From: Dehalococcoidia bacterium
GTDB taxonomy: Bacteria; Chloroflexota; Dehalococcoidia; GIF9; AB-539-J10
Length of the DNA: 64,000 nucleotides
NCBI GenBank assembly: GCA_046538235.1
Contig: JBKHJG010000001.1
Location: 60,581 to 124,580 of the forward strand
Direction: 5' to 3'
Shown here piece after piece: positions 1 through 64,000 of this stretch. A model generated the notes under the pieces. It was not told where the DNA came from and ran no database searches. It worked only from the letters and a program-made list of their open reading frames with translations. Position 1 is the first letter of the stretch, and each line of letters opens with the position of its first letter. The translations under genes and the position numbers were made by a program.

Positions 1-857
1 TCTCCGGCGATGTAGCTGCCGGTCTAACGATCATCCATGACCTTGATAGCGATGGTGTGGACCTCCGTCAGTTCAACCTGGGGCTTGTGGAGTATCTTCG
101 AGGATTGCTGCTGGCCAAGTCGCGCTGCAGAGAGGCCCTGGACGTTACCGGCGAAGACCTGGCCGAGATGGAAAGCCTGGCCGGCAATGTCCCGCTGGAC
201 TATCTGGTCAAGGCGGTCAAGTCCTTCTCGGGCATAGATTTCCGTAGCGACAATTACTCAACGCTGCCGCTGGAACTGGCCCTGCTGAGCTGCGCCCTCT
301 CTGCGCCTGTCAGTCAAGGCCAGGAGGGGCTGCCCGCCGCCAGCGCCCCCGAGGCGGCGAGGCCCCCTGAGACAGAGGGGCCGCCCGACAGTGCGAAGGT
401 TGAGATTTCCGCGGTAGCCAGTCCCGGCAATGTGGGTATTGAGGATCCCGTGGCAGCCAATCGCGAGAGCGCGGGGGCTGAGATCCCGAGCACAGATGCT
501 CCTCGGAACATCGATTACCTCCGCGGCCGCTGGAGGGAGTTCATCCGCTCTTTGCGAGGTGAAGGCTCCAGTGGCAACCTGGATGCCTTCTTGCGTAGCG
601 CCTGCGACCCCATAGACCTTGAGGATGATACATTGGTGCTGGGCTTTTATTATTCCTTCCACAAGGAGAAAATCGAAGACGCCAAATACCGGCATCTGGT
701 GGAGAAGAAGCTCAAGGAGGTCTTTGGCCAGCCTTATAAGATAAGGTGCGTTATGGTTGATTCCAAGGGGGCGGTTCCCTGCCAGGCCGAGACACAGAAC
801 CCGGTGGTCAAGGCTGCCCTGGAAATGGGAGCCAGGATTAGCGAGGAGGAGTCATAG
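1..857 (+). CDS. dnaX: DNA polymerase III subunit gamma/tau, C-terminal part (5' end lies outside the window; frame open from nt 3)
   Basis: The ORF runs off the left edge. Low-complexity Ala/Pro-rich linker and C-terminal domain. Canonical dnaX-ybaB-recR synteny immediately downstream. Confidence 0.55.
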   Translation, partial: SGDVAAGLTIIHDLDSDGVDLRQFNLGLVEYLRGLLLAKSRCREALDVTGEDLAEMESLAGNVPLDYLVKAVKSFSGIDFRSDNYSTLPLELALLSCALSAPVSQGQEGLPAASAPEAARPPETEGPPDSAKVEISAVASPGNVGIEDPVAANRESAGAEIPSTDAPRNIDYLRGRWREFIRSLRGEGSSGNLDAFLRSACDPIDLEDDTLVLGFYYSFHKEKIEDAKYRHLVEKKLKEVFGQPYKIRCVMVDSKGAVPCQAETQNPVVKAALEMGARISEEES

Positions 858-887
858 TCCTGGCCAAAACCCTGGAAAAGGAGGCAG

Positions 888-1193
888 ATGGACAAATCGA
901 TATTGCGTCAAGCCCAGCAGCTTCAGGCGAAGCTGGCCAAAGCCCAGGAAGAGCTGGGCAGTCTTACGGTGGAAGCAACCAGCGGAGGTGGTGCCGTAAA
1001 AGTGGTAGTTGACGGTCACCAGAAGGTGCACTCCGTGGATATATCCCCGGAGGTGTCGGAGGCTGGCGATGTTGAGTTGCTGCAAGACCTGGTCATGACT
1101 GCTATCAACGAGGCCATTGCCAAGTCGCAGGAGCTTGTTAACAAGCGTCTCAGCAGCCTGACCGGTGGTCTCGACATACCGGGGTTGCCGTAG
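888..1193 (+). CDS. ybaB: YbaB/EbfC nucleoid-associated protein
   Basis: 101 aa with typical YbaB motifs (QAQQLQAKL...VDISPEV...DVELLQDLV). Sits between dnaX and recR. Confidence 0.9.
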   Translation: MDKSILRQAQQLQAKLAKAQEELGSLTVEATSGGGAVKVVVDGHQKVHSVDISPEVSEAGDVELLQDLVMTAINEAIAKSQELVNKRLSSLTGGLDIPGLP

Positions 1194-1333
1194 CGAAGTG
1201 CCTGGAGACCCACCCGGCGTCAGCCGGGACTCGAGCCGGACGCAACGCTTGGGAAGTACTCCCCAAACTGCCGGCCGCGCCTGGAATGACGATAAGCTGA
1301 CAGGGACGACAACAAGGAGAAGAGCCAGGGAAA

Positions 1334-1933
1334 ATGAGGTTTGTTGCTGAGCCTATAGCCAGACTGGTCGAGGAATTCGGCAAGCTGCCCGGCATTGGAC
1401 CAAAGAGCGCCCAGAGGCTCACACATCATGTTCTGCGCAGCTCCGATGAAGAAGCAAGGTCTTTAGCGGAGGCCATTCTAGCGCTCAAGGAGAAGATAAA
1501 GCTGTGTTCCATTTGCTTCAACACTACCGACTGTGATCCCTGCCGCATCTGCCAGGATATGGGGCGTGACCATTCCAGAATATGTGTCGTTGAGAAACCT
1601 TCTGACATCCTGCCCCTGGAACATACGGGGAAATACAACGGTGTTTACCACGTGCTACACGGGACCATCAGCCCGGCGCAGGGCATAGGCCCCGATGACC
1701 TGAAGATAAACGAGCTTCTGGCCCGCCTTCAAAACGGCTCCGTAACAGAGGTGATTATAGCAACCAACCCCAACGTAGAGAGCGAAACCGTGGCTATGTA
1801 TCTGCAACGCATCATCAAGCCCTTCAATATACACGTGACACGCCTGGCGCGCGGCCTGCCCTTTGGGGCTGAGCTGGAATATGCAGACGACCTAACCTTG
1901 GGACAGGCACTGGAAAACAGGCGCGAGTTCTGA
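1334..1933 (+). CDS. recR: recombination protein RecR
   Basis: HhH motif (LPGIGPKSAQRL), C4 zinc finger (CSICFNTTDCDPCRIC) and Toprim region. Confidence 0.92.
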   Translation: MRFVAEPIARLVEEFGKLPGIGPKSAQRLTHHVLRSSDEEARSLAEAILALKEKIKLCSICFNTTDCDPCRICQDMGRDHSRICVVEKPSDILPLEHTGKYNGVYHVLHGTISPAQGIGPDDLKINELLARLQNGSVTEVIIATNPNVESETVAMYLQRIIKPFNIHVTRLARGLPFGAELEYADDLTLGQALENRREF

Positions 1934-1999
1934 CAGGGCTGTACACAACCGCCCCTCTGGGATAGCGGAGGGCTCGGGCAGCGGCGCTTTGCTTAGGCG

Positions 2000-2818
2000 T
2001 TGCTGACACCAAGGGAGACAGACTACGTGATAGAGCTAAGACAGATCGATGACGCCTTAACTCGGTATGTGCGGCCGCAGACGTTTGCACTGGCAATCCG
2101 CATGTGCGGGCCGGAGGAGGAAACTCCCAAGAGGGCTAAGATACCCCGCCGAGACCTGGGAGTAGACATTTCGTTATGTCATGCAGTCAGTATGGCACGG
2201 CGATACGGCTGGGTTATCGCGGTTGACAGGTCTCAGACCTGCTACATTGCTGGCATAAGCCTGGGGTTCCTGCCCCTGGTGGCGGACGTTGTTGACGGCA
2301 GCTTCCAGGCGTCGCTTGGACTGTGGGGAATGAACAAAGAGCAGGCAGCGGCAGCTATTGCGGGCATCCCCAAATTCGAATACGGCAAGTACAGGAACGT
2401 GCTGATTGCTCCTCTACACAGGGCTGCCTTTGAACCGCACGTCATCCTGGTCTACGGTAACCCGGCCCAGATATGGGTGCTTCTAGCAGGCTATCTGAGT
2501 GGAACGGGTAAGACCGGACTGGACACGACACTGGCCACAGGGGCCAGCTGTACGGCTCTTATCACCCGAGCCGTCATAGAAGACGAATGCCAGTTCGCTC
2601 TCATAGGCGTTGGCGAGCGTTTGATTCCTCATACTCAGGACCACGACTGTGCCCTGTCGATACCGGCCAGCAAGATCGAGAAGGCGATTCAGGGCCTGCA
2701 GGCGGGTCATAGCATCGGTGTTTTCAGGTACCCGATTCCTGCATTCCTGAGGTACAGCTCACAGCACCCACCAGGGTATGAGGAAATGAGGAGTCACCTG
2801 CTGGATGCAGAATCGTAG
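2000..2818 (+). CDS. hypothetical protein, possibly DUF169/COG2043-like
   Basis: 272-aa ORF with coding-like composition. Co-directional with and 135 nt upstream of the AbfD homolog. The family assignment is from memory only. Confidence 0.35.
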   Translation: MLTPRETDYVIELRQIDDALTRYVRPQTFALAIRMCGPEEETPKRAKIPRRDLGVDISLCHAVSMARRYGWVIAVDRSQTCYIAGISLGFLPLVADVVDGSFQASLGLWGMNKEQAAAAIAGIPKFEYGKYRNVLIAPLHRAAFEPHVILVYGNPAQIWVLLAGYLSGTGKTGLDTTLATGASCTALITRAVIEDECQFALIGVGERLIPHTQDHDCALSIPASKIEKAIQGLQAGHSIGVFRYPIPAFLRYSSQHPPGYEEMRSHLLDAES

Positions 2819-2953
2819 GAATTCATGCCGCGACCAGTGGCCCCCCGGGGCACGAAGGCGGACACTGGGCCCCTGGTGAATCGAACGCGAGCATGATATA
2901 CTATGCGCTGACTTAGCTTCCAGAAGCCGGAACATGATCCATCCGGCTATCGA

Positions 2954-4468
2954 TTGAGCAAGGAGGAAAACATGAGAACGAAAGAGCAGTACATACAGGG
3001 CCTGGCCAAGATGAGACGAAACGTCTACTTCAATGGCGAGTTGCTCGATCGCACAGATGAGTTGCAGATGGACTGTATAGATACCATCGGCACGACGTTC
3101 GACGAAGCCGCCAAGCCCGAAAACCAGGATCTGTGTACGGCCATCTCCCATCTCACAGGCGAGCGCATCAGCCGCTTCACCCATATTCACCAGAACACCG
3201 ACGATCTGCACAAGAAGCAGGACATGACCCGCATGCTCTGTCAGAAGGTCGCTGGATGCATCCAGCGATGCATGGGCATTGACGCCACCAACGCCATATA
3301 CAACGTATCCTACGAGGCAGACAAGATGAATGAAGGTGCCACCCAGTACCACGAGAACTTCAAGAAGTGGCTTGCGCGCTTCCAGAAGGAAGACCTGGTA
3401 GGCTGTTGCGCGCAGACGGACGTCAAGGGAGATAGGATACTAAGGCCTGCTGACCAGCCTGACCCCGATGCTTACGTACGGATCAAGGAGAGGCGCAGTG
3501 ATGGCATCATAGTCAGCGGCTGCAAGCTGAACATCTCCGAGGCCTCGGTTGCCGACGAGGTCCTGGTGGTGCCGACACGAGCGTTGCGTCCCGAGGACAA
3601 GGACTACGCCGTTGCCTTCGCTGTGCCTGGCGACTGGGAGGGACTGAAGCAGGTGGTTACGATCCATAACCTCAGGTCCAGAGAACACTTCCAGCGCGGC
3701 TTCCGGGCTGGCGCCACAGATTCCTACATGATATTCGATGATTGCTTCGTGCCCTGGGAAAGGGTCTTCCTCGCCGGCGAGTGGCAACACGGAGGCGTAC
3801 TCGCTCTCCTGTTCGCCCTGTTTCACCGCCATTCCTATTCTGGCTGCAAACCTGCCATTGGCGACATCATCTTGGGGAGCGCGGCGCTTGCCGCCGAGGT
3901 TAACAACATACACAAGACACCCCTGGTCCGGCAGAAGCTGGCCGAGATCATCCTCACCACCGAACTGGGGTATGCGGCGGGATACACAGCCTCCGACCTG
4001 GGCAAGCCGGAGGTCTACATACCGGGCCTCGGATTCGTGCCCTATGGCCCCGGCTCTTACATACCGAATTCGATCTACTGCAACGTGGGCCGTTGCCTGA
4101 CCGGCGAGGCCGTCTACCGCGAAGCGGAGATGCTCTGCGATATCGCCGGCGGGGTGGTAGCTACATTCCCCTATGAGCAGGATTTCCTCAACCCCGAGAC
4201 CCGGGACTTGCTCCTCAAATACACCAAGCGCAATCCCAACATGCCTGTCGAAGATCAAGCACAACTCTGGCGTTACCTGGGCGATGTGCTGTGCTCAGCA
4301 GCCGGAGGCATTCACAATATCGGCAGCTACCACGGCGGCGGCTCACCCATCATGGAACAGATCGCCATCACCACCCAGTATGACATCGAGTCCCGGAAAA
4401 AGCTGGTCCGCTATATTGCCGGCATGAGCGACGGCGACCCTGATGCGCTGAGCAAAAAGAGGACCTGA
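2954..4468 (+). CDS. 4-hydroxybutyryl-CoA dehydratase / vinylacetyl-CoA delta-isomerase family protein (AbfD/HpaB superfamily)
   Basis: Collinear similarity to Clostridium aminobutyricum AbfD (EQYIQGL..VYFNGE; RFTHIHQNTDDLHKKQDM..CQKVAGCIQRC; HRHSYSGCKPAIGDIILGSAALAAE). The Cys/His positions that ligate the [4Fe-4S] cluster are conserved. Confidence 0.8.
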   Translation: MSKEENMRTKEQYIQGLAKMRRNVYFNGELLDRTDELQMDCIDTIGTTFDEAAKPENQDLCTAISHLTGERISRFTHIHQNTDDLHKKQDMTRMLCQKVAGCIQRCMGIDATNAIYNVSYEADKMNEGATQYHENFKKWLARFQKEDLVGCCAQTDVKGDRILRPADQPDPDAYVRIKERRSDGIIVSGCKLNISEASVADEVLVVPTRALRPEDKDYAVAFAVPGDWEGLKQVVTIHNLRSREHFQRGFRAGATDSYMIFDDCFVPWERVFLAGEWQHGGVLALLFALFHRHSYSGCKPAIGDIILGSAALAAEVNNIHKTPLVRQKLAEIILTTELGYAAGYTASDLGKPEVYIPGLGFVPYGPGSYIPNSIYCNVGRCLTGEAVYREAEMLCDIAGGVVATFPYEQDFLNPETRDLLLKYTKRNPNMPVEDQAQLWRYLGDVLCSAAGGIHNIGSYHGGGSPIMEQIAITTQYDIESRKKLVRYIAGMSDGDPDALSKKRT

Positions 4469-4560
4469 GGCGGGCAGCTCCTGCCCTGCCCCCCGGTCAC
4501 AGTGACGCACATCATCAGCGGCCCAGGCGGTTGCCTCTGAATTGCAGGTCAGCCATCGGC

Positions 4561-5673
4561 TCAGGACCCCTTCAGCCGGTGGGACACCCGCTCCTCCGTT
4601 ATCCCCAGTGCGGCAGCGATCTCCTTCTCCCCCAGGCCCGCATCCTTGAGCTTGAATACTTCTCGTGTTTGCCTTGCCTTGTCTTTCTTTCTGCTGGCTG
4701 TTTCCTTCAGGTCAAGGATGTATTCTATCTCCCTCGTCTGTACAAGCTCTTTCTCTGCCAAGCCGGCAAAGACCTTTTCCCCTTCTTCGGTGCGGACTAT
4801 CACCGTTGACCACCCTTCGGCGGAGCCGCCGCTGCCGACAGCGATGTCGGCCATCTCAGCGGCAAAATCCTGACAGACCAGGCAGTGCCTGGGGACGCAG
4901 TTCTTAACGTCGGTTATGGGCAAGGACAGCTTCTCTCCCTCAACATATATATCGAACTCATCCGATATATCGATCTTGGCAGCCCTGCCGATGTCCAACC
5001 CCTTTGCCCTTAGCGTCTCGGCCAGGCACGCATATTCATAGTTCTCCCGACAGAACAGCCCTATCGTCAGCTTCACGGATGATGCCAGCGGCAGGCCCTT
5101 GTATTGAAGATATCTTACCGATTGTATATGGCAGGGAGAACCGACAACACAGACCTTGCCCAGCCCGAGGTCAACAACGGCGGTCCGCAGCTCCTTCAGC
5201 AGCGGCACCGCGCCGTACTTGGTGCCAGCCGACCGGACAATGTCGTCCCTGGTCCCGGCGATACAGGCCGCCGGCGCCCGGCCCTCATTGCCGACCACCA
5301 GTGCCCCGTCGATGATGCCACTATCCAGAGCATACAGGAGCAGGGACGTCACTATTCCGCCATCCTGACAGACCTTCGCGACCTCGGTGTCCCGCGTCCT
5401 CGCCGCCGTTACGCTCCTGTGCAGTCCTATGCTCTCCCTCTTTCCCCATCCCATAATGCTGCTCTCTATGACCTTCATTAGGTCATGCCTGTGCATATAG
5501 CAGGCTTCGTAACAGGTACTGCAACCCACGCAGTCGATGGTGCGCTTGGGTCGCTTGGGCCTACTGTCAATGAACTTGATATGGGAACTGGGACAGGCGA
5601 GGATACATGCACCGCATCGAGTGCATTCTCCTGTATCTATTATCTGAGCCTCTAGGTCCTCATAGCCGGGCAT
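4561..5673 (-). CDS. FrhB/FdhB/FpoF-family flavoprotein (coenzyme F420 hydrogenase/dehydrogenase beta-subunit family) with N-terminal 2x[4Fe-4S] ferredoxin domain and a C-terminal HTH-like tail
   Basis: Two CxxCxxCxxxCP-type cluster motifs at the N-terminus. FrhB_FdhB N/C domain signatures (GGIVTSLLLYAL; VVGSPCHIQS). The last ~45 aa resemble a helix-turn-helix (GEKEIAAALGITEERVSHRL). Confidence 0.65.
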   Translation of the reverse strand: MPGYEDLEAQIIDTGECTRCGACILACPSSHIKFIDSRPKRPKRTIDCVGCSTCYEACYMHRHDLMKVIESSIMGWGKRESIGLHRSVTAARTRDTEVAKVCQDGGIVTSLLLYALDSGIIDGALVVGNEGRAPAACIAGTRDDIVRSAGTKYGAVPLLKELRTAVVDLGLGKVCVVGSPCHIQSVRYLQYKGLPLASSVKLTIGLFCRENYEYACLAETLRAKGLDIGRAAKIDISDEFDIYVEGEKLSLPITDVKNCVPRHCLVCQDFAAEMADIAVGSGGSAEGWSTVIVRTEEGEKVFAGLAEKELVQTREIEYILDLKETASRKKDKARQTREVFKLKDAGLGEKEIAAALGITEERVSHRLKGS

Positions 5674-5760
5674 ATTTCTCCGCTCCCGGTGTTACTATGG
5701 AACGACAGACTAAGACGAGGCAGATGCAGATGCCGCAGTACACAACGGAGGCAATCCGCC

Positions 5761-7449
5761 TCACTTCAGTTGCCCGCTGGCCTTCATCTTGCCTATCTCC
5801 TCCTCCCTCAACTGCCGCTTGAAAAGCTTGTCTGTTACGGTCAAAGGCAGCTCCTCGCGGAACTCAACGAACTTGGGCACGGCGTAAGGCGGCAGCTTAG
5901 CCCTGCAATGGCTGATTATCTCCTCGGCAGTTGTTTTCCCTTCATATTCAGGCCTCAGGCTGATGAACGCCTTTATCCGATCACTGCCCGGGCGCTCAAC
6001 GTCGGGTATTCCAATCGCCACGGCATCCGCAACGGCCGGATGCTCGTACAGCACATCATCAACCAACCTCGTATAGACTTTGAGCCCTGAGACGTTCGCC
6101 ATGTCTTTGATGCGATCCGTAATGTAGAAGTAGCCATCATCGTCCATGGTCACCACATCACCCGTGGGCAGCCAGCCATCAACCAGGCCCTTGCCGGCCT
6201 GAGGCCAGTAACCTAACATAACCTGCGGGCCGCGAACCCAGAGTTCGCCTTCCTTCCCCGGGGCAGCCTCTTGACCGGTGTCCAGGTCCACTATCCTGAC
6301 CTCTGTATCCGGGGTCGGCACTCCTATGGAACCGAGCTTTTCGGCAGGCATGAAGCCGATGAGCTTTGAGAATGCCGAGAGGTTGATATGTGTACCTCCG
6401 CTTGTCTCCGACAGCCCGTATGCCTCGGTGATAGGCATGCCGGTCTGCTGCTTAAACCTTTGGGCAATCTCCACCGCCAGCGCTGAGGCACCAGACATGA
6501 ACATGGTGTTTATCCTGCCCAACCCCCTGGTGGCCAACCTGGAATATTGAGTCGGCACACAGGAGCAGAGAAAAGGTCGGTGTCTGGTCAGCATTTCGTA
6601 CAGCATATCGACATCTCTGGGGTCCGGGATCAAGTACATCTTAAGCCCCCAGTGGACGGCAAAGTGCATCATCATATGACCGTACTGATGGAACAGTGCC
6701 ACGGGCATCATTATGGAGGTCTTCCCCCTGACTCCCACCTTGAGGGGTTCCATATACCAGGCAACATGCGTCAGCGCCACGGACCGGTTGTAATGGGTCA
6801 GCATCACGCCTTTGGGCAGCCCGGTGGCACCACCGGTAAAGGGCAGCACAGCCAGGTCCTTCATCGGGTCAATATCAACATCAGGTGGATCGGGGTCATG
6901 GCCCTCGATGAGATCGCGAAACAGGAGGGCGCCGGGCGGCCGTTCCTCCGCTGGCCCTTCCGGGGAGTAATCCGTAAGCGAGGTGACTATCACGTTCTTG
7001 ACTCGCGTCTTGTCCTTTATCGAGTTCACCGCCTCCAGCGACACCTCCGTGCAGACAACCGTTTCCGCCCCGGAGTCACCAATCTCGTACACTAGATCAG
7101 CCGCCTTATGGAGTACGCTGCAGGGGACATGGACGGCCCCCGCCTTCAGTATTCCGAAATCGCCAATGATGAACTGGGGGCAGGTCGGCAGGATGGTGGC
7201 CACTTTGTCTCCTTTGTTGACGCCCAACCCGGCGAGCGCGGTGGCAAATCTATCGGCCTCCTGTTTCAGTTCTGTATAGCTCATCTCGCGTCCCAGATAG
7301 GAGCAGGCGGCCTTACCGGGGAACTCGGCCGCCGCAGCATCGAGAAGGCTGTCAATAGGTATCTTTGGATAAGGCTCTTTGCTCTGCGCAAGCTTGTATG
7401 GCCCCAACTTGTATTGCTTGAGCCAGGGTTTTTCGGCTACTGAAACCAT
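5761..7449 (-). CDS. AMP-forming acyl-CoA synthetase (ANL superfamily)
   Basis: AMP-binding motifs (LPFTGGATGLPKGVMLTH; YGLSETSG; TGDVVTMDDDGYFYITDRIKD). Directly downstream of AOR (3-nt gap). Confidence 0.88.
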   Translation of the reverse strand: MVSVAEKPWLKQYKLGPYKLAQSKEPYPKIPIDSLLDAAAAEFPGKAACSYLGREMSYTELKQEADRFATALAGLGVNKGDKVATILPTCPQFIIGDFGILKAGAVHVPCSVLHKAADLVYEIGDSGAETVVCTEVSLEAVNSIKDKTRVKNVIVTSLTDYSPEGPAEERPPGALLFRDLIEGHDPDPPDVDIDPMKDLAVLPFTGGATGLPKGVMLTHYNRSVALTHVAWYMEPLKVGVRGKTSIMMPVALFHQYGHMMMHFAVHWGLKMYLIPDPRDVDMLYEMLTRHRPFLCSCVPTQYSRLATRGLGRINTMFMSGASALAVEIAQRFKQQTGMPITEAYGLSETSGGTHINLSAFSKLIGFMPAEKLGSIGVPTPDTEVRIVDLDTGQEAAPGKEGELWVRGPQVMLGYWPQAGKGLVDGWLPTGDVVTMDDDGYFYITDRIKDMANVSGLKVYTRLVDDVLYEHPAVADAVAIGIPDVERPGSDRIKAFISLRPEYEGKTTAEEIISHCRAKLPPYAVPKFVEFREELPLTVTDKLFKRQLREEEIGKMKASGQLK

Positions 7450-7452
7450 ATC

Positions 7453-9315
7453 TCACCCCTGTATACTGCTGATTATATAGTCGAGTCCCAGTGCCCTGAG
7501 CTTCTCGGCAGTGGGCTTGCCGGTCGTCTTGTCCCAGCCGCGGAACCCATAATAAGCGTCCAGCATCTGGTCGAGCTTTTCCACCTTATGTCCCTCGGCG
7601 GGCCCCTCGGGTAATGGCTCCTCGAGCAGTCTCTTAGGAAGCGTATCATCGGCCCGGGTCAGGCCCTCTCTGACATTGAAGGCTCTGGCCAGGTTGTAGA
7701 CCCTCTCCCCGACTTTCCTGAAATCGCCGACACCGAACTCCCAGCCCGTGCAGTTCGCTATCATGCCGGCCCAGTCCTCAGTAGCCAATGCCATGCCCAT
7801 GAACTTACATGTGCCCACACAATCGAAGACGGTCAGCGCGTCCTCCAGGTCCTTCACCACCTTGGCCTCGGCAGGGTTCTCCACCAGCGCATCCTCAATC
7901 TTGCTCTCCTCAACACAGAGGAAAGGAATATCTATGAAGGCCGGTCCCTCAATGTAGGCTGTGATATGGTCACCGCCCCTGTTGGCCGTGGCAAAGGCCA
8001 GCCCGCATATCTTGGCCGCCCTGGGGTCATAGGCCGGTAGTTCCAGGCCCTTAACATTCATGGCAAAGGTCTCGGCGCCCTTGTCCAGCCTGGCAGCCAT
8101 TCTCTTCGTGCCTTCAGCCAGCAGGTCGCCAATGCCTTCCCTCCTGGCTATCTTGTGTATGAGCGCAATGACGACATCGGCATCCCCGAATTCCAGTTCC
8201 AGCCCATCCGTATCAGCCTTGGTCAATATCCCTTTCTCATAGCATTCTATGGCAAAGGCTATCGTGCTGCCGGCGGAAATCACATCCAGCCCATAGTCAT
8301 CGCACAGGTTGTGGGCCAGGGTGATCGCCTCGAGATTCTCCAGCCCGCACATGGCACCGAAGGCGCCGACCGTCTCAAACTCCGGCCCCTCACCCTTACA
8401 GGCGTAGGGACCGCTCTTAACCACACTCACCCGGCAACAGCTGATGGGACAGGCATAGCAGTGCTTTCTATCCACCAGGAGCGTGCTCTCCAGCGCGATT
8501 CCGCTCACTTTGTCTATGTCCGGAAAGACCCCGGTCTGCCAATTCCTGGTAGGGAACCCTCCCCTGACGTTTATCAAATCGGCAACCATGGCCGTCCCAT
8601 AGGTCTCGAAGGTGATCTTCAGCATGCTTTCATTGACCAGATCATAGTTCCGTCTGGAGATTTCGCTGAAGGCATCGTTGTTGGCTGTTCTGATCTCCTG
8701 TGTCCCCCGGGCAACCACCGCCTTCAGCCGTTTCGATCCCATCACCATGCCCACGCCGCATCTCCCGGCAGCCCGGTGTACATCATTGACGATACCGGCA
8801 TACCTCACCAGATTTTCGCCTGCTATGCCTATAGCGGCAACGTTGCAGTCATCGCCCACTTCTTCCTTGATGAGCTTATCCGTCTCGCTGACTCCTTTGC
8901 CCCAGAGATGCCCGGCATCCCTCAGTTCAGCCATACCGTCGTCTATAACCAGGTAGACCGGCTTCGGCGATATGCCCTTGAAGATAACCCCGTCAAATCC
9001 GGAGTTCTTGAGATAGACTCCCCAACTGCCGCCAGAGTTGGCCTCTCCCCACAAACCGGTTAATGGTGACTTGGTAACTACGCAATACCGCCCGGCGCTC
9101 GGCGATTCCGTGCCGGTCAGGGGACCGGTCATGAAGATGAGTTCGTTGTCGGGGCCGAGCGGGTCGGCGCCCTCGGCCACCTCGTCGAAAAGATACTTGG
9201 TGGCCAGCCCGCTGCCGCCCAGAAACATCCTGCAATCCTCTTCATTCAGGTTCTCCTCTGATACCTTGCCATCGGTCAAATCAACCCTCAGGACCTTTCC
9301 CATATAGCCGAACAT
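7453..9315 (-). CDS. aldehyde:ferredoxin oxidoreductase (tungsten/molybdopterin AOR family)
   Basis: AOR N-terminal domain (GKVLRVDLT...FLGGSGL) and full-length family similarity. The start is probably the internal Met (MFGYMGKVLRVDLT); the ORF track extends it to 9342. Confidence 0.9.
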   Translation of the reverse strand: MFGYMGKVLRVDLTDGKVSEENLNEEDCRMFLGGSGLATKYLFDEVAEGADPLGPDNELIFMTGPLTGTESPSAGRYCVVTKSPLTGLWGEANSGGSWGVYLKNSGFDGVIFKGISPKPVYLVIDDGMAELRDAGHLWGKGVSETDKLIKEEVGDDCNVAAIGIAGENLVRYAGIVNDVHRAAGRCGVGMVMGSKRLKAVVARGTQEIRTANNDAFSEISRRNYDLVNESMLKITFETYGTAMVADLINVRGGFPTRNWQTGVFPDIDKVSGIALESTLLVDRKHCYACPISCCRVSVVKSGPYACKGEGPEFETVGAFGAMCGLENLEAITLAHNLCDDYGLDVISAGSTIAFAIECYEKGILTKADTDGLELEFGDADVVIALIHKIARREGIGDLLAEGTKRMAARLDKGAETFAMNVKGLELPAYDPRAAKICGLAFATANRGGDHITAYIEGPAFIDIPFLCVEESKIEDALVENPAEAKVVKDLEDALTVFDCVGTCKFMGMALATEDWAGMIANCTGWEFGVGDFRKVGERVYNLARAFNVREGLTRADDTLPKRLLEEPLPEGPAEGHKVEKLDQMLDAYYGFRGWDKTTGKPTAEKLRALGLDYIISSIQG

Positions 9316-9363
9316 TCTGCTCCTCCTTCTATCTTCTGGCATGAGCCAGCCAATCGGTCTCCA

Positions 9364-9627
9364 TCATTCCTCAAACTGCCCACTGATGGCATCAAACCGC
9401 CGCACACTATGGATTGTCTCAAACGGCGTTTGTGTCAGGCGGAGAACGCGCCTCAGGACCTTCTCGTCCGGCGCCTCCCATTCACAGAAGTGCCTGCTCG
9501 CTACGAAATCGCAGTAACTGCATTTCCAGGAGACACCTTTAGGCATGAAGCTCGGCGCAGCCTTGGCCCGTGCCATCAACTCCTCCTCAGTGAATGGTGC
9601 CTTGTGAACAACCATGAAGCGTGCCAT
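9364..9627 (-). CDS. small DUF4242-like protein
   Basis: 87 aa beginning MARFMVVHKAP with a ...FCEWEAPD pattern as in DUF4242. Sits between the ADH and AOR genes on the same strand. Confidence 0.45.
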   Translation of the reverse strand: MARFMVVHKAPFTEEELMARAKAAPSFMPKGVSWKCSYCDFVASRHFCEWEAPDEKVLRRVLRLTQTPFETIHSVRRFDAISGQFEE

Positions 9628-9688
9628 CTTTGCCTCCTAATGATCCCTCCCGCAGTCTGTGGAAATCGCCGGGGCCGCCCCAGCAAAG

Positions 9689-10855
9689 CTAGAAATCTAT
9701 ACTCTTTCCTTCGTAGGTGTAGCTGAAGAATCTGTCTGTTTCCGCAACATCAGGTATTCTGGGGGAGACAATCAACGAGCCGTCGGCCATGAGGTTGTCT
9801 ATCAGCTTCTCCATGGCCTTGTTGAAGCCGTCCAATGGAATGCCGGTCTCTCTGATACTCAACGGTTGGTTGATAGTGTGGGCCAGTCCCCTGATAGCCT
9901 CAGCCAGCGCCGCTGCCGCCGTCTTGCCCCGGGGTATCTCCAGATTGATAGCGTACGCGATCTCTGCCCATAGTTCTTCGCGGGCCTCACCGATGAATTC
10001 GATGGTATAGGGCAGAAACAGCCCAACTGCTCTGCCGTGGGGTACATGAAATACGGCGCCGAGCGAATGCCCTGCAGCGTGGGCCATGCTTGAGAGAGCA
10101 TTGATGAAGCCGATACCTGCCATGCAGGCCGCATTATGCATCTTTTCACGGGCTTCCATGTCGCCGCCATCCCTCACCGCTCTGGGCAGGTATCGGAAAA
10201 CAAGCTGTATCGCTTTGATACAGAAACCGTCTGAGAAGTCGTTCTTCCAATCGCAGGTATATCCCTCGACTGCGTGAGTTAGCGCATCCATTCCCGTGTC
10301 TGCCGTGATGTGAGGAGGCATGGCCCGGGCCAGTTCCGGATCCACGATGGCAATATCAGGGACGATCTCACGGTTGATAAGGCTCAGCTTTCTCTGGTCG
10401 CCCGGGTCGGTAAGCACCACCGCGAAAGTTGCCTCGGCGCCCGTGCCCGAGGTTGTGGCCACGCAGACAAGCCTGCACTTGCAGCCCAGGCCCAGGTCCG
10501 AGAGAAATGGGTTTATCTCCTCCGCCCTCATGTCCGGCCTTTCATATTGTACCCTCATGGCCTTGGCTGCATCCATGACCGAACCCCCACCCACAGCAAC
10601 AACCACATCGGGCCGATACTGGTTCATCAGAGCCACACCCTTGTCTACCGTATCCAGTGAAGGGTCGGGCTCAACGGCATCAAAGACAGCGGCTTGAATT
10701 CCGGCCCGGGCCAGATGCTCCTTGACCCTGTCAACAAAGCCCAGCTTCACAATGTTTTTATCTGTAACTATGAGTGCCGACTGGCCCTTAAGTTCAGACA
10801 GATGGCTGAGCGCGTCCTCGCCGAATACCACCTGCGGAGCAACAAAATACCACAT
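9689..10855 (-). CDS. iron-containing alcohol dehydrogenase (Fe-ADH family)
   Basis: GGGSVMDAAK NAD motif and Fe-binding His motifs. 388 aa. Confidence 0.9.
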   Translation of the reverse strand: MWYFVAPQVVFGEDALSHLSELKGQSALIVTDKNIVKLGFVDRVKEHLARAGIQAAVFDAVEPDPSLDTVDKGVALMNQYRPDVVVAVGGGSVMDAAKAMRVQYERPDMRAEEINPFLSDLGLGCKCRLVCVATTSGTGAEATFAVVLTDPGDQRKLSLINREIVPDIAIVDPELARAMPPHITADTGMDALTHAVEGYTCDWKNDFSDGFCIKAIQLVFRYLPRAVRDGGDMEAREKMHNAACMAGIGFINALSSMAHAAGHSLGAVFHVPHGRAVGLFLPYTIEFIGEAREELWAEIAYAINLEIPRGKTAAAALAEAIRGLAHTINQPLSIRETGIPLDGFNKAMEKLIDNLMADGSLIVSPRIPDVAETDRFFSYTYEGKSIDF

Positions 10856-10943
10856 GGCTAGCTAACGCCCCTCCCCACTGGACTATTCTCCGTGTTTTAT
10901 ATCAGTCAAATACCGACCTGAAAGCGGTCCGAACTCCCACCCT

Positions 10944-11354
10944 CTAGTCAGGGAACACCGCATCAACCGTGCTCAGGCAGTTCGTAAACTCGAGCGCCGC
11001 CCTGGGCATCCTCATGATCTGCCCCATGTTTCCCTTCACCTTCAGCTTACCCGTCATCATTGCCTTAACGGGGTCAAGCTTCTTCTCCAGCAGCTGTTTC
11101 ATAACCGTATACGGCCCGGAGATCCTGTACTGGGGCGACTTCTCCGTCTCATCCTTGATGGCCGAGGCAGAGCGGCATTCGCCGTGCCAGAGATCGAAAT
11201 AGCCGATGATCCTGTGCTTGAACGACGCATCCGGCTCAATAATCACGTACATGTCCCCCTCCCAGTTCTTGGCCACCTCCTTGTAGGTCTGACTGTTGTT
11301 TAGCTCCTGCATTGCTGCATCAGCCCATTCCTGGGTTCCAATCGTTAATGCCAT
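10944..11354 (-). CDS. SCP2 sterol-carrier-like domain protein
   Basis: C-terminal MTGKLKVKGNMGQIMR motif typical of SCP2. Likely start at the internal Met (MALTIG); the ORF track extends it to 11402. Confidence 0.6.
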   Translation of the reverse strand: MALTIGTQEWADAAMQELNNSQTYKEVAKNWEGDMYVIIEPDASFKHRIIGYFDLWHGECRSASAIKDETEKSPQYRISGPYTVMKQLLEKKLDPVKAMMTGKLKVKGNMGQIMRMPRAALEFTNCLSTVDAVFPD

Positions 11355-11529
11355 AGTCGCACCTCCCGAATCCGTACTAGGATACGGCCTATTATACACC
11401 ACATTTTCAGCCGGAAATCAAACACTTCCCATTCGCTCCTGGCATACACGGGCGAGCTTCGGTCATCGCAAGTCATAGTTCTTCTCGCGTCCCGGAAATC
11501 GTATGCGTTCGGCGGCTTCACACAAAGAG

Positions 11530-11558
11530 GGGGCCGGGGCTCAAGAGCCCCGGCCCTC
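11530..11558 (-). terminator. GC-rich hairpin downstream of the acylase gene (gggccggggctc-aaga-gagccccggccc)
   Basis: 12-bp perfect stem located 55-80 nt past the acylase stop. No strong U-tract follows. Confidence 0.35.
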
Positions 11559-11611
11559 AATGCTAGCTCCTGCCGACACGGTCAATAGGCAATGCCGGCA
11601 AGGGGGCAGTT

Positions 11612-14392
11612 CTAGTCAGCGAAGAAGTCTCTTTCCCAGGTCGCGACCGCTTCCACTGACACGCGGCTAAGATGCATGGGCTTGTACGTCCAGCTCGCAT
11701 ACAGCAATACCTGGTCATAAGCGTGCGGGCTGGGAGTTGGCGTGGGCGTTTTGCCATCCACTATCTTGAGCTCCATGAACCCGCTCTGCCCGGGCGGAAT
11801 GACGTTCTTGCCCTGCGGCAACGGCGTCGATAGCTCGGCGATCTGGTTATAGGTACCACGGTTCATGGCCGGGTGGCTGAACACGTCGGTCGGCAGGGCT
11901 CCCAGTTTGTCATACTTCTGCATACGCACCGGGGTCAGCCAGGTCGACATGTCCTCGCCGTATTCAACCTTCAGGTCAGCAATCGCCTCTTTCAACGCAT
12001 CCATAATCAGCGCATCCAGTGCCTCGCCAGTCGGGTAGCCAGGATAGTTGAGGGACCCATCAGCCCTGAACACGCGGACCAGCAGGCTGGGATAACCCTT
12101 GACCTGTCCGATCATATCTGCCGGCAGAATCCCGTCAAACACCATGGGGACGACCTTGTCGTACCAGGCATTGAAGATGGTCAGACCGGCATGATCGTAA
12201 GTAGGATTCTCATCGTCAGGCCACTTGGGTGGTACAAAATCGACATAACTGACAGGAAGAGGGGTTGCTGTAGCCCAGGCTCCGAGGTGCTCCAGGGCTG
12301 CTACAACCTCCGGGTCACTGGTCTCTCCCACATAAGCCGTGGCCGCGGTTATCAGATCCCCCGCAAAGTTCATTCCTGCGGTATTGTGGTATCCGGCAAC
12401 CTGATTAATCGTGTTCAGATGGGCGGGCGTGAGGTCTCCACCGGCGGCCAATGCGGTCACAGTATCCAGCAGTATCTGCACACGGTGACCGTCGCCCCAG
12501 TGGAAGTCACTCTCTGCAAATGGCCAGCCAGCAATTGGTTTGTTGTTCCAATTGGTGAGCCAACCCTGCTCAGGATTGATCGACCTGGGCATCTCCTCAG
12601 GCCCGGTGACGCGCACCCATTCCTGTGTTCCGTCGCCCATCAAGGGCGTCCTGGGATCGGCACCCTCCGGCTTCACCGGGAAGCGCCCGGCATGCCAGTA
12701 GCCGATGTTGCCTTCGGTATCTGCCCACAAGAAGTTGTGGTTAGGCCAGATCATCTCCACCGCCGCCTCAAACTCGTCGACGTTGGTGGCCTCCTGGAAA
12801 AGTTCCCAGCCCTGCTCGCCCGCGATCTCATTTCTGTAGAAGGGGGTGTGCAGGGTGAAGGCCGTGCCTGCGTCTACGTCCACCTCGACGATGGGCCCAT
12901 AATGCGAGCGATAGAACGTCTCCGTTACCGGCTCAGCCAGCCCGCGAACCACGAACGTCTCGGTCCTGACCTCCATGTCACGCCACTCACCCTCATACAG
13001 GTACTGAGTCGGGTTCTCGGGGTTCAGTACCAGTACACGGATGTCCATAACATCGGAGGCACCGGTGGTTGACGTCCAGGCCCCATATTCACTGACGCCG
13101 ATCAAGATGAACGGACCTGCCGACGGGAATGCCATGCCCACGGCGTTTATGCCGTCGCCATGCAGACCTATCTCCATGACAATCTGCGGAACCGAGTAGC
13201 CCATCTGGGGTCCTCCCAGTAGCAGGGCATTCCCGGTGGCCGATAGTTCAGGCCTGACGGGTAGGGCATTGCTTCCCAGTTTCCGCGGTATGCCCAGCGA
13301 CTGAAGCAGCTCATCCTGCGCCGCCCGGGACTCCGCGTATTCCACAAAGAGCTCCTCCACGCCGTCCGGCAAATCCACCAGAGAAACGGTGGTGGCGGCA
13401 GCTTCCCCGAAAACCTGGTCGGGTATCGTAACCGGTGCTCCGGCATCTTCGAGTGGGAAGAGGTCGCTCCATACCGCCCCTCCTAGCGCCTCTCCGTGCA
13501 CTGCCTGTAGGCCAAGCAAAGCAGTGTACATGTCGCCTTCGTTGCCACCCGTACCACCAAACCTCCAACCCATTAGCACCGTAACGGCAACTACATCCGA
13601 CACGGTGAACTCCTCGAGTTCGCCAATCAGCTTGTTCGCCACATATTCAATAGGCATGAGAGACGGATCGAGCAGCGCTTCATAGATGTAAAGGTTTATG
13701 CCATCTACATAGGCTTCAATCATGGGCTTGAGGTGCCGGTAGCCCGCGCCGGGATCCCAGTCGTCATACATCTCCTGTAGCTCCGCCTGGTTGTACCACA
13801 ATGCCCTCAGTTCCTTGTCCTGAGCCAGATAGTCCGGGCCCAGAAGTTCGGCAAGGCGGCCGGAAGCGGTTCTGCGCAGGACATCCGCCTGCCACAGCCT
13901 GTCCTGGGCCATGGCATAGCCAGCTCCAAAGGCCAAGTCCTCTCGCGTGTCGGCGAAGACGTGGGGAACTCCGTAGTCGTCTCTGATGATGGTAAGCAAG
14001 GGCTGCGGAGGTGGGGTGGCTGGGAATTCAGCGATTACCACATCCGATCCGGCAGCATTGCTTACCGATGCTGCACCGGCTACCTCAAAGAAGTTCGCCG
14101 GCACGCCAATGAAGGTGTAGCCTTCTTTGGCTGTCAATATGATGGTGGCCGTGTATGCTGTGTCTGCCTCAAACAGATCATGGTCGGGGTCCCAGGCCAC
14201 GGTTCCTGTGTACTGCTCCGTTGGGGTAATCGTGGTCACCGGCGTTTCACCTGTTGCCGGTGGGGTTACCCCAGAGATCTCCTCAATGTCAATTGTCTGC
14301 AGCTCGCCATCGCCGTCACTGGGTTGACAGCCAGCCACAACCAGTCCCATCACAAGCAGGGACACCAAGATAAGGTAAGTGATTCTTTTCAA
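11612..14392 (-). CDS. penicillin amidase (S45 Ntn-hydrolase) family lipoprotein with an extra ~110-aa N-terminal module; TTG start
   Basis: Lipobox (LVVAGC). Penicillin acylase alpha-subunit motifs (IIRDDYGVPHVFADT..GYAMAQDRLWQ) and beta-subunit N-terminal nucleophile context (GSNALP). 926 aa. Confidence 0.85.
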   Translation of the reverse strand: MKRITYLILVSLLVMGLVVAGCQPSDGDGELQTIDIEEISGVTPPATGETPVTTITPTEQYTGTVAWDPDHDLFEADTAYTATIILTAKEGYTFIGVPANFFEVAGAASVSNAAGSDVVIAEFPATPPPQPLLTIIRDDYGVPHVFADTREDLAFGAGYAMAQDRLWQADVLRRTASGRLAELLGPDYLAQDKELRALWYNQAELQEMYDDWDPGAGYRHLKPMIEAYVDGINLYIYEALLDPSLMPIEYVANKLIGELEEFTVSDVVAVTVLMGWRFGGTGGNEGDMYTALLGLQAVHGEALGGAVWSDLFPLEDAGAPVTIPDQVFGEAAATTVSLVDLPDGVEELFVEYAESRAAQDELLQSLGIPRKLGSNALPVRPELSATGNALLLGGPQMGYSVPQIVMEIGLHGDGINAVGMAFPSAGPFILIGVSEYGAWTSTTGASDVMDIRVLVLNPENPTQYLYEGEWRDMEVRTETFVVRGLAEPVTETFYRSHYGPIVEVDVDAGTAFTLHTPFYRNEIAGEQGWELFQEATNVDEFEAAVEMIWPNHNFLWADTEGNIGYWHAGRFPVKPEGADPRTPLMGDGTQEWVRVTGPEEMPRSINPEQGWLTNWNNKPIAGWPFAESDFHWGDGHRVQILLDTVTALAAGGDLTPAHLNTINQVAGYHNTAGMNFAGDLITAATAYVGETSDPEVVAALEHLGAWATATPLPVSYVDFVPPKWPDDENPTYDHAGLTIFNAWYDKVVPMVFDGILPADMIGQVKGYPSLLVRVFRADGSLNYPGYPTGEALDALIMDALKEAIADLKVEYGEDMSTWLTPVRMQKYDKLGALPTDVFSHPAMNRGTYNQIAELSTPLPQGKNVIPPGQSGFMELKIVDGKTPTPTPSPHAYDQVLLYASWTYKPMHLSRVSVEAVATWERDFFAD

Positions 14393-14535
14393 CCTTTAGC
14401 CTCCTTCTTGTTCTTTTGGTTATTCCGATTTCCTGGCAGTTAGGCTTTGGGCGCCGGAAGGATCCAGTCGACCACTAGTTGCCTCCGGCGACCGTTCCTT
14501 CATGCAGTACCCCGATAGATCCACCTCCTTTCTCT
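14000..14535 (-). repeat. copy 1 of a dispersed inverted duplication (leader + RBS + TTG start + signal peptide + N-terminal domain); partner at 55743-56285
   Basis: Near-identical RBS/start context (aatcgga..aaggaggc.aaaggTTGAAAAGA). ~130 aa of collinear protein identity and ~140 nt of upstream nucleotide similarity to the partner copy. Confidence 0.8.
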
Positions 14536-14754
14536 CCGGCCTCGGTCAATGCCGAGTCACAGGTTGCCCGTTTCGCCAACTTACCAGGCGATTCATGCGG
14601 AATTCGGGAAAGAACAGGGGCAAAAGAGCAGACGTTGCTGTGACCGCAATGAGGGAGCCGAAACCACGTTGATATGCGCTCGGCTGAATCTGACGTAAAC
14701 CGAAGGACTCCCCTGACGTACACACTTGACCACCGACCTAGCGTAGGCCCTTCC

Positions 14755-14785
14755 ATTATACCCCTCTTGACCAGTGAATTGTCAA
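14755..14785 (-). promoter_or_regulatory. sigma70-like promoter TTGACA-N18-TATAAT on the minus strand, ~355 nt upstream of the acylase start
   Basis: Consensus -35 and -10 hexamers read on the minus strand (plus-strand tgtcaa at 14780-14785, attata at 14755-14760). Confidence 0.5.
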
Positions 14786-14927
14786 CAGCTACCAGCTTCG
14801 ACCATGCGTGTGATCCCAGTCAGCTGCCGCTCATGCATCGAGGGGGAAGATGACCAGCGCAGAGCAGTCAGATATTCGGTGTGCACCACGAAATGCCGAA
14901 TGCCTTCTTGTAGTTGATACTGCAGTA

Positions 14928-17356
14928 TCAGGCCATCCCTACCGGGTCGACATCCACAGTCCATCCTCCCGGAAGATTGAGCCGCGACAGGATTGAGACC
15001 GGTTCAGAGCCGCGGAGGAGGAGTTGCCAGCGGTACTTGCCCCTGGTCCTGAAGGCAAATGCGGGGACGGGGCCAATCAGGCTAAGGTCGGACATGCCCT
15101 CTCCGGCCATCTCGTCAAGAACCACATGATACACCCGCTCTACCTCGCTGCGACACAGCTTCTCGTTGGTATGGCTGTAGACCAGCCGGACCAGGCGGCT
15201 GAATGGTGGATAGTTGTATTGCCGTCGGAAATCTATCTCTTTGTGGTAGAAGCCAAGATAATCATGCCGGGCAGCAGCTTCAATAATGTAGTTATCGGGG
15301 GAGTAAGTCTGGATGATAACCTTCCCTGCCTTGATACCACGGCCGGCCCTGCCCGCCACCTGGCACAGAAGCTGAAAGGTGCGCTCACCGCTCCGGAAAT
15401 CCGGAAGGTTAAGGCCGGTATCGGCGTTGATTATCCCGGCCAGTGTCACCTGAGGCAGATCCAGTCCTTTGGCTATCATCTGAGTACCGATAAGAACATC
15501 TGCCTTGTGGTCACGGAAATCGCTGAGCAACTCCTCATGAGTATACCTCCTGGTAATCACATCTCTGTCCCAGCGAAGCAATCTTGCTCCGGGAAAGAAA
15601 TGGCCCATCTCCTCCTCCACCCTCTGCGTACCGATACCCAGAAACCTGAGATCGCTCCGAGAACACTGCGGACAGGTCCGGGCCACCGGAATGGAGTAGC
15701 GGCAGCGATGACAAGAGAGCCTTTTCTCCGCCGAATGGTAGGTAAGGGCTATAGAGCAGCGCGGGCAGCGAAAGACAAAGCCGCAATTGCGACACCGGAC
15801 AAAGGTAGCTGTGCCGCGGCGGTTAAGAAAGAGGATTACCTGCTCTCCGTGCGCCAGGGCCTCCTTTATGGCAGCCAACAGGGCACGGCTAAACAGGCTT
15901 GTGTTCCCAGCCTTGAGTTCTTCCCGCAAATCCGCTATGCCCACCTCAGGAAGAGCCGTATAACCACGGGCGGTGATCCTTTCCCTCAACTCCACAAGAT
16001 GGTATTCCCCCTGCTGTGCCTTATGAAAGCTCCCAATATCAGGAGTAGCGCTACCCAGAATGACAACCGCATCGTTGAGTTGGCCCAACTTGATGGCTGT
16101 GTCCCGCGCATGGTAGCGAGGGGATTTGTCCTCCTGCTTGTAAGTCCACTCATGCTCTTCATCGATGATGATAAGACCAAGGTCGGGCAAGGGACTGAAC
16201 AAGGCGCTCCTCGGTCCGATTACGACATCGCAGTTTCCCTCAGCTATCCATTGCCATTCGTCGAACTGCTCTCCCGGAGAGAGGCGGCTGTGCAGTACTG
16301 CCACACGCCCGGGGAAGCGACTGGCAAACCTCTCCACCGTCTGCTGAGTCAGAGCGATTTCCGGAATCAGGCAGATGCCTCGCTTCCCGGCAGCCATGAC
16401 GAGGGCCAGTGCCTGCAGGTAAACCTCGGTCTTGCCGCTGCCGGTTACGCCCAAGAGAAGAAAGACCGGGGCTTTGCCGCCTTGTCCCTTCTCGCCCATA
16501 ATGGCACCCCGGAGCGATACCCAGACAGCCTGTTGGGAAGGAGTGAGAACCGGAGATGACGGGGTTGTGAGGCTGAGGTGGGACAGAGGGTCGCGCCTTA
16601 TCCTGAGCCCTTCCACTGAGACCAGCCCGCGACTCTCGAGTGCCCTGATGCTGGCGAGGGAGCAGCCGAGGCGGTCCCGCAGTTCCCGAGTTGAAACAGG
16701 CTCAGTCTGCCGTTCCAGGAACCTGAGGAGCTCCAACTGCTTATAGGCCCGTGACCCGACGAGGCGAGCCTCCTCCTCCTCGATCACCTGGCTATCAGCC
16801 GTCAGCCTGACAGCAGCAACTGTCTTGGGCCTGGCCTTCGCTGGCTCCGGTTCCAGCGTCCTCGTGATCAGCTGGCGGTCCAGCAGTTGATCGGTGATTC
16901 GCCTGGCTTTTCTTTGACCAATTGCCTTCTCCAGCTCAGCCAGGCTTGTCTTTTTTTTTCTATCATGTGGAGGACCTGTCTTTGCTCCGGAGTCAGAGGC
17001 GATTCCACTGCCAAATCCGCCGCCTGGAAGTAAGCGATTGTCCGTCTCTCAAACCCCGGAGGGGTCATCAAAGACAGCGCATCGAAAAGGGGAGCATAGT
17101 ATCGCTCGCTCATCCACTGAGCAAGCTCCACCTGAAGGTGGGAAAGTAGAGGAGCGTCAGCGACAATGCCGGCTATCTCCCTGGGTTCGGCAACCGATGG
17201 CTCCTCTGATAAGCAGAGGACGATCCCCTGAATGACCCTGGCGCCAAAAGGCACCCATACGGCCTGCCCAACGCTGATACTGAGACCGGGCGGTACGGCG
17301 TAACAGAAAGTTGAGCGACTCCCGGGCGAATTGACTGCCACCTCCGCGTATTTCAT
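14928..17356 (-). CDS. priA: primosomal protein N' (PriA helicase), interrupted by a frameshift at an A9 run (16951-16959); N-terminal ORF 16868-17356 and helicase ORF 14928-16787
   Basis: The N-terminal 3'-DNA-binding domain ([11 protein letters not shown]...VWVPFGAR) is in one frame. Walker A (GVTGSGKTEVY), DEEH and Cys-rich zinc motifs are in the next frame. The helicase frame stays open upstream through the poly-A run and encodes winged-helix-like sequence. One extra A would fuse the two ORFs into a ~809-aa protein. Confidence 0.85.
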
Positions 17357-17742
17357 CCAGAAGCCTGTTCCTCTTCTTGAGGCTTGACTTGCCCCATCGC
17401 CTTCTCCCGCCTCTCCTTAAGTCGAGCCCGCTTGGCGCTGAGCCTACGCATATGATAAAGCCTGGCCCGGCGCACATGTCCATGCCTTAGCACCTCCAGG
17501 TTCTGTACGGAAGGGGACTGGAAAGGGAAGGTCCGTTCCACTCCAATGCCATGCGACACGCGCCTCACCGTGAAGTTGCCTCCATCAACTCCCTTCCTGA
17601 TCCTGATGACCATTCCCTGGAAGTGCTGCAGTCTCTCCTTGTCCCCTTCCACGGTCTTGAGACTGACCTTGACCGTATCACCGGGGGAAACCTGGGGAAT
17701 ATTGGGGTTCATCCTAGGCTTAACGAATTCTCTAACATCCAT
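17353..17742 (-). CDS. rplS: 50S ribosomal protein L19
   Basis: Strong similarity to bacterial L19 ([27 protein letters not shown]...GIGVERTF). Confidence 0.92.
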
Positions 17743-18449
17743 TTCCTTTCCTCATCGCAGAGATTAGCGTTCTTCAGGAGCTCCGGGCGTCGTTCGGCCG
17801 TTCGCAAGATAGACTGGCGACGCCGCCACTGAGCGATCTCGCCGTGATTTCCCGAGAGTAGAACCGGGGGTACTGACCAACCCCGGTAGACCTGGGGCCT
17901 GGTGTACTGGGGATATTCCAAAAGCCCATCGCTGTGAGAGTCGCTGCCTGCAGAGTCCTCCGACCCGAGCACTCCCGGTATGACCCTAACTATAGCGTCC
18001 ACCACCACCATAGCTGCTGGTTCCCCTCCGCTGAGCACGTAGTCCCCGATGCTGATTGCATCGGTAGCCAAATGCTCACATACCCTCTCATCCACGCCTT
18101 CGTAGTGGCCGCAAATCAACATAAGGTGCCGGTGGAGGGACAGTTCCTCAGCCACAGACTGAGAGAAAGGCCGGCCCTGAGGGGTTAGCAATATGATAGT
18201 CATCTCTCCTGCGCCAAGCTGCTCTTTTACGGCTTCTGCTGCCTCAAAGATAGGCTCGGGCCTCAGAACCATGCCTGGCCCGCCCCCATAAGGATAATCA
18301 TCCACAGCATGATGCCTGTCATGCGCATAGTCGCGAATATCGTGGATAGCGATATCCACCAGCCCCCTATCTCTGGCACGCCTGATCATGCTCTGATCAA
18401 GCGGAGCGATAAGCATTTCAGGGAAGAGACATAGAATATCGATGCGCAT
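17709..18449 (-). CDS. trmD: tRNA (guanine37-N1)-methyltransferase
   Basis: TrmD motifs ([12 protein letters not shown]...[12 protein letters not shown]). Start likely the internal Met; the ORF track extends it to 18464. trmD-rplS order is conserved. Confidence 0.9.
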
Positions 18450-18481
18450 AGATTCTGTCGCCAAGCCCTTTCAAAGTGCAT

Positions 18482-18510
18482 ATCTTACCACGCACGCTTC
18501 GACAAGACAA
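18482..18510 (-). promoter_or_regulatory. candidate minus-strand promoter TTGTCT-N17-TAAGAT for trmD-rplS-priA
   Basis: Hexamers read on the minus strand just upstream of the trmD start. Divergent from the mraZ promoter. Confidence 0.3.
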
Positions 18511-18632
18511 AGTCTCTTGGCCTTCCCCCTGCCCTTGCGGCGAAGTGGATCTATCAGGCACCTCGGGCCGGGCCGGTTTTCAGTCGCCTCTACGAAAATC
18601 GACGGAAAATTCGCAAAAGGCGCTCCAAGGTA

Positions 18633-18660
18633 TTGACAAAACAGAAATAAGGTTTATAAT
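18633..18660 (+). promoter_or_regulatory. sigma70-consensus promoter TTGACA-N16-TATAAT for the mraZ operon
   Basis: Perfect -35 (18633-18638) and -10 (18655-18660) hexamers, ~100 nt upstream of mraZ. Confidence 0.55.
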
Positions 18661-18666
18661 ACAATT

Positions 18667-18744
18667 GTGGGGAGAAATGGGGAGAAGGGGTGAACCAGGC
18701 AATGTTGTGTACGGTAGGTTGGGGTAGATTGGGGTAGTTTGGAG
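18667..18744 (+). promoter_or_regulatory. G-rich direct repeats (GTGGGG / ATGGGG / AAGGGG...TTGGGGTAGA TTGGGGTAGT TTGGAG) between promoter and mraZ start: candidate MraZ operator
   Basis: Tandem ~10-bp-spaced TGGGG-type repeats. MraZ is known to bind direct GTGGG-type repeats in its own promoter region. Confidence 0.35.
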
Positions 18745-18763
18745 TTAACTGAGGCAAATCAAG

Positions 18764-19186
18764 ATGTTTTTTGGTGAGCACGCATATAAGGTCGATGAGA
18801 AGGGAAGAGTGCCTCTGCCGCCTAAATTCAGGCGGGAGATGAAAGAGGGCGTGATTCTGGCCAGAGGGATTGAGAAATGCATCACCGTCTACCCGATAGC
18901 AGAGTGGAAAAGGCTGTCCGAAAGTTTGGCTGCCAAGGCAGTAAGCAAGGCTGACCTGCGGAAGCTGAATCGCGCCATCTTCGGATCTGCCTTCAGTGCC
19001 TCGTTCGACGGACAGGGGAGGATAACACTGCTGCACCCCTTACGCGAGTACGCCAAGATTGGAGATACAGCAATTGTTGTCGGTGCCAACAACTGTGTTG
19101 AGCTGTGGAGCGAAGATGAGTGGAAGGCCGAGAGAACATCGGCTGAAGAGCAGGCATCGCAGATAATTGAGAGCTTGGGAGAATAA
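18764..19186 (+). CDS. mraZ: transcriptional regulator MraZ
   Basis: Duplicated SpoVT/AbrB-like MraZ motifs (GRVPLPPKFR; DGQGRITL). 140 aa. Confidence 0.9.
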   Translation: MFFGEHAYKVDEKGRVPLPPKFRREMKEGVILARGIEKCITVYPIAEWKRLSESLAAKAVSKADLRKLNRAIFGSAFSASFDGQGRITLLHPLREYAKIGDTAIVVGANNCVELWSEDEWKAERTSAEEQASQIIESLGE

Positions 19187-20128
19187 TTGATGACCCTCAT
19201 GACGTCTCTGCCCGTCCACGTACCTGTTCTGGTTGACGAAGTGATGGAGGGGCTCCGGGCTGAGCCAGGAGGGCGCTTCGTTGACTGCACCGTCGGCCCC
19301 GGGGGACACGCGGCGGCCATACTGGAAAGAATCACGCCTTCGGGAAAGCTTCTGGGCATCGATGCTGATCCTGAAGCTATCAGAAGCAGCCAGCACAGGC
19401 TCAGCAATTATGACCCGGCAGTTATTCTGGTCAACGACAGCTTTGCCAACCTTGAGGCCATTTGCGAAAGATACCATTTTCATCCAGTTGATGGTATTCT
19501 TTTCGACCTCGGTGTTTCATCTCTGCAACTGGATACAGCCGAACGAGGCTTCAGTTTCCAACTCGATGCGCCTCTGAACATGAGGTTCGATCCCGGTCAA
19601 GGGCTGACTGCATCAGACATCGTAAACAGCTTCACTGAGCAGGAATTGGCGCGGCTGATACACAATTACGGAGAAGAGCGCCACAGCCGCCGGATCGCGC
19701 GGCAGATCGTACAGAACCGGCCTATCTCTAGCACGGTGGAGCTTGCCCGCCTGATAGAACATGTCTCAGGAGGCAGGCGCTCCAGGATTCACCCTGCCAC
19801 AAGAACCTTCATGGCACTTCGCATCGCGACCAATAATGAACTACAGAATCTGGAGCTGGCTCTCAGACAAACCATCAACCTCCTTCGCCCCGGGGGAAGA
19901 CTGGCAGTTGTCAGCTATCATTCCCTGGAAGATCGCATAGTCAAGCAATTCCTGCGCAACGCAGCCAGCAATTGCCTATGCCCCCCGGGAACAATAATCT
20001 GTCGCTGTGGGCATGTGCCCACCCTCAAACTCATTTCACGGAAGGTCATTAAACCTACCTCGTTGGAGATAGAATCCAACCCACGCAGCCGTAGCGCCAA
20101 ACTAAGGATCGCTGAGCGACTCAACTAG
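19187..20128 (+). CDS. rsmH: 16S rRNA (cytosine1402-N4)-methyltransferase RsmH
   Basis: HVPVL...DCTVGPGGH SAM-binding motif and full-length RsmH similarity. Confidence 0.92.
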   Translation: MMTLMTSLPVHVPVLVDEVMEGLRAEPGGRFVDCTVGPGGHAAAILERITPSGKLLGIDADPEAIRSSQHRLSNYDPAVILVNDSFANLEAICERYHFHPVDGILFDLGVSSLQLDTAERGFSFQLDAPLNMRFDPGQGLTASDIVNSFTEQELARLIHNYGEERHSRRIARQIVQNRPISSTVELARLIEHVSGGRRSRIHPATRTFMALRIATNNELQNLELALRQTINLLRPGGRLAVVSYHSLEDRIVKQFLRNAASNCLCPPGTIICRCGHVPTLKLISRKVIKPTSLEIESNPRSRSAKLRIAERLN

Positions 20129-20152
20129 GCAGTATCTTCAGCAACAAAGGAG

Positions 20153-21376
20153 GTGAAAATGGCGAAAAAGATCATATCAGCTATTGATGTTGGCACGACC
20201 AAAGTAGCCACCATCGTGGCCAATGTCAAAGCCGAAGACGACATCGAGGTTCTAGGAGTGGGAGTCGTTCCGTCTCGCGGCCTGCACAAAGGCATAGTAG
20301 TCAATATGGATGAAGCCAGACAGTCCATTGCCGCGTCGTTGAAAGAAGCTCAAAGAATCAGTGGCATACGTATAGATTCTGCCTATGTTGGGGTTACCGG
20401 CAGGCACATAAGCAGCCTGAACAACCGGGGAGTAGTAGCTATCCCCCGGGACGATCGACTGGTGCGCACCCAGGACCTGAAACGGGTGTTATCTGTGGCT
20501 CGTAGCATAACGGTCTCTGAGGGAAAGAAGGTGTTGCACGCCATTCCGCGCTCCTATGCGCTGGACGGACAGGAGGGAGTGCAGCAGCCAGTGGGCATGC
20601 ATGGCTCGAGGTTAGACGTAGAGACTCATATCGTCACTGCTTCAGTGACCTCGATCCAGAACCTGGCCAAATGCGTTCGCAGCATCGGCGTTGACGTGGA
20701 GGACCTCATCCTGGAGCCCCTGGCCAGCGGAGAAGCAGCGCTAACTCCGGAGGAAAGAGAATCGGGCGTCATCATGGCCGACATCGGAGGGGGCACCACC
20801 GATATAGCGGTATTCAAGAACGGCAGCATTTACCACACGGCCATCCTTCCGGTGGCCGGCTACCAGGTAACGAGCGACATCTCCATAGGCCTGGGACTGC
20901 CTTTCAATATTGCCGAGAAGATGAAGAAGAGGTACGGCAACGTCGAACCGACTGCGGATATGGATCAGACTGCGCAAGTAGGCATCGAGAACGGCCATAG
21001 CGCTTCCTACAAAGACCTCTGCAGCATTATCCGGGCTCGAATGGAGGAACTGCTGCAACTCGTACTACTCGAGATGCCGACCAGCGATTATCACACGCTG
21101 GCGCCCTGTGGCTTGGTGCTTACGGGAGGCACATCCAACCTGGCCGGGCTCGACGACCTAGGACAGTCGATGCTGCACATTCCGGTGCGCAAGGGCCGGC
21201 CCATGAGTAGCGGCCTGTACGGCATCTCAGATATTCTGCACGACCCGTCTTACGCTACCACCCTGGGGCTGATCCTGTGGCAGGTGCGGGGCAAAGAGGG
21301 ATCAACTTTCAAGGAAACGAGAGCTGGCGCATGGCGCAGTCTCATGACACTCATGAGAAGGCTGTTCCGCGCCTGA
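20153..21376 (+). CDS. ftsA: cell division protein FtsA
   Basis: Actin-like ATPase motifs (IDVGTTKV; ADIGGGTTDIAVF). Immediately upstream of ftsZ. Confidence 0.92.
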   Translation: MKMAKKIISAIDVGTTKVATIVANVKAEDDIEVLGVGVVPSRGLHKGIVVNMDEARQSIAASLKEAQRISGIRIDSAYVGVTGRHISSLNNRGVVAIPRDDRLVRTQDLKRVLSVARSITVSEGKKVLHAIPRSYALDGQEGVQQPVGMHGSRLDVETHIVTASVTSIQNLAKCVRSIGVDVEDLILEPLASGEAALTPEERESGVIMADIGGGTTDIAVFKNGSIYHTAILPVAGYQVTSDISIGLGLPFNIAEKMKKRYGNVEPTADMDQTAQVGIENGHSASYKDLCSIIRARMEELLQLVLLEMPTSDYHTLAPCGLVLTGGTSNLAGLDDLGQSMLHIPVRKGRPMSSGLYGISDILHDPSYATTLGLILWQVRGKEGSTFKETRAGAWRSLMTLMRRLFRA

Positions 21377-21395
21377 TTTGTGAAAGGAGGTTAGA

Positions 21396-22526
<1,131 letters not shown>

Positions 22527-22540
22527 ACCTAAACCTCATT

Positions 22541-22576
22541 AGGGTAAAGGGGTAGCGGTAGCTACCCCTTTACCCT
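22541..22576 (+). terminator. 16-bp perfect hairpin (agggtaaaggggtagc-ggta-gctacccctttaccct) 15 nt after the ftsZ stop
   Basis: Perfect inverted repeat with no U-tract. Likely a transcript-end or RNA-stability element for the division operon. Confidence 0.5.
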
Positions 22577-22683
22577 ATGACGCCCCAGCAGCCTTTCGTC
22601 CCATGAGGCTCCTTGCGGGCTCACGTTCGTTAAGTCTTGTTCTTGCCACCCAGGAGTGGGCAGTAATCATCCCCCGGCAAAAC

Positions 22684-22712
22684 TTGCATTCTTCTCTCAA
22701 TTATGGGATAAT
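22684..22712 (+). promoter_or_regulatory. pyr operon promoter TTGCAT-N17-GATAAT
   Basis: Near-consensus hexamers ~120 nt upstream of pyrR. Confidence 0.5.
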
Positions 22713-22733
22713 CTCAGAAGATACCTTTAAATC

Positions 22734-22747
22734 AGTCCCGTGAGGCT
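22734..22747 (+). promoter_or_regulatory. PyrR binding loop (AGUCCCGUGAGGCU) in the pyr leader
   Basis: Matches the PyrR RNA-recognition consensus ARUCCNGNGAGGYU at every position. Confidence 0.6.
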
Positions 22748-22789
22748 GGTAAGGGGCGTTATGCTACAACACAGCGTAATAGGAACACC

Positions 22790-22830
22790 GACTCGAACCT
22801 CTTGCCAGTTTGCAGGCAGGAGGTTTTTTA
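22790..22830 (+). terminator. pyr attenuator: hairpin (cctcttgcc...ggcaggagg) followed by TTTTTT, immediately 5' of the pyrR GTG start and sequestering the RBS
   Basis: Stem plus U-tract between the PyrR box and the start codon, the classic PyrR-dependent attenuation arrangement. Confidence 0.45.
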
Positions 22831-23409
22831 GTGCCTGAAAAGGTTCTCCTCACTCCAAGGGAGATAGAGCGGGCCCTGGCCCGTATTGCTCACGAGATCG
22901 TAGAAAGGAACAAGGGCGCGGAAGGGGTTGTGCTGGTAGGGATGCGAACCCGCGGAGTACCTCTAGCCTGGCGGGTAGCCGGGATAATTGAGAGCTTTGA
23001 AAGAACGCGTGTCCCGGTGGGTACTCTGGATATCGGTCTGTATCGCGATGACATCTCCCCTACGGAGTCAGAACCGGCCAGCCAGAGCTACACTGAGATC
23101 CCCACGGCTATCACCGATAGGCCGGTAGTCCTGGTGGACGATGTTCTCTATACGGGAAGGAGCATCCGGGCTGCTATGGACGCCCTTATGGACCTGGGGC
23201 GTCCCAGCTCTGTTCAGTTGGCTGTACTGATTGATCGCGGTCATCGCGAGTTACCCATCCGCGCCGATTACGTTGGCAAGAATATACCCAGCGCCAAGGG
23301 CGAGCAGATACAGGTCCAGCTGGCGGAGACTGATGGCGTAGACCGGGTGATAATCGCCAGTCCGGCCGGGGGAAACTACGCGCTGGAAACTAAGGAGGGC
23401 GTCTCGTGA
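22831..23409 (+). CDS. pyrR: bifunctional pyrimidine operon regulator / uracil phosphoribosyltransferase PyrR
   Basis: PRTase motif ([20 protein letters not shown]) and typical PyrR N-terminus. GTG start at 22831; the ORF track extends it to 22810. Confidence 0.9.
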
Positions 23410-24806
23410 ATCTGGCAAATAGGAATCTGGTTTCAATTGACGATCTATCCAACGGCGAAATCGAAGCGCTCTTTTCCGTGGCAGATGACATGGCAGACTC
23501 TATTTATGAGCAGTCCAGTCTATGCCGGGGCAAGATCATGGCCAGCCTGTTCTTTGAACCCAGTACCAGGACCAGGCTATCCTTCGAAGCTGCGATGCTC
23601 AGGCTTGGGGGCCGCGTCATAAGCGCTGTGGACGTTGGAGCTACTTCTCTAGCCAAGGGCGAAAGCGTTGCCGATATGGCGAAGGTGGTTGGCAGCTATG
23701 CGGATATAATAGTTATCAGGCACCCTTGGGAAGGAGCGGCCAGGGTGGTGGCCGATTATGCCGGCGTCCCCGTGATAAACGCCGGTGACGGTAGCCACGA
23801 GCATCCCACCCAGACCCTATGCGACCTCTACACCATAAAAAAAGAGAGACAGACGGTCAGGGGACTAAAGATCGCGCTGTGGGGGGACTTGAGACACGGG
23901 CGGACAGTACATTCACTGATCTATGCCCTGGCCCGTTTCGGTGCTACCATCCTCTTCTGTCCGGGACCTAGCCTGGAGATGCCGGACCACGTGCTGAGGA
24001 GACTTACTACCGAGTACAAGGGCGAACTCAAGATGTGCCGAGACCTGAGCGAGGAGCTTGCAAAGGGCCCTTTCCCGGTCGATGCCGTATACATAACCCC
24101 CAGCAGTCCACACCAGCTGGCCATGCTGCCCGACATAAGCGTCGGAGTGGAGTTGAAGGCGGGGGTCGACGCACTCTATGTCACACGACTCCAAAAGGAA
24201 AGAGAGGCCACTGCTAGAGATGGACAGGATGGGAAGAAAGGCTACCCGGTGGTGGATAGGAAGCTGCTTAAAGGCAAGGGATTCCAGAAGACACTTGTCA
24301 TGCATCCACTGCCCCGCGTTGACGAACTGGCCTACGACGTGGACGCCGACCCCAGGAGCATGTACTTCAAGCAGGCAGCCTATGGAGTGCCCGTCAGAAT
24401 GGCGCTCATAGCCCTCTTGTCGGGAGGCCGGGAGGTCACAATTCGTGAGGAGAATGGTTGGTCCAACGGCAAGCCCGATTATCCAATCTATGAGCGAGAT
24501 TCAGGGGTCAGATGCCCCAATGCAAACTGCGTTTCAAATCAGGAGACAGAGGTAAGGTACATACGCCCCAAGTTCGAAATAGTAAGTCGCATGCCCTTGA
24601 CGCTGCGGTGCATCTATTGTGAGCATGAGGTCCATCCTCCTTATGTCGCCAGTTCAGAGTGGCACCAGGGGAAGCTGGAGAACAAGAAATACCACAGCGC
24701 CAGTAGCCGGTTTGCCCGCAAGATAAGCCCGGAGAACCTCATCATTTTCGCCTCCGAGGAGGACGCCCGGGCACAGCAGTTCAAGCCCAGCACTTATATC
24801 AGATAG
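23406..24806 (+). CDS. pyrB: aspartate carbamoyltransferase catalytic chain fused to a C-terminal PyrI-type zinc domain
   Basis: ATCase motifs (STRTR; HPTQ; HPLP) within ~330 aa. These are followed, after a linker, by [10 protein letters not shown]...LRCIYCEHE, which matches the zinc domain of the regulatory subunit PyrI, and then a ~60-aa tail. 466 aa total. Confidence 0.85.
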
Positions 24807-26173
24807 TGAAGAAGAGGAAGGATATCTTTCTGCTCGTCCACGGCGGCCGCATAATTGATCCCGGCCAGGGCATGGATGAGGCCGGTGACGTGCTCATTGC
24901 CGGGGGCAGGATTGTGCAGGCAGGGGGCAGTATCGTTGCCAGCCAGGCAGAGGAACTCGATGCCAGGGGACTGATTGTCTGCCCCGGCTTTGTAGACCTC
25001 CACTGTCATCTGCGGGAGCCCGGCCTTGAGGATAAGGAGACAGTCTCTACAGGGACGAAAGCGGCCGCCAGAGGCGGATTCACCACGGTCTGCTGCATGG
25101 CAAATACGGATCCCCCGCTGGATACTCCGGAAGCCGTGGCCTGGCTGAAGCAGCAGGCGACCAAAGATGGCCTCATTGGCGTTCTCCCCATAGGCTGCAT
25201 TAGCAGAGGCAGAAGAGGCGTTAACTTGACCAACATGGCTGAGCTGGCGGAAGCGGGGGTGGTCGCTTTCAGCGATGACGGCGACCCCGTAGCAAGCTCG
25301 TACCTGATGCGTCGCGCCATGGAGTGTAGCCGTGACCTGGGCCTGCCGATCATTGACCATTGTGAGGACAAGGCACTAAGCACCGGTGGAATCATGAACG
25401 AAGGGCAACTGTCTGCTGAACTGGGACTGCCTGGTATTCCTGCTGCCGCCGAAGAGGTTATGATAGCCCGCGACCTGATCCTGGCCAAGTTGACCAGTTC
25501 CAGAGTTCACATTGCTCATGTCAGCAGCAAGGGCTCCGTGGAGCTTATTCGCCGTGCCAAAGAAGACGGGATTCCGGTAACCGCCGAGGTCACGCCCCAT
25601 CACCTTACGCTAACCGAGAAGAGGGTCGCTGGAGGGCCACCCAACAGGCCCTTCGATAGCAATGCCAAGGTGAACCCGCCGCTGCGCACCGAAGCAGACG
25701 TCGAGGCCTTAATCAAGGGCCTTAAGGACGGAGTAATCGATGCCATCGCCACCGACCATGCCCCGCATACCGCGGCAGACAAGGACCGTGAGCCGGAGCT
25801 GGCGGCTTCTGGCATCAGCGGCTTTGATACAGCTTTCGGCTGTCTTATGGGCCCGGTGCACCGTGGAGAGATAAGCCTCGCCCAGCTCATCTCTAAGTTG
25901 ACCTGTGAGCCGGCGAGAGTAATCGGTAGGGGCGGTGAACTGGGCACGCTGAAGGTCGGCGCCCCGGCTAATGTCGTGGTGGTTGACCCCGACCGCGAAT
26001 GGACAGTTGATAGCCGCAGTTTCGCCTCCAAAGGCAAGAACACTCCTTACCATGGCTGCCGGTTCAAGGGCAAGGTAATGGCCACAATAGCAAACGGCAG
26101 GCTAGTTCACGTAGACGACTCGCTGTCCTGTTGTCCCGTCTCTCATGACCGTACAGCGCGCGGGCGAGGGTGA
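24806..26173 (+). CDS. pyrC: dihydroorotase
   Basis: Metal-binding HCH motif (VDLHCHLREPG) and amidohydrolase fold. The GTG start overlaps the pyrB stop. Confidence 0.9.
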   Translation: MKKRKDIFLLVHGGRIIDPGQGMDEAGDVLIAGGRIVQAGGSIVASQAEELDARGLIVCPGFVDLHCHLREPGLEDKETVSTGTKAAARGGFTTVCCMANTDPPLDTPEAVAWLKQQATKDGLIGVLPIGCISRGRRGVNLTNMAELAEAGVVAFSDDGDPVASSYLMRRAMECSRDLGLPIIDHCEDKALSTGGIMNEGQLSAELGLPGIPAAAEEVMIARDLILAKLTSSRVHIAHVSSKGSVELIRRAKEDGIPVTAEVTPHHLTLTEKRVAGGPPNRPFDSNAKVNPPLRTEADVEALIKGLKDGVIDAIATDHAPHTAADKDREPELAASGISGFDTAFGCLMGPVHRGEISLAQLISKLTCEPARVIGRGGELGTLKVGAPANVVVVDPDREWTVDSRSFASKGKNTPYHGCRFKGKVMATIANGRLVHVDDSLSCCPVSHDRTARGRG

Positions 26174-26186
26174 TGTAAGGCGCCCT

Positions 26187-27317
26187 ATGGCTAGAAAAGC
26201 GATCTTAGTCCTCGAAGATGGCTCGGTCTACGAAGGGTGGTCCTTCGGTGCCACGACCACCGCCTACGGCGAGGTGGTGTTCGACACTGGCATGACGGGT
26301 TACCAGGAAATGCTCACCGACCCATCCTTCGCCGGCCAGATTCTCGTCCCTACCTATCCGCTAATCGGCAACTACGGCGTCAACGAGTCCGATTCTCAGT
26401 CCGCTCAGATTCAGGTCAAGGCGCTGGCTGTCCGGGAGCATTGCTCCCAGCCCAGCCACATTCAATCCGCTCAGTCGCTACCCGAGTTCCTTTTGGCACA
26501 TGACATCCCTGGCATCAGCGGCATAGATACGCGGGCTGTGGTCCGCCGCTTGAGGTGGGAGGGAGCCATGATGGGACTGGTCACCTCAGAAATGACCGTT
26601 GAGCAGGCATTAGCAGAGGTAAGAACCTTACCTGGATATGATATTACCGATTTGGTTCGTCAGGTGAGCACCGACAAGCCATATGAGTGGCAACTCAGTA
26701 AGGGCGATGGCCAACCAGCGTCATTGCGAGCCCCGATGGAATTGGGACAAAGCAGTCTCAGCATTATAGTCATTGATCTAGGCTTGAAATACGACATGCT
26801 CCGCATCCTGACCCGCCTTGGCTGCCGGGCAGTTGCCGTCCCCTGCACTGCCTCCGCAGAAGAGATCCTGGCGCTGGGTCCCCAGGGCATCATCCTCTCT
26901 CCCGGCCCCGGCAACCCCGACCTCCTTGCTGACATCACCACAACAGTCACCAGGCTCATCGGTAGGAAGCCAGTAATGGGTATCTGCCTCGGACACCAGC
27001 TTATAGGCAAAGCTCTGGGGGCCAGGACCTTCAAGCTCAAGTTTGGGCATCGCGGCGGCAATCACCCGGTGCGTGACCTGGCTACCGGCAGGGTCTACAT
27101 CACATCCCAGAACCACGGTTACGCCATAGACGCCGACACTGTAGGCGGCGGGCTGGAGGTGAGCCACACCAACTTGAACGACGGCACGGTTGAGGGCTTG
27201 CGGCACAGGGACCTGCCTATTCTGGCCATCCAATACCACTGCGAGGCCTCGCCCGGCCCGCTGGATAGTATATATGTATTTGACGCATTCCTGGAGATGG
27301 CGCGAAAGGTGCAGTAA
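26187..27317 (+). CDS. carA: carbamoyl-phosphate synthase small (glutaminase) subunit
   Basis: CarA N-terminal domain plus a class-I glutamine amidotransferase catalytic triad region (GICLGHQL). Start at the internal Met (MARKAILV). Confidence 0.92.
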   Translation: MARKAILVLEDGSVYEGWSFGATTTAYGEVVFDTGMTGYQEMLTDPSFAGQILVPTYPLIGNYGVNESDSQSAQIQVKALAVREHCSQPSHIQSAQSLPEFLLAHDIPGISGIDTRAVVRRLRWEGAMMGLVTSEMTVEQALAEVRTLPGYDITDLVRQVSTDKPYEWQLSKGDGQPASLRAPMELGQSSLSIIVIDLGLKYDMLRILTRLGCRAVAVPCTASAEEILALGPQGIILSPGPGNPDLLADITTTVTRLIGRKPVMGICLGHQLIGKALGARTFKLKFGHRGGNHPVRDLATGRVYITSQNHGYAIDADTVGGGLEVSHTNLNDGTVEGLRHRDLPILAIQYHCEASPGPLDSIYVFDAFLEMARKVQ

Positions 27318-27329
27318 GACGGGCAAGTC

Positions 27330-30300
27330 ATGTCACAAGTCTCCAAGGTCTTAGTCATCGGCTCGGGGCCGATAGTCATCGGACAGGCGGCGGAGTTCGA
27401 CTATTCCGGCACTCAGGCCTGCCGCGCTCTACGTGAGGAGGGCGTGAACACGGTCCTAGTGAACTCCAACCCGGCAACCATCATGACCGACGAGGGCATC
27501 GCCGATATCGTGTATATCGAGCCGCTGACCGTGGAGGTCCTGGCCCGCATAATCGACAGGGAACGGCCCGATGGCCTATTGGCCACCCTAGGGGGACAAA
27601 CAGGGCTTAACCTGGCGGTGGAGCTGGCCGATGGCGGGATGCTCGACACCTACGATGTGCAGTCCCTGGGCACGCCCATAGACACAATCAAGAAGGCTGA
27701 GGAGAGGTCCCTGTTCAAGCAACTCCTTGTTGATATTGGCGAGCCTGTGCCGGCCAGCGCCACCGTGAAATCGGTTGAGGAGGCCGCGAAACTGGCAGAC
27801 TCCATTGGTCTGCCCCTTATTGTCCGTCCGTCTTACACCCTGGGTGGCAGCGGCGGCGGCATCGCCCGCACTGTGAAAGAACTTGAGGAGATTGTGGGCA
27901 GCGGCCTGGAATCCAGCATGACCCGTGAAGTCCTGGTCGAGCAGTGTATTTCAGGGTGGAAAGAGATCGAATACGAAGTCATGCGGGATGGTGCCGACAA
28001 CTGCATCGCCGTCTGCTGTATGGAGAACATCGATCCCATGGGAATACATACCGGGGACAGCATAGTGGTAGCTCCCAGCCAGACGCTCACGGACAGGGAA
28101 TACCAGATGCTCAGGTCGGCCAGCCTGAAGATCATACGAGCACTGAAAATTGAGGGCGGCTGCAACATACAGTTCGCCCTGCCGCCGAGCCCGGTAGTGG
28201 CCGAGCAATGGACCGCCTGCCGAAAGCAGATTTCGGACCGCGCCTATTACGTAATCGAGGTCAACCCGCGCGTCAGCCGCAGTTCGGCCCTGGCCAGCAA
28301 GGCCGCCGGCTATCCCATTGCCCGAGTAGCTGCCAAGATAGCCATAGGCAGGAGGCTTGATGAAATATCGAACAAGGTCACAGGCAGGACGTCGGCATGT
28401 TTCGAACCAGCCCTGGACTACTGCGTAGTCAAAATTCCCAGGTGGCCCTTTGACAAGTTCGCCCTGGGCGACCGAGGAATTGGCAGTCAGATGAAGGCCA
28501 CCGGTGAGGTGATGGCCATCGACAGGTGTTTTGAGGCTGCCCTGCAGAAGGCAGTGCGGTCGCTGGAATCCGGCAAACACACCCTGCTCTGGGAGGATCC
28601 CTGCTGGAGCAAAGGGGAAGGGCTCAGCCTCTACCCCCTCCATCCTAACGACCTAAGGCTATGGGCGATCATGGCCGCGCTGCGGAGGCAGACTACCTGT
28701 GAAGAGCTATCGCGGACCACCGGAATAGACCCCTGGTTCATCCACAAGCTCAAGAACATCGTGGACATGGAGCGGAGGCTGCTTGCCGAATCCCTGGACC
28801 CCGGGCTCCTGCTGGAAGCAAAGAGACTGGGCTTTTCAGATGCGCAGGTGGGCACCCTGGCCGACCGACTGCCCGACCAGATAAGGCAACTCCGTCATGA
28901 GTGGGGCCTTCGGCCGGCGTACAAAATGGTGGATACCTCCGCTTCAGAATATCAGGCCGAGAGCCCCTATTTCTACAGTACCTACGAGAAAGAGAATGAA
29001 GCTGAGCCGTTGAATGATGGCAAAGCTGTGGTCATCGGCAGCGGACCTATACGCATCGGACAGGGAATTGAGTTTGACTATTGCTGCGTCCATGCAGCCT
29101 GGGCCCTCAGGGAGGCAGGTTTGAGAAGCATCCTGGTCAACTCCAATCCCGAGACGGTTTCCACCGACTTCGACACGAGCGACCGTCTCTACTTCGAACC
29201 ACTGGATGAGGAGCACGTCCGGGATATTCTGGAGAATGAGCGCAACGACGGTCCGCCGCCATCCATCGTTCAGTTCGGCGGGCAAACACCGATTAACCTG
29301 GTCGGGCTCTTAGCACGCAACAACCTGCCGATACTTGGCTCAAGTGCTGAGACTACGGATATAGCCGAAGATCGCCGCCGTTTCGAGGATTTCCTGGACA
29401 GATTGGGCATCCCCCAGCCTCCCGGCGCCGGGGTGACTTCGCTGGAGGAGGCGCTGGACATAGCCGGGGTCCTAGGCTTCCCCGTACTGGTGCGCCCCAG
29501 CTATGTACTGGGCGGCAGAGCCATGGAGATTGTACACAACGAAGGCGAGTTAATCCGTTACCTGACGCTGGCTCTGGAGATGGACAAGCAGCATCCTGTG
29601 CTCATTGACAAGTACCTGCAAGGGAAAGAAATCGAGGTCGACGCCATTTGCGACGGAAAAGATGTGCTCATCCCGGGCGTGATGGAACACATTGAACGGG
29701 CCGGTGTCCATAGCGGCGATTCTATAGCCGTGTACCCCGGCGTGGATCTGGCCAGCACTGAAGTAGATACTATAGCAGGTTATGTCACCAGGATCGGACT
29801 GGCACTCCAGGTCAGCGGCCTGCTCAACATACAGATGGTGATCATACGCGAGGATGATAGCTCCTCCGTATATGTGCTGGAGGTGAATCCTCGAGCCAGT
29901 CGGACGGTGCCCTTCATATCTAAGGTGACTGGTATACCCATGATCAAGATTGCCACCAAGGTAATGGCCGGAATCGGCCTGGGCGAACAAGGCTATGCCG
30001 GCGGCCTATGGAGAGGACAACAAAAGGTCGTTGGCGTGAAAGCTCCTGTCTTCTCCATGTCAAAACTGAGCGGTGTGGACGGCTACCTGGGTCCCGAGAT
30101 GAAGTCCACGGGCGAGGTGATGGGCATCGATTATGGCTTCGAGGCGGCTATGATCAAAGCGCTCCTGGCTGCCGGACTGATGCTCCCTCAGGGGGGCAGG
30201 CTGCTGCTCAGTATCGCCGATAGGGACAAACCCGAATCGCTGCCTCTGATAAGGCAATTGCACGCCCTTCACCACGAGCTATATGCCACTGAAGGCACTG

Positions 30301-30635
30301 CAATCATGATTGAGTCTATGGGGCTGCCGGTAAAGATGGTGACCAAGAAGCTGAATGAGGGGCATCCTAATGTCGTTGATGTCATACGAGACCACTCTGT
30401 GAACGGGGTAATCAACACCATCACCGGTGGACGTGTCCAGCTGCAGGACGGGTTCGCTATCAGACGTGCCGCCGTAGAAAGAAGGATACCCTGCTTCACG
30501 TCGCTGGATACCGCGCGCGTAGCAATAGGAGCGCTGGCAAACGGCAGTCGGCTCTTCAACGTCCAACCACTCAGTGATTATTTTAAAGGCAAAGATGCCA
30601 ATGCAAAAGACATGGCTACGGAGCAAAGGCTGTAG
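27330..30635 (+). CDS. carB: carbamoyl-phosphate synthase large subunit
   Basis: 1101 aa with duplicated ATP-grasp halves, an oligomerisation domain and an MGS-like domain. Confidence 0.97.
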
Positions 30636-30698
30636 ACAGGCACCAAGCGGACTGCGGGTACACCAGGTCTCGACCTGCCAGCCTGACTCTCGATACCT

Positions 30699-31568
30699 GT
30701 GTCCCGGTCCTGTGTAGGTCCTAGTATGGAACAGTCGTTGTGCACCATCACCCGTAATCTGGAGGTCATGCCCGGCACACACATCATGTGGGTTGAAGCA
30801 CCGTACATAGCCTGTTCGGCCCGGCCGGGGCAGTTCATCACAGCACGTTGCGCAGGCTTCACGTTGCGTCGCCCCCTCGGCGTTCACCAGGTTTCACGGC
30901 CGAAGATTGCCCTTCTTTTCAGAATAGCAGGCAAAGGCACCCTCTGGCTATCCCGGCGAGGAGCCGGTGAGGAAATAGATGTTCTTGGCCCTCTGGGCAA
31001 CGGATTCACCATTGCCCCCGCCGATCCGGGCCGCTCCAGACGGTTGCTGCTGGTGGCCGGAGGAATCGGCATTGCCCCGCTCATTTGCCTGATGCAGCAT
31101 GCTTCATCACAGCACGAGATAACGCTGCTTCAGGGGGCGAGCACTGCTGCTCAGCTCTATCCCTGGGCTAACCCGGGCACAGGCCCTTCCCATGCTGCCG
31201 GGAAGCAGACCGGACTTGCCGCTCTGCCGGCAGGAGTTCAACTCATTAGTGTCACAGAGGACGGCAGCTCGGGCCATAGAGGCCTGGTCACTCATATAGT
31301 GCCCGAATTCCTCGACTGGGCTGACCAGGTATTTGCCTGCGGGCCGTTACAGATGTATGAAGCCATGGCAGGGCTGAGCCATCACTGCAGCTCCGCCCAG
31401 CAGGCCAAGCTCAAGGGCTGTCAGGTCTCATTGGAGGTGAGGATGGGGTGCGGTTTCGGAGCCTGCTACGGCTGCACCATAAATACCAGGAAAGGCCTGA
31501 AGACGGTATGTCGTGATGGCCCTATATTTGAGCTGGACGATATCATATGGCAGGAGGTAAGGCTATGA
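30699..31568 (+). CDS. pyrK: dihydroorotate dehydrogenase electron-transfer subunit (FAD/NAD-binding, 2Fe-2S)
   Basis: Ferredoxin-reductase-like fold and a C-terminal cluster motif (CGFGACYGC...C). Confidence 0.8.
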   Translation: MSRSCVGPSMEQSLCTITRNLEVMPGTHIMWVEAPYIACSARPGQFITARCAGFTLRRPLGVHQVSRPKIALLFRIAGKGTLWLSRRGAGEEIDVLGPLGNGFTIAPADPGRSRRLLLVAGGIGIAPLICLMQHASSQHEITLLQGASTAAQLYPWANPGTGPSHAAGKQTGLAALPAGVQLISVTEDGSSGHRGLVTHIVPEFLDWADQVFACGPLQMYEAMAGLSHHCSSAQQAKLKGCQVSLEVRMGCGFGACYGCTINTRKGLKTVCRDGPIFELDDIIWQEVRL

Positions 31569-31984
31569 CTGTGATCACCAGAGACATCACCCTTCAATCC
31601 AAAGGCAATTGCGATCTTATCGATATCACCCCTCAGGTAGCCGATGATGTAGAAAGGTCCGGGGTCAGCAGTGGAATAGTAACCCTGTTCGTGGTCGGCT
31701 CAACGGCGGCGGTAACCACCATAGAATATGAGCCGAATCTGCTCTCCGACTTCGAGAACATGTGGGACAGGGTGGCACCACGCAATATTCCGTACAAACA
31801 CGACAGTACCTGGGGCGACGGGAACGGCCATTCTCATGTCCGTGCCTCGATGCTCGGCGCTTCGCTGGTGATACCTTTTGAGGATAAGAAGCTAACGCTG
31901 GGCACCTGGCAGCAGATTATCCTCGTGGACTTCGACAATCGTCCCAGGTCCCGCCGGATTGCCATTCAGATACTGGGCGAATAA
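31547..31984 (+). CDS. yjbQ: YjbQ/UPF0047 family protein (secondary thiamine-phosphate synthase family)
   Basis: Conserved UPF0047 pattern (ITxxV...TTIEYEPNLLSD...GTWQQIILVDFD). Confidence 0.7.
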   Translation: MAGGKAMTVITRDITLQSKGNCDLIDITPQVADDVERSGVSSGIVTLFVVGSTAAVTTIEYEPNLLSDFENMWDRVAPRNIPYKHDSTWGDGNGHSHVRASMLGASLVIPFEDKKLTLGTWQQIILVDFDNRPRSRRIAIQILGE

Positions 31985-32051
31985 GCAAAAAGAGGCAGTC
32001 TGAATGCTACGACAAGTGACTCTAAGAGTGCTAGGCGCAGGTCAGGCAGGA

Positions 32052-32648
32052 CTAACCGGCGGACGAGACCGGTCCATGCAGTCTCAGGAGCTCGGCCCGC
32101 GAGAGCCAGACCGCCTTAACGTCCAAGGGGCTATCGAAGGTGGAATGTCTCCTCAGCCAGGGGATGTGGTGCGCCTGCATCAGGGCGCTGATGTGGAGTT
32201 GGGCCAGCTTTATCCTCAGGCTGTCCGGCAGGTCGATGACCTGGAATCCCAGCCGGCCAGCGTGACCATGAAAGGCGGTCCAGCCGTACACTGCAACGAG
32301 GCCGCCGTGTTTGCCGTCTGCCACTTCTGCGGCGAGCAGGCGCAGGCCGTCCCTGAAGTAGTAAATGAGGCCCCGCGGGAAGCCTCTGCCTGACTCCGGG
32401 CCGGACCTCAGCCCCTCGGCAATCCAGGCGTTGTTCAAGTGCAGCTTAATGACGCGGTCGCCGGGCCGAACCTCACAACCATCCTCCAGCCTTACAGGGC
32501 GACCCTTGTGACGTCTCAGTTCAATGGAGATAATGCTGTTCTCATTAAGCGGGCGGATACCGAGCACTCTTGTGTAGCCCCTGTTTATGATGGGCAGTAT
32601 GCCTCCTATGACAGCCCTAAGCAGGAGATCTGACATACAACACCCCAA
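32052..32648 (-). CDS. hypothetical protein
   Basis: 198-aa ORF co-directional with and 37 nt downstream of the PaaK-like gene. No family recognised. Confidence 0.4.
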   Translation of the reverse strand: MGCCMSDLLLRAVIGGILPIINRGYTRVLGIRPLNENSIISIELRRHKGRPVRLEDGCEVRPGDRVIKLHLNNAWIAEGLRSGPESGRGFPRGLIYYFRDGLRLLAAEVADGKHGGLVAVYGWTAFHGHAGRLGFQVIDLPDSLRIKLAQLHISALMQAHHIPWLRRHSTFDSPLDVKAVWLSRAELLRLHGPVSSAG

Positions 32649-32685
32649 GAGTTCATCTCAGTTGCCTGGTCCAATGATATCCGGG

Positions 32686-34074
32686 CTACGGTGGCGGCTG
32701 ATCTACGTTGGAGACGATGTTCTTCCACTTCCCCATATGACGGGAGCGGTCTTCAAGGGTGGTCACCAGTTCCACACGGATACTCGGGCACTCGACGCCC
32801 AGAGCGTGCAACTTCTGCGCCAGTCGTTCCCTGACGCTACGGGCTGTTTCTCCGTTACCTTGTTCGAACATGAGCCGCAGGCAGACGCCGTCCGGCTCGT
32901 GGGCCACCTGGTACTGCCGGATGTCAGCGACGCTCTCCAGCACATCCCAGAAATGGACGGGATGAACGGCAACCCGTCTTCCCCCCCGACCTTGAAGGTA
33001 AAGGACGTCGTCATTCCTCCCGTTGATGGTCAAAATGCGACGGAACGGCTGGCCACAAGGGCAGGGCTCGGGGGCGAGCACCATCATGTCGGATATCTCG
33101 TAGCGTATGATGGGTTGGGTGAAGCCGAACAGACTGGTGAACAAGATCTTGTGTCCCAGAGTCCCATCAGGCACAGGTCGGTTGTCCTCATCCACCACCT
33201 CGACAACGCCCAGGTCTTCGAAGATGTGCATCCCCTGGCCGGGATTGCACTCCATAGCGCGTAGTCCCTCCTGGGTGCCGTAGATGTCGAAGATGGAGCT
33301 TTGCCAGGCAGCCTGTAGCTGTTTCCTCAGTTCTCCGGGCAGCGGTTCGCCGCCACCAGCGATAATGGAGGGACTGATACGCAGATGCCCCTGAATCTGT
33401 TCAGCCACAAGCAGCCCCAGCATGGAGGGAAAACCGCGAAGCATGTAGGGCTGTAGCGAATTCAGGCGCTGGACGATCTCTTCCACGGGCGCGGTAGCCG
33501 GTAGCACGTGATAGCTATAAAGGCCGATATCCATGCTCAGGGGGAGTCGGTAACTATCGTGCAGGGGGCTGGGAGAACCAATGGTGACGATCGTGGGGCG
33601 TCTCAGCGAGAAGGGAACCACTCCCATCATGGCGGCAATCCTCATGCTGGCTGCCTGCTGAATGCTCCACTCCTTTCTGCTGAAAACTACCACCGTCCTG
33701 TGCCCGGAGCTACCCGCCGTTGTCAGCACACGATACTCGTCCAGGTAATACTCGTCCCCCGAAACGTGGGCCATATGCTCCTGCAGCTGAGACAGACGCA
33801 AGCGGGGATCAGTGACGATCTCATCGAAGTGCATCATGTAGGTCTTCTTGTCCATTACAGGTAAGTCCTGGAGACTATAGGGTTGAGTCATGCGCAGCGT
33901 GTTACATAGTTCGCGGTAGAAGGGGGAACGCTGAGTTGCCCAATCAAGGAGCTTAGCCAGCTGGCGCTGCTGCAACTCCTCTAGCTTGGCGCGGGGCCAG
34001 CACTCATGTCTGATTAGAGCTTGGCGATAGGCGATGGCTCGGGCCAGGTCTCCTAAGCGACGCAGATTGTCCAT
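32686..34074 (-). CDS. phenylacetate-CoA ligase / coenzyme F390 synthetase-like adenylate-forming enzyme (PaaK/CapK family)
   Basis: PaaK-type motif TTAGSSG in place of the canonical TSGTTG. 462 aa with the family's N- and C-terminal domains. Confidence 0.6.
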   Translation of the reverse strand: MDNLRRLGDLARAIAYRQALIRHECWPRAKLEELQQRQLAKLLDWATQRSPFYRELCNTLRMTQPYSLQDLPVMDKKTYMMHFDEIVTDPRLRLSQLQEHMAHVSGDEYYLDEYRVLTTAGSSGHRTVVVFSRKEWSIQQAASMRIAAMMGVVPFSLRRPTIVTIGSPSPLHDSYRLPLSMDIGLYSYHVLPATAPVEEIVQRLNSLQPYMLRGFPSMLGLLVAEQIQGHLRISPSIIAGGGEPLPGELRKQLQAAWQSSIFDIYGTQEGLRAMECNPGQGMHIFEDLGVVEVVDEDNRPVPDGTLGHKILFTSLFGFTQPIIRYEISDMMVLAPEPCPCGQPFRRILTINGRNDDVLYLQGRGGRRVAVHPVHFWDVLESVADIRQYQVAHEPDGVCLRLMFEQGNGETARSVRERLAQKLHALGVECPSIRVELVTTLEDRSRHMGKWKNIVSNVDQPPP

Positions 34075-34212
34075 TGGTCTCCTTTAGCACTACCATAGCA
34101 TTACCTTCGGGAGCTCACGTTTCCTCCTCGTCCGCTAGGCGTTCAATTTCCCCCAAGCAATCTTGAGTTGCCGCTGATACCTCGTTTTACGAGGTATTTG
34201 GCATTATAGACT

Positions 34213-34241
34213 GGCCCGTATTTATTGTCAACCGTGCCGGC
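34213..34241 (-). promoter_or_regulatory. sigma70-consensus promoter TTGACA-N17-TATAAT (minus strand) for the PaaK-like operon
   Basis: Perfect hexamers read on the minus strand. An 8-bp stem hairpin (atacctcg-tttta-cgaggtat) lies at the predicted transcript 5' end. Confidence 0.5.
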
Positions 34242-34411
34242 TCTTGCTCCCGGAAGCACCACTACCGGGACAGCCGGTCATCGCATGAGGCCCGCGGTGA
34301 AGGCATCACGTCACGCCGAGCGCGAATGTATTGCGGATGCTTGGGCCAGAAAGAGCTGTGGGGTAGCAGGGAAGTTCTGCGTGAACAGCGGATTGCCAAT
34401 CCCTGCTGAGC

Positions 34412-35290
34412 CTAGCCCTCTTTCTCTGGTGGACCAGGCAAGGGATTGCCGAAATACACCTTCGTGTGGGGCCAGGGTATTTCGATCCCCTCAGCATCAA
34501 AGGCTTTCTTGAGGCGAAGCCTCAACTCTCCCATCACCGCCCACTGCTGCATGGGCTTAACATCTCCTATGATCTTGATGTCTATTCCGGAGCTGCCCAG
34601 GCTATTGACCCTCAGGACCTGAGGAGGAGTCTTGATCATCTGACGCCAGTTCTCGTCCTCGGCGAGTTTCTGTCCCACGCTGTTTATCACGCTTATGGCG
34701 TGGTCGAGGTCAGTGCCATATCCTACCGAGATATCGAGATTGACCCTGGCAAAGTGCCTGGTGAAATTGCTGGCTACCCTGATCTCGCCGTTGGGCACGT
34801 GGTGGACTATTCCATCGAGGTCGCGCAGCACGGTCTTTCTCAGACCCACCTCCTCCACGAGGCCCGATATATCGGCTACCCTGACTACGTCACCCACCCG
34901 GTACTGGTTTTCCAGGATGATAAAGATGCCGGCGATAAGGTCTCTTATCAAGTACTGCGCCCCAAACCCCACGGCTACGCCGGCGATGCCGAAGCCGGCC
35001 AAGACCGGCGCAATGGGTACGCCGACCTCGTCCAGGATCATCATTATGGCGACCAAGACGATGAATATCCGCCCAGCTCCCTTGAAGATAGAGAGAAGTG
35101 TCTTGGCCCTCTTCTCCATCCCCTCCTTGCTTTCCTTATACTTGGTCCGGGCTACGGCGCTGCCCACAAGAGGCGGGAGCAGTCTGTTCAGGCCGAACCA
35201 GAGTATGGCTCCCACTATGACTATGACGACGATGCGGATGCCGTGGTCAATCAACCAGGCGTTCACAGTGGCCCAACTCAGTTCCGACAT
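34412..35290 (-). CDS. small-conductance mechanosensitive channel (MscS family)
   Basis: Three-TM N-terminus and the conserved MscS beta-domain (RVGDVVRV...G..V..I.LR). Confidence 0.88.
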   Translation of the reverse strand: MSELSWATVNAWLIDHGIRIVVIVIVGAILWFGLNRLLPPLVGSAVARTKYKESKEGMEKRAKTLLSIFKGAGRIFIVLVAIMMILDEVGVPIAPVLAGFGIAGVAVGFGAQYLIRDLIAGIFIILENQYRVGDVVRVADISGLVEEVGLRKTVLRDLDGIVHHVPNGEIRVASNFTRHFARVNLDISVGYGTDLDHAISVINSVGQKLAEDENWRQMIKTPPQVLRVNSLGSSGIDIKIIGDVKPMQQWAVMGELRLRLKKAFDAEGIEIPWPHTKVYFGNPLPGPPEKEG

Positions 35291-35449
35291 ATGTTACGTC
35301 CCCCGCGACACGGTCTGTGCATGGGTTGACTGCACACCATTTTAGACCTAATCAAGCCCCTTGTACAGCTACACCCGTGTTGCGGTGGATAAACATCACT
35401 CAATGTCCGCTCCTCGCTGTCCGTTCCTGTTGCACCTTTGCTGCAGGAT

Positions 35450-35478
35450 TTGTTGCTTTTCACGGCTTGCTCTATAAT
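35450..35478 (+). promoter_or_regulatory. candidate promoter TTGTTG-N17-TATAAT for the nfeD-stomatin operon
   Basis: Located 20 nt upstream of the nfeD start. Confidence 0.4.
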
Positions 35479-35498
35479 GGGCTAGAGGCAGCTACCAG

Positions 35499-36812
35499 AT
35501 GCTCAGACTTGCGCTCAGACTCTTTTTCCTTGCTCTGCTTGTGCTGGCCGTGGTTGCCGGCCTGGCAGGCAGTATGATTGCTGTCGCCAGCCCTACCACC
35601 GTGGAGATCCTTCGCGTAGAGGGCGTCATTGTGCCCGTGGTAGCAGACTATATCGATAGAGGTATCACGGAGGCCGAGAGGAACGGCGCCACCGCCTGCA
35701 TAATTGAGCTGAACACCCCGGGCGGGCTTCTCGACTCAACCGCGAGAATAGTCGAGAGAATCCTGGGTGCTGACGTGCCCGTTGTGGTCTACGTTTCACC
35801 TGTAGGTGCCTGGGCTGCCTCGGCAGGAACCTTCATTACACTGGCCGGACATATAGCGGCTATGACGCCGGGCACGACCATGGGCGCTGCCCATCCTGTA
35901 TCTGGTGGAGGGGAGGAGCTACCGGAAGACCAGATGAAGAAAATAGTGGAGTTTTCGGCCAAGTGGATGGAGACCATAGCTGAAGAGCGTGGACGCAACA
36001 TAGAAGAAGCGAGGCTGGCAGTAACGGAGAGTAAGTCGTTCAGGGATACTGAAGCTCTGGCATACAATCTGATCGACCTGCGGGCGGCGGACCTGGATGA
36101 CCTGATCGAACAGATCAACGGCTGGAAGGTCACGGTCGACGGCAACGAGGTTACCATCGATACCACGGACTATATTGAGAACAGAAACGAGATGAACAGC
36201 GTTGAGAAATTCCTGCACGTCATCAGCGACCCCAACATAGCCTACATCCTCTTTACTCTGGCTACCGTGGGTCTGGTGGTGGAGATTTCGAACCCGGGGC
36301 TGATCTTCCCCGGGGTGGCTGGCGGCATCAGCTTGTTTCTGGCGTTCTACTCCCTGGGCGTGCTCGGGGCTTACTGGGGCGGACTGGCACTCATGCTGCT
36401 TGCCGTGGTCCTCTTCATCGCCGAGTATTTCACCGAGAGTTTCGGGCTATTGACAGCCGGAGGGGTGGCCGCCCTGGTCATAGGCTCCTTGATACTGTTC
36501 AGCCACAGCCCGGGAATAGAGGTACATAGAGGCTTGATTGCCGGTGTAACCGTCGGCATCGCGGCCTTCGCCATCTTCGTCGTCGGAGCCATCGTGCGCG
36601 GGCAGAGGCGACCCAAGGCCACCGGAGCCGAGGGAATGATCGGGAAGATGGCCATAGCAAAGACGCCGCTTGATCCTACGGGCACGGTCCTAGCCCAGGG
36701 AGAGCTATGGTCGGCCGCGACTGAGGGCGACAGGGTACTGCCGGGCGAACAGGTAACAATATCCAGAGTGGAGGGACTGCAACTATGGGTATCAAAGAGA
36801 CCAACAAAGTAG
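35499..36812 (+). CDS. NfeD-long membrane serine protease (ClpP-class) with C-terminal OB-fold domain
   Basis: Signal/TM segment, ClpP-like protease domain (GGLLDST...SAG), multi-TM region and a C-terminal NfeD OB domain. Confidence 0.8.
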   Translation: MLRLALRLFFLALLVLAVVAGLAGSMIAVASPTTVEILRVEGVIVPVVADYIDRGITEAERNGATACIIELNTPGGLLDSTARIVERILGADVPVVVYVSPVGAWAASAGTFITLAGHIAAMTPGTTMGAAHPVSGGGEELPEDQMKKIVEFSAKWMETIAEERGRNIEEARLAVTESKSFRDTEALAYNLIDLRAADLDDLIEQINGWKVTVDGNEVTIDTTDYIENRNEMNSVEKFLHVISDPNIAYILFTLATVGLVVEISNPGLIFPGVAGGISLFLAFYSLGVLGAYWGGLALMLLAVVLFIAEYFTESFGLLTAGGVAALVIGSLILFSHSPGIEVHRGLIAGVTVGIAAFAIFVVGAIVRGQRRPKATGAEGMIGKMAIAKTPLDPTGTVLAQGELWSAATEGDRVLPGEQVTISRVEGLQLWVSKRPTK

Positions 36813-36825
36813 GAGCGCGGCACAT

Positions 36826-37152
36826 ATGCACGTATCCGTGCCAGGTGTCCACATGACTGGCCCGATTATCCTCAGCATCGTCCTGGTCGTCGCCTTCATC
36901 GTTATCGCCGTCTATGCCATCATAAAGGGCCAAAGGCGGAAGATCTCAGCCGGCGTGGAGGAAATGATAGGTAAGGAAGGCGTGGTGCGTGCGGCGCTCA
37001 ATCCCAAGGGCACCGTCCTGGCCGAGGGTGAGTTATGGACAGCCATAGCCGAGGATAGTACAATAGAGGTCGGAGAGGAAGTGCTAATAACCAAGGTCGA
37101 GGGACTCAAACTGCGGGTGACAAGAAAACCTAAGGAAAAGGAGGCAGCATGA
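36826..37152 (+). CDS. NfeD-short (TM + OB-fold domain)
   Basis: ~55% identical to the C-terminal ~75 aa of the preceding NfeD-long (GQRRKISAGVEEMIGKEGVVRAALNPKGTVLAEGELW). It precedes the stomatin gene. Confidence 0.7.
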   Translation: MHVSVPGVHMTGPIILSIVLVVAFIVIAVYAIIKGQRRKISAGVEEMIGKEGVVRAALNPKGTVLAEGELWTAIAEDSTIEVGEEVLITKVEGLKLRVTRKPKEKEAA

Positions 37153-37916
37153 ACGTTTTCATCTATTTCCTCATCGCGGTAGTAGTAGTAATACTCCTAT
37201 CGGCGGCTATCAAGATCGTTCGAGAGTATGAAAGGGGCGGCGTTTTTCGTCTGGGAAGGTTCGTAGGCCTCAGAGGACCGGGCCTGGTCCTGATAATACC
37301 CTTTATCGAGAATATACGGAAAGTGGACCTTCGTGTCATAACCATGGACGTTCCCCAGCAGGAATGCATCACCGTGGACAATGTCACCGTGCGGGTTGAT
37401 GCGGTGATCTACTTCCGGGTGGTTGAAGCCTCAGATGCTATCCTCAAGGTGCTGGACTATGTCAAGGCAACCTCGCTGCTGGCCGCTACCACTCTGAGAA
37501 ACGTTGTGGGCCAGTCTACGCTGGACGAGCTATTAGGCCAGCGGGACAGGCTCAACGAAAAGATACAATCTGTGGTTGACGAAGGCACCAATCCCTGGGG
37601 CATAAAGGTGAGCATGGTGGAGGTCAAGGACGTACAACTGCCGCAGGCGATGCAACGGGCCATGGCAGCCCAGGCTGAGGCTGAGCGAGAGAGAAGAGCC
37701 AAGGTCGTCCACGCCGAGGGTGAATACCAGGCGGCGGAGAAGCTGGTCGAGGCTGCCCGGGTGATCTCCAGTCAGCCGGCAGCACTACAGCTCCGCTATT
37801 TGCAGACGCTGTCGGGCATTGCTACAGAGAGAAGCAACGTCATCCTGTTTCCCCTGCCGCTGGACATACTGGCGCCCTTCCTGAGCAAGGGCGGCGAGTC
37901 ACAGAAGAGCAAGTAG
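37149..37916 (+). CDS. SPFH/band-7 (stomatin-like) protein
   Basis: N-terminal TM segment, SPFH domain and a C-terminal coiled-coil (AQAEAERERRAKVV). Confidence 0.9.
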   Translation: MNVFIYFLIAVVVVILLSAAIKIVREYERGGVFRLGRFVGLRGPGLVLIIPFIENIRKVDLRVITMDVPQQECITVDNVTVRVDAVIYFRVVEASDAILKVLDYVKATSLLAATTLRNVVGQSTLDELLGQRDRLNEKIQSVVDEGTNPWGIKVSMVEVKDVQLPQAMQRAMAAQAEAERERRAKVVHAEGEYQAAEKLVEAARVISSQPAALQLRYLQTLSGIATERSNVILFPLPLDILAPFLSKGGESQKSK

Positions 37917-38240
37917 CCTGATGTAGGGCGTTTCAAGGCCAAATTGCAGGAGCATTGGGCAGAGACCTGCGGATTCCGCATGGTTCCAGGCCTGGGCGGA
38001 TCTGTGGACATCGTGCCAGGCCATGCACAGGGCTGAGGCTGCCAGCTCTGCTGAGGAGGATGCACCTCAATCTGCCGGGAGCCGTCAACTATTGATGCGG
38101 CGGGAGAATGACCAGACGGCAGTCAGTGCCCAGCAGGGTCGGGAACAACACTCGGTGGCTGCCGGTCCGTTTCGATCCCGAGCTACCACTCCGACGTAGC
38201 GGGCCCCGCCCGACGGCTTTCCTTCGCTCAGGAGGCAACT

Positions 38241-39896
38241 ATGGCTAGCAAGAGCAAGCAAGAATGGCGTGAGACCACACTGGCTTCCACTGTGAAGCGC
38301 GCTGCCGAGCGGGAAGAGAGATTTGAGACCAGCTCCGGCCTGGAAATAGATACTGTCTATACGCCGGAGGACCTGGGGAATTTTGACTACGCTCGGGACT
38401 CAGGTTACCCCGGAGAATACCCCTTTAGCAGGGGTGTCCAGGCCAATATGTACCGGGGCAGACTGTGGACCATACGGCAGTACGCTGGCTTCGGTACCGC
38501 TGAGGAGACCAACCGCAGGTATCGCTATCTCCTGGAGCAAGGACAGACGGGGCTGAGCGTGGCCTTCGATCTGCCCACACAGATCGGCTATGACTCCGAC
38601 CACCCCCTTGCCAGGGGCGAGGTAGGCAAGGTTGGCGTGGCTATTGACAGCCTACGGGATATGGAGATCCTCTTTGAAGGCATACCTCTGGACAAAGTAA
38701 GTACATCGATGACCATAAATGCCACTGCCCCGGCTCTCCTTGCCATGTACATCGCCCTGGGCAGGAAACAGGGAGTTGAGTCCGCCAGGTTAAGCGGCAC
38801 CGTCCAGAACGACATACTTAAGGAGTATATTGCCCGGGGCACCTACATATTCCCGCCCCGTCCATCCATGAGATTGACCACAGATATATTCGGTTATTGC
38901 GCCGAGCAGATATCCCGCTGGAACACCATCAGTATCAGCGGTTACCACATACGGGAGGCGGGGTCGACTGCGGCTCAGGAAATCGGGTTCACCCTGGCCA
39001 ACGGCATTGCCTATGTTCAGGCAGCCATAGACGCGGGGCTTGCCGTGGATACGTTCGCTCCCAGACTGTCTTTCTTCTTCAATAGCCATGTCAACTTCTT
39101 CGAGGAGATTGCCAAGTTCAGGGCAGCGCGACGTTTATGGGCCAAGATCATGAGAGAGAGATTTGGTGCCGGAGATAGGCGTTCGTGGACGCTTCGCTTC
39201 CACACTCAAACTGCCGGCTGCAGCCTTACAGCACAGCAACCACATAACAACATCGTGCGCACTGCCTTACAGGCCCTGGCCGCCACCCTGGGAGGTACTC
39301 AGTCGCTACACACCAACTCCTTCGACGAGGCTTACGCTCCCCCTTCCGAAGAAGCGGTGACCATAGCTGTGCGGACCCAGCAGATATTAGGCTACGAGAG
39401 TGGCATCGGTGACGTAGTCGATCCTGTGGGAGGCTCCTATTACGTAGAACATCTGACCAACAGCCTGGAAAAGGAAGCGGGAGAGCTTATCAGCAGAATC
39501 GACGACCTGGGTGGCGCGGTGGCTGCCATAGAGCAGGGATATCAACAGAAGGAGATCCAGGACTCCTCCTACCGGTACCAGAAGGACATTGAAAGCGGCA
39601 AGCATACTGTGGTGGGTGTAAACAGATTCGTATCCCCGTACCCGAAAATAGCTGGCCTGCTGCGGGTTAAGCCGGAAGTGGAGGCGAGGCAGAAGGAGAG
39701 GACTGCCCAAGTCAGGAAAGAGAGGGGCAACGGTTATGTCTTCCAGGCGCTTAAGCGCCTGGAAGATGCCGCCCGGAGCAGGGACAACACCATGCCCGCC
39801 TTTCTTGAATGCGCCGAAGCCTACGCCACTCTGGGCGAGATATGTGACGTGCTGCGGAAGGTGTTTGCCACTCAAAAGGAGTTTCTGGTTTTCTGA
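38241..39896 (+). CDS. methylmalonyl-CoA mutase, large catalytic (substrate-binding) subunit
   Basis: High similarity to the MCM TIM-barrel domain ([26 protein letters not shown]). The Tyr in NMYRGRLW is characteristic of MCM rather than isobutyryl-CoA mutase. Confidence 0.9.
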
Positions 39897-39940
39897 GCGA
39901 CGTAGTTCAAGGGTATGTTGTAACTAGCACAGGAGGCAAA

Positions 39941-40363
39941 ATGGCCAACAGGATCGACCACATCGGCATTCTGGTTAGCAATCTCGATGAAGCGGTAAAG
40001 CTCTATCAAGACTGTTTTGACGTTGAGATTGAGAAGGTTGCAACGATTTCAAAGCAGGGAGTGAAGGCAGCCGTCCTTTCCCTGGCCCAGGGCGCCAAGC
40101 TGGAACTACTGGAACCACTGCCGGGCAGCAATATGGCCAGAGTCCTGGAGAAACGAGGAGAAGGCCTTCATCACATAACACTTGAGGTCGATGACGTAGA
40201 TAAAGAGCTCGGCCGTCTGTCCCAGCGGGTGGAGTTGATAGATAAGAAATCGCGTCCCGGCCTGGAGGGGATGGTGGCTTTCCTCCACCCCAAGTCGCTC
40301 AGAGGAGTGCTTGTTGAACTCTGCCAGAAAACGCAGGGGGCGCCGGGACATGACCAAACATAG
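39941..40363 (+). CDS. methylmalonyl-CoA epimerase (VOC/glyoxalase family)
   Basis: IDHIGILV...HHITLEV metal-binding pattern. Located between the two MCM subunits. Confidence 0.85.
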
Positions 40364-40751
40364 GACCCGCATTCTACTGGCCAAGCCGGGTCTGGACGGG
40401 CACGACAGGGGTGCCAAAGTGGTGGCCAGGGCTCTACGGGATGCCGGCCTGGAGGTCATCTACACCGGCATCCGGCAGACTCCTGAGATGATTGTGGAGG
40501 CCGCTGTTCAGGAGGATGTCGATATTGTGGGGCTCAGCATACTGTCGGGGGCGCATCTGGAACTCTTCCCGCCGGTAATAGAAGGCCTGAAGCAGAGAGG
40601 AAGAGGAGATGCAGTGGTTATCGCGGGCGGCATAATACCCGAAGATGATATTCCGGCCCTACAGGAGATGGGTGTAAGAGCTGTCTTTGGGCCGGGCACC
40701 TCGACAGAGGACATCGTCAGCTTCATACAGAAGGAAGTGGCCCCCAAATAG
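40350..40751 (+). CDS. methylmalonyl-CoA mutase small subunit (B12-binding domain)
   Basis: DxHxxG cobalamin-binding motif ([10 protein letters not shown]). Start at the internal ATG ([11 protein letters not shown]); the ORF track extends it to 40311. Confidence 0.88.
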
Positions 40752-40760
40752 AAAGGCCCG

Positions 40761-41705
40761 TCAGGGCTCGCGTTGAGCGACACCGACAAGCTCGGTGATA
40801 TCCTCCACTCCGTTGTCCAGCATGAAACGTTCCAGCCCCTCAAGTATGGTGAGGCAGATGCCGGGATCAGTCAGGTTGGCAGTGCCTATCTGTACGGCAG
40901 TAGCCCCGGCCATGATGAATTCCAGAGCATCCTCGGCGCAGGCAATCCCGCCACAGCCTATCACCGGAACGCTGACCGTGCCGGCTACTTCGAACACCAT
41001 GTGAAGAGCCACAGGCTTAATCATGGAGCCGGAAAGCCCGCCCCCAATATTCCCCAGGCAGGGCCTTCTGTGGATTATGTCAATTGCCATTCCCTTCAGC
41101 GTATTGATGAGCGATATGGCATCGGCTCCGGCCCCTTCCACGGCCAGAGCGATTTCCTTAATGTCAGTCACATTGGGACTCAGCTTGACGAGGACGGGTA
41201 AGCTGGTGGCGGACCTGACGGCCGATGTCACGCCCGCGGCAAGCTCGGGATCGACGCCGAATTCCATACCTCCTGCCGAGACATTGGGACAGCTGATATT
41301 CAACTCAATGGCACTGACGCCGGGCACGCCGTCCAGTCTGCTCGCCACAGCCACATATTCATCAATTGTCTCCCCCGCTACATTGACAATGACGGGAACC
41401 TGCCAGGTGGTCCACAGAGGCGCTTTCTCCCTGATCAGCGCATCGACACCAACATTCTCCAGGCCCACCGAGTTCAGCAGCCCACCGGCACTCTCCGCCA
41501 GCCGAGGCTGAACATTGCCCGCTCTGGGCATAAGGGTGGTTCCTTTGCAGACAATGGCGCCCAGCTTCTGGATGTCGGCGATTTCGCCGTACTCCTGGCC
41601 GTAGCCGGCTATGCCGGCAGCTATCATCACGGGATTGGCCAGCGTCAGCCCTTGAGGATGCCGGGGGGCCAACTGGACACGAAGGTTGGCCAGGCTAGTC
41701 ATCAA
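40761..41705 (-). CDS. pyrD: dihydroorotate dehydrogenase catalytic subunit (class 1B type)
   Basis: FMN-binding TIM-barrel motifs (NISCPN; VIGCGGI). 314 aa. Confidence 0.8.
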   Translation of the reverse strand: MMTSLANLRVQLAPRHPQGLTLANPVMIAAGIAGYGQEYGEIADIQKLGAIVCKGTTLMPRAGNVQPRLAESAGGLLNSVGLENVGVDALIREKAPLWTTWQVPVIVNVAGETIDEYVAVASRLDGVPGVSAIELNISCPNVSAGGMEFGVDPELAAGVTSAVRSATSLPVLVKLSPNVTDIKEIALAVEGAGADAISLINTLKGMAIDIIHRRPCLGNIGGGLSGSMIKPVALHMVFEVAGTVSVPVIGCGGIACAEDALEFIMAGATAVQIGTANLTDPGICLTILEGLERFMLDNGVEDITELVGVAQREP

Positions 41706-41818
41706 CTAAGACTTTAGCACCGCGGGGGACAAAAGGAAAGGCGCCGGCAGCAACTGTACTCGATTCACGGGACCGGTCCGGTCAGGGCCTGCTATTCAGA
41801 ACGCCAACAACCACAACC

Positions 41819-42592
41819 CTACGCCAGCAAGCCCCTGGCTATCTGGGCGGCCTTTCTACCGGAGAGAAGCATGCCACCGAAAATCGGTCCCATCCTCGGA
41901 GAACCAAGTACGGCGTTGGCCGTCATGCCGGCCACCACCAGCCCGGGAAAGACCTCCCTGGTGTTCTCCAGGATTTCTCCTTCCCCCCGTTCAGCCCACA
42001 TGGGCTTCTCACCCAGCACATCGCCCGTCCTGGTCTTGAGCCTCTGACCCATCCTCCGCACCACGATACCGCAGACTTCAGCATCGTGTCCGGTGGCATC
42101 CACAACCACCTTGCACCTGACGGTCAGAGGATCCACATGAAGTCTAGACCAGGAAACGGCGCTCCAATTAAGCACCAGCCCGGTTATCCTGTCATCCTCC
42201 CTGATCATCACATCTTCCACGCTGATGAGGTTGAAGATCCTGGCCCCTGCCCTTATGGCGTCCAGGCAGATGGCCGAGACCGCCTCCAGAGAATCAGCAA
42301 CATAGTATCCCTTTTGATGCTCCCTCGTTGAAACGGCGAACTCATCCAGGATCCGTTTCCCCTCCTCCTGAAGAACTATGCGGCTGAACATCATCCCTCC
42401 ACCGGGCATGCCACCCCCAACACGGAGCTGCCTCTCAAATACCACCGTCTTGATTCCATCCCTCGCCAGGTAGTATGCGGCAACAAGCCCTGATGGCCCC
42501 GCCCCTGCGATGGCAACATCCACCTCCATGGCCTCCATGAAATCCCTAGTGTAGCTTTCGACGATGGCACGGGAAATAACGACTTCATCCAT
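41819..42592 (-). CDS. thi4: thiazole synthase Thi4 (archaeal/eukaryotic type ADP-thiazole synthase)
   Basis: GAGPSGL dinucleotide-binding motif and Thi4 family similarity throughout. Confidence 0.85.
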   Translation of the reverse strand: MDEVVISRAIVESYTRDFMEAMEVDVAIAGAGPSGLVAAYYLARDGIKTVVFERQLRVGGGMPGGGMMFSRIVLQEEGKRILDEFAVSTREHQKGYYVADSLEAVSAICLDAIRAGARIFNLISVEDVMIREDDRITGLVLNWSAVSWSRLHVDPLTVRCKVVVDATGHDAEVCGIVVRRMGQRLKTRTGDVLGEKPMWAERGEGEILENTREVFPGLVVAGMTANAVLGSPRMGPIFGGMLLSGRKAAQIARGLLA

Positions 42593-42657
42593 CTCTTGGT
42601 TAGCCTCCCTCCGCTTGCTCCAGCGGCAGCTTTGAACGCGTGCCAGCTAGTATATTA

Positions 42658-42981
42658 CTATCGGCATGCAATGTCCAACCACTTGAGATAGTCTTCACTG
42701 CCGGCAGCTATGGGCAGGGCGATGATCTCGGGCACCTCATAACTGTGTGTTCTCTTCACCAGTTCCACCACGTCGGGAAACAGCGATCCGTTGGTCTTGA
42801 CTATCAGGAGGCTCTCGCGAGCTGAGTCGAGCCTGCCCTCCCACCGGAAGAGCGAATCCACCCCGGGCACTATGTTGACGCAGGCGGCCTTCCTTTCAGT
42901 GACCAGTAACTCCGCGATTCTGTGAGCTTCTTCCTCGCCACTGGTGGTGATGAGGACAACTATCCTGTCTTCCTCTTTCAT
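42658..42981 (-). CDS. cutA: divalent-cation tolerance protein CutA
   Basis: Typical 107-aa CutA1 fold sequence. Confidence 0.85.
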   Translation of the reverse strand: MKEEDRIVVLITTSGEEEAHRIAELLVTERKAACVNIVPGVDSLFRWEGRLDSARESLLIVKTNGSLFPDVVELVKRTHSYEVPEIIALPIAAGSEDYLKWLDIACR

Positions 42982-43901
42982 CGTTTCGGGTCTATCCCGA
43001 GCATCCTGTCCACCGCTGCCCTTGCGGCAGCCCGGATCTTCTCGGCAACCTTGACCTCAGGGCTCATCTCCTGCAAAGCCAGTAGGACCTTCTCCAGGGT
43101 AATCAGCTTCATATTGGGGCAGATTGCCTGCTCGGAAACAGGGATAAACCTCTTGCCGGGATTCTCCTTATTGAGCCTGTGCACCATGCCGATCTCCGTC
43201 CCCACAATCATCTCCCTGACGTCTTCCCTGTGGGCATATCTACACATCCCGCCGGTGCTGAGAACCTCATCGGCAAGGGCGATGACCTCCGGCCTGCACT
43301 CAGGATGAACAACCAGCCTGGCCTGGGGATATTCCTGCCGTAACGAGCTTATCTTGTCAGGCGTTATCCGGACATGGGTCGGGCAGAAGCCGGGCCACAG
43401 TATCATGTTCCTGCCAGTCTTGCTGGCGACATAGTGCCCCAGATACTGGTCGGGGACAAACAATATCTCCTCAGCATGCAGGCTCTCCACGACGGCAACC
43501 GCATTGGCGGAGGTGCAACATACATCTGATTCGGCCTTGACATCGGCCGAGGAATTAACGTAGCAGACGACTGTCGCCTGCGGGTGCTCATTCTTCCTGT
43601 CCCGCAATTGCTCGGCCGTAATCATATTGGCCATAGGACAGCCGGCATTCACATCGGGAAGCAAGACCACCTTGTCCGGACAGAGGATAGAGGCTGTTTC
43701 CGCCATGAAATGCACCCCGCAGAACACGATCACGCTGGCATCGGTCTGAGCAGCCTTCTGGCTCAATTCCAGGGAATCACCGACGAAGTCGGCTATGTCC
43801 TGGACCTCGCCCAACTGGTAGTTATGGGCAAGGATGACCGCGCCTCTTCTTCCCCTCAGGTCCAGTATTGCCCGTATCAGTTCAGCGTCTCTATTTCCCA
43901 T
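42978..43901 (-). CDS. nadA: quinolinate synthase
   Basis: NadA motifs (ILAHNYQ; conserved Cys ligands for the [4Fe-4S] cluster). Confidence 0.92.
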   Translation of the reverse strand: MGNRDAELIRAILDLRGRRGAVILAHNYQLGEVQDIADFVGDSLELSQKAAQTDASVIVFCGVHFMAETASILCPDKVVLLPDVNAGCPMANMITAEQLRDRKNEHPQATVVCYVNSSADVKAESDVCCTSANAVAVVESLHAEEILFVPDQYLGHYVASKTGRNMILWPGFCPTHVRITPDKISSLRQEYPQARLVVHPECRPEVIALADEVLSTGGMCRYAHREDVREMIVGTEIGMVHRLNKENPGKRFIPVSEQAICPNMKLITLEKVLLALQEMSPEVKVAEKIRAAARAAVDRMLGIDPKR

Positions 43902-44745
43902 CCCTGATTATCCTCCAGTCATGAGTGTAGACATTCATCCTCCGGCCCCTGACGAAGCCGACCAGCGTCACGCCCAAATCAGCAGCCAGCTTGAGCCCCA
44001 GGCTGGTGGGGGCCGACTTAGATATAACTACCGGGACATTCCTTCGGGCTACCTTGACCATCATATCCGAAGAGACCCTGCCGCTGGTGACAACTATGCG
44101 GTCGGCGGTTGCTATGTCATTCAAGATACATTGGCCCAGGATTTTGTCGAGGGCGTTATGCCTGCCTATGTCTTCATCAAATACGAGAACATCCTTCACA
44201 TCGCAGAGGCCGGCACTGTGAACACCGCCGGTTTCCCTGTACAACTGAGAGCGCTGCTGGAATCGCTTCACCAGCGTCAGGATATCAGGTGCTGCTACTG
44301 TAACCCGGGACTCGACCTTCGCCTTACCCTGAACGTCAGCTGCACCATAGAAAGAGGGCCCCCTCCCACATCCTGAAGTGATAACCCTCTTGAATAAGCC
44401 GTCGCCGGCAAAGTCAGTATCGGTTTCAGCCTCTATGCGAACCACCCCTCTCCGGTCATCGACCATTATCTTGTGGATCTCATCCTTGCTCCTGAGGAAT
44501 CCCGCAGAGAACAGAAACCCCACTGCCAGATACTTCAGATTGGCAGGAGAACACAACAAGGTTACAATCTCCCGGTCGTTCAAGATAATCGTAACAGGAA
44601 ATTCGCCGGCCACCGCATCTTCTACCCAACTGGCGGCTTTCCCGGAAAGTCTGAGAGCAGAGACCTTCACTGTCGCATTATCCATTCTCTCCCACCCTGA
44701 CCGGGTCTCCGGCTCTAACAGGTCCACCGCGCAGCACCCTGGCAA
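43891..44745 (-). CDS. fdhD: formate dehydrogenase accessory sulfurtransferase FdhD
   Basis: FdhD cytidine-deaminase-like fold with a catalytic Cys loop (TSGCGRG). Confidence 0.9.
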   Translation of the reverse strand: MPGCCAVDLLEPETRSGWERMDNATVKVSALRLSGKAASWVEDAVAGEFPVTIILNDREIVTLLCSPANLKYLAVGFLFSAGFLRSKDEIHKIMVDDRRGVVRIEAETDTDFAGDGLFKRVITSGCGRGPSFYGAADVQGKAKVESRVTVAAPDILTLVKRFQQRSQLYRETGGVHSAGLCDVKDVLVFDEDIGRHNALDKILGQCILNDIATADRIVVTSGRVSSDMMVKVARRNVPVVISKSAPTSLGLKLAADLGVTLVGFVRGRRMNVYTHDWRIIRDGK

Positions 44746-45121
44746 ATATCCCCTCCTTAGGCATGATGCACCTGCCTATCTGCTTGTAAATAGCGCATCC
44801 GGCGTGGCACTTCTTTCCAATCTGGGTAACCTCAAGGACAATGTCATCTCCGATGTATATCTCCGTGCCCACGGGCAGCGAGGCGAGTTCCACTCCCCGT
44901 GTGGTGAGGTTCTCTGCGAAATCGCCAGGCCCGACCTCAAAGCCCAGCTCTCTTATCTTGTCGATGCTCTCCGCCGCCAACAAACTCACCTGCCGATGGG
45001 TACAGCAATCAGCGTGGGCATCACCTTCAAGGCCGCAGTTCTCCTTAAGGATGCCTTCGGCCACCGGCCTCTTGGTCGTACCCTTCTGTTCGCTCTTACA
45101 GACCGCAATTATCGTGGCCAT
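44678..45121 (-). CDS. MOSC domain-containing protein
   Basis: MOSC beta-barrel motifs with a conserved Cys (KKCHAGCAIY). Start likely the internal Met (MATIIAV); the ORF track extends it to 45259. Confidence 0.65.
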   Translation of the reverse strand: MATIIAVCKSEQKGTTKRPVAEGILKENCGLEGDAHADCCTHRQVSLLAAESIDKIRELGFEVGPGDFAENLTTRGVELASLPVGTEIYIGDDIVLEVTQIGKKCHAGCAIYKQIGRCIMPKEGIFARVLRGGPVRAGDPVRVGENG

Positions 45122-45144
45122 CGAGCCATATTCTACCTTACTTG

Positions 45145-46140
45145 CTATATCAACGAAAAACAGTAGCCCAGAGCCAGAGACATGACACACACGACCACCA
45201 GGTAGATGGCCAGGATCCTGCCGCCGAATTCTTTTCTCAAGACCAGGATAGTTCCCCAACTGGTGATGGGCCCCACCAATAGCAGCACCATTCCCGCACC
45301 GATGCTCATTCCCTGTGACACAAAGGCGTGGACCAGAGGAACACTGGCTGTGGAGCAGATATACATGATCAGGCCGAAACCGAGGCTGAACAGATACCCC
45401 AGCCCCCCGCCGAGATGGACACCGACGAACTCTCCCACGGGGGCCACCGCCGCCACCAGAGCTGCCAGTGCCAGGCCCAGCAGCAACTCGGGCCCGATGT
45501 CCCTCACCATATCCACAAAGGCATATCTCAAGGCATGCTTCAGCCGGTGAGCAACGTTGCGAACCCCTGCCATGTATTCCTCCGGGCTATCTTCAAAGGC
45601 CCTCTGGCAGTGAGGACAGCAGAAGTAATATGTGTTCCCGTGGTATTCGGTCCGTGGCGCTTCCCCCACCTCCACATTCATTCCACAGACCGGGTCGACA
45701 GCCCGCTCTGCCAGGGAGCCCGGGACTATCGCTTTGCCCTCAACCTTGTTTCCAACTAGACCCACAGCTATACCCATGGCTATCACAGCAAAGAATATAA
45801 ATGCGGTGAACTGCGGCCCCAGCAGGCCATAGGTGACCAGAAGGGCAGCGATGGAGGTCGCCGGTGTCGCAACCAGGAAGGCCAGCACCGGTCCCAATCG
45901 CGCCCCCTTCTGGCGCAGGCTCAGGCCCACCGGAAGGGAGCCCAGACAGCAGATGGGAAGGATGGTCCCCACCAGGGTGGAGTAAAGGATCGGCCTGACA
46001 CCCCCTCCGCCGAGACGTCTCTCCACCCACCGTGAGGGCACAAACTCGTGGACCAGTCCGCTGAGGAGAAATCCTATTGTAAGGAAAGGTAGTACCTCAA
46101 CAAGATAGCCCCTGAATACTAGGAGGTACTGGACGATCAA
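45145..46140 (-). CDS. ArsP/COG0701-family permease with an inserted TRASH/YHS metal-binding domain
   Basis: Two TM bundles with a PxCC(x)xS motif (ILPICCLGSLP). The central cytoplasmic loop contains CGMNV...YYFCCPHCQRAF, which is TRASH/YHS-like. Confidence 0.55.
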   Translation of the reverse strand: MIVQYLLVFRGYLVEVLPFLTIGFLLSGLVHEFVPSRWVERRLGGGGVRPILYSTLVGTILPICCLGSLPVGLSLRQKGARLGPVLAFLVATPATSIAALLVTYGLLGPQFTAFIFFAVIAMGIAVGLVGNKVEGKAIVPGSLAERAVDPVCGMNVEVGEAPRTEYHGNTYYFCCPHCQRAFEDSPEEYMAGVRNVAHRLKHALRYAFVDMVRDIGPELLLGLALAALVAAVAPVGEFVGVHLGGGLGYLFSLGFGLIMYICSTASVPLVHAFVSQGMSIGAGMVLLLVGPITSWGTILVLRKEFGGRILAIYLVVVCVMSLALGYCFSLI

Positions 46141-46232
46141 CTATCTCCTCCTGATTCCGGGCCTCGTCAACCGGCCACGTATGGCGCTCCGGTTCTCGGG
46201 TCCGGCAGCCGGATACACTGCAGCCCGGGCTC

Positions 46233-46790
46233 CTAGCGCCCGAGAAACTCCCTCACCTTTTCTTCGCTTTCCCCGAGGTTGATACCGATGAACTCAATCC
46301 CGCCGGCCTTCTCCTCGAAAGCTGCCTGAAGATAGGGCATCTGCATAACACAATAACGGCATCCCAGCGTCCAGAAATTGAGCAGGACCCACTGATCTCT
46401 CAAATCGCTCAGTGTCACCGGCTGACCGCCCACGGTGGCGAGGGTGAAATCAGGCGCCATGTGCCCGGTCTCAGGGGCTACCCCGGGCAGCGCAGACGTG
46501 GCTTCGCTCGCAGTTACTTCATCCAACCACTCGAGCACGTGTTCCTTGCTTCTGAAGGCGCCTGGCCATATGCCACGGATAATCCCGTTTTCGTCGATGA
46601 GCAACGTAGCTGGAACGAACCTTATATTGTAGGCCGGCCCTACCTTGTTGTCTGTATCCAGAGCTATGGTGAAGGTTATCTCTGCTGCCGGAGACTTCGC
46701 ACACCCCGGGGCATACCAGCTTAGCACCATGACGGCAACTACGATCACTACCACCCCTACCGTTATCTGCATTGCTCTTCTTATGCGCAT
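46233..46790 (-). CDS. TlpA/ResA-like thiol:disulfide oxidoreductase with an apparently circularly permuted thioredoxin fold
   Basis: N-terminal TM segment, then FVPATLLIDENGIIRG (normally the C-terminal half of TlpA). This is followed by APDFTL...WTLGCRYC...IGINLGESEEKV (normally the N-terminal half including the CxxC active site). Start at the internal Met, downstream of ccdA; the longer ORF 46233-47204 overlaps ccdA out of frame. Confidence 0.6.
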   Translation of the reverse strand: MRIRRAMQITVGVVVIVVAVMVLSWYAPGCAKSPAAEITFTIALDTDNKVGPAYNIRFVPATLLIDENGIIRGIWPGAFRSKEHVLEWLDEVTASEATSALPGVAPETGHMAPDFTLATVGGQPVTLSDLRDQWVLLNFWTLGCRYCVMQMPYLQAAFEEKAGGIEFIGINLGESEEKVREFLGR

Positions 46791-46804
46791 AACACTTTTC
46801 ACCT

Positions 46805-47488
46805 TTAAGAGAGTAAATCGACTAGACGCTCCAGATAGCCGGTGAACACCACGACGCCCACCGCTATGAGCAGTACGGCACTCACGATGGAGATCGTGTT
46901 TGAGCGGCGGTTCAGCCAGGTGATAACCGGCCCTGCTGAGCCCATGGCCAGCGCGATGCCGATGAAGGGCACGCCCAGCCCCAGAGAATAGGCAAGAAGC
47001 AGGTAGGCCCCCTGCCAGGCGGTCTGACCGCTTGAGGCCAGGGCCAGGATGCCGGCCAGCACAGGACCCACGCAGGGCGTCCACCCTAGGGCAAAGGCGG
47101 CGCCCAGCCCGGTGGAGCGCGCATATCCTGAGCCCTGGCCAAACGAACTCTTTAGGCGCATCTGGTAGTTGAGCCAGGGTATCTTGCGCGAGGCAAGCAA
47201 CCACACTCCGAACAGAACCAGCAGGCCACCGGCTATCTTGTAAAGCAGGTTGACGGGAATCGCGGCGCCGATCAGTCCCGCCGAAGCTCCCAGGCCGGCA
47301 AACACGAGCGCGAAACCTGCCACAAAACTGAGCGAGTGAAACACGATGCGCCGGCGACTGACTTCCCCCATCAACGAGGAAGCACCACTCAGGTTGACCA
47401 CATATACCAGGGCCAGAGGCAACACGCAGGGGGAGAGAAAGGAAAGCACCCCGGCGACAAAAGCAATGCCTACAGATACTTCATACAT
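46805..47488 (-). CDS. ccdA: cytochrome c-type biogenesis / thiol-disulfide transporter CcdA (DsbD-like)
   Basis: Six TM segments with the two conserved Cys motifs (LSPCVLP; GWTPCVGP). Confidence 0.85.
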   Translation of the reverse strand: MYEVSVGIAFVAGVLSFLSPCVLPLALVYVVNLSGASSLMGEVSRRRIVFHSLSFVAGFALVFAGLGASAGLIGAAIPVNLLYKIAGGLLVLFGVWLLASRKIPWLNYQMRLKSSFGQGSGYARSTGLGAAFALGWTPCVGPVLAGILALASSGQTAWQGAYLLLAYSLGLGVPFIGIALAMGSAGPVITWLNRRSNTISIVSAVLLIAVGVVVFTGYLERLVDLLS

Positions 47489-47544
47489 GGATAATCATAG
47501 GCCACTACGCTGCTGACGTCATGGAGTCTCCTGAGTTGTGCGAT

Positions 47545-47928
47545 TCAGTCGATCTCCTTCAGCAGCTCTATGACCTTCTCTTTTATGATGGCGAGCGTCC
47601 GGCGGTAAGTATCTATTTCCCCGCCACATGGATCGGCAATATCCCAGTCTATCCTCCTGGCCCCCGGAATGAGAGGACATTCAACTTCGCAGCCCATACT
47701 GACTGCTATGTCGATAGGTTCCCCGTCCTGGATGGCCTTGGGCTTCCCATGCCAGATGATGCCCTCCTCCCTTAGGACTTCCAGTGCCTTCGGCTCCACC
47801 TGTGAGGCCGGGTTCGTCCCCATGCTCATGAACTCCAGATCGGGGCTCTTGCTCAGTTTCTTGGCCAGCGCCTCCGCCATCTGGCTTCTACATGAGTTCC
47901 CAACGCATATAAAGGCGATCTTCTTCAC
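47545..47928 (-). CDS. arsC: arsenate reductase, thioredoxin-coupled LMW-PTP type (ArsC)
   Basis: P-loop CVGNSCRSQMAEA and downstream Cys pair (GCEVECP) as in Bacillus-type ArsC. Confidence 0.7.
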   Translation of the reverse strand: MKKIAFICVGNSCRSQMAEALAKKLSKSPDLEFMSMGTNPASQVEPKALEVLREEGIIWHGKPKAIQDGEPIDIAVSMGCEVECPLIPGARRIDWDIADPCGGEIDTYRRTLAIIKEKVIELLKEID

Positions 47929-48061
47929 TTTGCGGTCAAGGTCTTCTCAGCTTCTCTGCCGCAGCCAGGATCTTTTTTCGTCCCGGCCGTCGGCGGTCGT
48001 ATACGAACCGCCCGGGGAGATCTGCCACGCACCGCCATAACCTCCTGGCTCAGTGTGGCAG

Positions 48062-49228
48062 TCATCTCCGGCCCTTCAATAGGGGCGACATCTCTCTCAA
48101 CCTGGCCACAACCCGGGACAGAACCTCCAGGACCCTCTCGACATCTTGCTCGCTGTTTTCCCGCCCCAGGCTGAACCTCAGCGATCCATGGGCCTGCTCC
48201 GGCGAAAGGCCCATCGCCAGAAGAGCATGAGAAGGTTCAAGACTTGCTGAGCTACAGGCTGAACCGGTAGAGGCAGAGATACCGTCCAGATCAAGGTTCA
48301 GGAGCAAGGATTCCCCTTCCACAAAACCAACGCTGACATTGATATTGTTGGGCAGCCTTGTGGTGGGATGCCCGTTCAAACGAATGTGGTCCATCCTTTC
48401 CAGGATACCTTTAATCAGCCTGTCCCGAAGACCGCGCAAGCGCGCCCCTTCCTCGGCCATATCCTGCTGAGCAAGCTCCACCGCTTTGCCAAAGCCCACG
48501 ATGCCGGGGACATTCTCTGTCCCGGCTCTGCGCCTGTTCTCCTGCTCCCCTCCCTGCATTAGAGGCACCAGAACGGTGCCCTTCCTGACATACAACGCCC
48601 CCACTCCCTTGGGCCCATATAACTTGTGCGCCGACATTGATAGCAGGTCTACCTTGAGCTCACACACGTCCACCGGAATATGTCCCACGGTCTGGACGGC
48701 ATCGCTGTGAAAACAGACGCCGGCCTGTTCAGCAATTCTGCCTATTTCTGCAACGGGCTCTATGGTGCCCACTTCATTGCTGGCATGCATGACCGATATG
48801 AGGATGGTCTTATCGGTGATAGCCTTGCTTACATCGTGAGGGTCAACCAGCCCGTACTCATCAACGGGTAGGTAGGTTATCTCGAATCCCCGCTTCTCCA
48901 GGAACCTGGCCGACTCCAGCACGGCGTGGTGTTCAATGGGCGTGGTGATGATGTGATTGCCCTTATGCCCTCTGGCATAGGCAACGCCCTTCAGCGCAGC
49001 GTTGTCCGCCTCCGTTCCCCCACCTGTGAAGACGATCTCCTCGCTCCGGGCGCCGATGAGCTTTGCCACCCTCATCCTTGCCTCCTCCACCGCCGCTCTT
49101 GCCTCCTGGCCATAGGAATGAATGCTTGAAGGATTGCCAAAAGCATCGCTGAAATAGGGAAGCATAGCCTTCACCACCTCAGGATGTGTCGGGGTAGTAG
49201 CGGCATGGTCCAGATATATTCTACTCAT
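48062..49228 (-). CDS. iscS: cysteine desulfurase (NifS/IscS family)
   Basis: PLP-lysine motif ([10 protein letters not shown]) and active-site Cys loop (SSGSAC). Start at the internal Met ([13 protein letters not shown]); the ORF track extends it to 49345. Confidence 0.9.
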
Positions 49229-49354
49229 ATCCTGCCTTTGTGCCTGCAAAGCAGGGCCTGCAACGGGCCCAACGTCTCCGCGACCAGCCAGTATAGCACG
49301 GTTGCTGCCCGGGTCCCCAAGCCCAGTCTGTGAATTTCCTATCAAGTATCTTTC

Positions 49355-52105
49355 CTAGCCTTGGGAGCCATGGCCCCGGGGCGCTTCTTTCAGATATTTG
49401 CCGGGCTCTTGATCGAAGGCCTTCTTGCAGCCCAGGGCGCAGAAGTAGTAGGTCTGGCCTCCATAGTCCGATGTTGCGGCTGCCTTCTTCCTATCGACCT
49501 GCATGCCACAAACGGGGTCTTTCGCCAACCTGCCACTGCTTTTCTGTTCTTGAGTGGCACCGCCTCCACCAAGCACAAAACGCCTAAGCCTTCCTGCCAT
49601 CTCGTTCACCTCCTTTACCGTCTTTATCCCTTGCAAGCGTGCACGACCGGCCCGCGTCCCCGACTGGTGCCAGCCGGGCTCAACCTTGGTCTTCTTCAGG
49701 CGCAGGGAATTGGTGACTACATTGAGAGAGCTTGCGGTCATGGCCGCCATCCCGACCATGGGGTGTAGCAGTCCCATCACCGCCAAAGGAATGGCCAGCC
49801 CGTTGTATACCCAGGCGAAGAAGTAGTTCTGCTTGATTTTCCTGAAGGTAGCCCGAGAGAGATTTATCGCGGTAACGACAGCGCTCAGCTCTCCGCTCAC
49901 CAGAGTAATGTCGGACGATTCAATGGCGATGTCGGTCCCGGTCCCTATCGCTATACCCACGTTGGCCTGGGTCAGGGCGGGAGCATCATTGATGCCATCG
50001 CCCACCATAGCCACCATCCCCACCTGTTCCTGCAGGCGCCGGATCTCGGCTACCTTGTCCTGGGGCAGGACCTCAGCCAGCACACGGGTGATTCCCACCT
50101 TTCTGGCAATGGCAGCCGCGGTCCTCTGGTTGTCGCCGCTCATTATCGCCGTCTCCAGCCCCATCTCCTTCAATTCGGCTATGGCCCGTGCTGAATCGTT
50201 CTTCAGGGTATCCGCCACGGCAATGATACCTGCTATCCTGCCATCAACCGCTATCAGCATCGCGGTCTTGGCTTCATTCTCCAGTTCAGCAAGCCTCTTC
50301 TCAAGCCTACTGAAGCTTATCTGCGATTCCATCATCAGTCTCTGGTTTCCCACCAGGACCCGTTTGCCATCCACCTTGCCCCTTATTCCTCTGCCAGTGA
50401 CGGCTTCGAGCCCCTCCACATTCGTGAGATGAAGTCCCCGCTCCCTGGCTTCTGAGACAATGGCCCGGCCCAGCGGATGCTCCGAGCCCTGCTCCAGCCC
50501 TGCGGCAAGGAAGAGGACCTCCTTCTCCTCAAACTCGCTGTCGGTGACGATCTCGGTAACCCCCGGCCTACCTCTGGTGATCGTCCCCGTCTTGTCAAAG
50601 ACAATGGTGTGCACCTCATTCATAGTCTGAAGGGCCTCTCCCCGGCGAAACAGGATCCCTCTCTCAGCACCCATACCGCTGCCCACCATCAATGCTGTGG
50701 GCGTGCCCAGGCCCAGAGCGCAGGGGCAGCTTATGACCAGCACGGCGATGGCGGCAAGAATGGCCAGCGTAACGGCCCCCAGGTCAGGGTTTACCCAGGG
50801 AAGAAACGAGGCGCCCCAGGTGATGATTCTCATGAAGAAGCCGGGAAAGACCAGCCAGCTGACACCGGTCAGCAGCGCAATCCCCAACACCGCGGGCACC
50901 ATGTAGCTGGTTACCCTGTCGGCGAACTCCTGAATGGGGACCTTGGATCCCTGGCACTCTTCGACCAGCTTGACCACCTGAGATAAGAAGGTATCCCTGC
51001 CTATCTTGGTCGCCTCTATCTTGAGCAGGCCCTGCTGATTTATGGTGGCACCGATGACGTTATCCCCTGCTTGCTTGTTCACCGGCATTGACTCGCCGGT
51101 GGCCATAGACTCGTCGACGGTACTTTGCCCTTCTACTATCGCTCCATCGGTGGGGATCTTCTCGCCCGGCCTGACGACCATGATATCTCCCACCCTGACC
51201 TCCTCAATGTCTATCTCCTTCTCTCCGCCATCCACCAGGATGCGGGCGGTCCTGGCCCCCAGTTGCAGCAACTTCTTGATCGCCTGAGATGCCCGACCTT
51301 TGGCCCTGATTTCCAGGAATCTGCCCAGCAGGTGGAAGGAGACAATACCCATGGCCATCTCGATGAAGCTCGGCCCGCCCCAGATGAGTGCGCCTATGCC
51401 CATGAAATATGGTGGCACCGAACCGAGAGAGATGAGAACATCCATATTGGCCCGGCCGTGGCGTATCGCCCTCCAGGAGGCCTGATGAGTGGGCCAGCCG
51501 GCCACGAACACCACCGGAAAACCAAGCAGGGCGATGATCAGCATATACCCGGGAATGGGGACAATCATGGATAGAATCATCAGGGTCCAGCCCACGCCGG
51601 ACGGAATGATGGCAAAGACAAACCGCCTCTTCGCCATCTGAACCTTGAGTACATCCCGGTCAACCTTGTCCTCTTCTTGCTCACCTGCCACTGAATAGCC
51701 GGCCGACTCCACGGCCCGCTTGAAATCGGTCATACTGGCCTCGCCCCTCAAGTAGGCAACAGTCGCCTTTTCACTGGCTAGATTGACGTTAGCCGATATT
51801 ACCCCCGGCACCCCGGCCAGTGCTTTCTCAACATTGGCCACACAGGAGGCGCAAGTCATGCCGCCCACCCTGAAGGTCGTTTTCTCCAGTCCCACACCAT
51901 ATCCGGCGTCGGAGACGGCATCAACCACCTTCCTGATATCTACCCGGCCCGGGTCGTATTCCACAGACACGCTTTCGCTGGCGACGTTGACACTGACCCG
52001 CAATATTCCGGATAGCCCGGCCAGCCCGTTCTCGATGACGGCGGCGCAGGAGGCACAGGTCATACCCGTGACCGGGAGGGTTATTTTCCTGGTTCCCTTA
52101 GACAT
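49355..52105 (-). CDS. copA: copper-translocating P1B-type ATPase with two N-terminal HMA domains and a C-terminal TRASH/YHS domain
   Basis: Two GMTCASC motifs, TM CPC motif (SCPCALG), DKTGT phosphorylation site, and C-terminal CGMQV...[12 protein letters not shown]. Confidence 0.93.
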
Positions 52106-52154
52106 CTCCTCTCACCCTTCCTGGTGGAGACCACCTGGTGTAGCTTCCTTTGGA

Positions 52155-53309
52155 TCAGGCCATTGCCTGCGCTACCGCGATTGCCTGCTCCAGGTCCTCA
52201 ATCAAGTCATCAATGTTCTCCAGGCCTACGGATAGCCGGATGAGTTCATCCGTAATCCCTACCCTCTCTCTGTATTCCTTCGGCACTGAGGCATGGCTCG
52301 TGGTGGCCGACTGCCCTGCCAGCGAAGCCAGGCCGCCCAGTGATTCTGCCAGAGAGAAGACCTTGAGATTGCGCAGAAAGGCGTTGACACTCTCGACTCC
52401 ACCTTTCAGTTCCAAAGATACCACTCCACCGAAGCCTGTCATCTGTTTCTCGGCGATCTCGTATCCAGCATGGGACTTAAGCCCGGGATAGAACACCCGC
52501 CTTACCGCAGGGTGCTCCTGGAGATAGTTGGCTACGGCCATGGCATTCTCCTGATGCCCCTTCATCCTCACCGGCAGGGTCTCAATCCCCCGAAGCACCA
52601 ACCAGCAATCAAACGGCGAGGCACCTGTTCCCATAGCGCCGAGCAGAGATTGTATCCTCTCAGCCAGCTCACTATCGCCAGTCACCACAGCACCCCCGAT
52701 GACGTCGCAGTGTCCGTTAAGATACTTGCTGGTGGAGTGGAATACAACGTCAACTCCATATTCAATCGGCCTCAAGAAATAGGGCGTGGCAAAGGTGTTA
52801 TCTGCTACCGTGAGCAGCTTATGCCGCCGGGCAATATCAACCACCATTTCGAGGTCAATCACGTTGAGCAGCGGATTGGACAGGGTCTCCAGCCACAGCA
52901 TTCTGGTATTGGGTCTTATCGCCTCCTCGATCCTCTGCTTGTTGTCCATTCTGACAAAGGTGAATTCCAGCCCAAAGGCCTTCATTACACTCTGGAACAA
53001 TGTGTAGGTTCCCCCATACATATCGTCAAGCGAGATCACGTGGTCCCCTGTTTTCAGCAGATGCATGATGGTCGTCTCAGCGGCCATCCCGCTGGCAAAA
53101 GCAAACCCTGCCTTCCCTCCCTCGAGCTGGGCAACGGTGTCCTCGAGAACCCTCCTTGTCGGGTTTGCCAGGCGCGAGTAGTCCCAACCCCTCGTCTTCC
53201 CCACGTCCTCAAAGACGAAGGTCGCGCTCTGGTAGATAGGCACAGAAATAGCGCCGGTTGCGCTATCCGGCCTATCTCCGCCATGAATAGCTATGGTTTC
53301 AAATCTCAT
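52155..53309 (-). CDS. PLP-dependent cystathionine gamma-synthase/beta-lyase / methionine gamma-lyase family enzyme
   Basis: Cys/Met-metabolism PLP fold with Schiff-base motif (STSKYLNGH). Start at the internal Met (MRFETIAIHGG). Confidence 0.85.
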   Translation of the reverse strand: MRFETIAIHGGDRPDSATGAISVPIYQSATFVFEDVGKTRGWDYSRLANPTRRVLEDTVAQLEGGKAGFAFASGMAAETTIMHLLKTGDHVISLDDMYGGTYTLFQSVMKAFGLEFTFVRMDNKQRIEEAIRPNTRMLWLETLSNPLLNVIDLEMVVDIARRHKLLTVADNTFATPYFLRPIEYGVDVVFHSTSKYLNGHCDVIGGAVVTGDSELAERIQSLLGAMGTGASPFDCWLVLRGIETLPVRMKGHQENAMAVANYLQEHPAVRRVFYPGLKSHAGYEIAEKQMTGFGGVVSLELKGGVESVNAFLRNLKVFSLAESLGGLASLAGQSATTSHASVPKEYRERVGITDELIRLSVGLENIDDLIEDLEQAIAVAQAMA

Positions 53310-53349
53310 ATTCGCCCTCCTCGACTGAATACCGCTTTCGCATACCGGT

Positions 53350-53766
53350 TCATACTTTGCTCCTTTGTCGGTCAACAAGGTCCTGCAAGGTCGCCGAATC
53401 CAGTACCCGGTTCATCGCGTCGCTCATCTCCATCCAGATGTCACGGCTGGCGCATAGCGCAGAGCGATGGCATAGCGATGGATCTTGGATACACGCCGCG
53501 GGCGCGATGGACCCTTCAAGCACCCTTACTACCTCACTGAGCATGATGTCGGAAGGAGACCTGCACAGCGAGACACCGCCCCCAGCCCCCCGAGCGCTCC
53601 TCACCAGCCCGGCGGCTATGACAGGCTTAATTAAATGCTCCAGATAGGGCAGCGAGATCTCCTGCCTTTGCGCAATATCCTTCAGCGGGACCAGCCCCTC
53701 ACCTTGATGAAGGGCCAGGTCCAGGAGTGCCCTCAGGCCATATCTTCCCCTCGTAGAGAGCTTCAT
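53350..53766 (-). CDS. Rrf2-family transcriptional regulator (IscR/CymR-like, three-Cys cluster motif)
   Basis: N-terminal wHTH (MKLSTRGRYGLRALLDLA) and Cys triad (CIQDPSLCHRSALC). Confidence 0.88.
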   Translation of the reverse strand: MKLSTRGRYGLRALLDLALHQGEGLVPLKDIAQRQEISLPYLEHLIKPVIAAGLVRSARGAGGGVSLCRSPSDIMLSEVVRVLEGSIAPAACIQDPSLCHRSALCASRDIWMEMSDAMNRVLDSATLQDLVDRQRSKV

Positions 53767-53783
53767 CGGACCGTCCCTCAATT

Positions 53784-53814
53784 GTTGACTAGAATTGTCA
53801 ACTTACCATATCAT
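53784..53814 (+). promoter_or_regulatory. inverted repeat GTTGAC-N7-GTCAAC overlapping a +strand TTGACT-N17-TATCAT promoter (cysS), immediately upstream of the divergent Rrf2 gene
   Basis: Palindrome at 53784-53802. -35 at 53786-53791 and -10 at 53809-53814. Candidate Rrf2 operator in a shared divergent control region. Confidence 0.35.
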
Positions 53815-53919
53815 AACCGCTGGGAAAGGTTCGGTCAAGTTTTGAAAAAGCACCCGAACTGAGATATGATTCGCTGAACGGGCTGAAACTGCTGCCCACC
53901 ATCCTGCAAGGCGACTGAG

Positions 53920-55287
53920 ATGAAGGTATTCAACACCCTGTCCGGACAGAAGCAGGAATTCGAGCCCGGCAACGACGTGGTGACCATGTACGTCTGCGGC
54001 ATCACAGCCTATGACGAAAGCCATATCGGGCACGCCATGAGCTATATGGTCTTCGATGTAGTCAGGCGCTATCTGGAGTTCAGCGGTTACAGCGTTAAGC
54101 ACGTGCAGAACTTCACGGACATAGAGGACAAGATCATAGAGCGCGCCAACCAACTGCAGGTTCCGCCTTCGGAGCTGACGGATAAGTACATTGCCAGGTA
54201 TTTTGCCGACATGGATGCATTGAATATCCAGCGTGCCCACGCCTACCCCAAGGCAACCGAGGAAGTACCCACAATAATCGAGATGATCCAGGGCCTTCTT
54301 GCCAAAGGCTACGCCTACGAGTCTCAGGGTAGCGTGTACTTCCGCGTCAGGAGTTTCCCCGGTTACGGCAAACTGAGCCGCCGCAACCTGGCCGATATGG
54401 TCTCCCAGGAATGCAGCTATGCGGAACGGAAGGAATACCCGCTGGACTTCGCCCTATGGAAGGCATACAAGCCCGGCGAGCCTTTCTGGGACAGCCCGTG
54501 GGGTCGGGGCAGGCCGGGGTGGCACATAGAGTGCAGCGCCATGGCGCTCAAGTACCTCGGCGAACGCATAGACATCCATGGCGGCGGACAGGACCTCGTG
54601 TTCCCCCATCATGAGAACGAGATAGCGCAGTCAGAGGCCTTCACCGGGCAAGTACCTTTTGCCCGATACTGGCTGCATAACGGCTTGCTCCAGCTGGATA
54701 AGGTAAAGATGAGTAAGTCCACCGGCAATCTGGTGAGCGTCAGGGACGTGCTGAGCCGCTTCTCCTCCGACGCCGTTCGGCTCTTTGTGCTCAGCTCACA
54801 CTACCGGAGCCCACTCACATACAGCGAACAGGCGCTGGAAGCAACTGAGAGGGGCGCAGAAGGCCTGCGCCGGGCACTGGCCCAGGGAACGGATGACGGC
54901 CGTGGACAAGCCACCCTCAACGCGGCGCCGTTTGAGCAGAGATTTGTCGAGGCGATGGATGACGACTTCAACACGCCCCGGGCGATAGCAGCACTGTTCG
55001 AACTGACCCGGGAGATAAACCGCAGCGCCGAGCAAGGCGCGGATGTGAGTGAGGCTCAGCAAACCCTGCTCAAGCTGGCAGGCACTCTAGGCCTTACTTT
55101 GAAGGAGAGGTCTCAGGTTCCACACGATGCCGAGGCCTTTGTCAGCCTGCTAGTCTCGGTCAGAGACGACCTGCGGCGGAACCAGCAATGGCAGCTGGCC
55201 GATAAGATCAGGAGTGGACTGAGCAACGCAGGAGTAACCCTTGAGGACAGTCCTCAAGGTACAAGATGGACATATAGGAGGCCGTAA
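53920..55287 (+). CDS. cysS: cysteine--tRNA ligase
   Basis: HIGH (HIGHAMSY) and KMSKS motifs, zinc-binding Cys residues. 455 aa. Confidence 0.95.
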
Positions 55288-55472
55288 CCGGGAGCGGCGG
55301 AGCGTTGCATTCAAGCGGGCGTTGCCGCCCGGGAGAAGCCCTGCTTCCGCCACGCCCAGGATGCTTGAGAGCGATCACGCAGGGCCCTATCTTTAACAGA
55401 ATCTTAACATTTCCATGCTACCATTCAATTGCCAAAGGGGAAAACGACAGACGTGAGGGATCGCAGTCATCG

Positions 55473-55499
55473 TTGACAAACACCCGAAGCCGATATACC
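55473..55499 (+). promoter_or_regulatory. candidate promoter TTGACA-N15-TATACC ~390 nt upstream of the SBP gene
   Basis: Good -35 hexamer, weak -10 and short spacer. Positionally analogous to the strong promoter of the paralogous leader at 14755-14785. Confidence 0.3.
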
Positions 55500-55742
55500 A
55501 TAAGAAAGGCGACCGAAGCGGCAAAAGGTAAGGTTGCGCGTGACCTGGCGACAGTTGCAGTGATGCCGAGATTCGGAGATGGTCGAGATTTCCAGTTTTC
55601 AGCAGCTTCTTGGTCTCCCTTTGCTTTGCTTGTTAGGGCGGACAGCAAGGTAGACAGAGCACTGACGATGTAGTTGCCCCATGTCTGGACAGTGAAGACC
55701 TGGCGGATCAGGCAACTACATCGTAGCGGGAGACGAGAGCAT

Positions 55743-56285
55743 GAAAGGAGGTGGTTCTATCGGTATATGGCATGAAGGGTGAGCTGCTGGAGGCAACTGG
55801 TGGTCGACCGGTTTCTTCCGGCACTAAAAGCGCCAAGGGTTTGCTCCGGTAGAATCGGAGCAACGACAGAAAACAAAAAGGAGGCCAAAGGTTGAAAAGA
55901 GTTCTTTACCTGATCATAGCTACTCTGCTGGTCATGGGGCTGGTGCTGGCTGGCTGTCCTAGCAACGGCAACGGCGGAGATACAACAGTCACCACCAAAG
56001 CAATACAGGGAGTAACCCCACCGGCAACCGGCGACAGCCCGGTGACCGCAATCACAGAAACGGCTCAGTTCACGGGGACCGTGTCCTGGAGTCCTGCTCA
56101 TGATCCGTTTGAGGCCAGTACGGAGTACACGGCCACCATCGAGCTCACGGCCAAGACAGGATACACCTTCGACGGCGTGTCGGCGAACTTCTTCACAGTA
56201 TCCGGAGCAACTGCGACCAACCCGGCCGACTCCGGCGTGGTAACCGCGGTATTCCCGGAGACGGCGGCCGCGCCCGCCCCTAAGA
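55743..56285 (+). repeat. copy 2 of the dispersed inverted duplication (leader + RBS + TTG start + signal peptide + N-terminal domain); partner at 14000-14535
   Basis: See copy 1. Extended nucleotide similarity runs from the gaaaggaggtgg motif through the first ~390 nt of coding sequence. Confidence 0.8.
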
Positions 56286-57793
56286 TCACGTTCGCAGTCA
56301 CCGGCCCGATGACATTCATCCAGGGCCTGGATCACTGGGCGGGTGCCGAAATGGCCCGTGACGAGATCAACGCAGCCGGCGGTGTCGACGTCGGCGGGGT
56401 CCGGCATGACATCGCCCTAAGAAAGGTGGAGACCAATGAGATCCTGGATGTGAGCGGTGTCTCCGGCACAACTGCCCTGACGGCAGTAATAGACGAGGTG
56501 GACTTCGTCGTCGGCGGTTTCCGAACAGAATCCGTCCAGGTCTATCGAGAGGCGGCCATGGACGCCCAGAAGCTGATGATGAACTGCGGTGCAGCTACAG
56601 CAGCACTGCAGGGCTCGGTACTCGCAGATTATGGCAGATACAAGTACTGGTTCAAGGCCACCCCCTACAATGAGGTCTTCCTGGTCACCAGCTGCCTCAG
56701 GTATTCCGCCACGGTCAACTCGGTCTTGAGGGCGACGCTGGCCGGCGCCCGCAACGCAAATTCCATACCGGGACCCGGCGGAGAGGACTGGACGGCTGAC
56801 GACATCGAGCCGCTCAGGTTCGCCATCCTCATGGAGAATGCGGAGTGGTGTAACCCCATGGAGCCGTACGTTTTGGGGGTTCTGCCGGCTAAGGGCATGG
56901 AACATGTCGGCACATTTAAGTGCGAGAGTGCAGCAACCGACCTCGAGGCCCAGCTGACGGCAATCAGTGCACAGAATCCCCACGTCATCTTCACCATAAT
57001 CTCCGGACCGCCCGGCAAAGCCTATGGGTCGCAGCAACCCATCTATGCACCGAACGTGTTCTCGATCGGCATCAACGTGGAGGCCCAGGACATAAACTAC
57101 CACGATGACACCGGGGCGTCCTATCACATCACCCTGGACACCTGGCCCGACGGCTGCGCCGTCACTCCCAACACCGTAGACTGGTTCAACTCTTTCGTGG
57201 CCAAGACGGGAAGGTATCCGGCCTATACGGCTGCTACCTATGATGCTATTTACGCCATCATTGACGGTGTAGAGGCGGTGTCGGCGGCCAACGGATGGGA
57301 TACTATCGACGATGTGGTAAGCCCTGCCAACATCGATGCCCTGATTCAGTACATCGAAACGACACCCCGTGAGGGCGTGGGTGCCAACACAGCTTATTAT
57401 CCCATACCCGAGGTCGATGTGGGTGGTGGCGTATATGCGCTGAGCGAGGAGCAGGTGCTGGCACTCTATCCTCATGTGCAGGACCTCATAGACAACGGCG
57501 TCTACACCTATAGCCCGGCGGACTGGACGACCTTAGGCGGGCATATCCCCCACGACACCGTGTACGGTCCCGGCTATCAGACCGGCACCGCTGTCCAGTG
57601 GCAGGAGATCGGAGGAACGTGGAAGAAGGTGGCCGTCTGGCCTCTGCTGTTCACGGACCCCGCCACCCCCTACTGGCAGCTCTACGCCGCCGGAGCAGTT
57701 GACCTATACGGGAACTGGAACTTCCAGTACGATGGCACGCAGTCGCTGGTGGTGCCCACCGAGTGGATAACGGCCTGGATAAGCCCGCCCTAA
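55892..57793 (+). CDS. ABC transporter substrate-binding lipoprotein (Leu/Ile/Val-binding, LivK-like type-I PBP) with an extra ~110-aa N-terminal module; TTG start
   Basis: Lipobox (LVLAGC). A shared N-module is followed by a type-I periplasmic binding fold. Adjacent livH and livM, and convergent livG and livF. Confidence 0.8.
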   Translation: MKRVLYLIIATLLVMGLVLAGCPSNGNGGDTTVTTKAIQGVTPPATGDSPVTAITETAQFTGTVSWSPAHDPFEASTEYTATIELTAKTGYTFDGVSANFFTVSGATATNPADSGVVTAVFPETAAAPAPKITFAVTGPMTFIQGLDHWAGAEMARDEINAAGGVDVGGVRHDIALRKVETNEILDVSGVSGTTALTAVIDEVDFVVGGFRTESVQVYREAAMDAQKLMMNCGAATAALQGSVLADYGRYKYWFKATPYNEVFLVTSCLRYSATVNSVLRATLAGARNANSIPGPGGEDWTADDIEPLRFAILMENAEWCNPMEPYVLGVLPAKGMEHVGTFKCESAATDLEAQLTAISAQNPHVIFTIISGPPGKAYGSQQPIYAPNVFSIGINVEAQDINYHDDTGASYHITLDTWPDGCAVTPNTVDWFNSFVAKTGRYPAYTAATYDAIYAIIDGVEAVSAANGWDTIDDVVSPANIDALIQYIETTPREGVGANTAYYPIPEVDVGGGVYALSEEQVLALYPHVQDLIDNGVYTYSPADWTTLGGHIPHDTVYGPGYQTGTAVQWQEIGGTWKKVAVWPLLFTDPATPYWQLYAAGAVDLYGNWNFQYDGTQSLVVPTEWITAWISPP

Positions 57794-57842
57794 GCCCAGG
57801 CACAACTGCAGGACAAAGACGCTGCTCTTTGTTAGAGATGAC

Positions 57843-57880
57843 GGTGACCCCGGGGCGCCCCGGGGTCACCGCTTTTCTTG
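57843..57880 (+). terminator. intrinsic terminator: perfect 13-bp stem (ggtgaccccgggg-cg-ccccggggtcacc) followed by a T-rich tract
   Basis: Lies 50 nt after the SBP stop. GC-rich stem followed by gcttttcttg. Confidence 0.6.
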
Positions 57881-58112
57881 ATCGCTACTCGATCAGTGTC
57901 CGACACCACCTCCTGCCTTGGCGGCCAGACCCACCATCGTCGCTTGAGGTTCCAAACAGGCTGTGCAATCTCACTCCCAGTTTGGCAGACAGGATTGCGC
58001 CGAAGCTCTTGCTGGACGGAGGCGACGGGTTGCCCGCCCCGACGGATCCAGGCTCAGAGGGCGGCAGGGCCACCCGAACTGCAGTGAAAATCCGAGGCAT
58101 GAGGCAAACCGC

Positions 58113-58142
58113 TTGACAAGCTGAGACGGGCTGAGATATAGT
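58113..58142 (+). promoter_or_regulatory. candidate promoter TTGACA-N18-TATAGT for livHM, followed by a structured ~140-nt leader
   Basis: Hexamers at 58113-58118 and 58137-58142. The leader contains hairpins (ggcgggg-tttat-ccccgcc; ggtgacaaa...tttgtcacc). Confidence 0.4.
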
Positions 58143-58282
58143 ATCCGACAATTGCCCGGAACGTGAACGGCTTCTGATATGCGCAGAATCCAAGGGACGC
58201 TCATAGCTGGACACGGTAGTGGCGGGGTTTATCCCCGCCTCATTTCGAGTGGTGACAAACTCCACTGCCAGGACTTCCCGTT

Positions 58283-59197
58283 TTGTCACCGCGAGAGTCC
58301 CGCCCGCTCCACCACTACGATGCCATGATCGCCTCAATCATAATCAGGACGCTGACCCGGGGAGGGCTATATGCCCTCCTGGCGTCCGGCATGTCTCTCA
58401 TCTTCGGTGTGGCCCACATAGTCAACCTGGCGCACACGGCGTTTTTCATGGTGGCGGCCTACGGCATGTGGTTCCTCATGCGTGAACTGGGCTGGGGCGC
58501 CATCGAGTCGGCGGTGGTTACGATTCCGGTTGTCACCCTTCTGGGCGTACTGGTCTACCGCCTTCTCATCGACCGGGTGCGGCAGCATGCACAGGTAGTA
58601 TTGTTGATCACCGTAGCACTGGCCATGGTCCTTCAGGAGGTTCTGCTCCTGCAGTTCGGCTCGCACTACCGGACAGCTCCTCCTCTTATCGGAGGAAGCC
58701 ACAGTATATTTGGAGCCGTGGTCACCAACCAGCACCTACTGATACTGGGGGCTGTGGCGGTGATCATGATCGTCATGTGGCTCGTCCTGTCCAGGACCAA
58801 GCTGGGCATTTCCATCAGGGCGACGGCGCAGGACGCCGAGATCGCCAATCTGATGGGCATAAGCATCCCCAGGACGCTTATGCTGACCATGGGAATAGGC
58901 ACAGCCCTGGCAGCAGTGGCCGGCGTTCTGACGGCGCCGGTGTGGGTGTTTCATCCCCATATATGGATGTCTCCCCTCACTATGGTCCTGGCCATTGTTA
59001 TCTTGGGGGGGCTGGGCAGCATCAAGGGGAGCGTCATCGGGGCTTTCATCATGGGCCTGGTCGAGACCCTGGTCATATTCCTGCTGCCCCAACAGGGCTA
59101 CATGAGGATGGCGTTCGCCCTGCTGGCCATGGTCGTAGTGCTGGCGGTCAGGCCGGAGGGGTTGTTCGGCACAGTGTTCGAAGAGGAGAGGCTGTAA
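58283..59197 (+). CDS. livH: branched-chain amino acid ABC transporter permease
   Basis: LivH-type multi-TM permease with the family's conserved cytoplasmic loop. The true start may be the internal Met (MIASIII). Confidence 0.88.
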   Translation: MSPRESRPLHHYDAMIASIIIRTLTRGGLYALLASGMSLIFGVAHIVNLAHTAFFMVAAYGMWFLMRELGWGAIESAVVTIPVVTLLGVLVYRLLIDRVRQHAQVVLLITVALAMVLQEVLLLQFGSHYRTAPPLIGGSHSIFGAVVTNQHLLILGAVAVIMIVMWLVLSRTKLGISIRATAQDAEIANLMGISIPRTLMLTMGIGTALAAVAGVLTAPVWVFHPHIWMSPLTMVLAIVILGGLGSIKGSVIGAFIMGLVETLVIFLLPQQGYMRMAFALLAMVVVLAVRPEGLFGTVFEEERL

Positions 59198-59198
59198 C

Positions 59199-60242
59199 TT
59201 GTTCAAACGGCTGTTCCAGGACTTCCGATGGGGCGTCGTGCCCGTGCCCGGCCGGTTGCTGGCCTTCATATTCTTCATTTTTCTCTCTATCTTCCCTCTA
59301 GCCTTCAGAGGTAACTATCCGCTGCTTATACTCACGCTGGCCAGTATATACGCCATTTATGCCGTTAGCTGGGACCTGCTCTCAGGCTACACCGGACAGG
59401 TGAATTTCGGCCACGCCCTATTCTTCGGCGTCGGCGCCTACGGCTCGGCACTGCTGTATAAATATGCCGGCTGGCCACCGGGAGTAACAATCCCCATCGG
59501 CGCTATTGGTGCCGCCGGGATCGGGGTGGCCCTATGCCTCCCCGCCCTCAGGCTGAGGGGACCCTACCTGTCGCTGTTTACCATGGCCCTGCCCCTCCTC
59601 CTGACAGAGGTGGTGCGTGCCTTCCCCGAGGTCACCGGCGGCTACGTGGGCATAAGGGACCTGCCCCGGCTTGTTGATTCCAGAATGGGGGAATATTATG
59701 TATGCCTGCTGGTGATGCTTGTGTCGGTGCTGATAATGTGGAAGTTGAGCGACGCCGGCAGCAAATACGTGAGGACCGGCCTGATCTTCCATGCCATTAG
59801 GGAAGATGAGATTGCCGCGCGTGCCGCGGGGATAAACACAGTACGATACAAGATACTGGCCTTTGCCATCGGCGGCTTCTTCGGCGGGATTGCCGGCGGC
59901 CTGTTTGGCCACATTTTGAGAAGTGTCGGCCTGGGGGTTTTCGCCATGACCATGTCCTTCCAGGCCATAATATGGGTGGTGTTCGGGGGCATCGTGAGCA
60001 TCTACGGCCCTGTGGTGGGCGTCTTCATACTCCACCCTCTGGTGGAGCTTCTGCAGGGCACGCCTATTGTTGATTACCGCTACCTCATCATGGCCAGCCT
60101 GGTGATCCTGATATTGCTTTTCATGCCGGAAGGCATTGCCGTGCGGATACGCGATAAGCTCGAGGAGCAATGCCCGCGCTGCAAGGTGAACAACGCTGCC
60201 TGGCGGCGGGATTGCCGGGCCTGCGGGGCCTCTTTACGCTAG
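59199..60242 (+). CDS. livM: branched-chain amino acid ABC transporter permease with a C-terminal CxxC...CxxC zinc-ribbon-like tail
   Basis: LivM-type permease. The C-terminal 25 aa read CPRCKVNNAAWRRDCRACG. Confidence 0.85.
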   Translation: MFKRLFQDFRWGVVPVPGRLLAFIFFIFLSIFPLAFRGNYPLLILTLASIYAIYAVSWDLLSGYTGQVNFGHALFFGVGAYGSALLYKYAGWPPGVTIPIGAIGAAGIGVALCLPALRLRGPYLSLFTMALPLLLTEVVRAFPEVTGGYVGIRDLPRLVDSRMGEYYVCLLVMLVSVLIMWKLSDAGSKYVRTGLIFHAIREDEIAARAAGINTVRYKILAFAIGGFFGGIAGGLFGHILRSVGLGVFAMTMSFQAIIWVVFGGIVSIYGPVVGVFILHPLVELLQGTPIVDYRYLIMASLVILILLFMPEGIAVRIRDKLEEQCPRCKVNNAAWRRDCRACGASLR

Positions 60243-60273
60243 CCGGCAGCAGCCACCGCTTGCCGACACCCCC

Positions 60274-61053
60274 TCAAAGTCCCAGATATGTGGTCCTGAT
60301 AGTCTCGTCGGCCAGCAAGTCCTGAGCGGTACCCTGGGCTATGATGTGGCCCCTGGACATGACATAGTTTCTCTTGGAGAGGTCGAAGGCAAAGCTGATA
60401 TCCTGTTCAGCCAGCAGTATAGTCACTCCCAGCTCGCGGTAAATCTCCTCCACCCGCTTGAACAGCTCGTCTTTTATCTTCGGGGCCAGTCCGCTGGATG
60501 GCTCATCAACCAACATGAGCTTGGGCCGGCGCATCAGCGAGCGGCCGACAGCCAGCATCTGCCGCTCACCACCTGACAGCGTCCCGGCCAGCTGCTTCTG
60601 CCTCTCCTTCAGCCTGGGAAATAGCTCATAGACCCTGGCCAGGCTCTCATTCACCTCCTGCCTGTCCTTACAAAGGTAGGCTCCCGCCAGCAGGTTATCT
60701 CTGACCGTCATTTCGGGGAAAGGCCGTCCCATCTGCGGGCACAGCTGGATACCTTTCTTAGCGATTTCAGGTGCCGGCAGCCTGTCGATCCTTTCCCCCT
60801 CGAACTCCACGCTGCCATCAAAGGTCACATCTTCCATCTTGGTGCCCTTGAGAATCTCCCTGTCCCAGTTTATCAAGCCGGCGATAGCGCGGAGCAAGGT
60901 GGTCTTGCCAGCGCCATTCGGCCCAACCAGCCCCACCAGCTCACCCTTTTCCACCCTCAGGCTGGCTCCGTCCAGAACGGTAGCCGTATCATAGCGCACA
61001 ACTACATCCTTGGCTTCAAGCAATGAGCACCTCCTTGCCGGTATAGGCTTCAA
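60274..61053 (-). CDS. livF: branched-chain amino acid ABC transporter ATP-binding protein
   Basis: Walker A (GPNGAGKTT), ABC signature (LSGGERQ) and Walker B. Confidence 0.9.
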   Translation of the reverse strand: MKPIPARRCSLLEAKDVVVRYDTATVLDGASLRVEKGELVGLVGPNGAGKTTLLRAIAGLINWDREILKGTKMEDVTFDGSVEFEGERIDRLPAPEIAKKGIQLCPQMGRPFPEMTVRDNLLAGAYLCKDRQEVNESLARVYELFPRLKERQKQLAGTLSGGERQMLAVGRSLMRRPKLMLVDEPSSGLAPKIKDELFKRVEEIYRELGVTILLAEQDISFAFDLSKRNYVMSRGHIIAQGTAQDLLADETIRTTYLGL

Positions 61054-61786
61054 TTACCACCGGGTTCCTGACTATCTCCTGCGGCGTACCCTGGGCGACT
61101 ATCTGCCCGAAATTGAGGACGATCACCCGGTCAACGATCTTCATGAGCTCACTCAGCTTGTGCTCGATAATGAGCATAGCCGGCCCTTCACTATGAAGCC
61201 GGCCGAACCGGCCTCCCTTGTGCAACCTCTTCATGGACTTGGCGACCAGCTCCGTTTCAGCTGGATTAAGTCCCCCGAACGGTTCATCGAGGATGAGGAG
61301 CTCCGGCTCGGTGACGATGGCCCGCGCTACCTCCAGCCGCTTCAGGTCTCCGTGAGATAAGGTGGAAGCTGGCTCGAGGGCCCGGTCGGCAATGCCCACA
61401 AACTCAAGGGCGTCCATCGCTTTGACCGGGACAGATTTGACCCACTCACCCCTCCTGCTGACACGGGGGCAGTAGCAGCCGACCATAACGTTGGCGATAA
61501 TGGGCAGGCGACGGAATGGCTTGACGACCTGGAAGGTCCCCACCACGCCTTTCTGGACGACGCTCCAGGGACGCGACCCGGTCATCTCTTCGCCCTTGAA
61601 CCGGACGTGCCCGGACTCAGGCCTCAGTATGCCCATAATGCACCGCACCAGGGTGGTCTTCCCTGAACCATTGGGGCCAATTAGCCCTACCATCTCGTCC
61701 CGCTCTATAGCAAAGCTGACGTCGTTGACAGCTACCAGCCCGCCGAAGCGCTTGGTCAGGTTTTCCACTTCAAAGAATGGGGCCAT
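61016..61786 (-). CDS. livG: branched-chain amino acid ABC transporter ATP-binding protein
   Basis: Walker A (GPNGSGKTT), signature LSHGDLKRLE and Walker B. The start abuts the upstream acyl-CoA synthetase stop. Confidence 0.9.
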   Translation of the reverse strand: MAPFFEVENLTKRFGGLVAVNDVSFAIERDEMVGLIGPNGSGKTTLVRCIMGILRPESGHVRFKGEEMTGSRPWSVVQKGVVGTFQVVKPFRRLPIIANVMVGCYCPRVSRRGEWVKSVPVKAMDALEFVGIADRALEPASTLSHGDLKRLEVARAIVTEPELLILDEPFGGLNPAETELVAKSMKRLHKGGRFGRLHSEGPAMLIIEHKLSELMKIVDRVIVLNFGQIVAQGTPQEIVRNPVVIEAYTGKEVLIA

Positions 61787-61787
61787 G

Positions 61788-63503
61788 CTACACCTCCTCC
61801 TCTCTCAGTTCGCGGCGGGATACTTTGCCGATGTCGGTCTTGGGTACCTCGCCCCGGAACTCGATTATCTTGGGTACCATGTAGCCGGCAAGTTTTCCGG
61901 CGCAGTACTTGGTGATTTCCTCCTCCGATACTCTACCTCTGGCCTCCGACTCAAGAACGACGATGGCCTTGACCCTCTCGCCGACTTCGGGGTCGGGGAC
62001 GCCGATGACACCGGCCTCCTTGACCTGCGGATGAGAAGTGATAACCTCCTCTACCTCCCGGGCAAATACCTGGAGGCCCTTGTATTTGATCATGTCCTTC
62101 TTCCTATCGTAGAAGTAGAAATAGCCCTCTTCATCCATTCTGGCCAGGTCACCGGTACGCAGCCATGTTTCGCCATCGATCTCCACAAACACTTCCTTGG
62201 TTGCTTCCGGCCTGCCCCAGTATCCTTTGACCACATTCGGTCCTCTGAATATGAGTTCGCCTACCTCGCCGATGGGCAGAAATCTGGTGCCTTCCGGCTC
62301 CACTATGGCCCCGAGGGTGCCGGGCATCGGTACGCCGAAGGAACCGATCTTGGCCCTGCCGTAGGGACTGACGATGCCTACTGAAGTGGTCTCGGTCATC
62401 CCCCAGCCCTCGTGAATTCTGGCCCCCGTCCTCTTCTCCCAGCCCCGAGCCGTGTCCTCAAGCAGGGCGTCGGCCCCCGAGATGAGGACCTTGATCCGTT
62501 TCCAGTTCACTCTGTTGGTCTTTTCATACTCCCTCAGATATTCATACAGGGCGGGAACACTATAGAAAATAGTTGCCTTGTGGTTTCCTATGACGTCCAG
62601 AATATCATCGGGGTTAGGAGTCGTAAGCAGCACCAGCGTGTAGCCCTCGTTTAACCCGCCGAGCATAACCACTGCCTGACCATAGATGTGGTAGAAGGGC
62701 AGGTAGGCAACCACCACTTCCTTGCCCTCCTGGACGGTGTCGCCCCAGAACTTGCTGGCCAGTTGCCGGGCGGCGGCGAAATTGTAATGGGTGATCATGG
62801 CGCCCTTGGGCTGACCGGTAGTACCTCCGGTGTAAGGAAGGGTCACCAGGTCTTCCTTGAGGTCGAACTCAATCTGGGGTGGATTCGGGGGATACTTCTT
62901 GACCAGGTCCTGGAAGCTGTAGACTCCCTCTTTCTGGTATATCTCCACGGGCGGGGCAGCCATCTTCTGGTATACAGCGCGCAGCACGCTGCTGCCCAGA
63001 AACTTCTTCAGTCCGGGCAGGTACTCGGTGATGGAGCTCAGGATAACGGCCTCCAGCTTGACTCCGCTCTTCTCCACGTTATCATAGAGGATGTCCTGGC
63101 AGATCATCATCTTTGCCCCGCTGTCCTCCAGCTGGTACTTGATCTCGGGACTAACATAGACAGGGCTGATGGCGGTTATGGTAGCCCCGGCCTTCAAGGC
63201 TCCCATGTAGGCTATTATGAACTGAGGTGAATTGAGGAGCAGTATGCCCACCCTGTCTCCCTTCCTCAGCCCCAGGTCATGCAGGGCAGCAGCAAATCTG
63301 TCAGCCTGGTCCCTCAGTTCGCGGTAGCTCATCTTCCTGCCGTAGAACACTACGGCGGTCTTGTCCTTCCATCTCTCCGTGTTCTCATTGAAGGTGTCGA
63401 CCACAGACTTATTCTCAACCTCGACATCCGGCGGCACACCTTCGGCATACCATTTCGTCCATGGCCTGGCTTCATATAGGGCTTTGTTATCGTCCTGGGT
63501 CAT
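61788..63503 (-). CDS. AMP-forming acyl-CoA synthetase (paralog of 5761-7449)
   Basis: AMP-binding motifs (LPYTGGTTGQPKGAMITH; TGDLARMDEEGYFYFYDRKKD). ~40% identity to the other ligase. Confidence 0.88.
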   Translation of the reverse strand: MTQDDNKALYEARPWTKWYAEGVPPDVEVENKSVVDTFNENTERWKDKTAVVFYGRKMSYRELRDQADRFAAALHDLGLRKGDRVGILLLNSPQFIIAYMGALKAGATITAISPVYVSPEIKYQLEDSGAKMMICQDILYDNVEKSGVKLEAVILSSITEYLPGLKKFLGSSVLRAVYQKMAAPPVEIYQKEGVYSFQDLVKKYPPNPPQIEFDLKEDLVTLPYTGGTTGQPKGAMITHYNFAAARQLASKFWGDTVQEGKEVVVAYLPFYHIYGQAVVMLGGLNEGYTLVLLTTPNPDDILDVIGNHKATIFYSVPALYEYLREYEKTNRVNWKRIKVLISGADALLEDTARGWEKRTGARIHEGWGMTETTSVGIVSPYGRAKIGSFGVPMPGTLGAIVEPEGTRFLPIGEVGELIFRGPNVVKGYWGRPEATKEVFVEIDGETWLRTGDLARMDEEGYFYFYDRKKDMIKYKGLQVFAREVEEVITSHPQVKEAGVIGVPDPEVGERVKAIVVLESEARGRVSEEEITKYCAGKLAGYMVPKIIEFRGEVPKTDIGKVSRRELREEEV

Positions 63504-63603
63504 CGTGCTACCTCCATTTCATTCTGGAATGTGCGCACCGCTGCGCGGACAGGCGTTGGGGCGGTCTCTCCGAGACTGGGGCACATCTTAGACCACCTTG
63601 GTC

Positions 63604-63660
63604 GTGCTGTCAAGCACGCCTTGACAGCACGGCAGGCGTGATATAACATAGTCGGCTGGC
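63604..63660 (+). promoter_or_regulatory. 12-bp perfect palindrome (cgtgctgtcaag-cacgc-cttgacagcacg) overlapping a TTGACA -35 box in the divergent ligase/thiolase intergenic region
   Basis: Palindrome at 63604-63632. TTGACA ... TATAAC hexamers downstream. Candidate operator for an unseen acyl-CoA-responsive regulator. Confidence 0.35.
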
Positions 63661-63717
63661 CTGCACTCCGGAGCCGCACATAGAATGGATACAACTTGAC
63701 GAAAGGAGATTAGTTGC

Positions 63718-64000
63718 ATGGAAGACGCGGTTATTGTCAGCTATCTGAGGACGCCCTTTTCCCGGGCAAGGCCCAGGGAGCCAGAGCGGGACGCATTCAA
63801 TAGCATAAGAATGGACGACATGGCAGCCAGGCTCATCCAGGAGATGATAAAGCAGACCGGCATAAATCCCGAGGAAATAGGCGATGTGCTCACGGGGACG
63901 GCCATGCCGGTGCTCGAGCAGTGGCTCTATGGCGGAAAGTCCATCAACTTCCTGGCCAAGCTGCCGTTCAGTGTGGCAGCCCAAGGGATTGACCGCCAGT
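63718..64000 (+). CDS. thiolase-family acetyl-CoA C-acyltransferase, N-terminal fragment (continues past the window end)
   Basis: ATG at 63718 preceded by aaaggagat. VIVSYLRTPFSRA matches the thiolase N-terminal consensus. The ORF is open to the window edge. Confidence 0.55.
   Translation, partial: MEDAVIVSYLRTPFSRARPREPERDAFNSIRMDDMAARLIQEMIKQTGINPEEIGDVLTGTAMPVLEQWLYGGKSINFLAKLPFSVAAQGIDRQ

Follow-up and report, generated by a model that had tools for sequence, protein, structure and literature searches.

Gene organization of the locus

In the window, by which we mean the whole 64-kb stretch of DNA that was analyzed, an AbfD-like gene on the plus strand is followed by an operon of six genes on the minus strand (Table 1). 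The operon runs from 11354 to 4561 in the order SCP2, iron-type alcohol dehydrogenase (Fe-ADH), DUF4242, aldehyde:ferredoxin oxidoreductase (AOR), AMP-forming ligase, and FrhB-like protein, with all genes on the same strand and intergenic gaps of 3–88 nt. The ligase gene starts 3 nt past the AOR stop codon, and the FrhB-like gene is preceded by an 87-nt gap. Upstream of SCP2, we found a promoter-like element resembling TTGATT..TATAAT and a terminator-like hairpin, which separates the operon from a penicillin-amidase gene. The likely start of SCP2 is the ATG at 11354, which has GGGAGG ahead of it; the open reading frame reaches 11402, and the orthologues are 136 aa long. The AbfD-like gene begins with the ATG at 2972, behind AAGGAGG.

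All genes listed in a preliminary description of this DNA were present at the positions given, and its domain calls were correct, with strong Pfam support. It had placed the AbfD-like gene divergently from the operon; the actual orientation is convergent, 3′ end to 3′ end, and therefore no shared promoter region is possible. The DUF169 gene lies within the region it covered and went unmentioned there. The methylmalonyl-CoA mutase, the epimerase, and the N-terminal part of a thiolase at the end of the window, which it had counted among further members of the 4-hydroxybutyrate cycles, are all present, but 27–52 kb from the AbfD/operon region and surrounded by housekeeping genes.

Table 1. Positions of genes and other features in the window.
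Feature	Position	Strand	Evidence
DUF169 (COG2043) protein, function unassigned	2000-2818	+	Pfam PF02596, E = 7e-37
AbfD-like [4Fe-4S]/FAD protein, HpaB fold	2972-4468	+	HpaB_N/HpaB_C
FrhB-like protein, last gene of the operon	4561-5673	-	Pfam FrhB_FdhB_N/C + Fer4
AMP-forming acyl-CoA synthetase, FadD type	5761-7449	-	AMP-binding + AMP-binding_C
Tungsten-type aldehyde:ferredoxin oxidoreductase (AOR sensu stricto)	7453-9342	-	AFOR_N/AFOR_C
SCO4226-like/DUF4242 small protein, accessory member of the operon	9364-9627	-	PF14026, E = 8e-11
Fe-ADH resembling the AdhE ADH domain	9689-10855	-	Fe-ADH + ADH_Fe_C
SCP2 lipid-carrier-fold protein, first gene of the operon	10944-11354	-	PF02036
Terminator-like element: GC-rich hairpin, then a T-tract	11531-11556	-	11-bp stem, 10 G-C pairs
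Penicillin-amidase/Ntn-hydrolase lipoprotein	11612-14392	-	PF01804, E = 6e-127; N-terminal lipobox VAGC
Methylmalonyl-CoA mutase	38241-39896		
Epimerase-type glyoxalase	39941-40363		
B12-binding subunit	40311-40751		

The AbfD-like gene and the operon occur separately

The AbfD-like gene belongs to a recR–DUF169–AbfD chromosomal backbone, and DUF169 orthologues (~70% identity) lie upstream of it in related Dehalococcoidia whether the operon is present or absent. This backbone was found at 12 loci, half of which (6/12) lack the operon. At L008, L012, and L018, the slot is empty, and the AbfD stop codon is followed ~240 bp on by that of priA. When AbfD-like loci were counted as species representatives with at least 2.5 kb of downstream sequence, the operon was present at 6 of 63. 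Ten operon copies, forming the more divergent clade, have an FrhB-like protein with less than 66% identity, and AbfD is nearby in none of them, six having 6.6–10 kb of downstream sequence. In one Dehalococcoidia clade, the operon fills the variable slot that separates AbfD from priA; the operon and the AbfD-like gene are two independent units that occur separately. In the closest clade, the operon adjoins the AbfD-like gene in 24 of 32 contigs, which we attribute to shared ancestry of one arrangement; a functional link between the two is possible there.

The operon itself is well preserved. Every one of the 21 metagenome contigs that extend 6.9 kb or more upstream of FrhB carries ligase, AOR, Fe-ADH, and SCP2 in an unchanged order, and 14 of these 21 complete copies also have DUF4242. 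Within the reach of the searches made, the operon was seen only in Dehalococcoidia/Chloroflexota records.

The AbfD-like protein has a changed catalytic set

The AbfD-like protein retains all Fe–S ligands (C99, C103, H292, and C299) and Tyr296. Its PDB matches were 1U8V (E = 4e-90) and 6VJR (E = 4e-73), with HpaB oxygenases reaching at best 8e-28. It is thus far closer to the 4-hydroxybutyryl-CoA dehydratases (4HBDs) than to the HpaB oxygenases. However, its identity to the two characterized 4HBDs is 37% and 32%, whereas these two share 59% with each other. A family-wide residue table showed that T190S, E257D, and A460G are invariant in its subfamily and that residue 455 has changed from Glu to Gly in 116 of 120 members and is Ala in the remaining four. 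The resulting signature (C99 C103 S190 D257 H292 Y296 C299 G455 G460) reads CCSDHYCGG, whereas among superfamily representatives every cluster sharing 48% identity or more with the characterized 4HBDs has CCTEHYCEA. According to a published report (bioRxiv 10.1101/2020.02.05.935528), T190, E257, Y296, and E455 matter for dehydratase activity. By these sequence features, the protein represents a discrete, extremely conserved subfamily with a changed catalytic set and is not demonstrably a 4-hydroxybutyryl-CoA dehydratase. The label "bona fide AbfD" was right as to the Fe–S ligands, but too strong in view of Gly at position 455 and the low identity.

Enzymes of the operon

The SCP2 protein matched Thermus SCP2 (PDB codes: 2CX7/1WFR; E = 5e-19). 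The Fe-ADH matched the ADH domain of AdhE (PDB code: 3ZDR; E = 8e-90) and scored 339 bits with the NCBIfam AdhE model. We considered whether it is 4hbD-like and rejected this candidate, as it scored 192 bits against a cut-off of 500 with the 4-hydroxybutyrate dehydrogenase model. The AOR aligned with 1AOR (E = 5e-157), and the Cys residues that bind the [4Fe-4S] cluster, like the equivalents of Glu313/His448, were conserved in the alignment, identifying it by sequence as a canonical AOR. For the ligase, the best NCBIfam models were all long-chain-fatty-acid-CoA ligases, all scoring under their cut-offs, and FadD-1 (PDB code: 3G7S) matched over the full length (E = 1e-53); by similarity the ligase is FadD-like. 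NCBIfam equivalog cut-offs were reached by neither the ligase nor the Fe-ADH.

The FrhB-like protein resembles FwdI and ACDS-zeta

The FrhB-like protein comprises an N-terminal 2×[4Fe-4S] ferredoxin domain, an FrhB domain with a [4Fe-4S] cluster and a flavin site, and a C-terminal tail that is HTH-like; the AlphaFold model (pLDDT 44) was too poor for use. Its domain order is that of ACDS-zeta and FwdI, which it matched over the full length (8RIU_B, 4e-47; 8RJA_E, 5e-50), and with 370 aa it is as long as ACDS-zeta (FwdI, 359 aa). Twelve cluster cysteines are invariant across 124 family members, and all 12 match FwdI and ACDS-zeta. Identity is 37% to FwdI, 33% to zeta, and 38% to FrhB, with these three sharing 31–36% among themselves. 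FwdI and ACDS-zeta have been described as F420-reductase-type modules with a ferredoxin domain, which is the part docking onto partner metalloenzymes; in Ca. Ethanoperedens, FwdI serves formylmethanofuran dehydrogenase and ACDS-zeta serves CO dehydrogenase (PMC11493965). The electron-transfer role proposed earlier for the FrhB-like protein is well supported by this structural precedent, at the level of sequence, and the likeness suggests that through it the AOR is connected to an acceptor of the deazaflavin or flavin kind. The putative pairing of an AOR with an F420-reductase-type module appears to be undescribed so far.

A different view is that the FrhB-like protein is an independent Fe–S flavoenzyme with another substrate or cofactor, the AOR using free ferredoxin. 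With the ligase gene interposed between those of the AOR and the FrhB-like protein, adjacency fails to single out the AOR as partner, and the 87-nt gap fits this view as well. The FrhB fold includes non-F420 enzymes, such as 7-hydroxymethyl chlorophyll a reductase; the NCBIfam FrhB cut-off was missed (219 vs 269 bits); F420 synthesis by this organism is only putative, its biosynthesis genes not being found within the 64-kb window; and the HTH-like tail has no evident role. However, the FrhB-like protein accompanies the AOR without exception in the complete copies, including those with identity as low as 58%, its N-terminal domain is the very part that docks FwdI and zeta, and no further redox enzyme of the operon requires an Fe–S electron wire. 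We therefore regard independence of the FrhB-like protein as unlikely.

Proposed function of the two units

With slightly better than even confidence, we read the region as an operon converting alcohols and aldehydes to acyl-CoA with an AOR–FrhB outlet, plus a separate AbfD-like gene. The function of the operon is most likely the oxidative funneling of alcohols and aldehydes into acyl-CoA. The Fe-ADH would oxidize alcohol to aldehyde, the AOR would convert aldehyde irreversibly to acid, and the ligase would activate the acid to acyl-CoA for β-oxidation. SCP2 may act as carrier for a hydrophobic substrate, a hint that the compounds are of medium or long chain length; this substrate class is suggested by SCP2 and the FadD-type similarity only. 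Electrons would pass from the [4Fe-4S] cluster of the AOR to the pair of [4Fe-4S] clusters in the FrhB-like protein and, at its flavin site, on to a diffusible acceptor (F420, provided that the organism produces it), a route modeled on FwdI and ACDS-zeta in Ca. Ethanoperedens. The acid/aldehyde couple (~ -580 mV) can irreversibly reduce F420 (~ -340 mV) or ferredoxin, and this would pull the unfavorable ADH step. The AbfD-like Fe–S flavoprotein would act on some acyl-CoA. The generic acid/aldehyde/alcohol interconversion module, offered earlier as a fallback, is well supported.

The operon might instead run reductively, as an electron sink that turns acid into aldehyde and then alcohol like the AOR and ADH of acetogens, with the FrhB-like protein feeding low-potential electrons to the AOR. 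Given reduced ferredoxin, AORs can work in reverse, and pairs of AOR and ADH yield alcohols in Clostridium and Pyrococcus; the AdhE-like Fe-ADH and a ferredoxin domain able to take electrons from a low-potential donor would also suit a sink. Such a sink is nevertheless improbable, as the invariably kept ligase consumes acid and has no place in it, F420H2 is unable to reduce carboxylates at the potentials above, and β-oxidation enzymes neighbor the divergent operon copies. In keeping with the oxidative reading, these copies have neighbors from aldehyde and acyl-CoA metabolism. At L153, they are a TPP enzyme, an ADP-forming acyl-CoA synthetase, acyl-CoA dehydrogenases, and second copies of Fe-ADH and SCP2; at L154, a glycyl-radical enzyme with its activase; and at L117, a Zn-ADH with an enoyl-CoA hydratase.

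The preliminary description had proposed a ferredoxin-linked 4-hydroxybutyrate cluster around AbfD, in which the AOR would reduce succinate to succinic semialdehyde, the Fe-ADH would form 4-hydroxybutyrate, and the ligase and AbfD would lead through 4-hydroxybutyryl-CoA to crotonyl-CoA. The adjacency in this window and the close clade, the retained Fe–S ligands and Tyr296 with the distance from HpaB oxygenases, and the mutase, epimerase, and thiolase speak for it. So does the recurrence of AbfD-like subfamily genes beside AMP-forming or ADP-forming acid-activating enzymes in other lineages, by which the operon ligase could in principle feed the AbfD-like protein; to this extent one part of the 4-hydroxybutyrate logic holds in general form. 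The two units are convergent and each occurs without the other, and the AbfD-like protein is without a catalytic residue of true 4HBDs; a dedicated 4-hydroxybutyrate pathway is therefore unsupported. The (nearly) invariant substitutions at 190, 257, and 455, the low identity to 4HBDs, and the AdhE-like Fe-ADH all weigh against it. The FadD-like ligase is 33–36% identical to AbfD-adjacent ligases of other phyla, a level it also shows with an unrelated ligase in the window. A hydrophilic C4 pathway has no use for SCP2, the genes for the mutase, epimerase, and thiolase lie over 27 kb away, and an F420-linked FrhB-like partner could not, by established redox potentials, drive acid reduction. We consider this route very unlikely.

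Variable neighbors of the operon

In L101/L102, the penicillin-amidase gene is found on the opposite flank of the operon, and many relatives lack it; it is probably a variable neighbor in the same chromosomal slot and not an operon member. Genes beside the operon also include ThiF-family members in 11 loci and ThiS-family members in nine; if these are MoeB/MoaD-type pterin-cofactor genes, they would fit the AOR as the central enzyme.

Gene organization of the locus

The domain assignments made for this locus in the preliminary description were all correct, with strong Pfam matches. However, the AbfD-like gene and the operon had been described as divergent, and our analysis revealed that they are convergent, their 3′ ends facing each other across 92 bp. 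The six genes from SCP2 to the FrhB-like gene are spaced by only 3–88 nt, and the ATG start codon of SCP2 at 11354 has a well-formed ribosome-binding site and a sequence resembling a promoter upstream of it. Together with the hairpin that follows the amidase gene, these features delimit a transcription unit running from SCP2 to the FrhB-like gene. This hairpin was the sole convincing element in a promoter and terminator scan whose totals did not exceed those of shuffled sequence. An Rfam scan of positions 1–18000 at E ≤ 1 returned nothing relevant, and no Moco/W riboswitch was detected upstream of the operon.

Coordinates and assignments of genes and elements in the window
Feature	Position	Strand	Remarks
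ORF, 266 aa	57–857	+	No Pfam match; C-terminal DnaX part by synteny with the relatives' locus L005
dnaX (3′ end), ybaB, recR	First 17 kb of window, before DUF169	+	
DUF169	2000–2818	+	
AbfD/HpaB-fold gene (AbfD-like)	2972–4468	+	Pfam HpaB_N + HpaB_C
FrhB-like gene	4561–5673	-	
AMP-forming ligase	5761–7449	-	
AOR	7453–9342	-	AFOR_N + AFOR_C
SCO4226-like/DUF4242 small gene	9364–9627	-	
Fe-ADH	9689–10855	-	
SCP2	10944–11354	-	
GC-rich hairpin	11556–11531		Terminator-like; 3′ of amidase gene
Penicillin-amidase-family gene	11612–14392	-	
priA	After amidase gene, same strand (in the two parts below)	-	
priA, helicase part	14928–16787	-	Broken gene, 14928–17356
priA, 3′-DNA-binding domain	16868–17356	-	Different frame from helicase part
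ORF, 466 aa	23406–24806	+	Both aspartate carbamoyltransferase catalytic domains and PyrI C-terminal metal-binding domain
ORF, 462 aa	32686–34074	-	No Pfam match
LIV-type ABC transporter, binding protein	55892–57793		
LIV-type ABC transporter, permeases	58283–60242		
LIV-type ABC transporter, ATPases	60274–61786		
Second AMP-forming ligase, then thiolase start	61788–63503; ~63720–64000	+	Window end; strand applies to thiolase start

The nearest relatives of every gene in the window were Dehalococcoidia/Chloroflexota records. Recent horizontal acquisition of the operon was considered and rejected, as its GC content equals that of its flanks. Membership of the amidase in the operon was likewise rejected on the basis of the intervening terminator-like hairpin, a lipoprotein signal and its variable position, and we regard it as an exported enzyme in its own right. 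This penicillin-amidase/Ntn-hydrolase shows weak similarity to PvdQ-type acylases, carries a lipoprotein signal peptide ending in VVAGC, and has an extra N-terminal region of ~130 residues ahead of the amidase domain. Next to a fatty-acid-type ligase operon, such an exported acylase could free acids from N-acyl compounds, but nothing connects the two. The adjacent priA gene is broken into two ORFs whose open frames overlap at ~16870–16950; the break is a frameshift, caused by misassembly or marking a pseudogene.

The AbfD-like gene and the operon are separable units

The AbfD-like gene and the operon had been proposed to form one 4-hydroxybutyrate (4HB) cluster. To evaluate their linkage, we collected two sets of loci from relatives (L-numbers), one by a search anchored on the AbfD-like gene (one genome per species, 80 loci) and one by a search anchored on the FrhB-like gene (metagenome contigs, 80 loci), and placed the window proteins in both sets by tblastn. 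The operon itself proved to be highly conserved: each of the 21 contigs that extend 6.9 kb or more upstream of the FrhB-like gene contained the ligase, AOR, Fe-ADH and SCP2 genes in the same order, and 14 of them also had DUF4242. Of the 63 AbfD-anchored loci whose downstream sequence spans 2.5 kb or more, 6 contained the operon and 57 did not. On the recR/DUF169–AbfD backbone common to 12 loci, six carried the operon and six did not, and at L008, L012 and L018 only ~240 bp lie between the stop codons of AbfD and priA, representing an empty slot.

The FrhB-anchored contigs gave the corresponding result from the other side. With at least 1.8 kb downstream available, AbfD was present in 24 of 42 contigs and absent in 18. 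All 24 AbfD-bearing contigs fall in the clade whose FrhB is at least 66% identical (24/32), and AbfD was found in none of the 10 members of the divergent operon clade, six of which have 6.6–10 kb of downstream sequence. The side of the operon on which the amidase lies also differs between genomes (L101 versus the window). The simplest reading of these data is that a slot of variable content lies between AbfD and priA, and that in one Dehalococcoidia lineage the operon occupies it, sometimes together with the amidase. The convergent arrangement and the occurrence of each unit without the other in relatives speak against a single 4HB cluster; no consistent linkage of AbfD with a 4HB-forming reductase and a CoA-activating enzyme was found. 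Distant DUF169 paralogues, 28–33% identical to that of the window, were observed at L001 (4842–5618), L002 (934–1710), L016 (~4212) and L036 (~99), lying within 5–10 kb of AbfD-like genes in genomes without an adjacent DUF169 orthologue, and the association of DUF169 with AbfD-like genes is possibly recurrent.

In other genomes, the AbfD-like genes adjoin acyl-CoA enzymes, a feature shared with 4-hydroxybutyryl-CoA dehydratase (AbfD/4HBD). Within the 80 AbfD-anchored loci, the neighbors were SDR genes (22 loci, often directly downstream), AMP-forming ligases (20), a thiolase directly upstream (11), an ADP-forming acyl-CoA synthetase (9), a carboxyltransferase (8) and an acyl-CoA dehydrogenase (6); at L050, L051, L071 and L073, 61 bp separate the AbfD-like gene from the ligase gene upstream of it, which has the same orientation. 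Given these neighbors, the substrate of the AbfD-like protein is very likely a CoA thioester. A Syntrophobacterales contig (L003, 7172–14983) encodes an AMP-ligase, a PTE-family (lactonase-like) protein, an AbfD-like protein with 85% identity, a 3-hydroxyacyl-CoA dehydrogenase and an OYE/2,4-dienoyl-CoA-reductase-like flavoprotein, and this context suggests lactone or 4-hydroxyacid catabolism for the AbfD-like subfamily. At a distance of 9 kb (20343–21515), the contig carries another AbfD/HpaB-family paralogue, next to a LIV-type ABC transporter.

The AbfD-like protein belongs to a separate Fe–S lineage

The AbfD-like protein matched the two characterized enzymes, Clostridium aminobutyricum AbfD (1U8V) and Nitrosopumilus maritimus 4HBD (6VJR), with E-values of 4e-90 and 4e-73, respectively, and HpaB no better than 8e-28. 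An identity as an HpaB-type oxygenase was therefore rejected, the Fe–S ligands being present. Like the characterized enzymes, the protein has the HpaB-type fold, and the [4Fe-4S] ligands C99, C103, H292 and C299 do not vary between the window protein and 120 relatives; Y296, K300, R90 and Q101 are kept as well.

However, its designation as a bona fide AbfD was not borne out. The protein is 37% identical to 1U8V and 32% identical to 6VJR, which are 59% identical to each other, and it differs from them by an 11-residue insertion. A preprint (bioRxiv 10.1101/2020.02.05.935528) describes T190, E257, Y296 and E455 as important for activity beyond the cluster ligands, and lists the E455 equivalent of the archaeal enzyme as a critical catalytic residue. 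The AbfD-like protein retains only Tyr296 of these four. All 120 relatives have T190S, E257D and A460G; at position 455 they have Gly (116) or Ala (4), with no acidic residue nearby in the AbfD-like sequence. These 120 closest relatives, from Dehalococcoidia, Desulfobacterota and others, are 82–91% identical to the window protein; subfamily members are 82–93% identical to one another and are very abundant in Dehalococcoidia and Desulfobacterota. We found no description of this subfamily in the literature.

An exhaustive search of 1.84 billion representatives yielded 2034 relatives, of which 229 reached E ≤ 1e-30, and residue signatures were compared across 86 full-length representatives at 50% identity. 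The canonical signature CCTEHYCEA occurred in only three of the 86, which are 48–74% identical to the characterized enzymes. The window signature CCSDHYCGG was confined to its own cluster (representative 67–68% identical) and one other (41–43% identical), and dozens of other Fe–S-bearing AbfD-like clades carry yet different residues. The window protein thus does not group with the characterized 4HBDs, but is one among many uncharacterized Fe–S lineages. Unlike characterized 4HBD loci, the window provides it with no abfT, 4hbD or Nmar_0206-type operon partner, and no 4HB genes were linked to the AbfD-like gene on the Dehalococcoidia backbone studied.

4HBD (KEGG K14534) serves in metagenome surveys as a marker of the 3HP/4HB and DC/4HB CO2-fixation cycles (PMC10645885, PMC8406227). 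As the AbfD-like proteins lack Glu455 and fall outside the characterized clade, marker matches to them should not be taken as evidence for either cycle, and this Gly455 subfamily can mislead surveys of CO2 fixation based on marker genes.

The FrhB-like protein resembles F420-reductase modules

Full-length matches to the FrhB-like protein were obtained with FwdI (8RJA chain E; 5e-50) and ACDS-zeta (8RIU chain B; 4e-47), both from the ethane oxidizer Ca. Ethanoperedens thermophilum (PMC11493965). In zeta, the ferredoxin domain is N-terminal (residues 1–83) and holds two [4Fe-4S] clusters; residues 84–349 form an F420-reductase domain with one [4Fe-4S] cluster and FAD, and residues 350–370 a C-terminal extension. 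In these modules the ferredoxin domain docks onto enzymes that are normally ferredoxin-coupled, so that F420 is reduced instead, and one of the partners, Fwd, is a tungsten/molybdenum-pterin enzyme (PMC11493965). The FrhB-like protein matches zeta in length (370 aa; FwdI, 359 aa) and in domain order, and is 37% identical to FwdI, 33% to zeta and 38% to FrhB, which are mutually 31–36% identical. Its 12 cluster cysteines, eight in the ferredoxin domain and four in the FrhB domain, do not vary among 124 family members; all 12 align to FwdI and FrhB, and ACDS-zeta aligns at 10 of the 12. The protein shows the FwdI/ACDS-zeta-type architecture, with an N-terminal 2×[4Fe-4S] domain followed by a four-Cys FrhB domain, over its full length. 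Assignment as FrhB proper failed, the scores staying below the NCBIfam cut-offs (PRK09325, 219 versus 269 bits; TIGR03289, 190 versus 331), and no hydrogenase genes (FrhA, FrhG) were found near the gene.

Unlike FwdI and zeta, the FrhB-like protein occurs in a bacterial host and its putative partner is an AOR. Its C-terminal tail also differs, being helix-turn-helix-like where zeta has a dimerization extension. This tail (window 4564–4671, minus strand; residues ~335–370, LGEKEIAAALGITEERVSHRL) resembles the helix-turn-helix of sigma-70 region 4/LuxR type, has a weak NCBIfam sigma70-ECF match (E = 9e-4) and is conserved in the family. An AlphaFold2 model of the single chain, built from an alignment of 27 sequences at least 69% identical, had a pLDDT of 44, and the tail was the only confidently modeled part (pLDDT 75–91).

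Some Chloroflexi make F420 (PMC8498797). No F420 biosynthesis genes were present within the 64-kb window, and our literature search returned neither a report of F420 biosynthesis in Dehalococcoidia nor one of an AOR paired with an FrhB-type protein. The putative AOR/FrhB-like partnership rests on strict co-occurrence of the two genes, between which the ligase gene lies.

AOR, Fe-ADH, ligase and SCP2

The operon AOR matched the aldehyde:ferredoxin oxidoreductase (AOR) of Pyrococcus furiosus (1AOR) over its full length (E = 5e-157). It has the same two Pfam domains, and alignment with 1AOR showed that the cluster motif CxxCxxxC with the distal Cys and the active-site equivalents of Glu313 and His448 are conserved. 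Judged by its domains and residues, it is a canonical AOR sensu stricto, predicted to use tungsten. Its pairing with an alcohol dehydrogenase recalls the AOR and ADH pairs of anaerobic alcohol oxidizers. In contrast to P. furiosus AOR, it is encoded in an operon of fixed composition, alongside SCP2, a FadD-type ligase and the FrhB-like protein, and no separate ferredoxin gene accompanies it. The catalytic subunit of Aromatoleum aromaticum AorABC (8C0Z) is homologous (E = 2e-130), and the two systems would share the concept of a tungsten AOR with its own Fe–S and flavin outlet instead of free ferredoxin. However, the operon encodes neither an AorA-type polyferredoxin nor an AorC-type FAD/NAD subunit, and in place of the dedicated electron-transfer subunits of AorABC one FrhB-fold protein is the candidate for the outlet, which would imply a different acceptor, with a deazaflavin as the candidate in place of the NAD+ used by AorABC.

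The Fe-ADH was most similar among PDB entries to the ADH domain of AdhE (3ZDR; E = 8e-90) and scored 339 bits with the NCBIfam AdhE model; with the 4hbD model NF058672 it reached 192 bits against a cut-off of 500, which speaks against the 4hbD type. The ligase best matched long-chain-fatty-acid-CoA ligase models and A. fulgidus FadD-1, and no equivalog cut-off was reached. As its identity to several different AbfD-adjacent ligases of Desulfobacterota (33–36%) is the same as that to the unrelated second ligase of the window (35%), it is not an orthologue of the AbfD-adjacent ligases. SCP2 matched Thermus SCP2, a hint of hydrophobic ligands.

Proposed function of the operon

Two readings of the locus had been offered, a ferredoxin-linked 4HB pathway and, as a fallback, a generic module interconverting acids, aldehydes and alcohols. 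The 4HB pathway would draw on the homology of the AbfD-like protein to the dehydratase, together with the adjacent ligase and Fe-ADH, but the two units are separable, the AbfD-like residues are altered and the Fe-ADH is AdhE-like, so that this reading finds no support. The fallback reading is upheld and can be sharpened: the gene content supports a predicted oxidation of alcohols and aldehydes to acyl-CoA with a dedicated F420-reductase-type outlet. The operon has so far been seen only in Dehalococcoidia-type records.

Within this alcohol and aldehyde oxidation route, the FrhB-like protein would take electrons from the cluster of the AOR and hand them to a diffusible deazaflavin or flavin. The redox potential of the acid/aldehyde couple is ~ -580 mV and that of F420 ~ -340 mV; aldehyde oxidation would therefore be irreversible if coupled to F420, and would pull the unfavorable alcohol dehydrogenase step. 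The oxidative direction is thus favored, as it also is by the conserved ligase, which would consume the acid. We tentatively put forward a proposal that, taken whole, we consider possible but rather unlikely: that a bacterial aldehyde:F420 (or other deazaflavin/flavin) oxidoreductase is built from the AOR and the FrhB-like protein and that, separately, the AbfD-like subfamily (Ser190/Asp257/Gly455) is a new Fe–S/flavin radical enzyme with some other hydroxyacyl-CoA or enoyl-CoA as its substrate. [quoted passage not shown]

If true, the AOR/FrhB-like pairing would couple tungsten aldehyde oxidoreductases to an electron acceptor in a new way and would show modular F420-reductase rewiring a second time, here in bacteria, extending the principle to the AOR family; it would also matter for how sediment Dehalococcoidia conserve energy and for the biocatalytic use of AORs. 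As a well-defined and conserved unit, the operon offers a starting point for learning which alcohols or aldehydes these uncultured sediment bacteria consume.

Neighbors of divergent operon copies

At L153, the operon is adjoined by a TPP enzyme, another Fe-ADH, an ADP-forming acyl-CoA synthetase, an OYE-type reductase and acyl-CoA dehydrogenases, and at L117 by a Zn-ADH and an enoyl-CoA hydratase. At L154 (11665–14995; also L155), a PFL-like glycyl-radical enzyme of 805 aa and a radical-SAM activase lie 3′ of the FrhB-like gene; as many glycyl-radical enzymes make aldehydes, this enzyme could supply the AOR substrate there. These neighbors fit an aldehyde-centered route into acyl-CoA metabolism, and none is specific to 4HB. 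Furthermore, a second SCP2 paralogue (~124 aa) was found upstream of the operon in 16 loci, and ThiF-family genes (11 loci) and ThiS-family genes (9 loci) lie by the operon in relatives, in divergent orientation (examples of these three at L119, 9–383; L153, 3893–4264; L135, 2699–3577; and L114, 2342–2626). The ThiF and ThiS genes may be MoeB/MoaD-type pterin-cofactor genes. All three are missing from the window, where the amidase fills their position.

Other features of the window

The 466-aa ORF with aspartate carbamoyltransferase and PyrI domains appears to be a PyrB–PyrI fusion in a pyrimidine biosynthesis cluster. The stretch at 55892–64000, comprising the LIV-type transporter, the second ligase and the thiolase start, looks like a separate locus for acid uptake and activation.

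Follow-up and report, generated by a model that had tools for sequence, protein, structure and literature searches.

The genes of an uncultured member of the Dehalococcoidia for a penicillin-acylase-family protein and for a Liv-type substrate-binding protein of an ABC transporter share a 5' leader, the signal peptide of a lipoprotein and a beta domain of 90 aa, after which they diverge completely. We regard it as reasonably probable that this shared stretch is a 5' cassette for expression, export and spacing, which the acylase gene has borrowed, which has been converted in related genomes, and which would serve to co-express and co-display the two proteins.

A common 5' cassette of two unrelated genes

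Both open reading frames start with TTG. The acylase matches Penicil_amidase (Pfam PF01804) over residues 134-914 with an E-value of 5.9e-127 and is 100% identical to a 'penicillin acylase family protein [Dehalococcoidia bacterium]'. The binding protein matches Peripla_BP_6 (PF13458) over residues 136-473 with an E-value of 5.5e-14 and is 100% identical to an 'ABC transporter substrate-binding protein [Dehalococcoidia bacterium]'. The N-termini of both proteins can be aligned over about 128 aa before they diverge (54% identity over 167 aa in BLASTP; E-value of 9e-42). At the DNA level, 14532..14022 (minus strand) and 55743..56256 (plus strand) are 70.8% identical over 521 nt (blastn, E-value of 2e-63), and the nucleotide alignment assigns about 140-150 nt of this shared DNA to the region 5' of the start codon and about 370 nt to coding sequence. 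The view of an earlier, sequence-only reading that two otherwise unrelated proteins have leader, signal peptide and N-terminal domain in common is supported by BLASTP, the alignment and blastn, as is its claim of similarity at the nucleotide level; this similarity extends far past a generic signal peptide. The shared context of the ribosome-binding site that the same reading described was also confirmed, but the conserved upstream block is longer than quoted and runs from GAAAGGAGGTGG onward. Searches of the window (the whole stretch of 64,000 nucleotides that was analysed) with tblastn and nhmmer detected these two copies only, and no third one.

As read from the translation, the signal peptide of copy A has a K/R n-region, a hydrophobic core and an [LV][AV]GC lipobox, and it would be expected to be cleaved and lipidated. 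A near-identical peptide (MK[KR]I[VIA]FLIIA.LLV.GLVLPGC) directly follows the leader in the metagenome loci. The order of the transporter genes 3' of the binding-protein gene is the same after its orthologues in loci L081, L082, L083 and L087.

Features of the two cassette copies and their surroundings (positions within the window)
Feature	Position	Strand	Evidence or remark
Acylase gene (copy A)	11612-14392	-	926 aa, TTG start
Penicillin-acylase-family (Ntn hydrolase) body, gene A	11612..14014	-	PF01804
90-aa beta domain, copy A, aa 36-126	14015..14287	-	profile matches; AlphaFold2 model
TTG start and lipoprotein signal peptide MKRITYLILVSLLVMGLVVAGC, lipobox VAGC, copy A	14327..14392	-	translation
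Shared 5' leader, copy A	14393..14536	-	blastn to 14532; nhmmer leader profile 14446-14534, E 7.7e-21; alignments
Hairpin P2, copy A	14450..14493	-	RNAalifold and pair counts, 39 leaders; centroid of single-sequence fold
SD-like GAAAGGAGGTGG, copy A	14521..14532	-	first base 139 nt before start codon
Putative sigma-70 promoter, acylase gene (TTGACA, 19 nt, TATAAT)	14755..14785	-	sequence reading
Putative sigma-70 promoter, binding-protein gene (TTGACA, 17 nt, TACCAT)	55473..55501	+	consensus scan, 10/12 positions
Shared 5' leader, copy B	55743..55891	+	blastn; nhmmer 55733-55829, E 3.2e-25; alignments
SD-like GAAAGGAGGTGG, copy B	55743..55754	+	first base 149 nt before start codon
Hairpin P2, copy B	55783..55824	+	RNAalifold, pair counts, fold
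Hairpin P3 (GCUCCGGU-AGA-AUCGGAGC), copy B	55843..55861	+	covariation; predicted in centroid fold
Liv-type binding-protein gene (copy B)	55892-57793	+	633 aa, TTG start
TTG start and lipoprotein signal peptide MKRVLYLIIATLLVMGLVLAGC, copy B	55892..55957	+	translation
90-aa beta domain, copy B, aa 35-124	55994..56263	+	hmmsearch on identical protein P0156; alignments
Liv-type (Peripla_BP_6) substrate-binding body, gene B	56264..57793	+	PF13458
Partner ABC transporter genes, whole block	58283..61786	.	Pfam
Partner ABC transporter permeases, two BPD_transp_2	58283-59197 and 59199-60242	+	Pfam
Partner ABC ATPases, two	60274-61053 and 61016-61786	-	Pfam

The leader as a probable structured RNA

The shared leader is preceded by a putative sigma-70 promoter in both genes, approximately 220 nt upstream in the case of the acylase gene and 270 nt upstream in the case of the binding-protein gene. 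The acylase promoter was missed by the consensus scan, which allowed spacers of 16-18 nt rather than the actual 19 nt; the same motif is kept at L001 and L134, which are orthologous loci. In 13 of the metagenome binding-protein loci, a homologous TTGACAAAGACT...TACAAT promoter is present some 190-200 nt before the leader. Judging from their sequences, both motifs in the window would be expected to function as promoters.

Across the leaders, the Shine-Dalgarno-like GAAAGGAGGTGG lies 125-150 nt 5' of the start codon. In 37 of the 39 aligned leaders, GAAAGGAGGTGG and GGTCGAC are invariant in part because the search pattern required them, and independent support comes from the eight leaders identified by protein homology or direct comparison (the window copies winA and winB, L001, L081, L082, L087, L133 and L134), all of which contain GAAAGGAGGTGG. 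No start codon is conserved at initiation distance from the SD-like AGAAAGGAGGUGG, and an upstream open reading frame that begins 18-20 nt downstream of GAAAGGAGGTGG is not conserved across leaders.

We infer that the leader acts as an RNA, namely a structured 5' UTR with two hairpins, P2 and P3, that are supported by covariation. Pairing was found in 92.5% of the cells in the 39 leaders, compared to 22-47% when the partners were slid, and double changes were present at 13 pairs. None of 500 shuffles attained the observed value. P3 shows compensatory changes at all six of its pairs across leaders, and P2 of copy A has a compensatory C-G where most leaders show U-A. P3 is absent from L082 and from window copy A, where its counterpart (14422-14439) has lost the 5' arm, and it is therefore dispensable. 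The single-sequence folds are of unexceptional stability (z of -1.8 to +0.4). The SD-like motif is mostly unpaired in three of four such folds; in two of these three (L100 and L133), a weak hairpin of four pairs takes up part of it, and in the minimum-energy fold of copy B it is partly paired. The true SD is free of pairing in the minimum-energy folds of L100 and L133. For the window copies, it is unpaired in both centroids but partly paired in the minimum-energy folds. The strong conservation of the P2 loop is more what one would expect of an RNA that binds a specific protein or ligand than of a stabiliser of the generic kind.

Compensatory changes that maintain the pairing of the stems would not be expected under selection on a DNA site and, since the conserved sigma-70-like promoters are located 190-270 nt upstream, the conserved block would be inside the transcript. 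For these reasons, and because the consensus scan revealed no promoter-like hexamers inside the block, it is unlikely that this block represents a transcription-factor operator with the GGTCGAC(C) palindrome as its core, or an internal promoter of co-regulated genes, even though GGTCGAC is palindromic and invariant in the independently found leaders, and a gene for an Rrf2-family regulator is located near one orthologous locus.

Genes preceded by the leader

The pattern scan yielded 45 metagenome leader loci, and the next gene was a Liv-type binding-protein gene with the conserved signal peptide in all 45. Most of these loci have the leader and signal peptide without the beta domain. Second leaders on the same contigs also have binding-protein paralogs downstream, and among all loci examined the acylase is the sole other passenger (window copy A, L001, L133 and L134). 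These findings go part of the way to establishing that, in this Dehalococcoidia lineage, the Liv-type binding-protein paralogs, which form a large family, have the leader and signal peptide as their standard front part and, likewise in part, that one clade of this family additionally carries the beta domain.

The presence of several leader copies per genome is regulon-like, and it is conceivable, though we consider it doubtful, that the leader is a specific regulatory RNA (a riboswitch, or a site for a translational repressor or activator) that conveys one signal to all paralogs and the acylase. P2 with its invariant loop would then act as recognition element, and the several GGA-rich motifs, one of which is inside the true SD, as binding sites. 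This would agree with the covariation that backs the structure and with the very strong conservation of the loop and internal-loop sequences, which is also seen in leaders found without the DNA pattern. However, the leader matched no Rfam family, even at E-values up to 10, no terminator was found in the leader regions, no helix obviously sequesters the SD, and no candidate protein partner was found. A single metabolite sensor is also difficult to reconcile with the passengers, which comprise an acylase as well as paralogs with diverged binding domains (many are 44-56% identical to the window protein) that probably have different ligands.

The beta domain

Structure prediction for the module, as suggested in the sequence-only reading, was performed with AlphaFold2 (alignment-based) and produced a model of the copy A domain with six strands and a pLDDT of 95.8. 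Between copies A and B, the domain has a dN/dS of about 0.25, and it is therefore under selection. No family in Pfam or NCBIfam matched the domain, in line with the earlier statement that it matched no family which that reading could name, and no solved structural neighbour was found. The idea that the domain might be lineage-specific proved incorrect. Indeed, it is an uncatalogued repeat domain with 4224 protein cluster representatives in many phyla and tandem copies of up to 21, and there are 232 confirmed loci in the genomes of other species, the 80 listed ones belonging to many bacterial phyla and some archaea. Fusions to SLH, FGE-sulfatase and DUF285 passengers occur elsewhere, and the domain shares a small beta-sandwich-like fold and tandem arrays with the Ig-like domains of S-layer and adhesin surface arrays. 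What is restricted to the lineage is the RNA leader, which had been treated merely as context of the ribosome-binding site.

In other Dehalococcoidia, PF18998 (InlB B-repeat / Flg_new_2) occupies the same slot, behind the lipobox and in front of the catalytic or binding domain. Like the present domain, it occurs in both binding proteins and acylases, is of similar size and all-beta, and has a local G[YFW]xF motif. However, the Pfam score is below the threshold (13.6 versus 23.6 bits) and the profile-profile probability is 1%. PF18998 is therefore a positional analogue and not a demonstrated homologue.

Divergence, gene conversion and probable origin

The window copies have a nucleotide identity of 70%, a dS of about 1.07, a dN of about 0.27 and a longest exact match of 17 nt. 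The cassettes in this genome have simply diverged under purifying selection, and the recent duplication or ongoing conversion proposed in the sequence-only reading does not apply to them, whereas conversion was encountered in related genomes. The acylase cassettes are not monophyletic, as the acylase cassette L133 and the binding-protein cassette L082 group together with 100% bootstrap support. These two are 88% identical with an 86-nt exact tract, and they would stem from one genome, given their common assembly and similar coverage (about 12x each). At 88% identity, the L001 acylase cassette is closer to the L087 binding-protein cassette than to its own ortholog (76%), and the orthologous gene bodies of the window and L001 are only 80% identical. 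These relationships indicate that, in some of the descendant lineages, gene conversion has moved sequence between acylase and binding-protein cassettes.

Efficient RecA-dependent recombination in E. coli requires at least about 25 nt of exact identity. With a dS of about 1.0 and a longest exact match of 17 nt, the window copies are therefore a poor substrate for inversion, and not recent. Furthermore, the acylase gene has priA as its direct upstream neighbour in the window, L001, L134 and L137 (in L133 this place is taken by an ABC-ATPase gene), and the window and L081 both have cysS upstream of the binding-protein gene; the arrangement in the window is therefore that of its relatives. No recombinase was found among the 21 window ORFs scanned with Pfam, a set to which most ORFs of the 41-kb interval do not belong. 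Accordingly, it is most improbable that the copies are recent duplicates, or inverted repeats kept identical by conversion, that drive a 41-kb inversion by analogy with the inversions through which Mollicutes form chimeric surface-protein genes and turn their expression on or off. Their inverted orientation 41 kb apart would be suitable for this, conversion does take place in related genomes, and the Ureaplasma MBA N-terminal paralogues with a conserved 5' region recombine by inversion (PMC3047005).

The acylase loci have retained their own promoter and their own leader upstream of the SD-like motif. Most likely, the acylase gene borrowed the 3' part of the leader, the signal peptide and the domain from a binding-protein gene and kept its own promoter and distal leader, where the direction of transfer is read from the passenger counts, the tree being unrooted.

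Related systems and the proposed role of the cassette

Conserved 5' cassettes are known from the 'upstream homology box' ospE/ospF/erp genes of Borrelia (Marconi et al. 1996, as cited in PMC10016077) and the MBA N-terminal paralogues of Ureaplasma (PMC3047005). According to work cited in the latter source, inversion in the vsp system of Mycoplasma bovis joins a silent ORF to an active promoter, and in the vsa system of M. pulmonis a promoter, RBS and 5' ORF segment are put before the 3' end of a silent gene. As far as the Borrelia and Ureaplasma systems are described in these sources, they resemble the present case in that conservation covers the upstream DNA and the part coding for the signal peptide, with mature proteins that differ, in that family members recombine through their shared 5' ends, and in that the products are surface lipoproteins. 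In contrast, the passengers here are an enzyme and a transporter binding protein with unrelated folds rather than antigen families, the cassette additionally includes a domain that folds and an RNA structure with covariation, nothing points to phase variation or to a system of site-specific inversion, and the host is a free-living sediment bacterium. We therefore draw an analogy and do not claim membership.

The STAB-SD motif of Bacillus thuringiensis cryIIIA is reportedly a strong SD-like sequence of the 5' UTR, at more than 100 nt from the start codon. The leader resembles it in having the strong SD-like GAAAGGAGG in the 5' UTR at such a distance, no conserved start codon at initiation distance, and a promoter far upstream. 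It differs from STAB-SD in that its role is proposed from sequence alone and in the phylum Chloroflexota, and in that the motif forms part of a longer conserved structure (P2, P3) that is common to many genes per genome. By this analogy, the leader is probably an mRNA stabiliser. Leaders with a strong SD and no start codon are described as stabilising mRNA in Bacillus (review PMC3997798, citing Agaisse and Lereclus 1996). No gene for RNase J or another 5'-dependent nuclease was found in the window itself.

In the proposed expression-export-spacer cassette, a structured 5' UTR of about 140 nt is followed by a strong SD with TTG, the lipoprotein signal peptide, a short Gly/Asn/Asp-rich linker and the domain. 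The SD-like motif with P2 and P3 probably holds a 30S subunit and blocks 5'-end-dependent decay in the style of STAB-SD, and the stabilised mRNA would allow high and coordinated expression. The signal peptide would tether both proteins to the membrane as lipoproteins, and the beta domain may be a rigid stalk or surface-array unit that spaces the catalytic or binding domain off the membrane, as suggested by its position and its occurrence in tandem arrays and SLH proteins. The cassette would thus have the extracellular acylase co-expressed and co-displayed with the binding protein of an ABC importer. In L135 and L136, which belong to other Dehalococcoidia, the acylase gene and the binding-protein/permease operon are adjacent and divergent, and both genes have the same kind of N-terminal domain, there PF18998.

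A 5' cassette common to genes A and B

The proteins encoded by gene A (acylase) and gene B (Liv-type binding protein) align from residue 1 to approximately residue 128 (BLASTP E-value of 9e-42), and past this point BLASTP showed no similarity above chance. As the sequence-only reading had proposed, the similarity extends to the nucleotide level, with 70.8% identity over 521 nt in BLASTN (E-value of 2e-63), of which about 140-150 nt lie upstream of the start codon and about 370 nt are coding. The sharing of this cassette, which consists of a 5' leader, a lipoprotein signal peptide and a 90-aa beta domain, was confirmed to be no effect of chance or composition. Searches of the window with tblastn, blastn and an nhmmer leader profile revealed no further copies beyond these two.

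Coordinates of the features discussed. Positions are those of the window, except for rows headed by the name of another locus.
Feature	Position	Strand	Description
Gene A	11612-14392	-	926 aa, TTG start, penicillin-amidase family
Gene B	55892-57793	+	633 aa, TTG start, Liv-type binding protein
Copy A, BLASTN match	14532..14022	-	matched to copy B
Copy B, BLASTN match	55743..56256	+	matched to copy A
Distal 5' UTR of gene B	55473-55742		conserved in binding-protein genes
ORF antisense to copy A	13961-14443	+	160 aa
ORF antisense to copy B	55757-56407	-	216 aa
Neighbours of gene A	2954-11402		SCP2, Fe-ADH, aldehyde:ferredoxin oxidoreductase, AMP-forming acyl-CoA ligase, HpaB-family enzyme, and FrhB/FdhB-family (F420 hydrogenase/dehydrogenase beta subunit) protein with 4Fe-4S domains
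Second acyl-CoA ligase	61788-63503		beside the Liv ATPase genes
PyrR binding site	22720-22832	+	Rfam RF00515
ORF overlapping the PyrR site	from 22810	+	first of a series of ORFs
Large ORF of that series	27330-30635	+	1101 aa
L084	703-1307		stand-alone lipoprotein, 129 aa
L125	2851-3015		truncated locus
L135	1-5203		acylase adjoining binding-protein/permease operon
L136	1-4288		acylase adjoining binding-protein/permease operon

Judged by its full-length profile match, the gene A product is a member of the penicillin amidase/Ntn-hydrolase family (PF01804, aa 134-914, E-value of 5.9e-127, 425.9 bits against a cut-off of 21.3, profile positions 3-674 of 675), and acylase activity and autoproteolytic maturation are predicted at most. 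The gene B product matches PF13458 (aa 136-473, E-value of 5.5e-14, 53 bits against a cut-off of 31.7). Gene B is followed by two BPD_transp_2 permease genes, adjoined by two ABC_tran ATPase genes on the opposite strand and BCA_ABC_TP_C; the profile match together with these adjoining LivH/LivM permease and LivG/LivF ATPase genes identifies its predicted product as a Liv-type periplasmic binding protein. The translations of both copies show an MKR n-region, an LLVMGLV core and a lipobox (VAGC in copy A, LAGC in copy B), and by these features both proteins are predicted Lgt/LspA-type lipoproteins.

The two copies had been taken for a recent duplication or a case of ongoing gene conversion. This view is contradicted for the window genome by a dS of 1.07 (dN of 0.27) over 126 codons and by a longest exact match of only 17 nt, and the copies are old. 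For the beta domain by itself the values were 0.99 and 0.25, respectively; synonymous sites are therefore near saturation and the protein is under purifying selection. The suggestion that the inverted copies could mediate inversion of the intervening segment fares no better, since a longest exact match of 17 nt makes them a poor substrate for homologous inversion and the flanks are syntenic with relatives: the acylase gene has priA as its direct upstream neighbour in the window and in the loci L001, L134 and L137, and the binding-protein gene is preceded by cysS in the window and in L081. These conserved flanks likewise argue against inversion between the copies. No recombinase was found among the 21 window ORFs scanned with Pfam, a scan that covered a minority of the ORFs in the 41-kb interval, and with flanking synteny kept and exact repeats of at most 17 nt there was no sign of site-specific inversion or phase variation.

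The ORFs antisense to the two copies gave no evidence of being coding sequences, their mutual similarity being only the reverse translation of homologous cassettes.

Conversion between acylase and binding-protein cassettes in relatives

Upstream of GAAAGGAGGTGG, a Shine-Dalgarno (SD)-like motif of the leader, the acylase loci (window copy A, L001 and L134) share a promoter and distal leader of their own that are unrelated to those of the binding-protein genes. Downstream, similarity stops exactly where the acylase body begins. These boundaries at both ends suggest that the acylase carries a graft, namely the proximal part of a binding-protein leader together with signal peptide and domain.

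In L001, which derives from another Dehalococcoidia MAG, the priA-acylase pair is syntenic with that of the window and the orthologous bodies are 80% identical (79.9% for the acylase and 79.6% for priA). Its acylase cassette is 76% identical to window copy A and 87-88% identical to the cassette of the binding-protein locus L087, with 95-100% identity between L001 and L087 from -85 to +35. Neighbour-joining paired the acylase cassette of L133 with the binding-protein cassette of L082 at 100% bootstrap support; the two are 88% identical and share an exact tract of 86 nt. From their common assembly (ERZ25510679) and similar coverage of about 12x we infer that they belong to one genome. Window copy A grouped weakly with the L134 acylase cassette (bootstrap of 69.5%, long branches). 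The cassette tree thus conflicts with the relationships of the gene bodies in these relatives, not in the window genome, and this conflict indicates that conversion between the acylase and binding-protein families occurs in the lineage. Gene conversion, as proposed by the sequence-only reading, accordingly stands for L133/L082 and L001/L087, but in the window genome it is not recent.

The leader as a probable structured RNA element

The upstream similarity had been described as a near-identical ribosome-binding context. It is indeed shared, but it is a conserved block of about 140 nt rather than merely such a context. The block is conserved in both window copies and in the loci L001, L081, L082, L087, L133 and L134, which were reached via protein homology, and a DNA pattern derived from it matched 45 metagenome contigs. 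All 45 matches are followed by a Liv-type binding-protein gene, 124-153 nt from the first base of the block, and contigs with two leaders carry two binding-protein paralogs. As these leaders were found by an exact pattern, invariance within the pattern is ascertained and not observed. The signal peptide that follows is nearly invariant (MK[KR]I[VIA]FLIIA.LLV.GLVLPGC), and the 90-aa domain is absent from most of the 45 genes. Conversely, none of 79 domain-containing loci of other species (L002-L080) has the leader.

In three of the metagenome loci (L088, L103 and L105) the first 25 codons after the leader lack the lipobox cysteine (e.g. ...LIVPGMVSAQ and ...VVPGMVGGA); these proteins keep the leader and the hydrophobic core and may be secreted via signal peptidase I rather than lipid-anchored. 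The truncated locus L125, of which only 46 codons are available, was first read as a binding-protein gene but is probably another acylase copy, given a promoter and distal leader similar to those at the L133 acylase locus (TTGACAGTT.CTCGTTGGTGGTGGTACCAT).

In an alignment of 39 distinct leaders, the order of elements is the extended SD-like motif AGAAAGGAGGTGGTTC, a long hairpin (P2), a variable hairpin (P3), an A-rich stretch and the true SD sequence AAGGAGG. The first base of GAAAGGAGGTGG lies 139 nt (copy A) or 149 nt (copy B) before the start codon. Conserved sigma-70-like promoters were found 190-270 nt upstream of the block, which places it inside a 5' UTR of about 330-420 nt.

Conservation in the binding-protein genes extends to the distal 5' UTR, over about 190-200 nt upstream of the leader in the 45 metagenome loci. 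This distal part reaches from the TTGACAAAGACT...TACAAT promoter to the SD-like motif. Further SD-like motifs lie in it, AAAGGAGG immediately behind the -10 element and CGGAGGC after that, as does a conserved GGTCGAG/TTGGTCT segment; copy B has an insertion of about 60 nt in this region.

Pair counts in the 39-leader alignment, which was not fitted to structure, showed that 92.5% of cells in the leader helices pair, versus 22-47% when the partners were slid. Thirteen pairs were changed on both sides, six of the six pairs of P3 covary, and none of 500 shuffles reached the observed values. When four leaders were folded singly, P2 appeared in three centroids and, for the remaining leader, in the minimum-energy fold. 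The SD-like motif was largely unpaired in three of the four folds, two of which (L100 and L133) place part of it in a weak hairpin of four pairs, and part of it was paired in the minimum-energy fold of copy B. The fold energies of the single sequences gave no significant z-scores, so that the case for leader structure rests on covariation only.

Several candidate identities for the leader were rejected. A transcription attenuator is contradicted by the absence of a terminator-like hairpin followed by a U-run at the leader. A known RNA family, T-box included, found no match in Rfam 15 at the gathering score, neither in the window leaders nor in 20 related loci, and at E-values of up to 10 both leaders gave only noise matches to eukaryotic and archaeal RNA families. 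An upstream ORF or leader peptide was considered on account of an ATG-initiated ORF of 23-27 codons, excluding the stop, in copies A and B, L001 and L087; this ORF is cut off after 4 codons in L082 and continues in L081, and conservation ignores codon positions.

We favour the view that the leader may act as an RNA element whose closest known mechanism would be STAB-SD-class stabilisation. STAB-SD stabilisers, which combine a strong SD sequence lacking an initiation codon with 5' structures, protect mRNA from 5'-end-dependent decay (PMC3997798). The sequence features of this class are present here: the SD-like GAAAGGAGG is part of the 5' UTR and well removed from the start codon, and no start codon is conserved at initiation distance from it. 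No rRNA gene is present in the window. By this analogy STAB-SD-type stabilisation is a possible specific mechanism of the leader, though we would put its chances somewhat below even. Its main competitor is a specific regulatory RNA in which P2 would bind a protein or a ligand.

A widespread beta domain

The sequence-only reading could name no family for the domain, and this holds: there is no match in Pfam or NCBIfam, the sole signal being a sub-threshold match of copy B to Flg_new_2, and the domain is absent from the PDB. The further idea that it is lineage-specific must be abandoned. An exhaustive profile search returned 4224 cluster representatives at an E-value of 0.001 or less, 841 of them at 1e-30 or less, with up to 21 copies per protein. 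The search method matters, as a word-indexed protein search with the domain alone gave 5 matches. A genome scan confirmed 232 loci from many phyla. The 80 that were listed, at 54-74% identity, belong to Bacillota, Spirochaetota, Chloroflexota, Actinomycetota, Atribacterota, Bacteroidota, Chlorobiota, candidate-phyla-radiation bacteria and archaea. Both single copies and arrays of the domain exist, fused to SLH, FGE-sulfatase, DUF285 and other passengers, and proteins built only of tandem copies returned no Pfam family. AlphaFold2 with a 43-sequence alignment predicted an all-beta fold of six strands (pLDDT of 95.8); a run on aa 1-135 without an alignment was unusable (pLDDT of 46.8). By its distribution, the 90-aa domain forms a large family of repeats in surface proteins that is so far uncatalogued.

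Identity to the window copies remains at 54-74% even in Thermoplasmata and Micrarchaeota archaea (among L002-L080), which is unusually high for a surface repeat and suggests either strong constraint or frequent horizontal transfer. L084, like L085 and L086, encodes a stand-alone 129-aa lipoprotein made of a signal peptide and one domain copy. Identity to window copy A is 68-71% for P0001 and P0002 of this kind. A 72-aa ORF precedes and overlaps each of the stand-alone genes, and the leader is absent. In L084 the gene is followed by one for a large Big_1/CarboxypepD_reg-type surface protein.

Homology to PF18998 (InlB B-repeat/Flg_new_2), a domain that occupies the same position in relatives, was rejected on the basis of the sub-threshold Pfam score and the profile-profile comparison. 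Copy B scored 13.6 bits (E-value of 0.067) against a gathering score of 23.6 and copy A gave no match, while hhalign of the two domain alignments returned a probability of 1% over 19 aligned columns. Structural likeness to a solved InlB B-repeat was not found either. The two domains are thus positional analogues, without demonstrated homology, and close homologues of both window proteins show three N-terminal forms.

N-terminal forms among close homologues of the two window proteins, with protein lengths.
N-terminal form	Binding protein	Acylase
No extra domain	about 515-545 aa	about 810-839 aa
PF18998 domain	about 590-600 aa	about 895-935 aa
Present 90-aa domain	631-634 aa	922-931 aa

In L135 and L136, which are from other Dehalococcoidia, a PF18998-acylase gene adjoins a PF18998-binding-protein/permease operon in divergent orientation. 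This adjacency indicates that the acylase and binding-protein families are functionally linked, and that a shared N-terminal domain recurs in such a pair with another domain in its place. Inverted-repeat searches of the intergenic region between the two genes detected nothing in L136, and in L135 no more than the 82-nt region of the signal peptide. The acylase leader of both loci is a shorter variant that keeps GGAAAGGAGGTGG about 65 nt before the ATG.

Possible roles of the cassette

As read from the sequence, the cassette is best understood as a shared front end that would set expression, export and anchoring, and spacing. With its lipoprotein signal peptide, each of the two proteins would be membrane-anchored, and the beta domain could serve as a stalk, consistent with its tandem arrays and its occurrence in S-layer-type proteins. 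An extracellular acylase and the binding protein of an importer might in this way be co-displayed, a proposal that fits the L135/L136 adjacency and the acyl-CoA ligases, aldehyde:ferredoxin oxidoreductase and HpaB-like enzyme encoded in the window. The link between acylase and Liv transporter suggests extracellular deacylation feeding an amino-acid or organic-acid importer, and this hypothesis is worth testing because Dehalococcoidia are abundant in sediments. The acyl-CoA ligases and other enzymes encoded near genes A and B may hint at the use of aryl or acyl acids freed by the acylase. A literature search on penicillin acylase and substrate-binding proteins in Dehalococcoidia returned nothing relevant.

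The cassette suggests how an uncultured lineage, in which operon linkage of the classical kind is lacking, could endow two unrelated surface proteins with common expression and display properties. The whole 5' unit of RNA leader, export signal and stalk domain would be copied and occasionally re-homogenised, as a bacterial counterpart of sharing a 5' exon. Two uncatalogued elements are involved, namely a covariation-supported 5' UTR structure that is specific to Dehalococcoidia Liv-type binding-protein genes and absent from Rfam, and a very widespread repeat domain; their addition to reference libraries would improve the annotation of many metagenomic surface proteins. A more far-reaching interpretation, which we regard as rather unlikely in its entirety, is that the leader (about 140 nt, or about 330 nt with the conserved distal part in binding-protein genes) represents a new class of cis-acting RNA defining a regulon of surface lipoproteins in sediment Dehalococcoidia, that leader, signal peptide and stalk form a portable front end that can be grafted by conversion onto unrelated genes, wiring an extracellular enzyme to the importer of its product, and that the domain is a large new fold family without a solved representative.

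A conserved upstream region and signal peptide preceding divergent mature proteins, with recombining 5' ends, are described for the Borrelia upstream-homology-box genes (PMC10016077), and the same pattern is known from Ureaplasma MBA N-terminal paralogues and related Mollicutes surface-antigen families (PMC3047005). The window cassette resembles these systems in its conserved upstream region and signal peptide before divergent mature regions, and in the conversion of shared 5' ends, seen here in relatives. Unlike them, its passengers are of unrelated fold and function, it includes a folded domain and a covarying RNA structure, it gives no evidence of inversion or phase variation, and its host is a free-living sediment bacterium.

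Lastly, a PyrR binding site was detected between genes A and B (54.6 bits against a gathering score of 54). It is located immediately upstream of the first of a series of plus-strand ORFs, which it slightly overlaps, and is probably the attenuator of a pyrimidine-biosynthesis operon.

Follow-up and report, generated by a model that had tools for sequence, protein, structure and literature searches.

Introduction

In guanidine-II (mini-ykkC) riboswitches, two hairpins whose loops are identical dock with one another. T-box leaders comprise a Stem I with a specifier loop and a T-box sequence, whose UGGN pairs with the 3′ end of tRNA. The STAB-SD of Bacillus thuringiensis cry3A is a 5′ mRNA stabiliser (Agaisse and Lereclus, 1996; Mathy et al., 2007; PMC4113751), which is located at -129 in the -558 transcript (PMC4113751). 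Further, livK (RF01744, Pseudomonadales) and msiK (RF01747, Actinobacteria) are orphan cis-regulatory motifs that lie upstream of ABC-transporter genes (Weinberg et al., 2010; PMC2864571).

Here we analyzed the leaders of two lipoprotein genes in a 64,000-nucleotide stretch of a Dehalococcoidia contig (JBKHJG010000001.1), hereafter called the window. Dehalococcoidia are abundant in subsurface and marine sediments and are mostly uncultured. To our knowledge, almost nothing is known about their gene regulation, and a literature search for a described Dehalococcoidia leader or riboswitch found nothing relevant. A preliminary description of this DNA had proposed that both genes are preceded by long, paralogous leaders, which might act as a riboswitch-like element, a leader-peptide attenuator or a small RNA.

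Results

Two lipoprotein genes with long leaders

Gene A (11612-14392, minus strand) encodes a lipoprotein with an N-terminal B-repeat domain and a penicillin amidase (Ntn acylase) domain (Pfam, E = 6e-127). Gene B (55892-57793, plus strand) encodes a lipoprotein with an N-terminal B-repeat domain and a Peripla_BP_6 domain (ABC substrate-binding protein; Pfam), and an identical protein in a Dehalococcoidia MAG bears the name ABC transporter substrate-binding protein. Reading the sequence upstream of gene A, we located a putative promoter (14755-14785, minus strand) with TTGACA at 14785-14780 and TATAAT at 14760-14755, a layout that is also present in the orthologous leader L012. The preliminary description had placed these boxes about 355 nt upstream of the start codon with an 18-nt spacer. 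The boxes and the distance agree with our reading, but the spacer is 19 nt, and the consensus promoter scan therefore did not list this site. The scan detected TTGACA-N17-TACCAT upstream of gene B (55473-55501, plus strand), which aligns with a conserved TTGACA-N17-TTTAAT of five other lineages (L018, L024, L030, L038 and L071); L079 carries TTGACA-N17-TATAAT at the matching relative position. From the two promoter positions, the leaders are therefore predicted to be approximately 355 nt (gene A; 14393-14748, minus strand) and approximately 385 nt long (gene B; 55508-55891, plus strand), the latter being close to the length proposed previously. Public annotations put spurious genes of 54-72 aa over these leaders. 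Further, a candidate DNA operator, TTAACAG...TTAACA (55393-55421), is present upstream of the gene B promoter.

Each leader ends in a true Shine-Dalgarno (SD) sequence (AAGGAGG) followed by a TTG start codon (gene A, 14390-14406, minus strand; gene B, 55878-55894, plus strand, within an A-rich stretch). In the folded leader of gene B, the mean unpaired probability of the true SD was 0.70. Intrinsic terminators were found 3′ of gene A (11-bp stem; 11531-11556, minus strand) and 3′ of gene B (13-bp stem; 57842-57871, plus strand). Because of the latter, gene B is predicted to be monocistronic, and the permease genes downstream have their own promoter, TTGACA-N18-TATAGT, at 58113-58142. These features show gene A and gene B as separate predicted transcription units, each with a sigma-70-type promoter, a purine-rich leader, a lipoprotein gene and a strong terminator. 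In seven lineages, conserved blocks extend from the promoter to the start codon, and the leaders are 279-392 nt long with a purine content of 57-64%.

Similarity between the two leaders

Blastn aligned 14532-14022 (minus strand) with 55743-56256 (plus strand) at 71% identity, over about 150 nt of leader and about 365 nt of coding sequence (signal peptide and B-repeat domain). A 20-nt probe from the shared block matched these two sites only in the 64 kb, where 0.02 matches were expected by chance. Thus, the proposed shared block of the paralogous leaders was borne out. The most similar part is a core of approximately 96 nt, which the covariance model R1 detected at 14439-14534 in copy A (minus strand; 89 bits, E = 3e-19) and, in agreement with the alignment, at 55741-55836 in copy B (plus strand; 101 bits, E = 3e-22). 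The two cores are 74% identical and several blocks are fully identical; third codon positions in the co-duplicated coding part are 50% identical. Judged by these sequence identities, it is confirmed that the leaders are more similar than shared ancestry would make them. Copy B is approximately 76% identical to distant orthologues. Copy A is thus no closer to copy B than distant orthologues are, and the duplication is therefore old.

The leader of gene A is collinear with that of L012 over its full length. Its 5′ part resembles the amidase leader of L073, which has no hairpin of the type described below. By sequence resemblance, the gene A leader is a mosaic, with a 5′ part of the amidase type and a 3′ part, the core, of the binding-protein (SBP) type.

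Parts of the conserved core

The core is shown to consist of a 12-nt SD mimic, a small A/U hairpin (Pb) and a hairpin of 9 + 6 bp with a near-invariant loop (P1/P2). The mimic GAAAGGAGGUGG lies at 14521-14532 in copy A (minus strand) and at 55743-55754 in copy B (plus strand). It contains the SD-like GGAGG that had been reported in both leaders (GAAAGGAGGTGG at 55743-55754 and 14532-14521). No ATG, GTG or TTG is present 5-12 nt downstream of the mimic in any copy, copy B included; the nearest ATG lies 20 nt 3′ of it and is not conserved. AGAAAGGAGGUG is kept in 11 of the 18 copies, and two more have a G.U-compatible GGGGG variant. The mimic has an extended SD-like match to the 3′ end of 16S rRNA, as predicted complementarity, and AGAAAGGAGGUG matches the top true SDs of the window in strength, e.g. 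AAAGGAGGTGA of ftsA. Further, the strength of the mimic tracks that of the true SD across lineages. Within the window, AAGGAGGTG occurs in intergenic DNA without an adjacent start codon in these two leaders only, and the enrichment of GGAG in the leaders is modest (2 to 180 of 500 dinucleotide-preserving shuffles reached the observed count). The mimic is missing in four of the 18 copies (L009, L014, L015 and L035). Since the hairpin stays in all four, it must serve some purpose by itself. The amidase leaders of L073 and L077 have the mimic and no such hairpin.

The P1/P2 hairpin of copy B (55785-55823, plus strand) folded alone at -24.3 kcal/mol (z = -4.3), with P1 formed by 55785-55793/55815-55823, P2 by 55795-55801/55807-55813 and the loop GGUCG. 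That of copy A (14452-14490, minus strand) folded alone at -21.6 kcal/mol (z = -2.8), with P1 at 14490-14482/14460-14452 and P2 at 14478-14474/14468-14464. Compensatory changes distinguish the two copies: in P2, copy A has A-U where copy B has G-C, and at the base of P1 it has C-G in place of U-A. P1 is a GGAGG:CUUCC duplex; the pairing of CCGGAGG with CTTCCGG that had been suggested is real and makes the outer stem of the hairpin.

Additional hairpins are predicted in the gene B leader. P3 (UUGCUCCGGU-AGA-AUCGGAGCAA; 55841-55863, plus strand) was predicted by folding. Three of its pairs switch from C-G to U-A in a manual alignment of 10 copies, and it is absent or degenerate in seven copies, copy A among them. 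A tentative hairpin, HP1 (55575-55593, plus strand; stem GGAGAU/AUUUCC, loop GGUCGAG), was read from the sequence and the alignment. Its motif GGUCGA is identical to that of the P2 loop and sits approximately 225 bp upstream of it; in other lineages, the GGUCGAG loop is retained on another stem (CAAA/UUUG). Further, a repeat search detected a 14-nt perfect inverted repeat (ACGAUGUAGUUGCC / GGCAACUACAUCGU) that may form a hairpin at 55665-55724 (plus strand). Its arm GGCAACUACA is conserved across lineages, and the partner arm is lineage-specific.

Distribution and conservation

The core was found in 18 distinct sequences. The named sources are all Dehalococcoidia MAGs and the rest are unlabelled metagenome contigs. 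Five members (L071, L073, L077, L078 and L079) were recovered from protein rather than motif searches. In all 18 copies, the core is on the sense strand and ends 40-70 nt upstream of the start codon of a lipoprotein gene. This gene is almost always a binding-protein gene beside one conserved cluster, which encodes a livHM-type permease, two ATPases and an AMP-dependent (acyl-CoA) ligase and which the acylase gene adjoins in L073 and L077. The element is confined to the binding protein of this one transporter, its paralogues and the partner acylase; other binding-protein genes and paralogues on the same contigs have no element. Searches of the window, of 332 kb of related loci and of viral contigs detected no extra core copies. 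We discarded 6 of 10 DNA-pattern matches in genomes and 39 of 51 in metagenomes as unrelated because they were without the flanking stems and the lipoprotein context; many of those from metagenomes share one conserved coding sequence. The leaders of stand-alone B-repeat genes (L001, L003 and L005) share only CUGGAGGCA and the ribosome-binding site (RBS), and did not match the model.

Four-fold synonymous sites of the neighboring ATPase and permease genes are 43-58% identical, i.e. saturated, and the binding-protein domain is 35-64% identical in amino acids across copies. The core is 60-94% identical in nucleotides, and one stretch of 23 nt is nearly invariant. Since the core is this similar while neutral sites are saturated, it is under selection, which these sequence identities show to be purifying. 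The preliminary description had named conservation limited to the RBS as evidence against its proposal; across lineages, the leader is conserved well beyond the RBS.

Evidence for an RNA structure

RNAalifold finds P1/P2 unaided. In the alignment, 96% of the cells of P1/P2 are paired, a share that drops to 32-54% if the partner strand is shifted. Compensatory changes are seen in three pairs, and compatible changes on one side in six. G.U accounts for 46 of the 255 helix cells, so that only 78% would pair on the opposite strand. The covariance model gave 69-104 bits for the sense strand and did not exceed 26 bits for the antisense strand. The isolated hairpin adopted the same two-stem fold (outer P1, inner P2) in eight diverse copies, and the formation probability of P1 exceeded 0.9 in 13 of 17 folds; in L079 the upper half of P1 is gone, and L078 has two A.C mismatches. 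Only three of 15 pairs show double changes, and shuffles matched the observed covariation score in 6 of 500 cases. Sequence conservation in the stems leaves little room for covariation, and the power of the structure-variation analysis is that of 17-18 sequences from few lineages. P1/P2 is thus a structured domain with compatibly varying stems around conserved unpaired nucleotides, as expected of a riboswitch. We consider it highly probable that a selected RNA structure lies within a real leader; the conserved leader RNA suspected previously holds a sense-strand structure that is kept across lineages in which synonymous sites are saturated.

The minimum-energy folds of the full leaders of A and B disagree and have z-scores of -3.2 and +0.1; single-sequence folding of the whole leader was therefore uninformative. 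The true SD is mostly unpaired (0.5-0.8) across leader folds. RNAduplex partners for a long-range interaction with the purine-rich block and the SD mimic differ by lineage, and no conserved helix resulted. An alternative hairpin, AGUUGC/GCAACU, which would compete with P1, is present in some copies and is broken in A, B and L071, and is therefore unsupported.

Searches for known RNA classes

We searched the window, both leaders and six homologous loci against Rfam 15 (4227 families). No family gave a plausible match to the element at E-values up to 5-10, in agreement with the earlier statement that it could not be matched to a known riboswitch class; the sole gathering-level match in the window was a PyrR site at 22720-22832. 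A tRNA/tmRNA scan detected no genes. A T-box leader was rejected, because there was no RF00230 match, no Stem I was present and the UGG of the GGUGGUCGACC loop was not conserved. The loop UGGUCGA is superficially like GGUGGUACC, but L073 has CAGUCAC, L077 CGG, L078 UGU and L079 AGG instead.

No intrinsic terminator was found inside the leaders, although canonical terminators were easily found 3′ of both genes. Sequestration of the SD was inconsistent across 17 folds, and an anti-SD:SD fold occurred in one copy only (L077). Since there is neither a terminator nor masking of the true SD, no riboswitch expression platform is recognizable. Of the features expected of the riboswitch-like element proposed previously, an aptamer-like module is present. 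An independent small RNA gene, which had also been proposed, was not supported: the core has no promoter or terminator of its own, no terminator separates it from the start codon, and it lies in a fixed orientation at a short distance from the lipoprotein gene.

Discussion

A putative stabilizer in the leader

The conservation and strand specificity described above suggest that the core is a previously undescribed cis-acting 5′-leader RNA of the sense strand, which probably either regulates its mRNA or keeps it stable. Tentatively, we regard it as most likely an mRNA stabilizer or ribosome-loading element that resembles STAB-SD. A 30S subunit would bind the decoy SD and would be unable to initiate there. 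The bound subunit and the adjacent stable hairpin would then form a 5′ roadblock against 5′-end-dependent decay of the downstream mRNA. Processing may shorten the long primary leader as far as this roadblock, as at the STAB-SD of B. thuringiensis cry3A. Further downstream, the true SD and the start codon lie in an open, A-rich stretch. The mRNA would in consequence be long-lived and heavily translated, and the surface protein that it encodes would be abundant. The near-invariant hairpin loop, which is repeated in the upstream hairpin, probably also binds a factor. Our literature search revealed no relevant work on how RNase J is distributed among Chloroflexi.

For this stabilizer mechanism specifically, our confidence is short of even. 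The absence of a terminator from the leaders, the accessible true SD, the dominance of P1 and the mimic without a start codon favor a stabilizer over a switch, as do the presence of the mimic in hairpin-less amidase leaders and its strength, which follows that of the true SD. The geometry, with the promoter at about -355 to -385 and the mimic at about -140, resembles that of cry3A. However, a generic stabilizer would need neither a nearly invariant loop-and-stem of 23 nt nor a second hairpin with the same loop, and these features point to specific recognition by a protein or ligand. Conserved blocks upstream of the mimic would be unexpected if that part of the leader were merely degraded. Further, the narrow gene association fits specific regulation at least as well as a general enhancement of expression.

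Alternative explanations

The main alternative, a possible though rather doubtful reading, is a regulatory RNA switch, in which P1/P2, perhaps docking with the upstream GGUCGA hairpin, binds a substrate-related small molecule or an RNA-binding protein and thereby alters how the acylase and binding-protein mRNAs are translated, terminated through Rho or degraded. Nearly invariant loop and internal-loop nucleotides between compatibly varying stems, the second hairpin with the same loop motif and the coherent set of genes (acylase, and binding protein by a permease cluster) are consistent with a switch, as is the absence of the element from other binding-protein paralogues on the same contigs. 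Further, P1 as a GGAGG:CUUCC duplex has a strand, CCUUCC, that pairs with the true SD in the minimum-energy fold of L077, which hints at an alternative conformation. However, no conserved expression platform accompanies the hairpin: a terminator is lacking, the SD is accessible in most folds and P1 dominates. The hairpins are arranged in a row, without a multi-helix junction, no Rfam family matches, and the hairpin is imperfect in L079 and L078. The candidate DNA operator at 55393-55421 could also explain substrate-specific control without an RNA switch. An extended form of this reading, which we consider unlikely, is a new class of switch in which GGUCGA-loop hairpins dock either inside a single leader or across two mRNAs, those of the acylase and the binding protein, and sense a scavenged acyl compound or a dedicated RNA-binding protein, such that the extracellular acylase is co-ordinated with the importer of its product. 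It is even less likely that the hairpin is mere operator symmetry in DNA. The palindrome GGTCGACC, a perfect 8-bp palindrome in most copies, and the GGTCGA repeat about 225 bp upstream could bind a transcription factor (e.g. of the GntR type) that acts by roadblock or looping, and symmetric positions of palindromic operators can also co-vary. Yet the inverted repeat is 39 bp long, and at two of its positions the bases do not match in DNA but do pair in the sense RNA, as G.U (15 of 17 copies) and U.G (14 of 17). Every one-sided substitution is a transition and keeps RNA pairing, and the palindrome is broken (GGTCGACT) in five copies, in which it still pairs as RNA. The site falls within the transcribed leader, approximately 290 nt 3′ of the promoter, the score of the covariance model differs strongly between the strands, and P3 and other hairpins covary independently.

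As a further alternative, a remnant without function, copied together with the signal-peptide and B-repeat cassette when the genes recombined, would account for A-B similarity that runs on into the coding region and for the mosaic leader of gene A. This is scarcely probable, given that the core is kept in 18 sequences despite saturated synonymous sites, that the identities between A and B and between B and distant orthologues indicate an old duplication, and that the hairpin persists, with compatible changes, in copy A as well as in its orthologue L012. The least credible explanation is a leader-peptide attenuator or small protein, in which a translated uORF of 26-27 aa would control the downstream gene. 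ATG-initiated ORFs of similar length are physically present in both copies (A, 27 aa, 14420-14503, minus strand; B, 26 aa, 55772-55852, plus strand), as had been described, and the frame is open through the hairpin in most homologues. However, the GGAGG is too distant to serve as their SD, each ATG lying 20 nt further on. The start codon is present in only eight of 17 copies, the other nine having ATA, ACG, CTA or CTG instead, and the frame of L023 is shifted. The differences between A and B number 7, 8 and 3 at codon positions 1, 2 and 3, respectively, Leu/Pro and Gly/Ser changes track RNA base pairing, and there is no terminator for attenuation. With a non-conserved start codon and substitutions that favor codon positions 1 and 2, the uORF was rejected as a conserved gene, and the leader-peptide reading is largely refuted.

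Significance and comparison with known systems

The element is a well-delimited cis-acting RNA, absent from Rfam, that can be searched for by covariance model. It marks a set of genes, namely those for the acylase lipoprotein and for the binding protein that serves an ABC importer with a link to an acyl-CoA ligase, and this set probably feeds on N-acylated organic matter. If the stabilizer reading is true, the STAB-SD principle would extend beyond Firmicutes, and over-production of the binding protein relative to the permeases would be explained. Should it instead be a switch, its ligand would reveal what a transporter widespread in these organisms carries.

Like the trp, leu and phe leader-peptide attenuators, the locus has a short ORF that overlaps a hairpin of the 5′ leader; unlike in those attenuators, the ORF is unconserved, and there are no regulatory codon runs and no terminator/antiterminator pair. 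As in guanidine-II (mini-ykkC) riboswitches, two hairpins share a loop, here the partly self-complementary GGUCGA (core UCGA), and a loop-loop contact is possible. However, these hairpins are approximately 225 nt apart, their loops are larger, the second has no SD, no Rfam family matches, and the upstream hairpin is only tentatively defined. Like the livK and msiK motifs, the element is conserved and structured, lies in the 5′ UTR of a gene for a transporter binding protein or ATPase, and has a narrow taxonomic range and an orphan partner, but cmscan against the 4227 Rfam families detected no match in sequence or structure, and the architecture differs and includes an SD mimic. As in the STAB-SD of cry3A, an SD-like sequence that directs no initiation lies deep in a long 5′ UTR (at about -140, compared with -129), the primary transcript is predicted to start several hundred nucleotides upstream, and the downstream protein is probably abundant. 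In contrast to cry3A, the mimic is accompanied by a two-part hairpin and other blocks, all conserved, and is missing in four of 18 copies, the host belongs to the Chloroflexota, and the stabilizer role is putative.

Duplicated leaders of genes A and B

The window derives from a Dehalococcoidia MAG, and an NCBI entry identical to the gene B protein is encoded on a 257-kb contig. The lipoproteins encoded by gene A (11612-14392, minus strand) and gene B (55892-57793, plus strand) share an N-terminal module of ~125 aa. Behind this module, the gene A product has a penicillin-amidase domain and the gene B product a Peripla_BP_6 binding-protein domain. The module corresponds to Flg_new_2, a B-repeat domain, according to precomputed Pfam matches on homologues. 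When 14532-14022 (minus) was compared with 55743-56256 (plus) using blastn, 71% identity was found, and the extent of the alignment indicates that the duplicated segment comprises ~150 nt of leader and ~365 nt of coding sequence. In the conserved core of the leader (~96 nt; copy A, 14439-14534, minus; copy B, 55741-55836, plus), identity between A and B was 74% and several blocks were fully identical, and the third codon positions of the duplicated coding part were just 50% identical. A 20-nt probe from the shared block matched twice in the 64 kb, in both leaders (chance expectation, 0.02). Core B was ~76% identical to distant orthologues, so that copies A and B are no closer to each other; the duplication is therefore an old one, after which both copies were maintained.

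The gene B promoter (TTGACA-N17-TACCAT; 55473-55501, plus) coincided with a conserved TTGACA-N17-TTTAAT in an alignment of seven homologues that covered ~560 nt ahead of each start codon. In this alignment, conserved blocks spanned the region from promoter to start codon. The inferred leader lengths were 279-392 nt, with a purine content of 57-64%. Upstream of gene A, the preliminary description had proposed a consensus promoter with an 18-nt spacer; both boxes are present (TTGACA, 14785-14780; TATAAT, 14760-14755; minus), but the spacer is 19 nt. At the orthologous acylase locus L012, the spacer is likewise N19 and the leader, ~355 nt long, is collinear. Thus, blastn, the promoters and the homologue alignment bear out, with minor corrections, the claim of paralogous long leaders with a shared block.

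Canonical GC-rich, strong intrinsic terminators follow gene A (11556-11531, minus) and gene B (57842-57871, plus), and the permease genes downstream of gene B have their own promoter (TTGACA-N18-TATAGT; 58113-58142, plus). Each lipoprotein gene, having its own promoter and 3' terminator, is thus a monocistronic unit, and the binding protein is transcribed apart from its transporter. No intrinsic terminator was detected in the leaders of genes A and B, which is informative because such terminators are readily detected in this genome.

The gene A leader is a mosaic, similar in its 5' part to the leader of the acylase gene at the homologous locus L073 and of the binding-protein type in its 3' part (core). 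A further conserved block, TTAACAGAATCTTAACATTTCCATGCTAC, in which TTAACA is directly repeated, was found in the window (55393-55421) and at the homologous loci L073 (~9790), L077, L078 (205-235) and L079 (3509-3540). In the window and L079, it precedes the -35 box of the binding-protein gene by ~50 nt; in L073 and L078, it lies downstream of a TTGACA-N17-TACATT promoter. This block is a candidate transcription-factor site or alternative promoter.

A selected RNA structure in the core

In copy B, the core includes a Shine-Dalgarno (SD) mimic, GAAAGGAGGUGG with the preceding A (12 nt; 55743-55754, plus), which equals the strongest true ribosome-binding sites within the window. No start codon was found 5-12 nt after the mimic in any copy. 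A small A/U hairpin, Pb (CUAU-CGGU-AUAG), reached just 78% pairing across copies. The P1/P2 hairpin (55785-55823, plus) consists of a 9-bp P1, which is the CCGGAGG/CTTCCGG pairing anticipated in the preliminary description, and a 6-bp P2 closing a GGUCG loop. RNAalifold predicted it unaided, and 96% of cells were paired in the MAFFT alignment, compared with 32-54% with slid partners. Three pairs showed two-sided changes (e.g. U-A 9, C-G 5, U.G 3) and six showed one-sided compatible changes. G.U occupied 46 of the 255 P1/P2 helix cells, so that the opposite strand would be merely 78% paired. Further, the covariance model scored 69-104 bits on the sense strand versus ≤26 bits on the antisense strand, and eight diverse copies of the isolated 43-nt hairpin all folded into the same two stems (z-scores down to -4.6).

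Hairpin P3 (55841-55863, plus) is present in ~11 copies, among which a manual alignment shows clear C-G to U-A switches; in copy A it is degenerate. The true SD and start codon are set in an A-rich stretch. A tentative upstream hairpin (55575-55593, plus) carries GGUCGAG in its loop, as does P1/P2, on lineage-specific stems. Leader B also contains a 14-nt perfect inverted repeat (arms 55665-55678 and 55711-55724), one arm of which is the conserved GGCAACUACA block; the partners of this block differ among lineages. An internal repeat (L014, L009, L079; window 55700-55724 versus 55841-55870) comprises a hairpin, GCAACUACAAA and a purine-rich SD, with one unit preceding the SD mimic and the other the true SD. 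The mimic may thus be what remains of a translation-initiation region that was duplicated.

In the adjacent permease and ATPase genes, identity at four-fold degenerate sites was 43-58% between the window and other genomes, indicating that synonymous sites are essentially saturated. The binding-protein domain was merely 35-64% identical in amino acids among genomes. The leader core was 60-94% identical in nucleotides, and GGAGGCAACUGGUGGUCGACCGG was nearly invariant. These results show that the core is a selected, sense-strand RNA structure in the long leaders of two lipoprotein genes that are monocistronic and functionally linked.

Distribution and gene neighbourhood

An exact-pattern scan of GTDB representative genomes gave ten matches including four true copies, all in Dehalococcoidia MAGs, and a metagenome scan gave 51 matches including twelve further copies. 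Relatives of gene B, followed to their contigs, yielded L071, L073/L074/L075, L077, L078 and L079, more divergent copies beyond the reach of the DNA pattern. Among the 18 distinct core sequences in total, the core lay on the sense strand in every case, with its 3' end 40-70 nt upstream of a lipoprotein gene, and the signal peptides encoded downstream were very similar. The DNA pattern detected no copy in viral contigs, and a covariance model from 17 copies found no additional ones in 332 kb of related DNA. The element is also lacking at other binding-protein paralogues located on the core-bearing contigs. The element is so far restricted to Dehalococcoidia wherever the source organism is named.

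Where the contig was long enough, the core-bearing gene preceded a conserved cluster encoding livH/livM-type permeases, an AMP-dependent ligase and two ATPases, the last being 82-88% identical in amino acids to those of the window. In L073 (6484-11803) and L077 (1-4788), a B-repeat acylase gene and a B-repeat binding-protein gene are divergent neighbours, adjoining permeases, AMP-ligase, ATPases and beta-oxidation genes. Because of this gene context, it is very likely that genes A and B work together, from extracellular acylase through product uptake to CoA-ester activation. The neighbourhood suggests that N-acylated compounds are scavenged through one pathway.

In the ZHEN22 metagenome, L001, L003 and L005 encode stand-alone 129-aa lipoproteins consisting of the signal peptide and B-repeat module alone; their own conserved ~215-nt leader has only CUGGAGGCA and the ribosome-binding site in common with the element. 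A 5S rRNA fragment truncated by the contig end (L063 1-61, minus; 37.8 bits, slightly below the gathering score) lies a few hundred nt from a leader copy. In the window, a PyrR-binding leader (RF00515; 22720-22832, plus; 54.6 bits) directly precedes the first gene in a pyrimidine-biosynthesis cluster and extends over the start of that gene.

Identity and possible mechanism of the element

Even when permissive E-values were allowed, neither the leaders nor six homologous loci matched any Rfam family, in agreement with the earlier failure to assign a riboswitch class; this search included deposited published candidate motifs such as livK and msiK. The 27-codon uORF previously suggested to encode a leader peptide has a start codon in just 8 of 17 copies and is frameshifted in one. 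Further, differences between A and B number 7/8/3 at codon positions 1/2/3, and Leu/Pro and Gly/Ser changes follow the RNA pairing. Leader-peptide, sRNA and hitch-hiking-remnant readings are essentially excluded. The proposal of a conserved cis-regulatory RNA is supported in outline; its uORF part is wrong, and its classification as a riboswitch is unproven. In public annotations, hypothetical ORFs of 54-72 aa that lack a Pfam match overlie the untranslated leaders (L001 703-921; L071 15478-15696; L079 3626-3790); these are probably annotation artefacts.

A T-box was rejected, as four lineages do not keep the loop UGG and Stem I is absent. No expression platform was found, there being no terminator and no consistent sequestration of the SD. 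When the segment from the core to +25 was folded, the probability of P1 exceeded 0.9 for 13 of the 17 copies, with the SD mostly open; an anti-SD:SD alternative fold occurred in L077 only, and the purine block had no conserved long-range partner.

We favor the reading that the leader is a STAB-SD-like stabilizer or ribosome-loading leader. However, four lineages have lost the mimic but retain the hairpin, the sequence of the P1/P2 stems and loop is conserved, the loop motif recurs upstream, and the element is limited to one transporter system, all of which argue against a purely generic stabilizer. Since these features fit specific recognition, a regulatory switch, in which a protein or ligand recognizes the hairpin, is a serious rival, if a somewhat doubtful one. 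The GGTCGACC palindrome might instead suggest a DNA operator, which is less likely because the G.U pattern is strand-specific and the site lies inside the transcribed region.

The element is new among structured 5'-leader RNAs, well delimited and testable, and its mechanism is a proposal. In cry3A, an SD-like sequence (STAB-SD) at -129 in a 558-nt leader binds the 30S subunit without initiating, and the bound subunit blocks 5'-to-3' decay by RNase J1 (PMC4113751). The leader described here would act similarly in stabilizing mRNA or loading ribosomes. Its mimic lies at about -140 and its promoter at about -355 to -385, and here too no start codon follows the mimic. As further parallels, the mimic is kept even in the acylase leaders of L073 and L077, which lack the hairpin, its strength tracks that of the true SD across lineages, and an open true SD is combined with strong 3' terminators.
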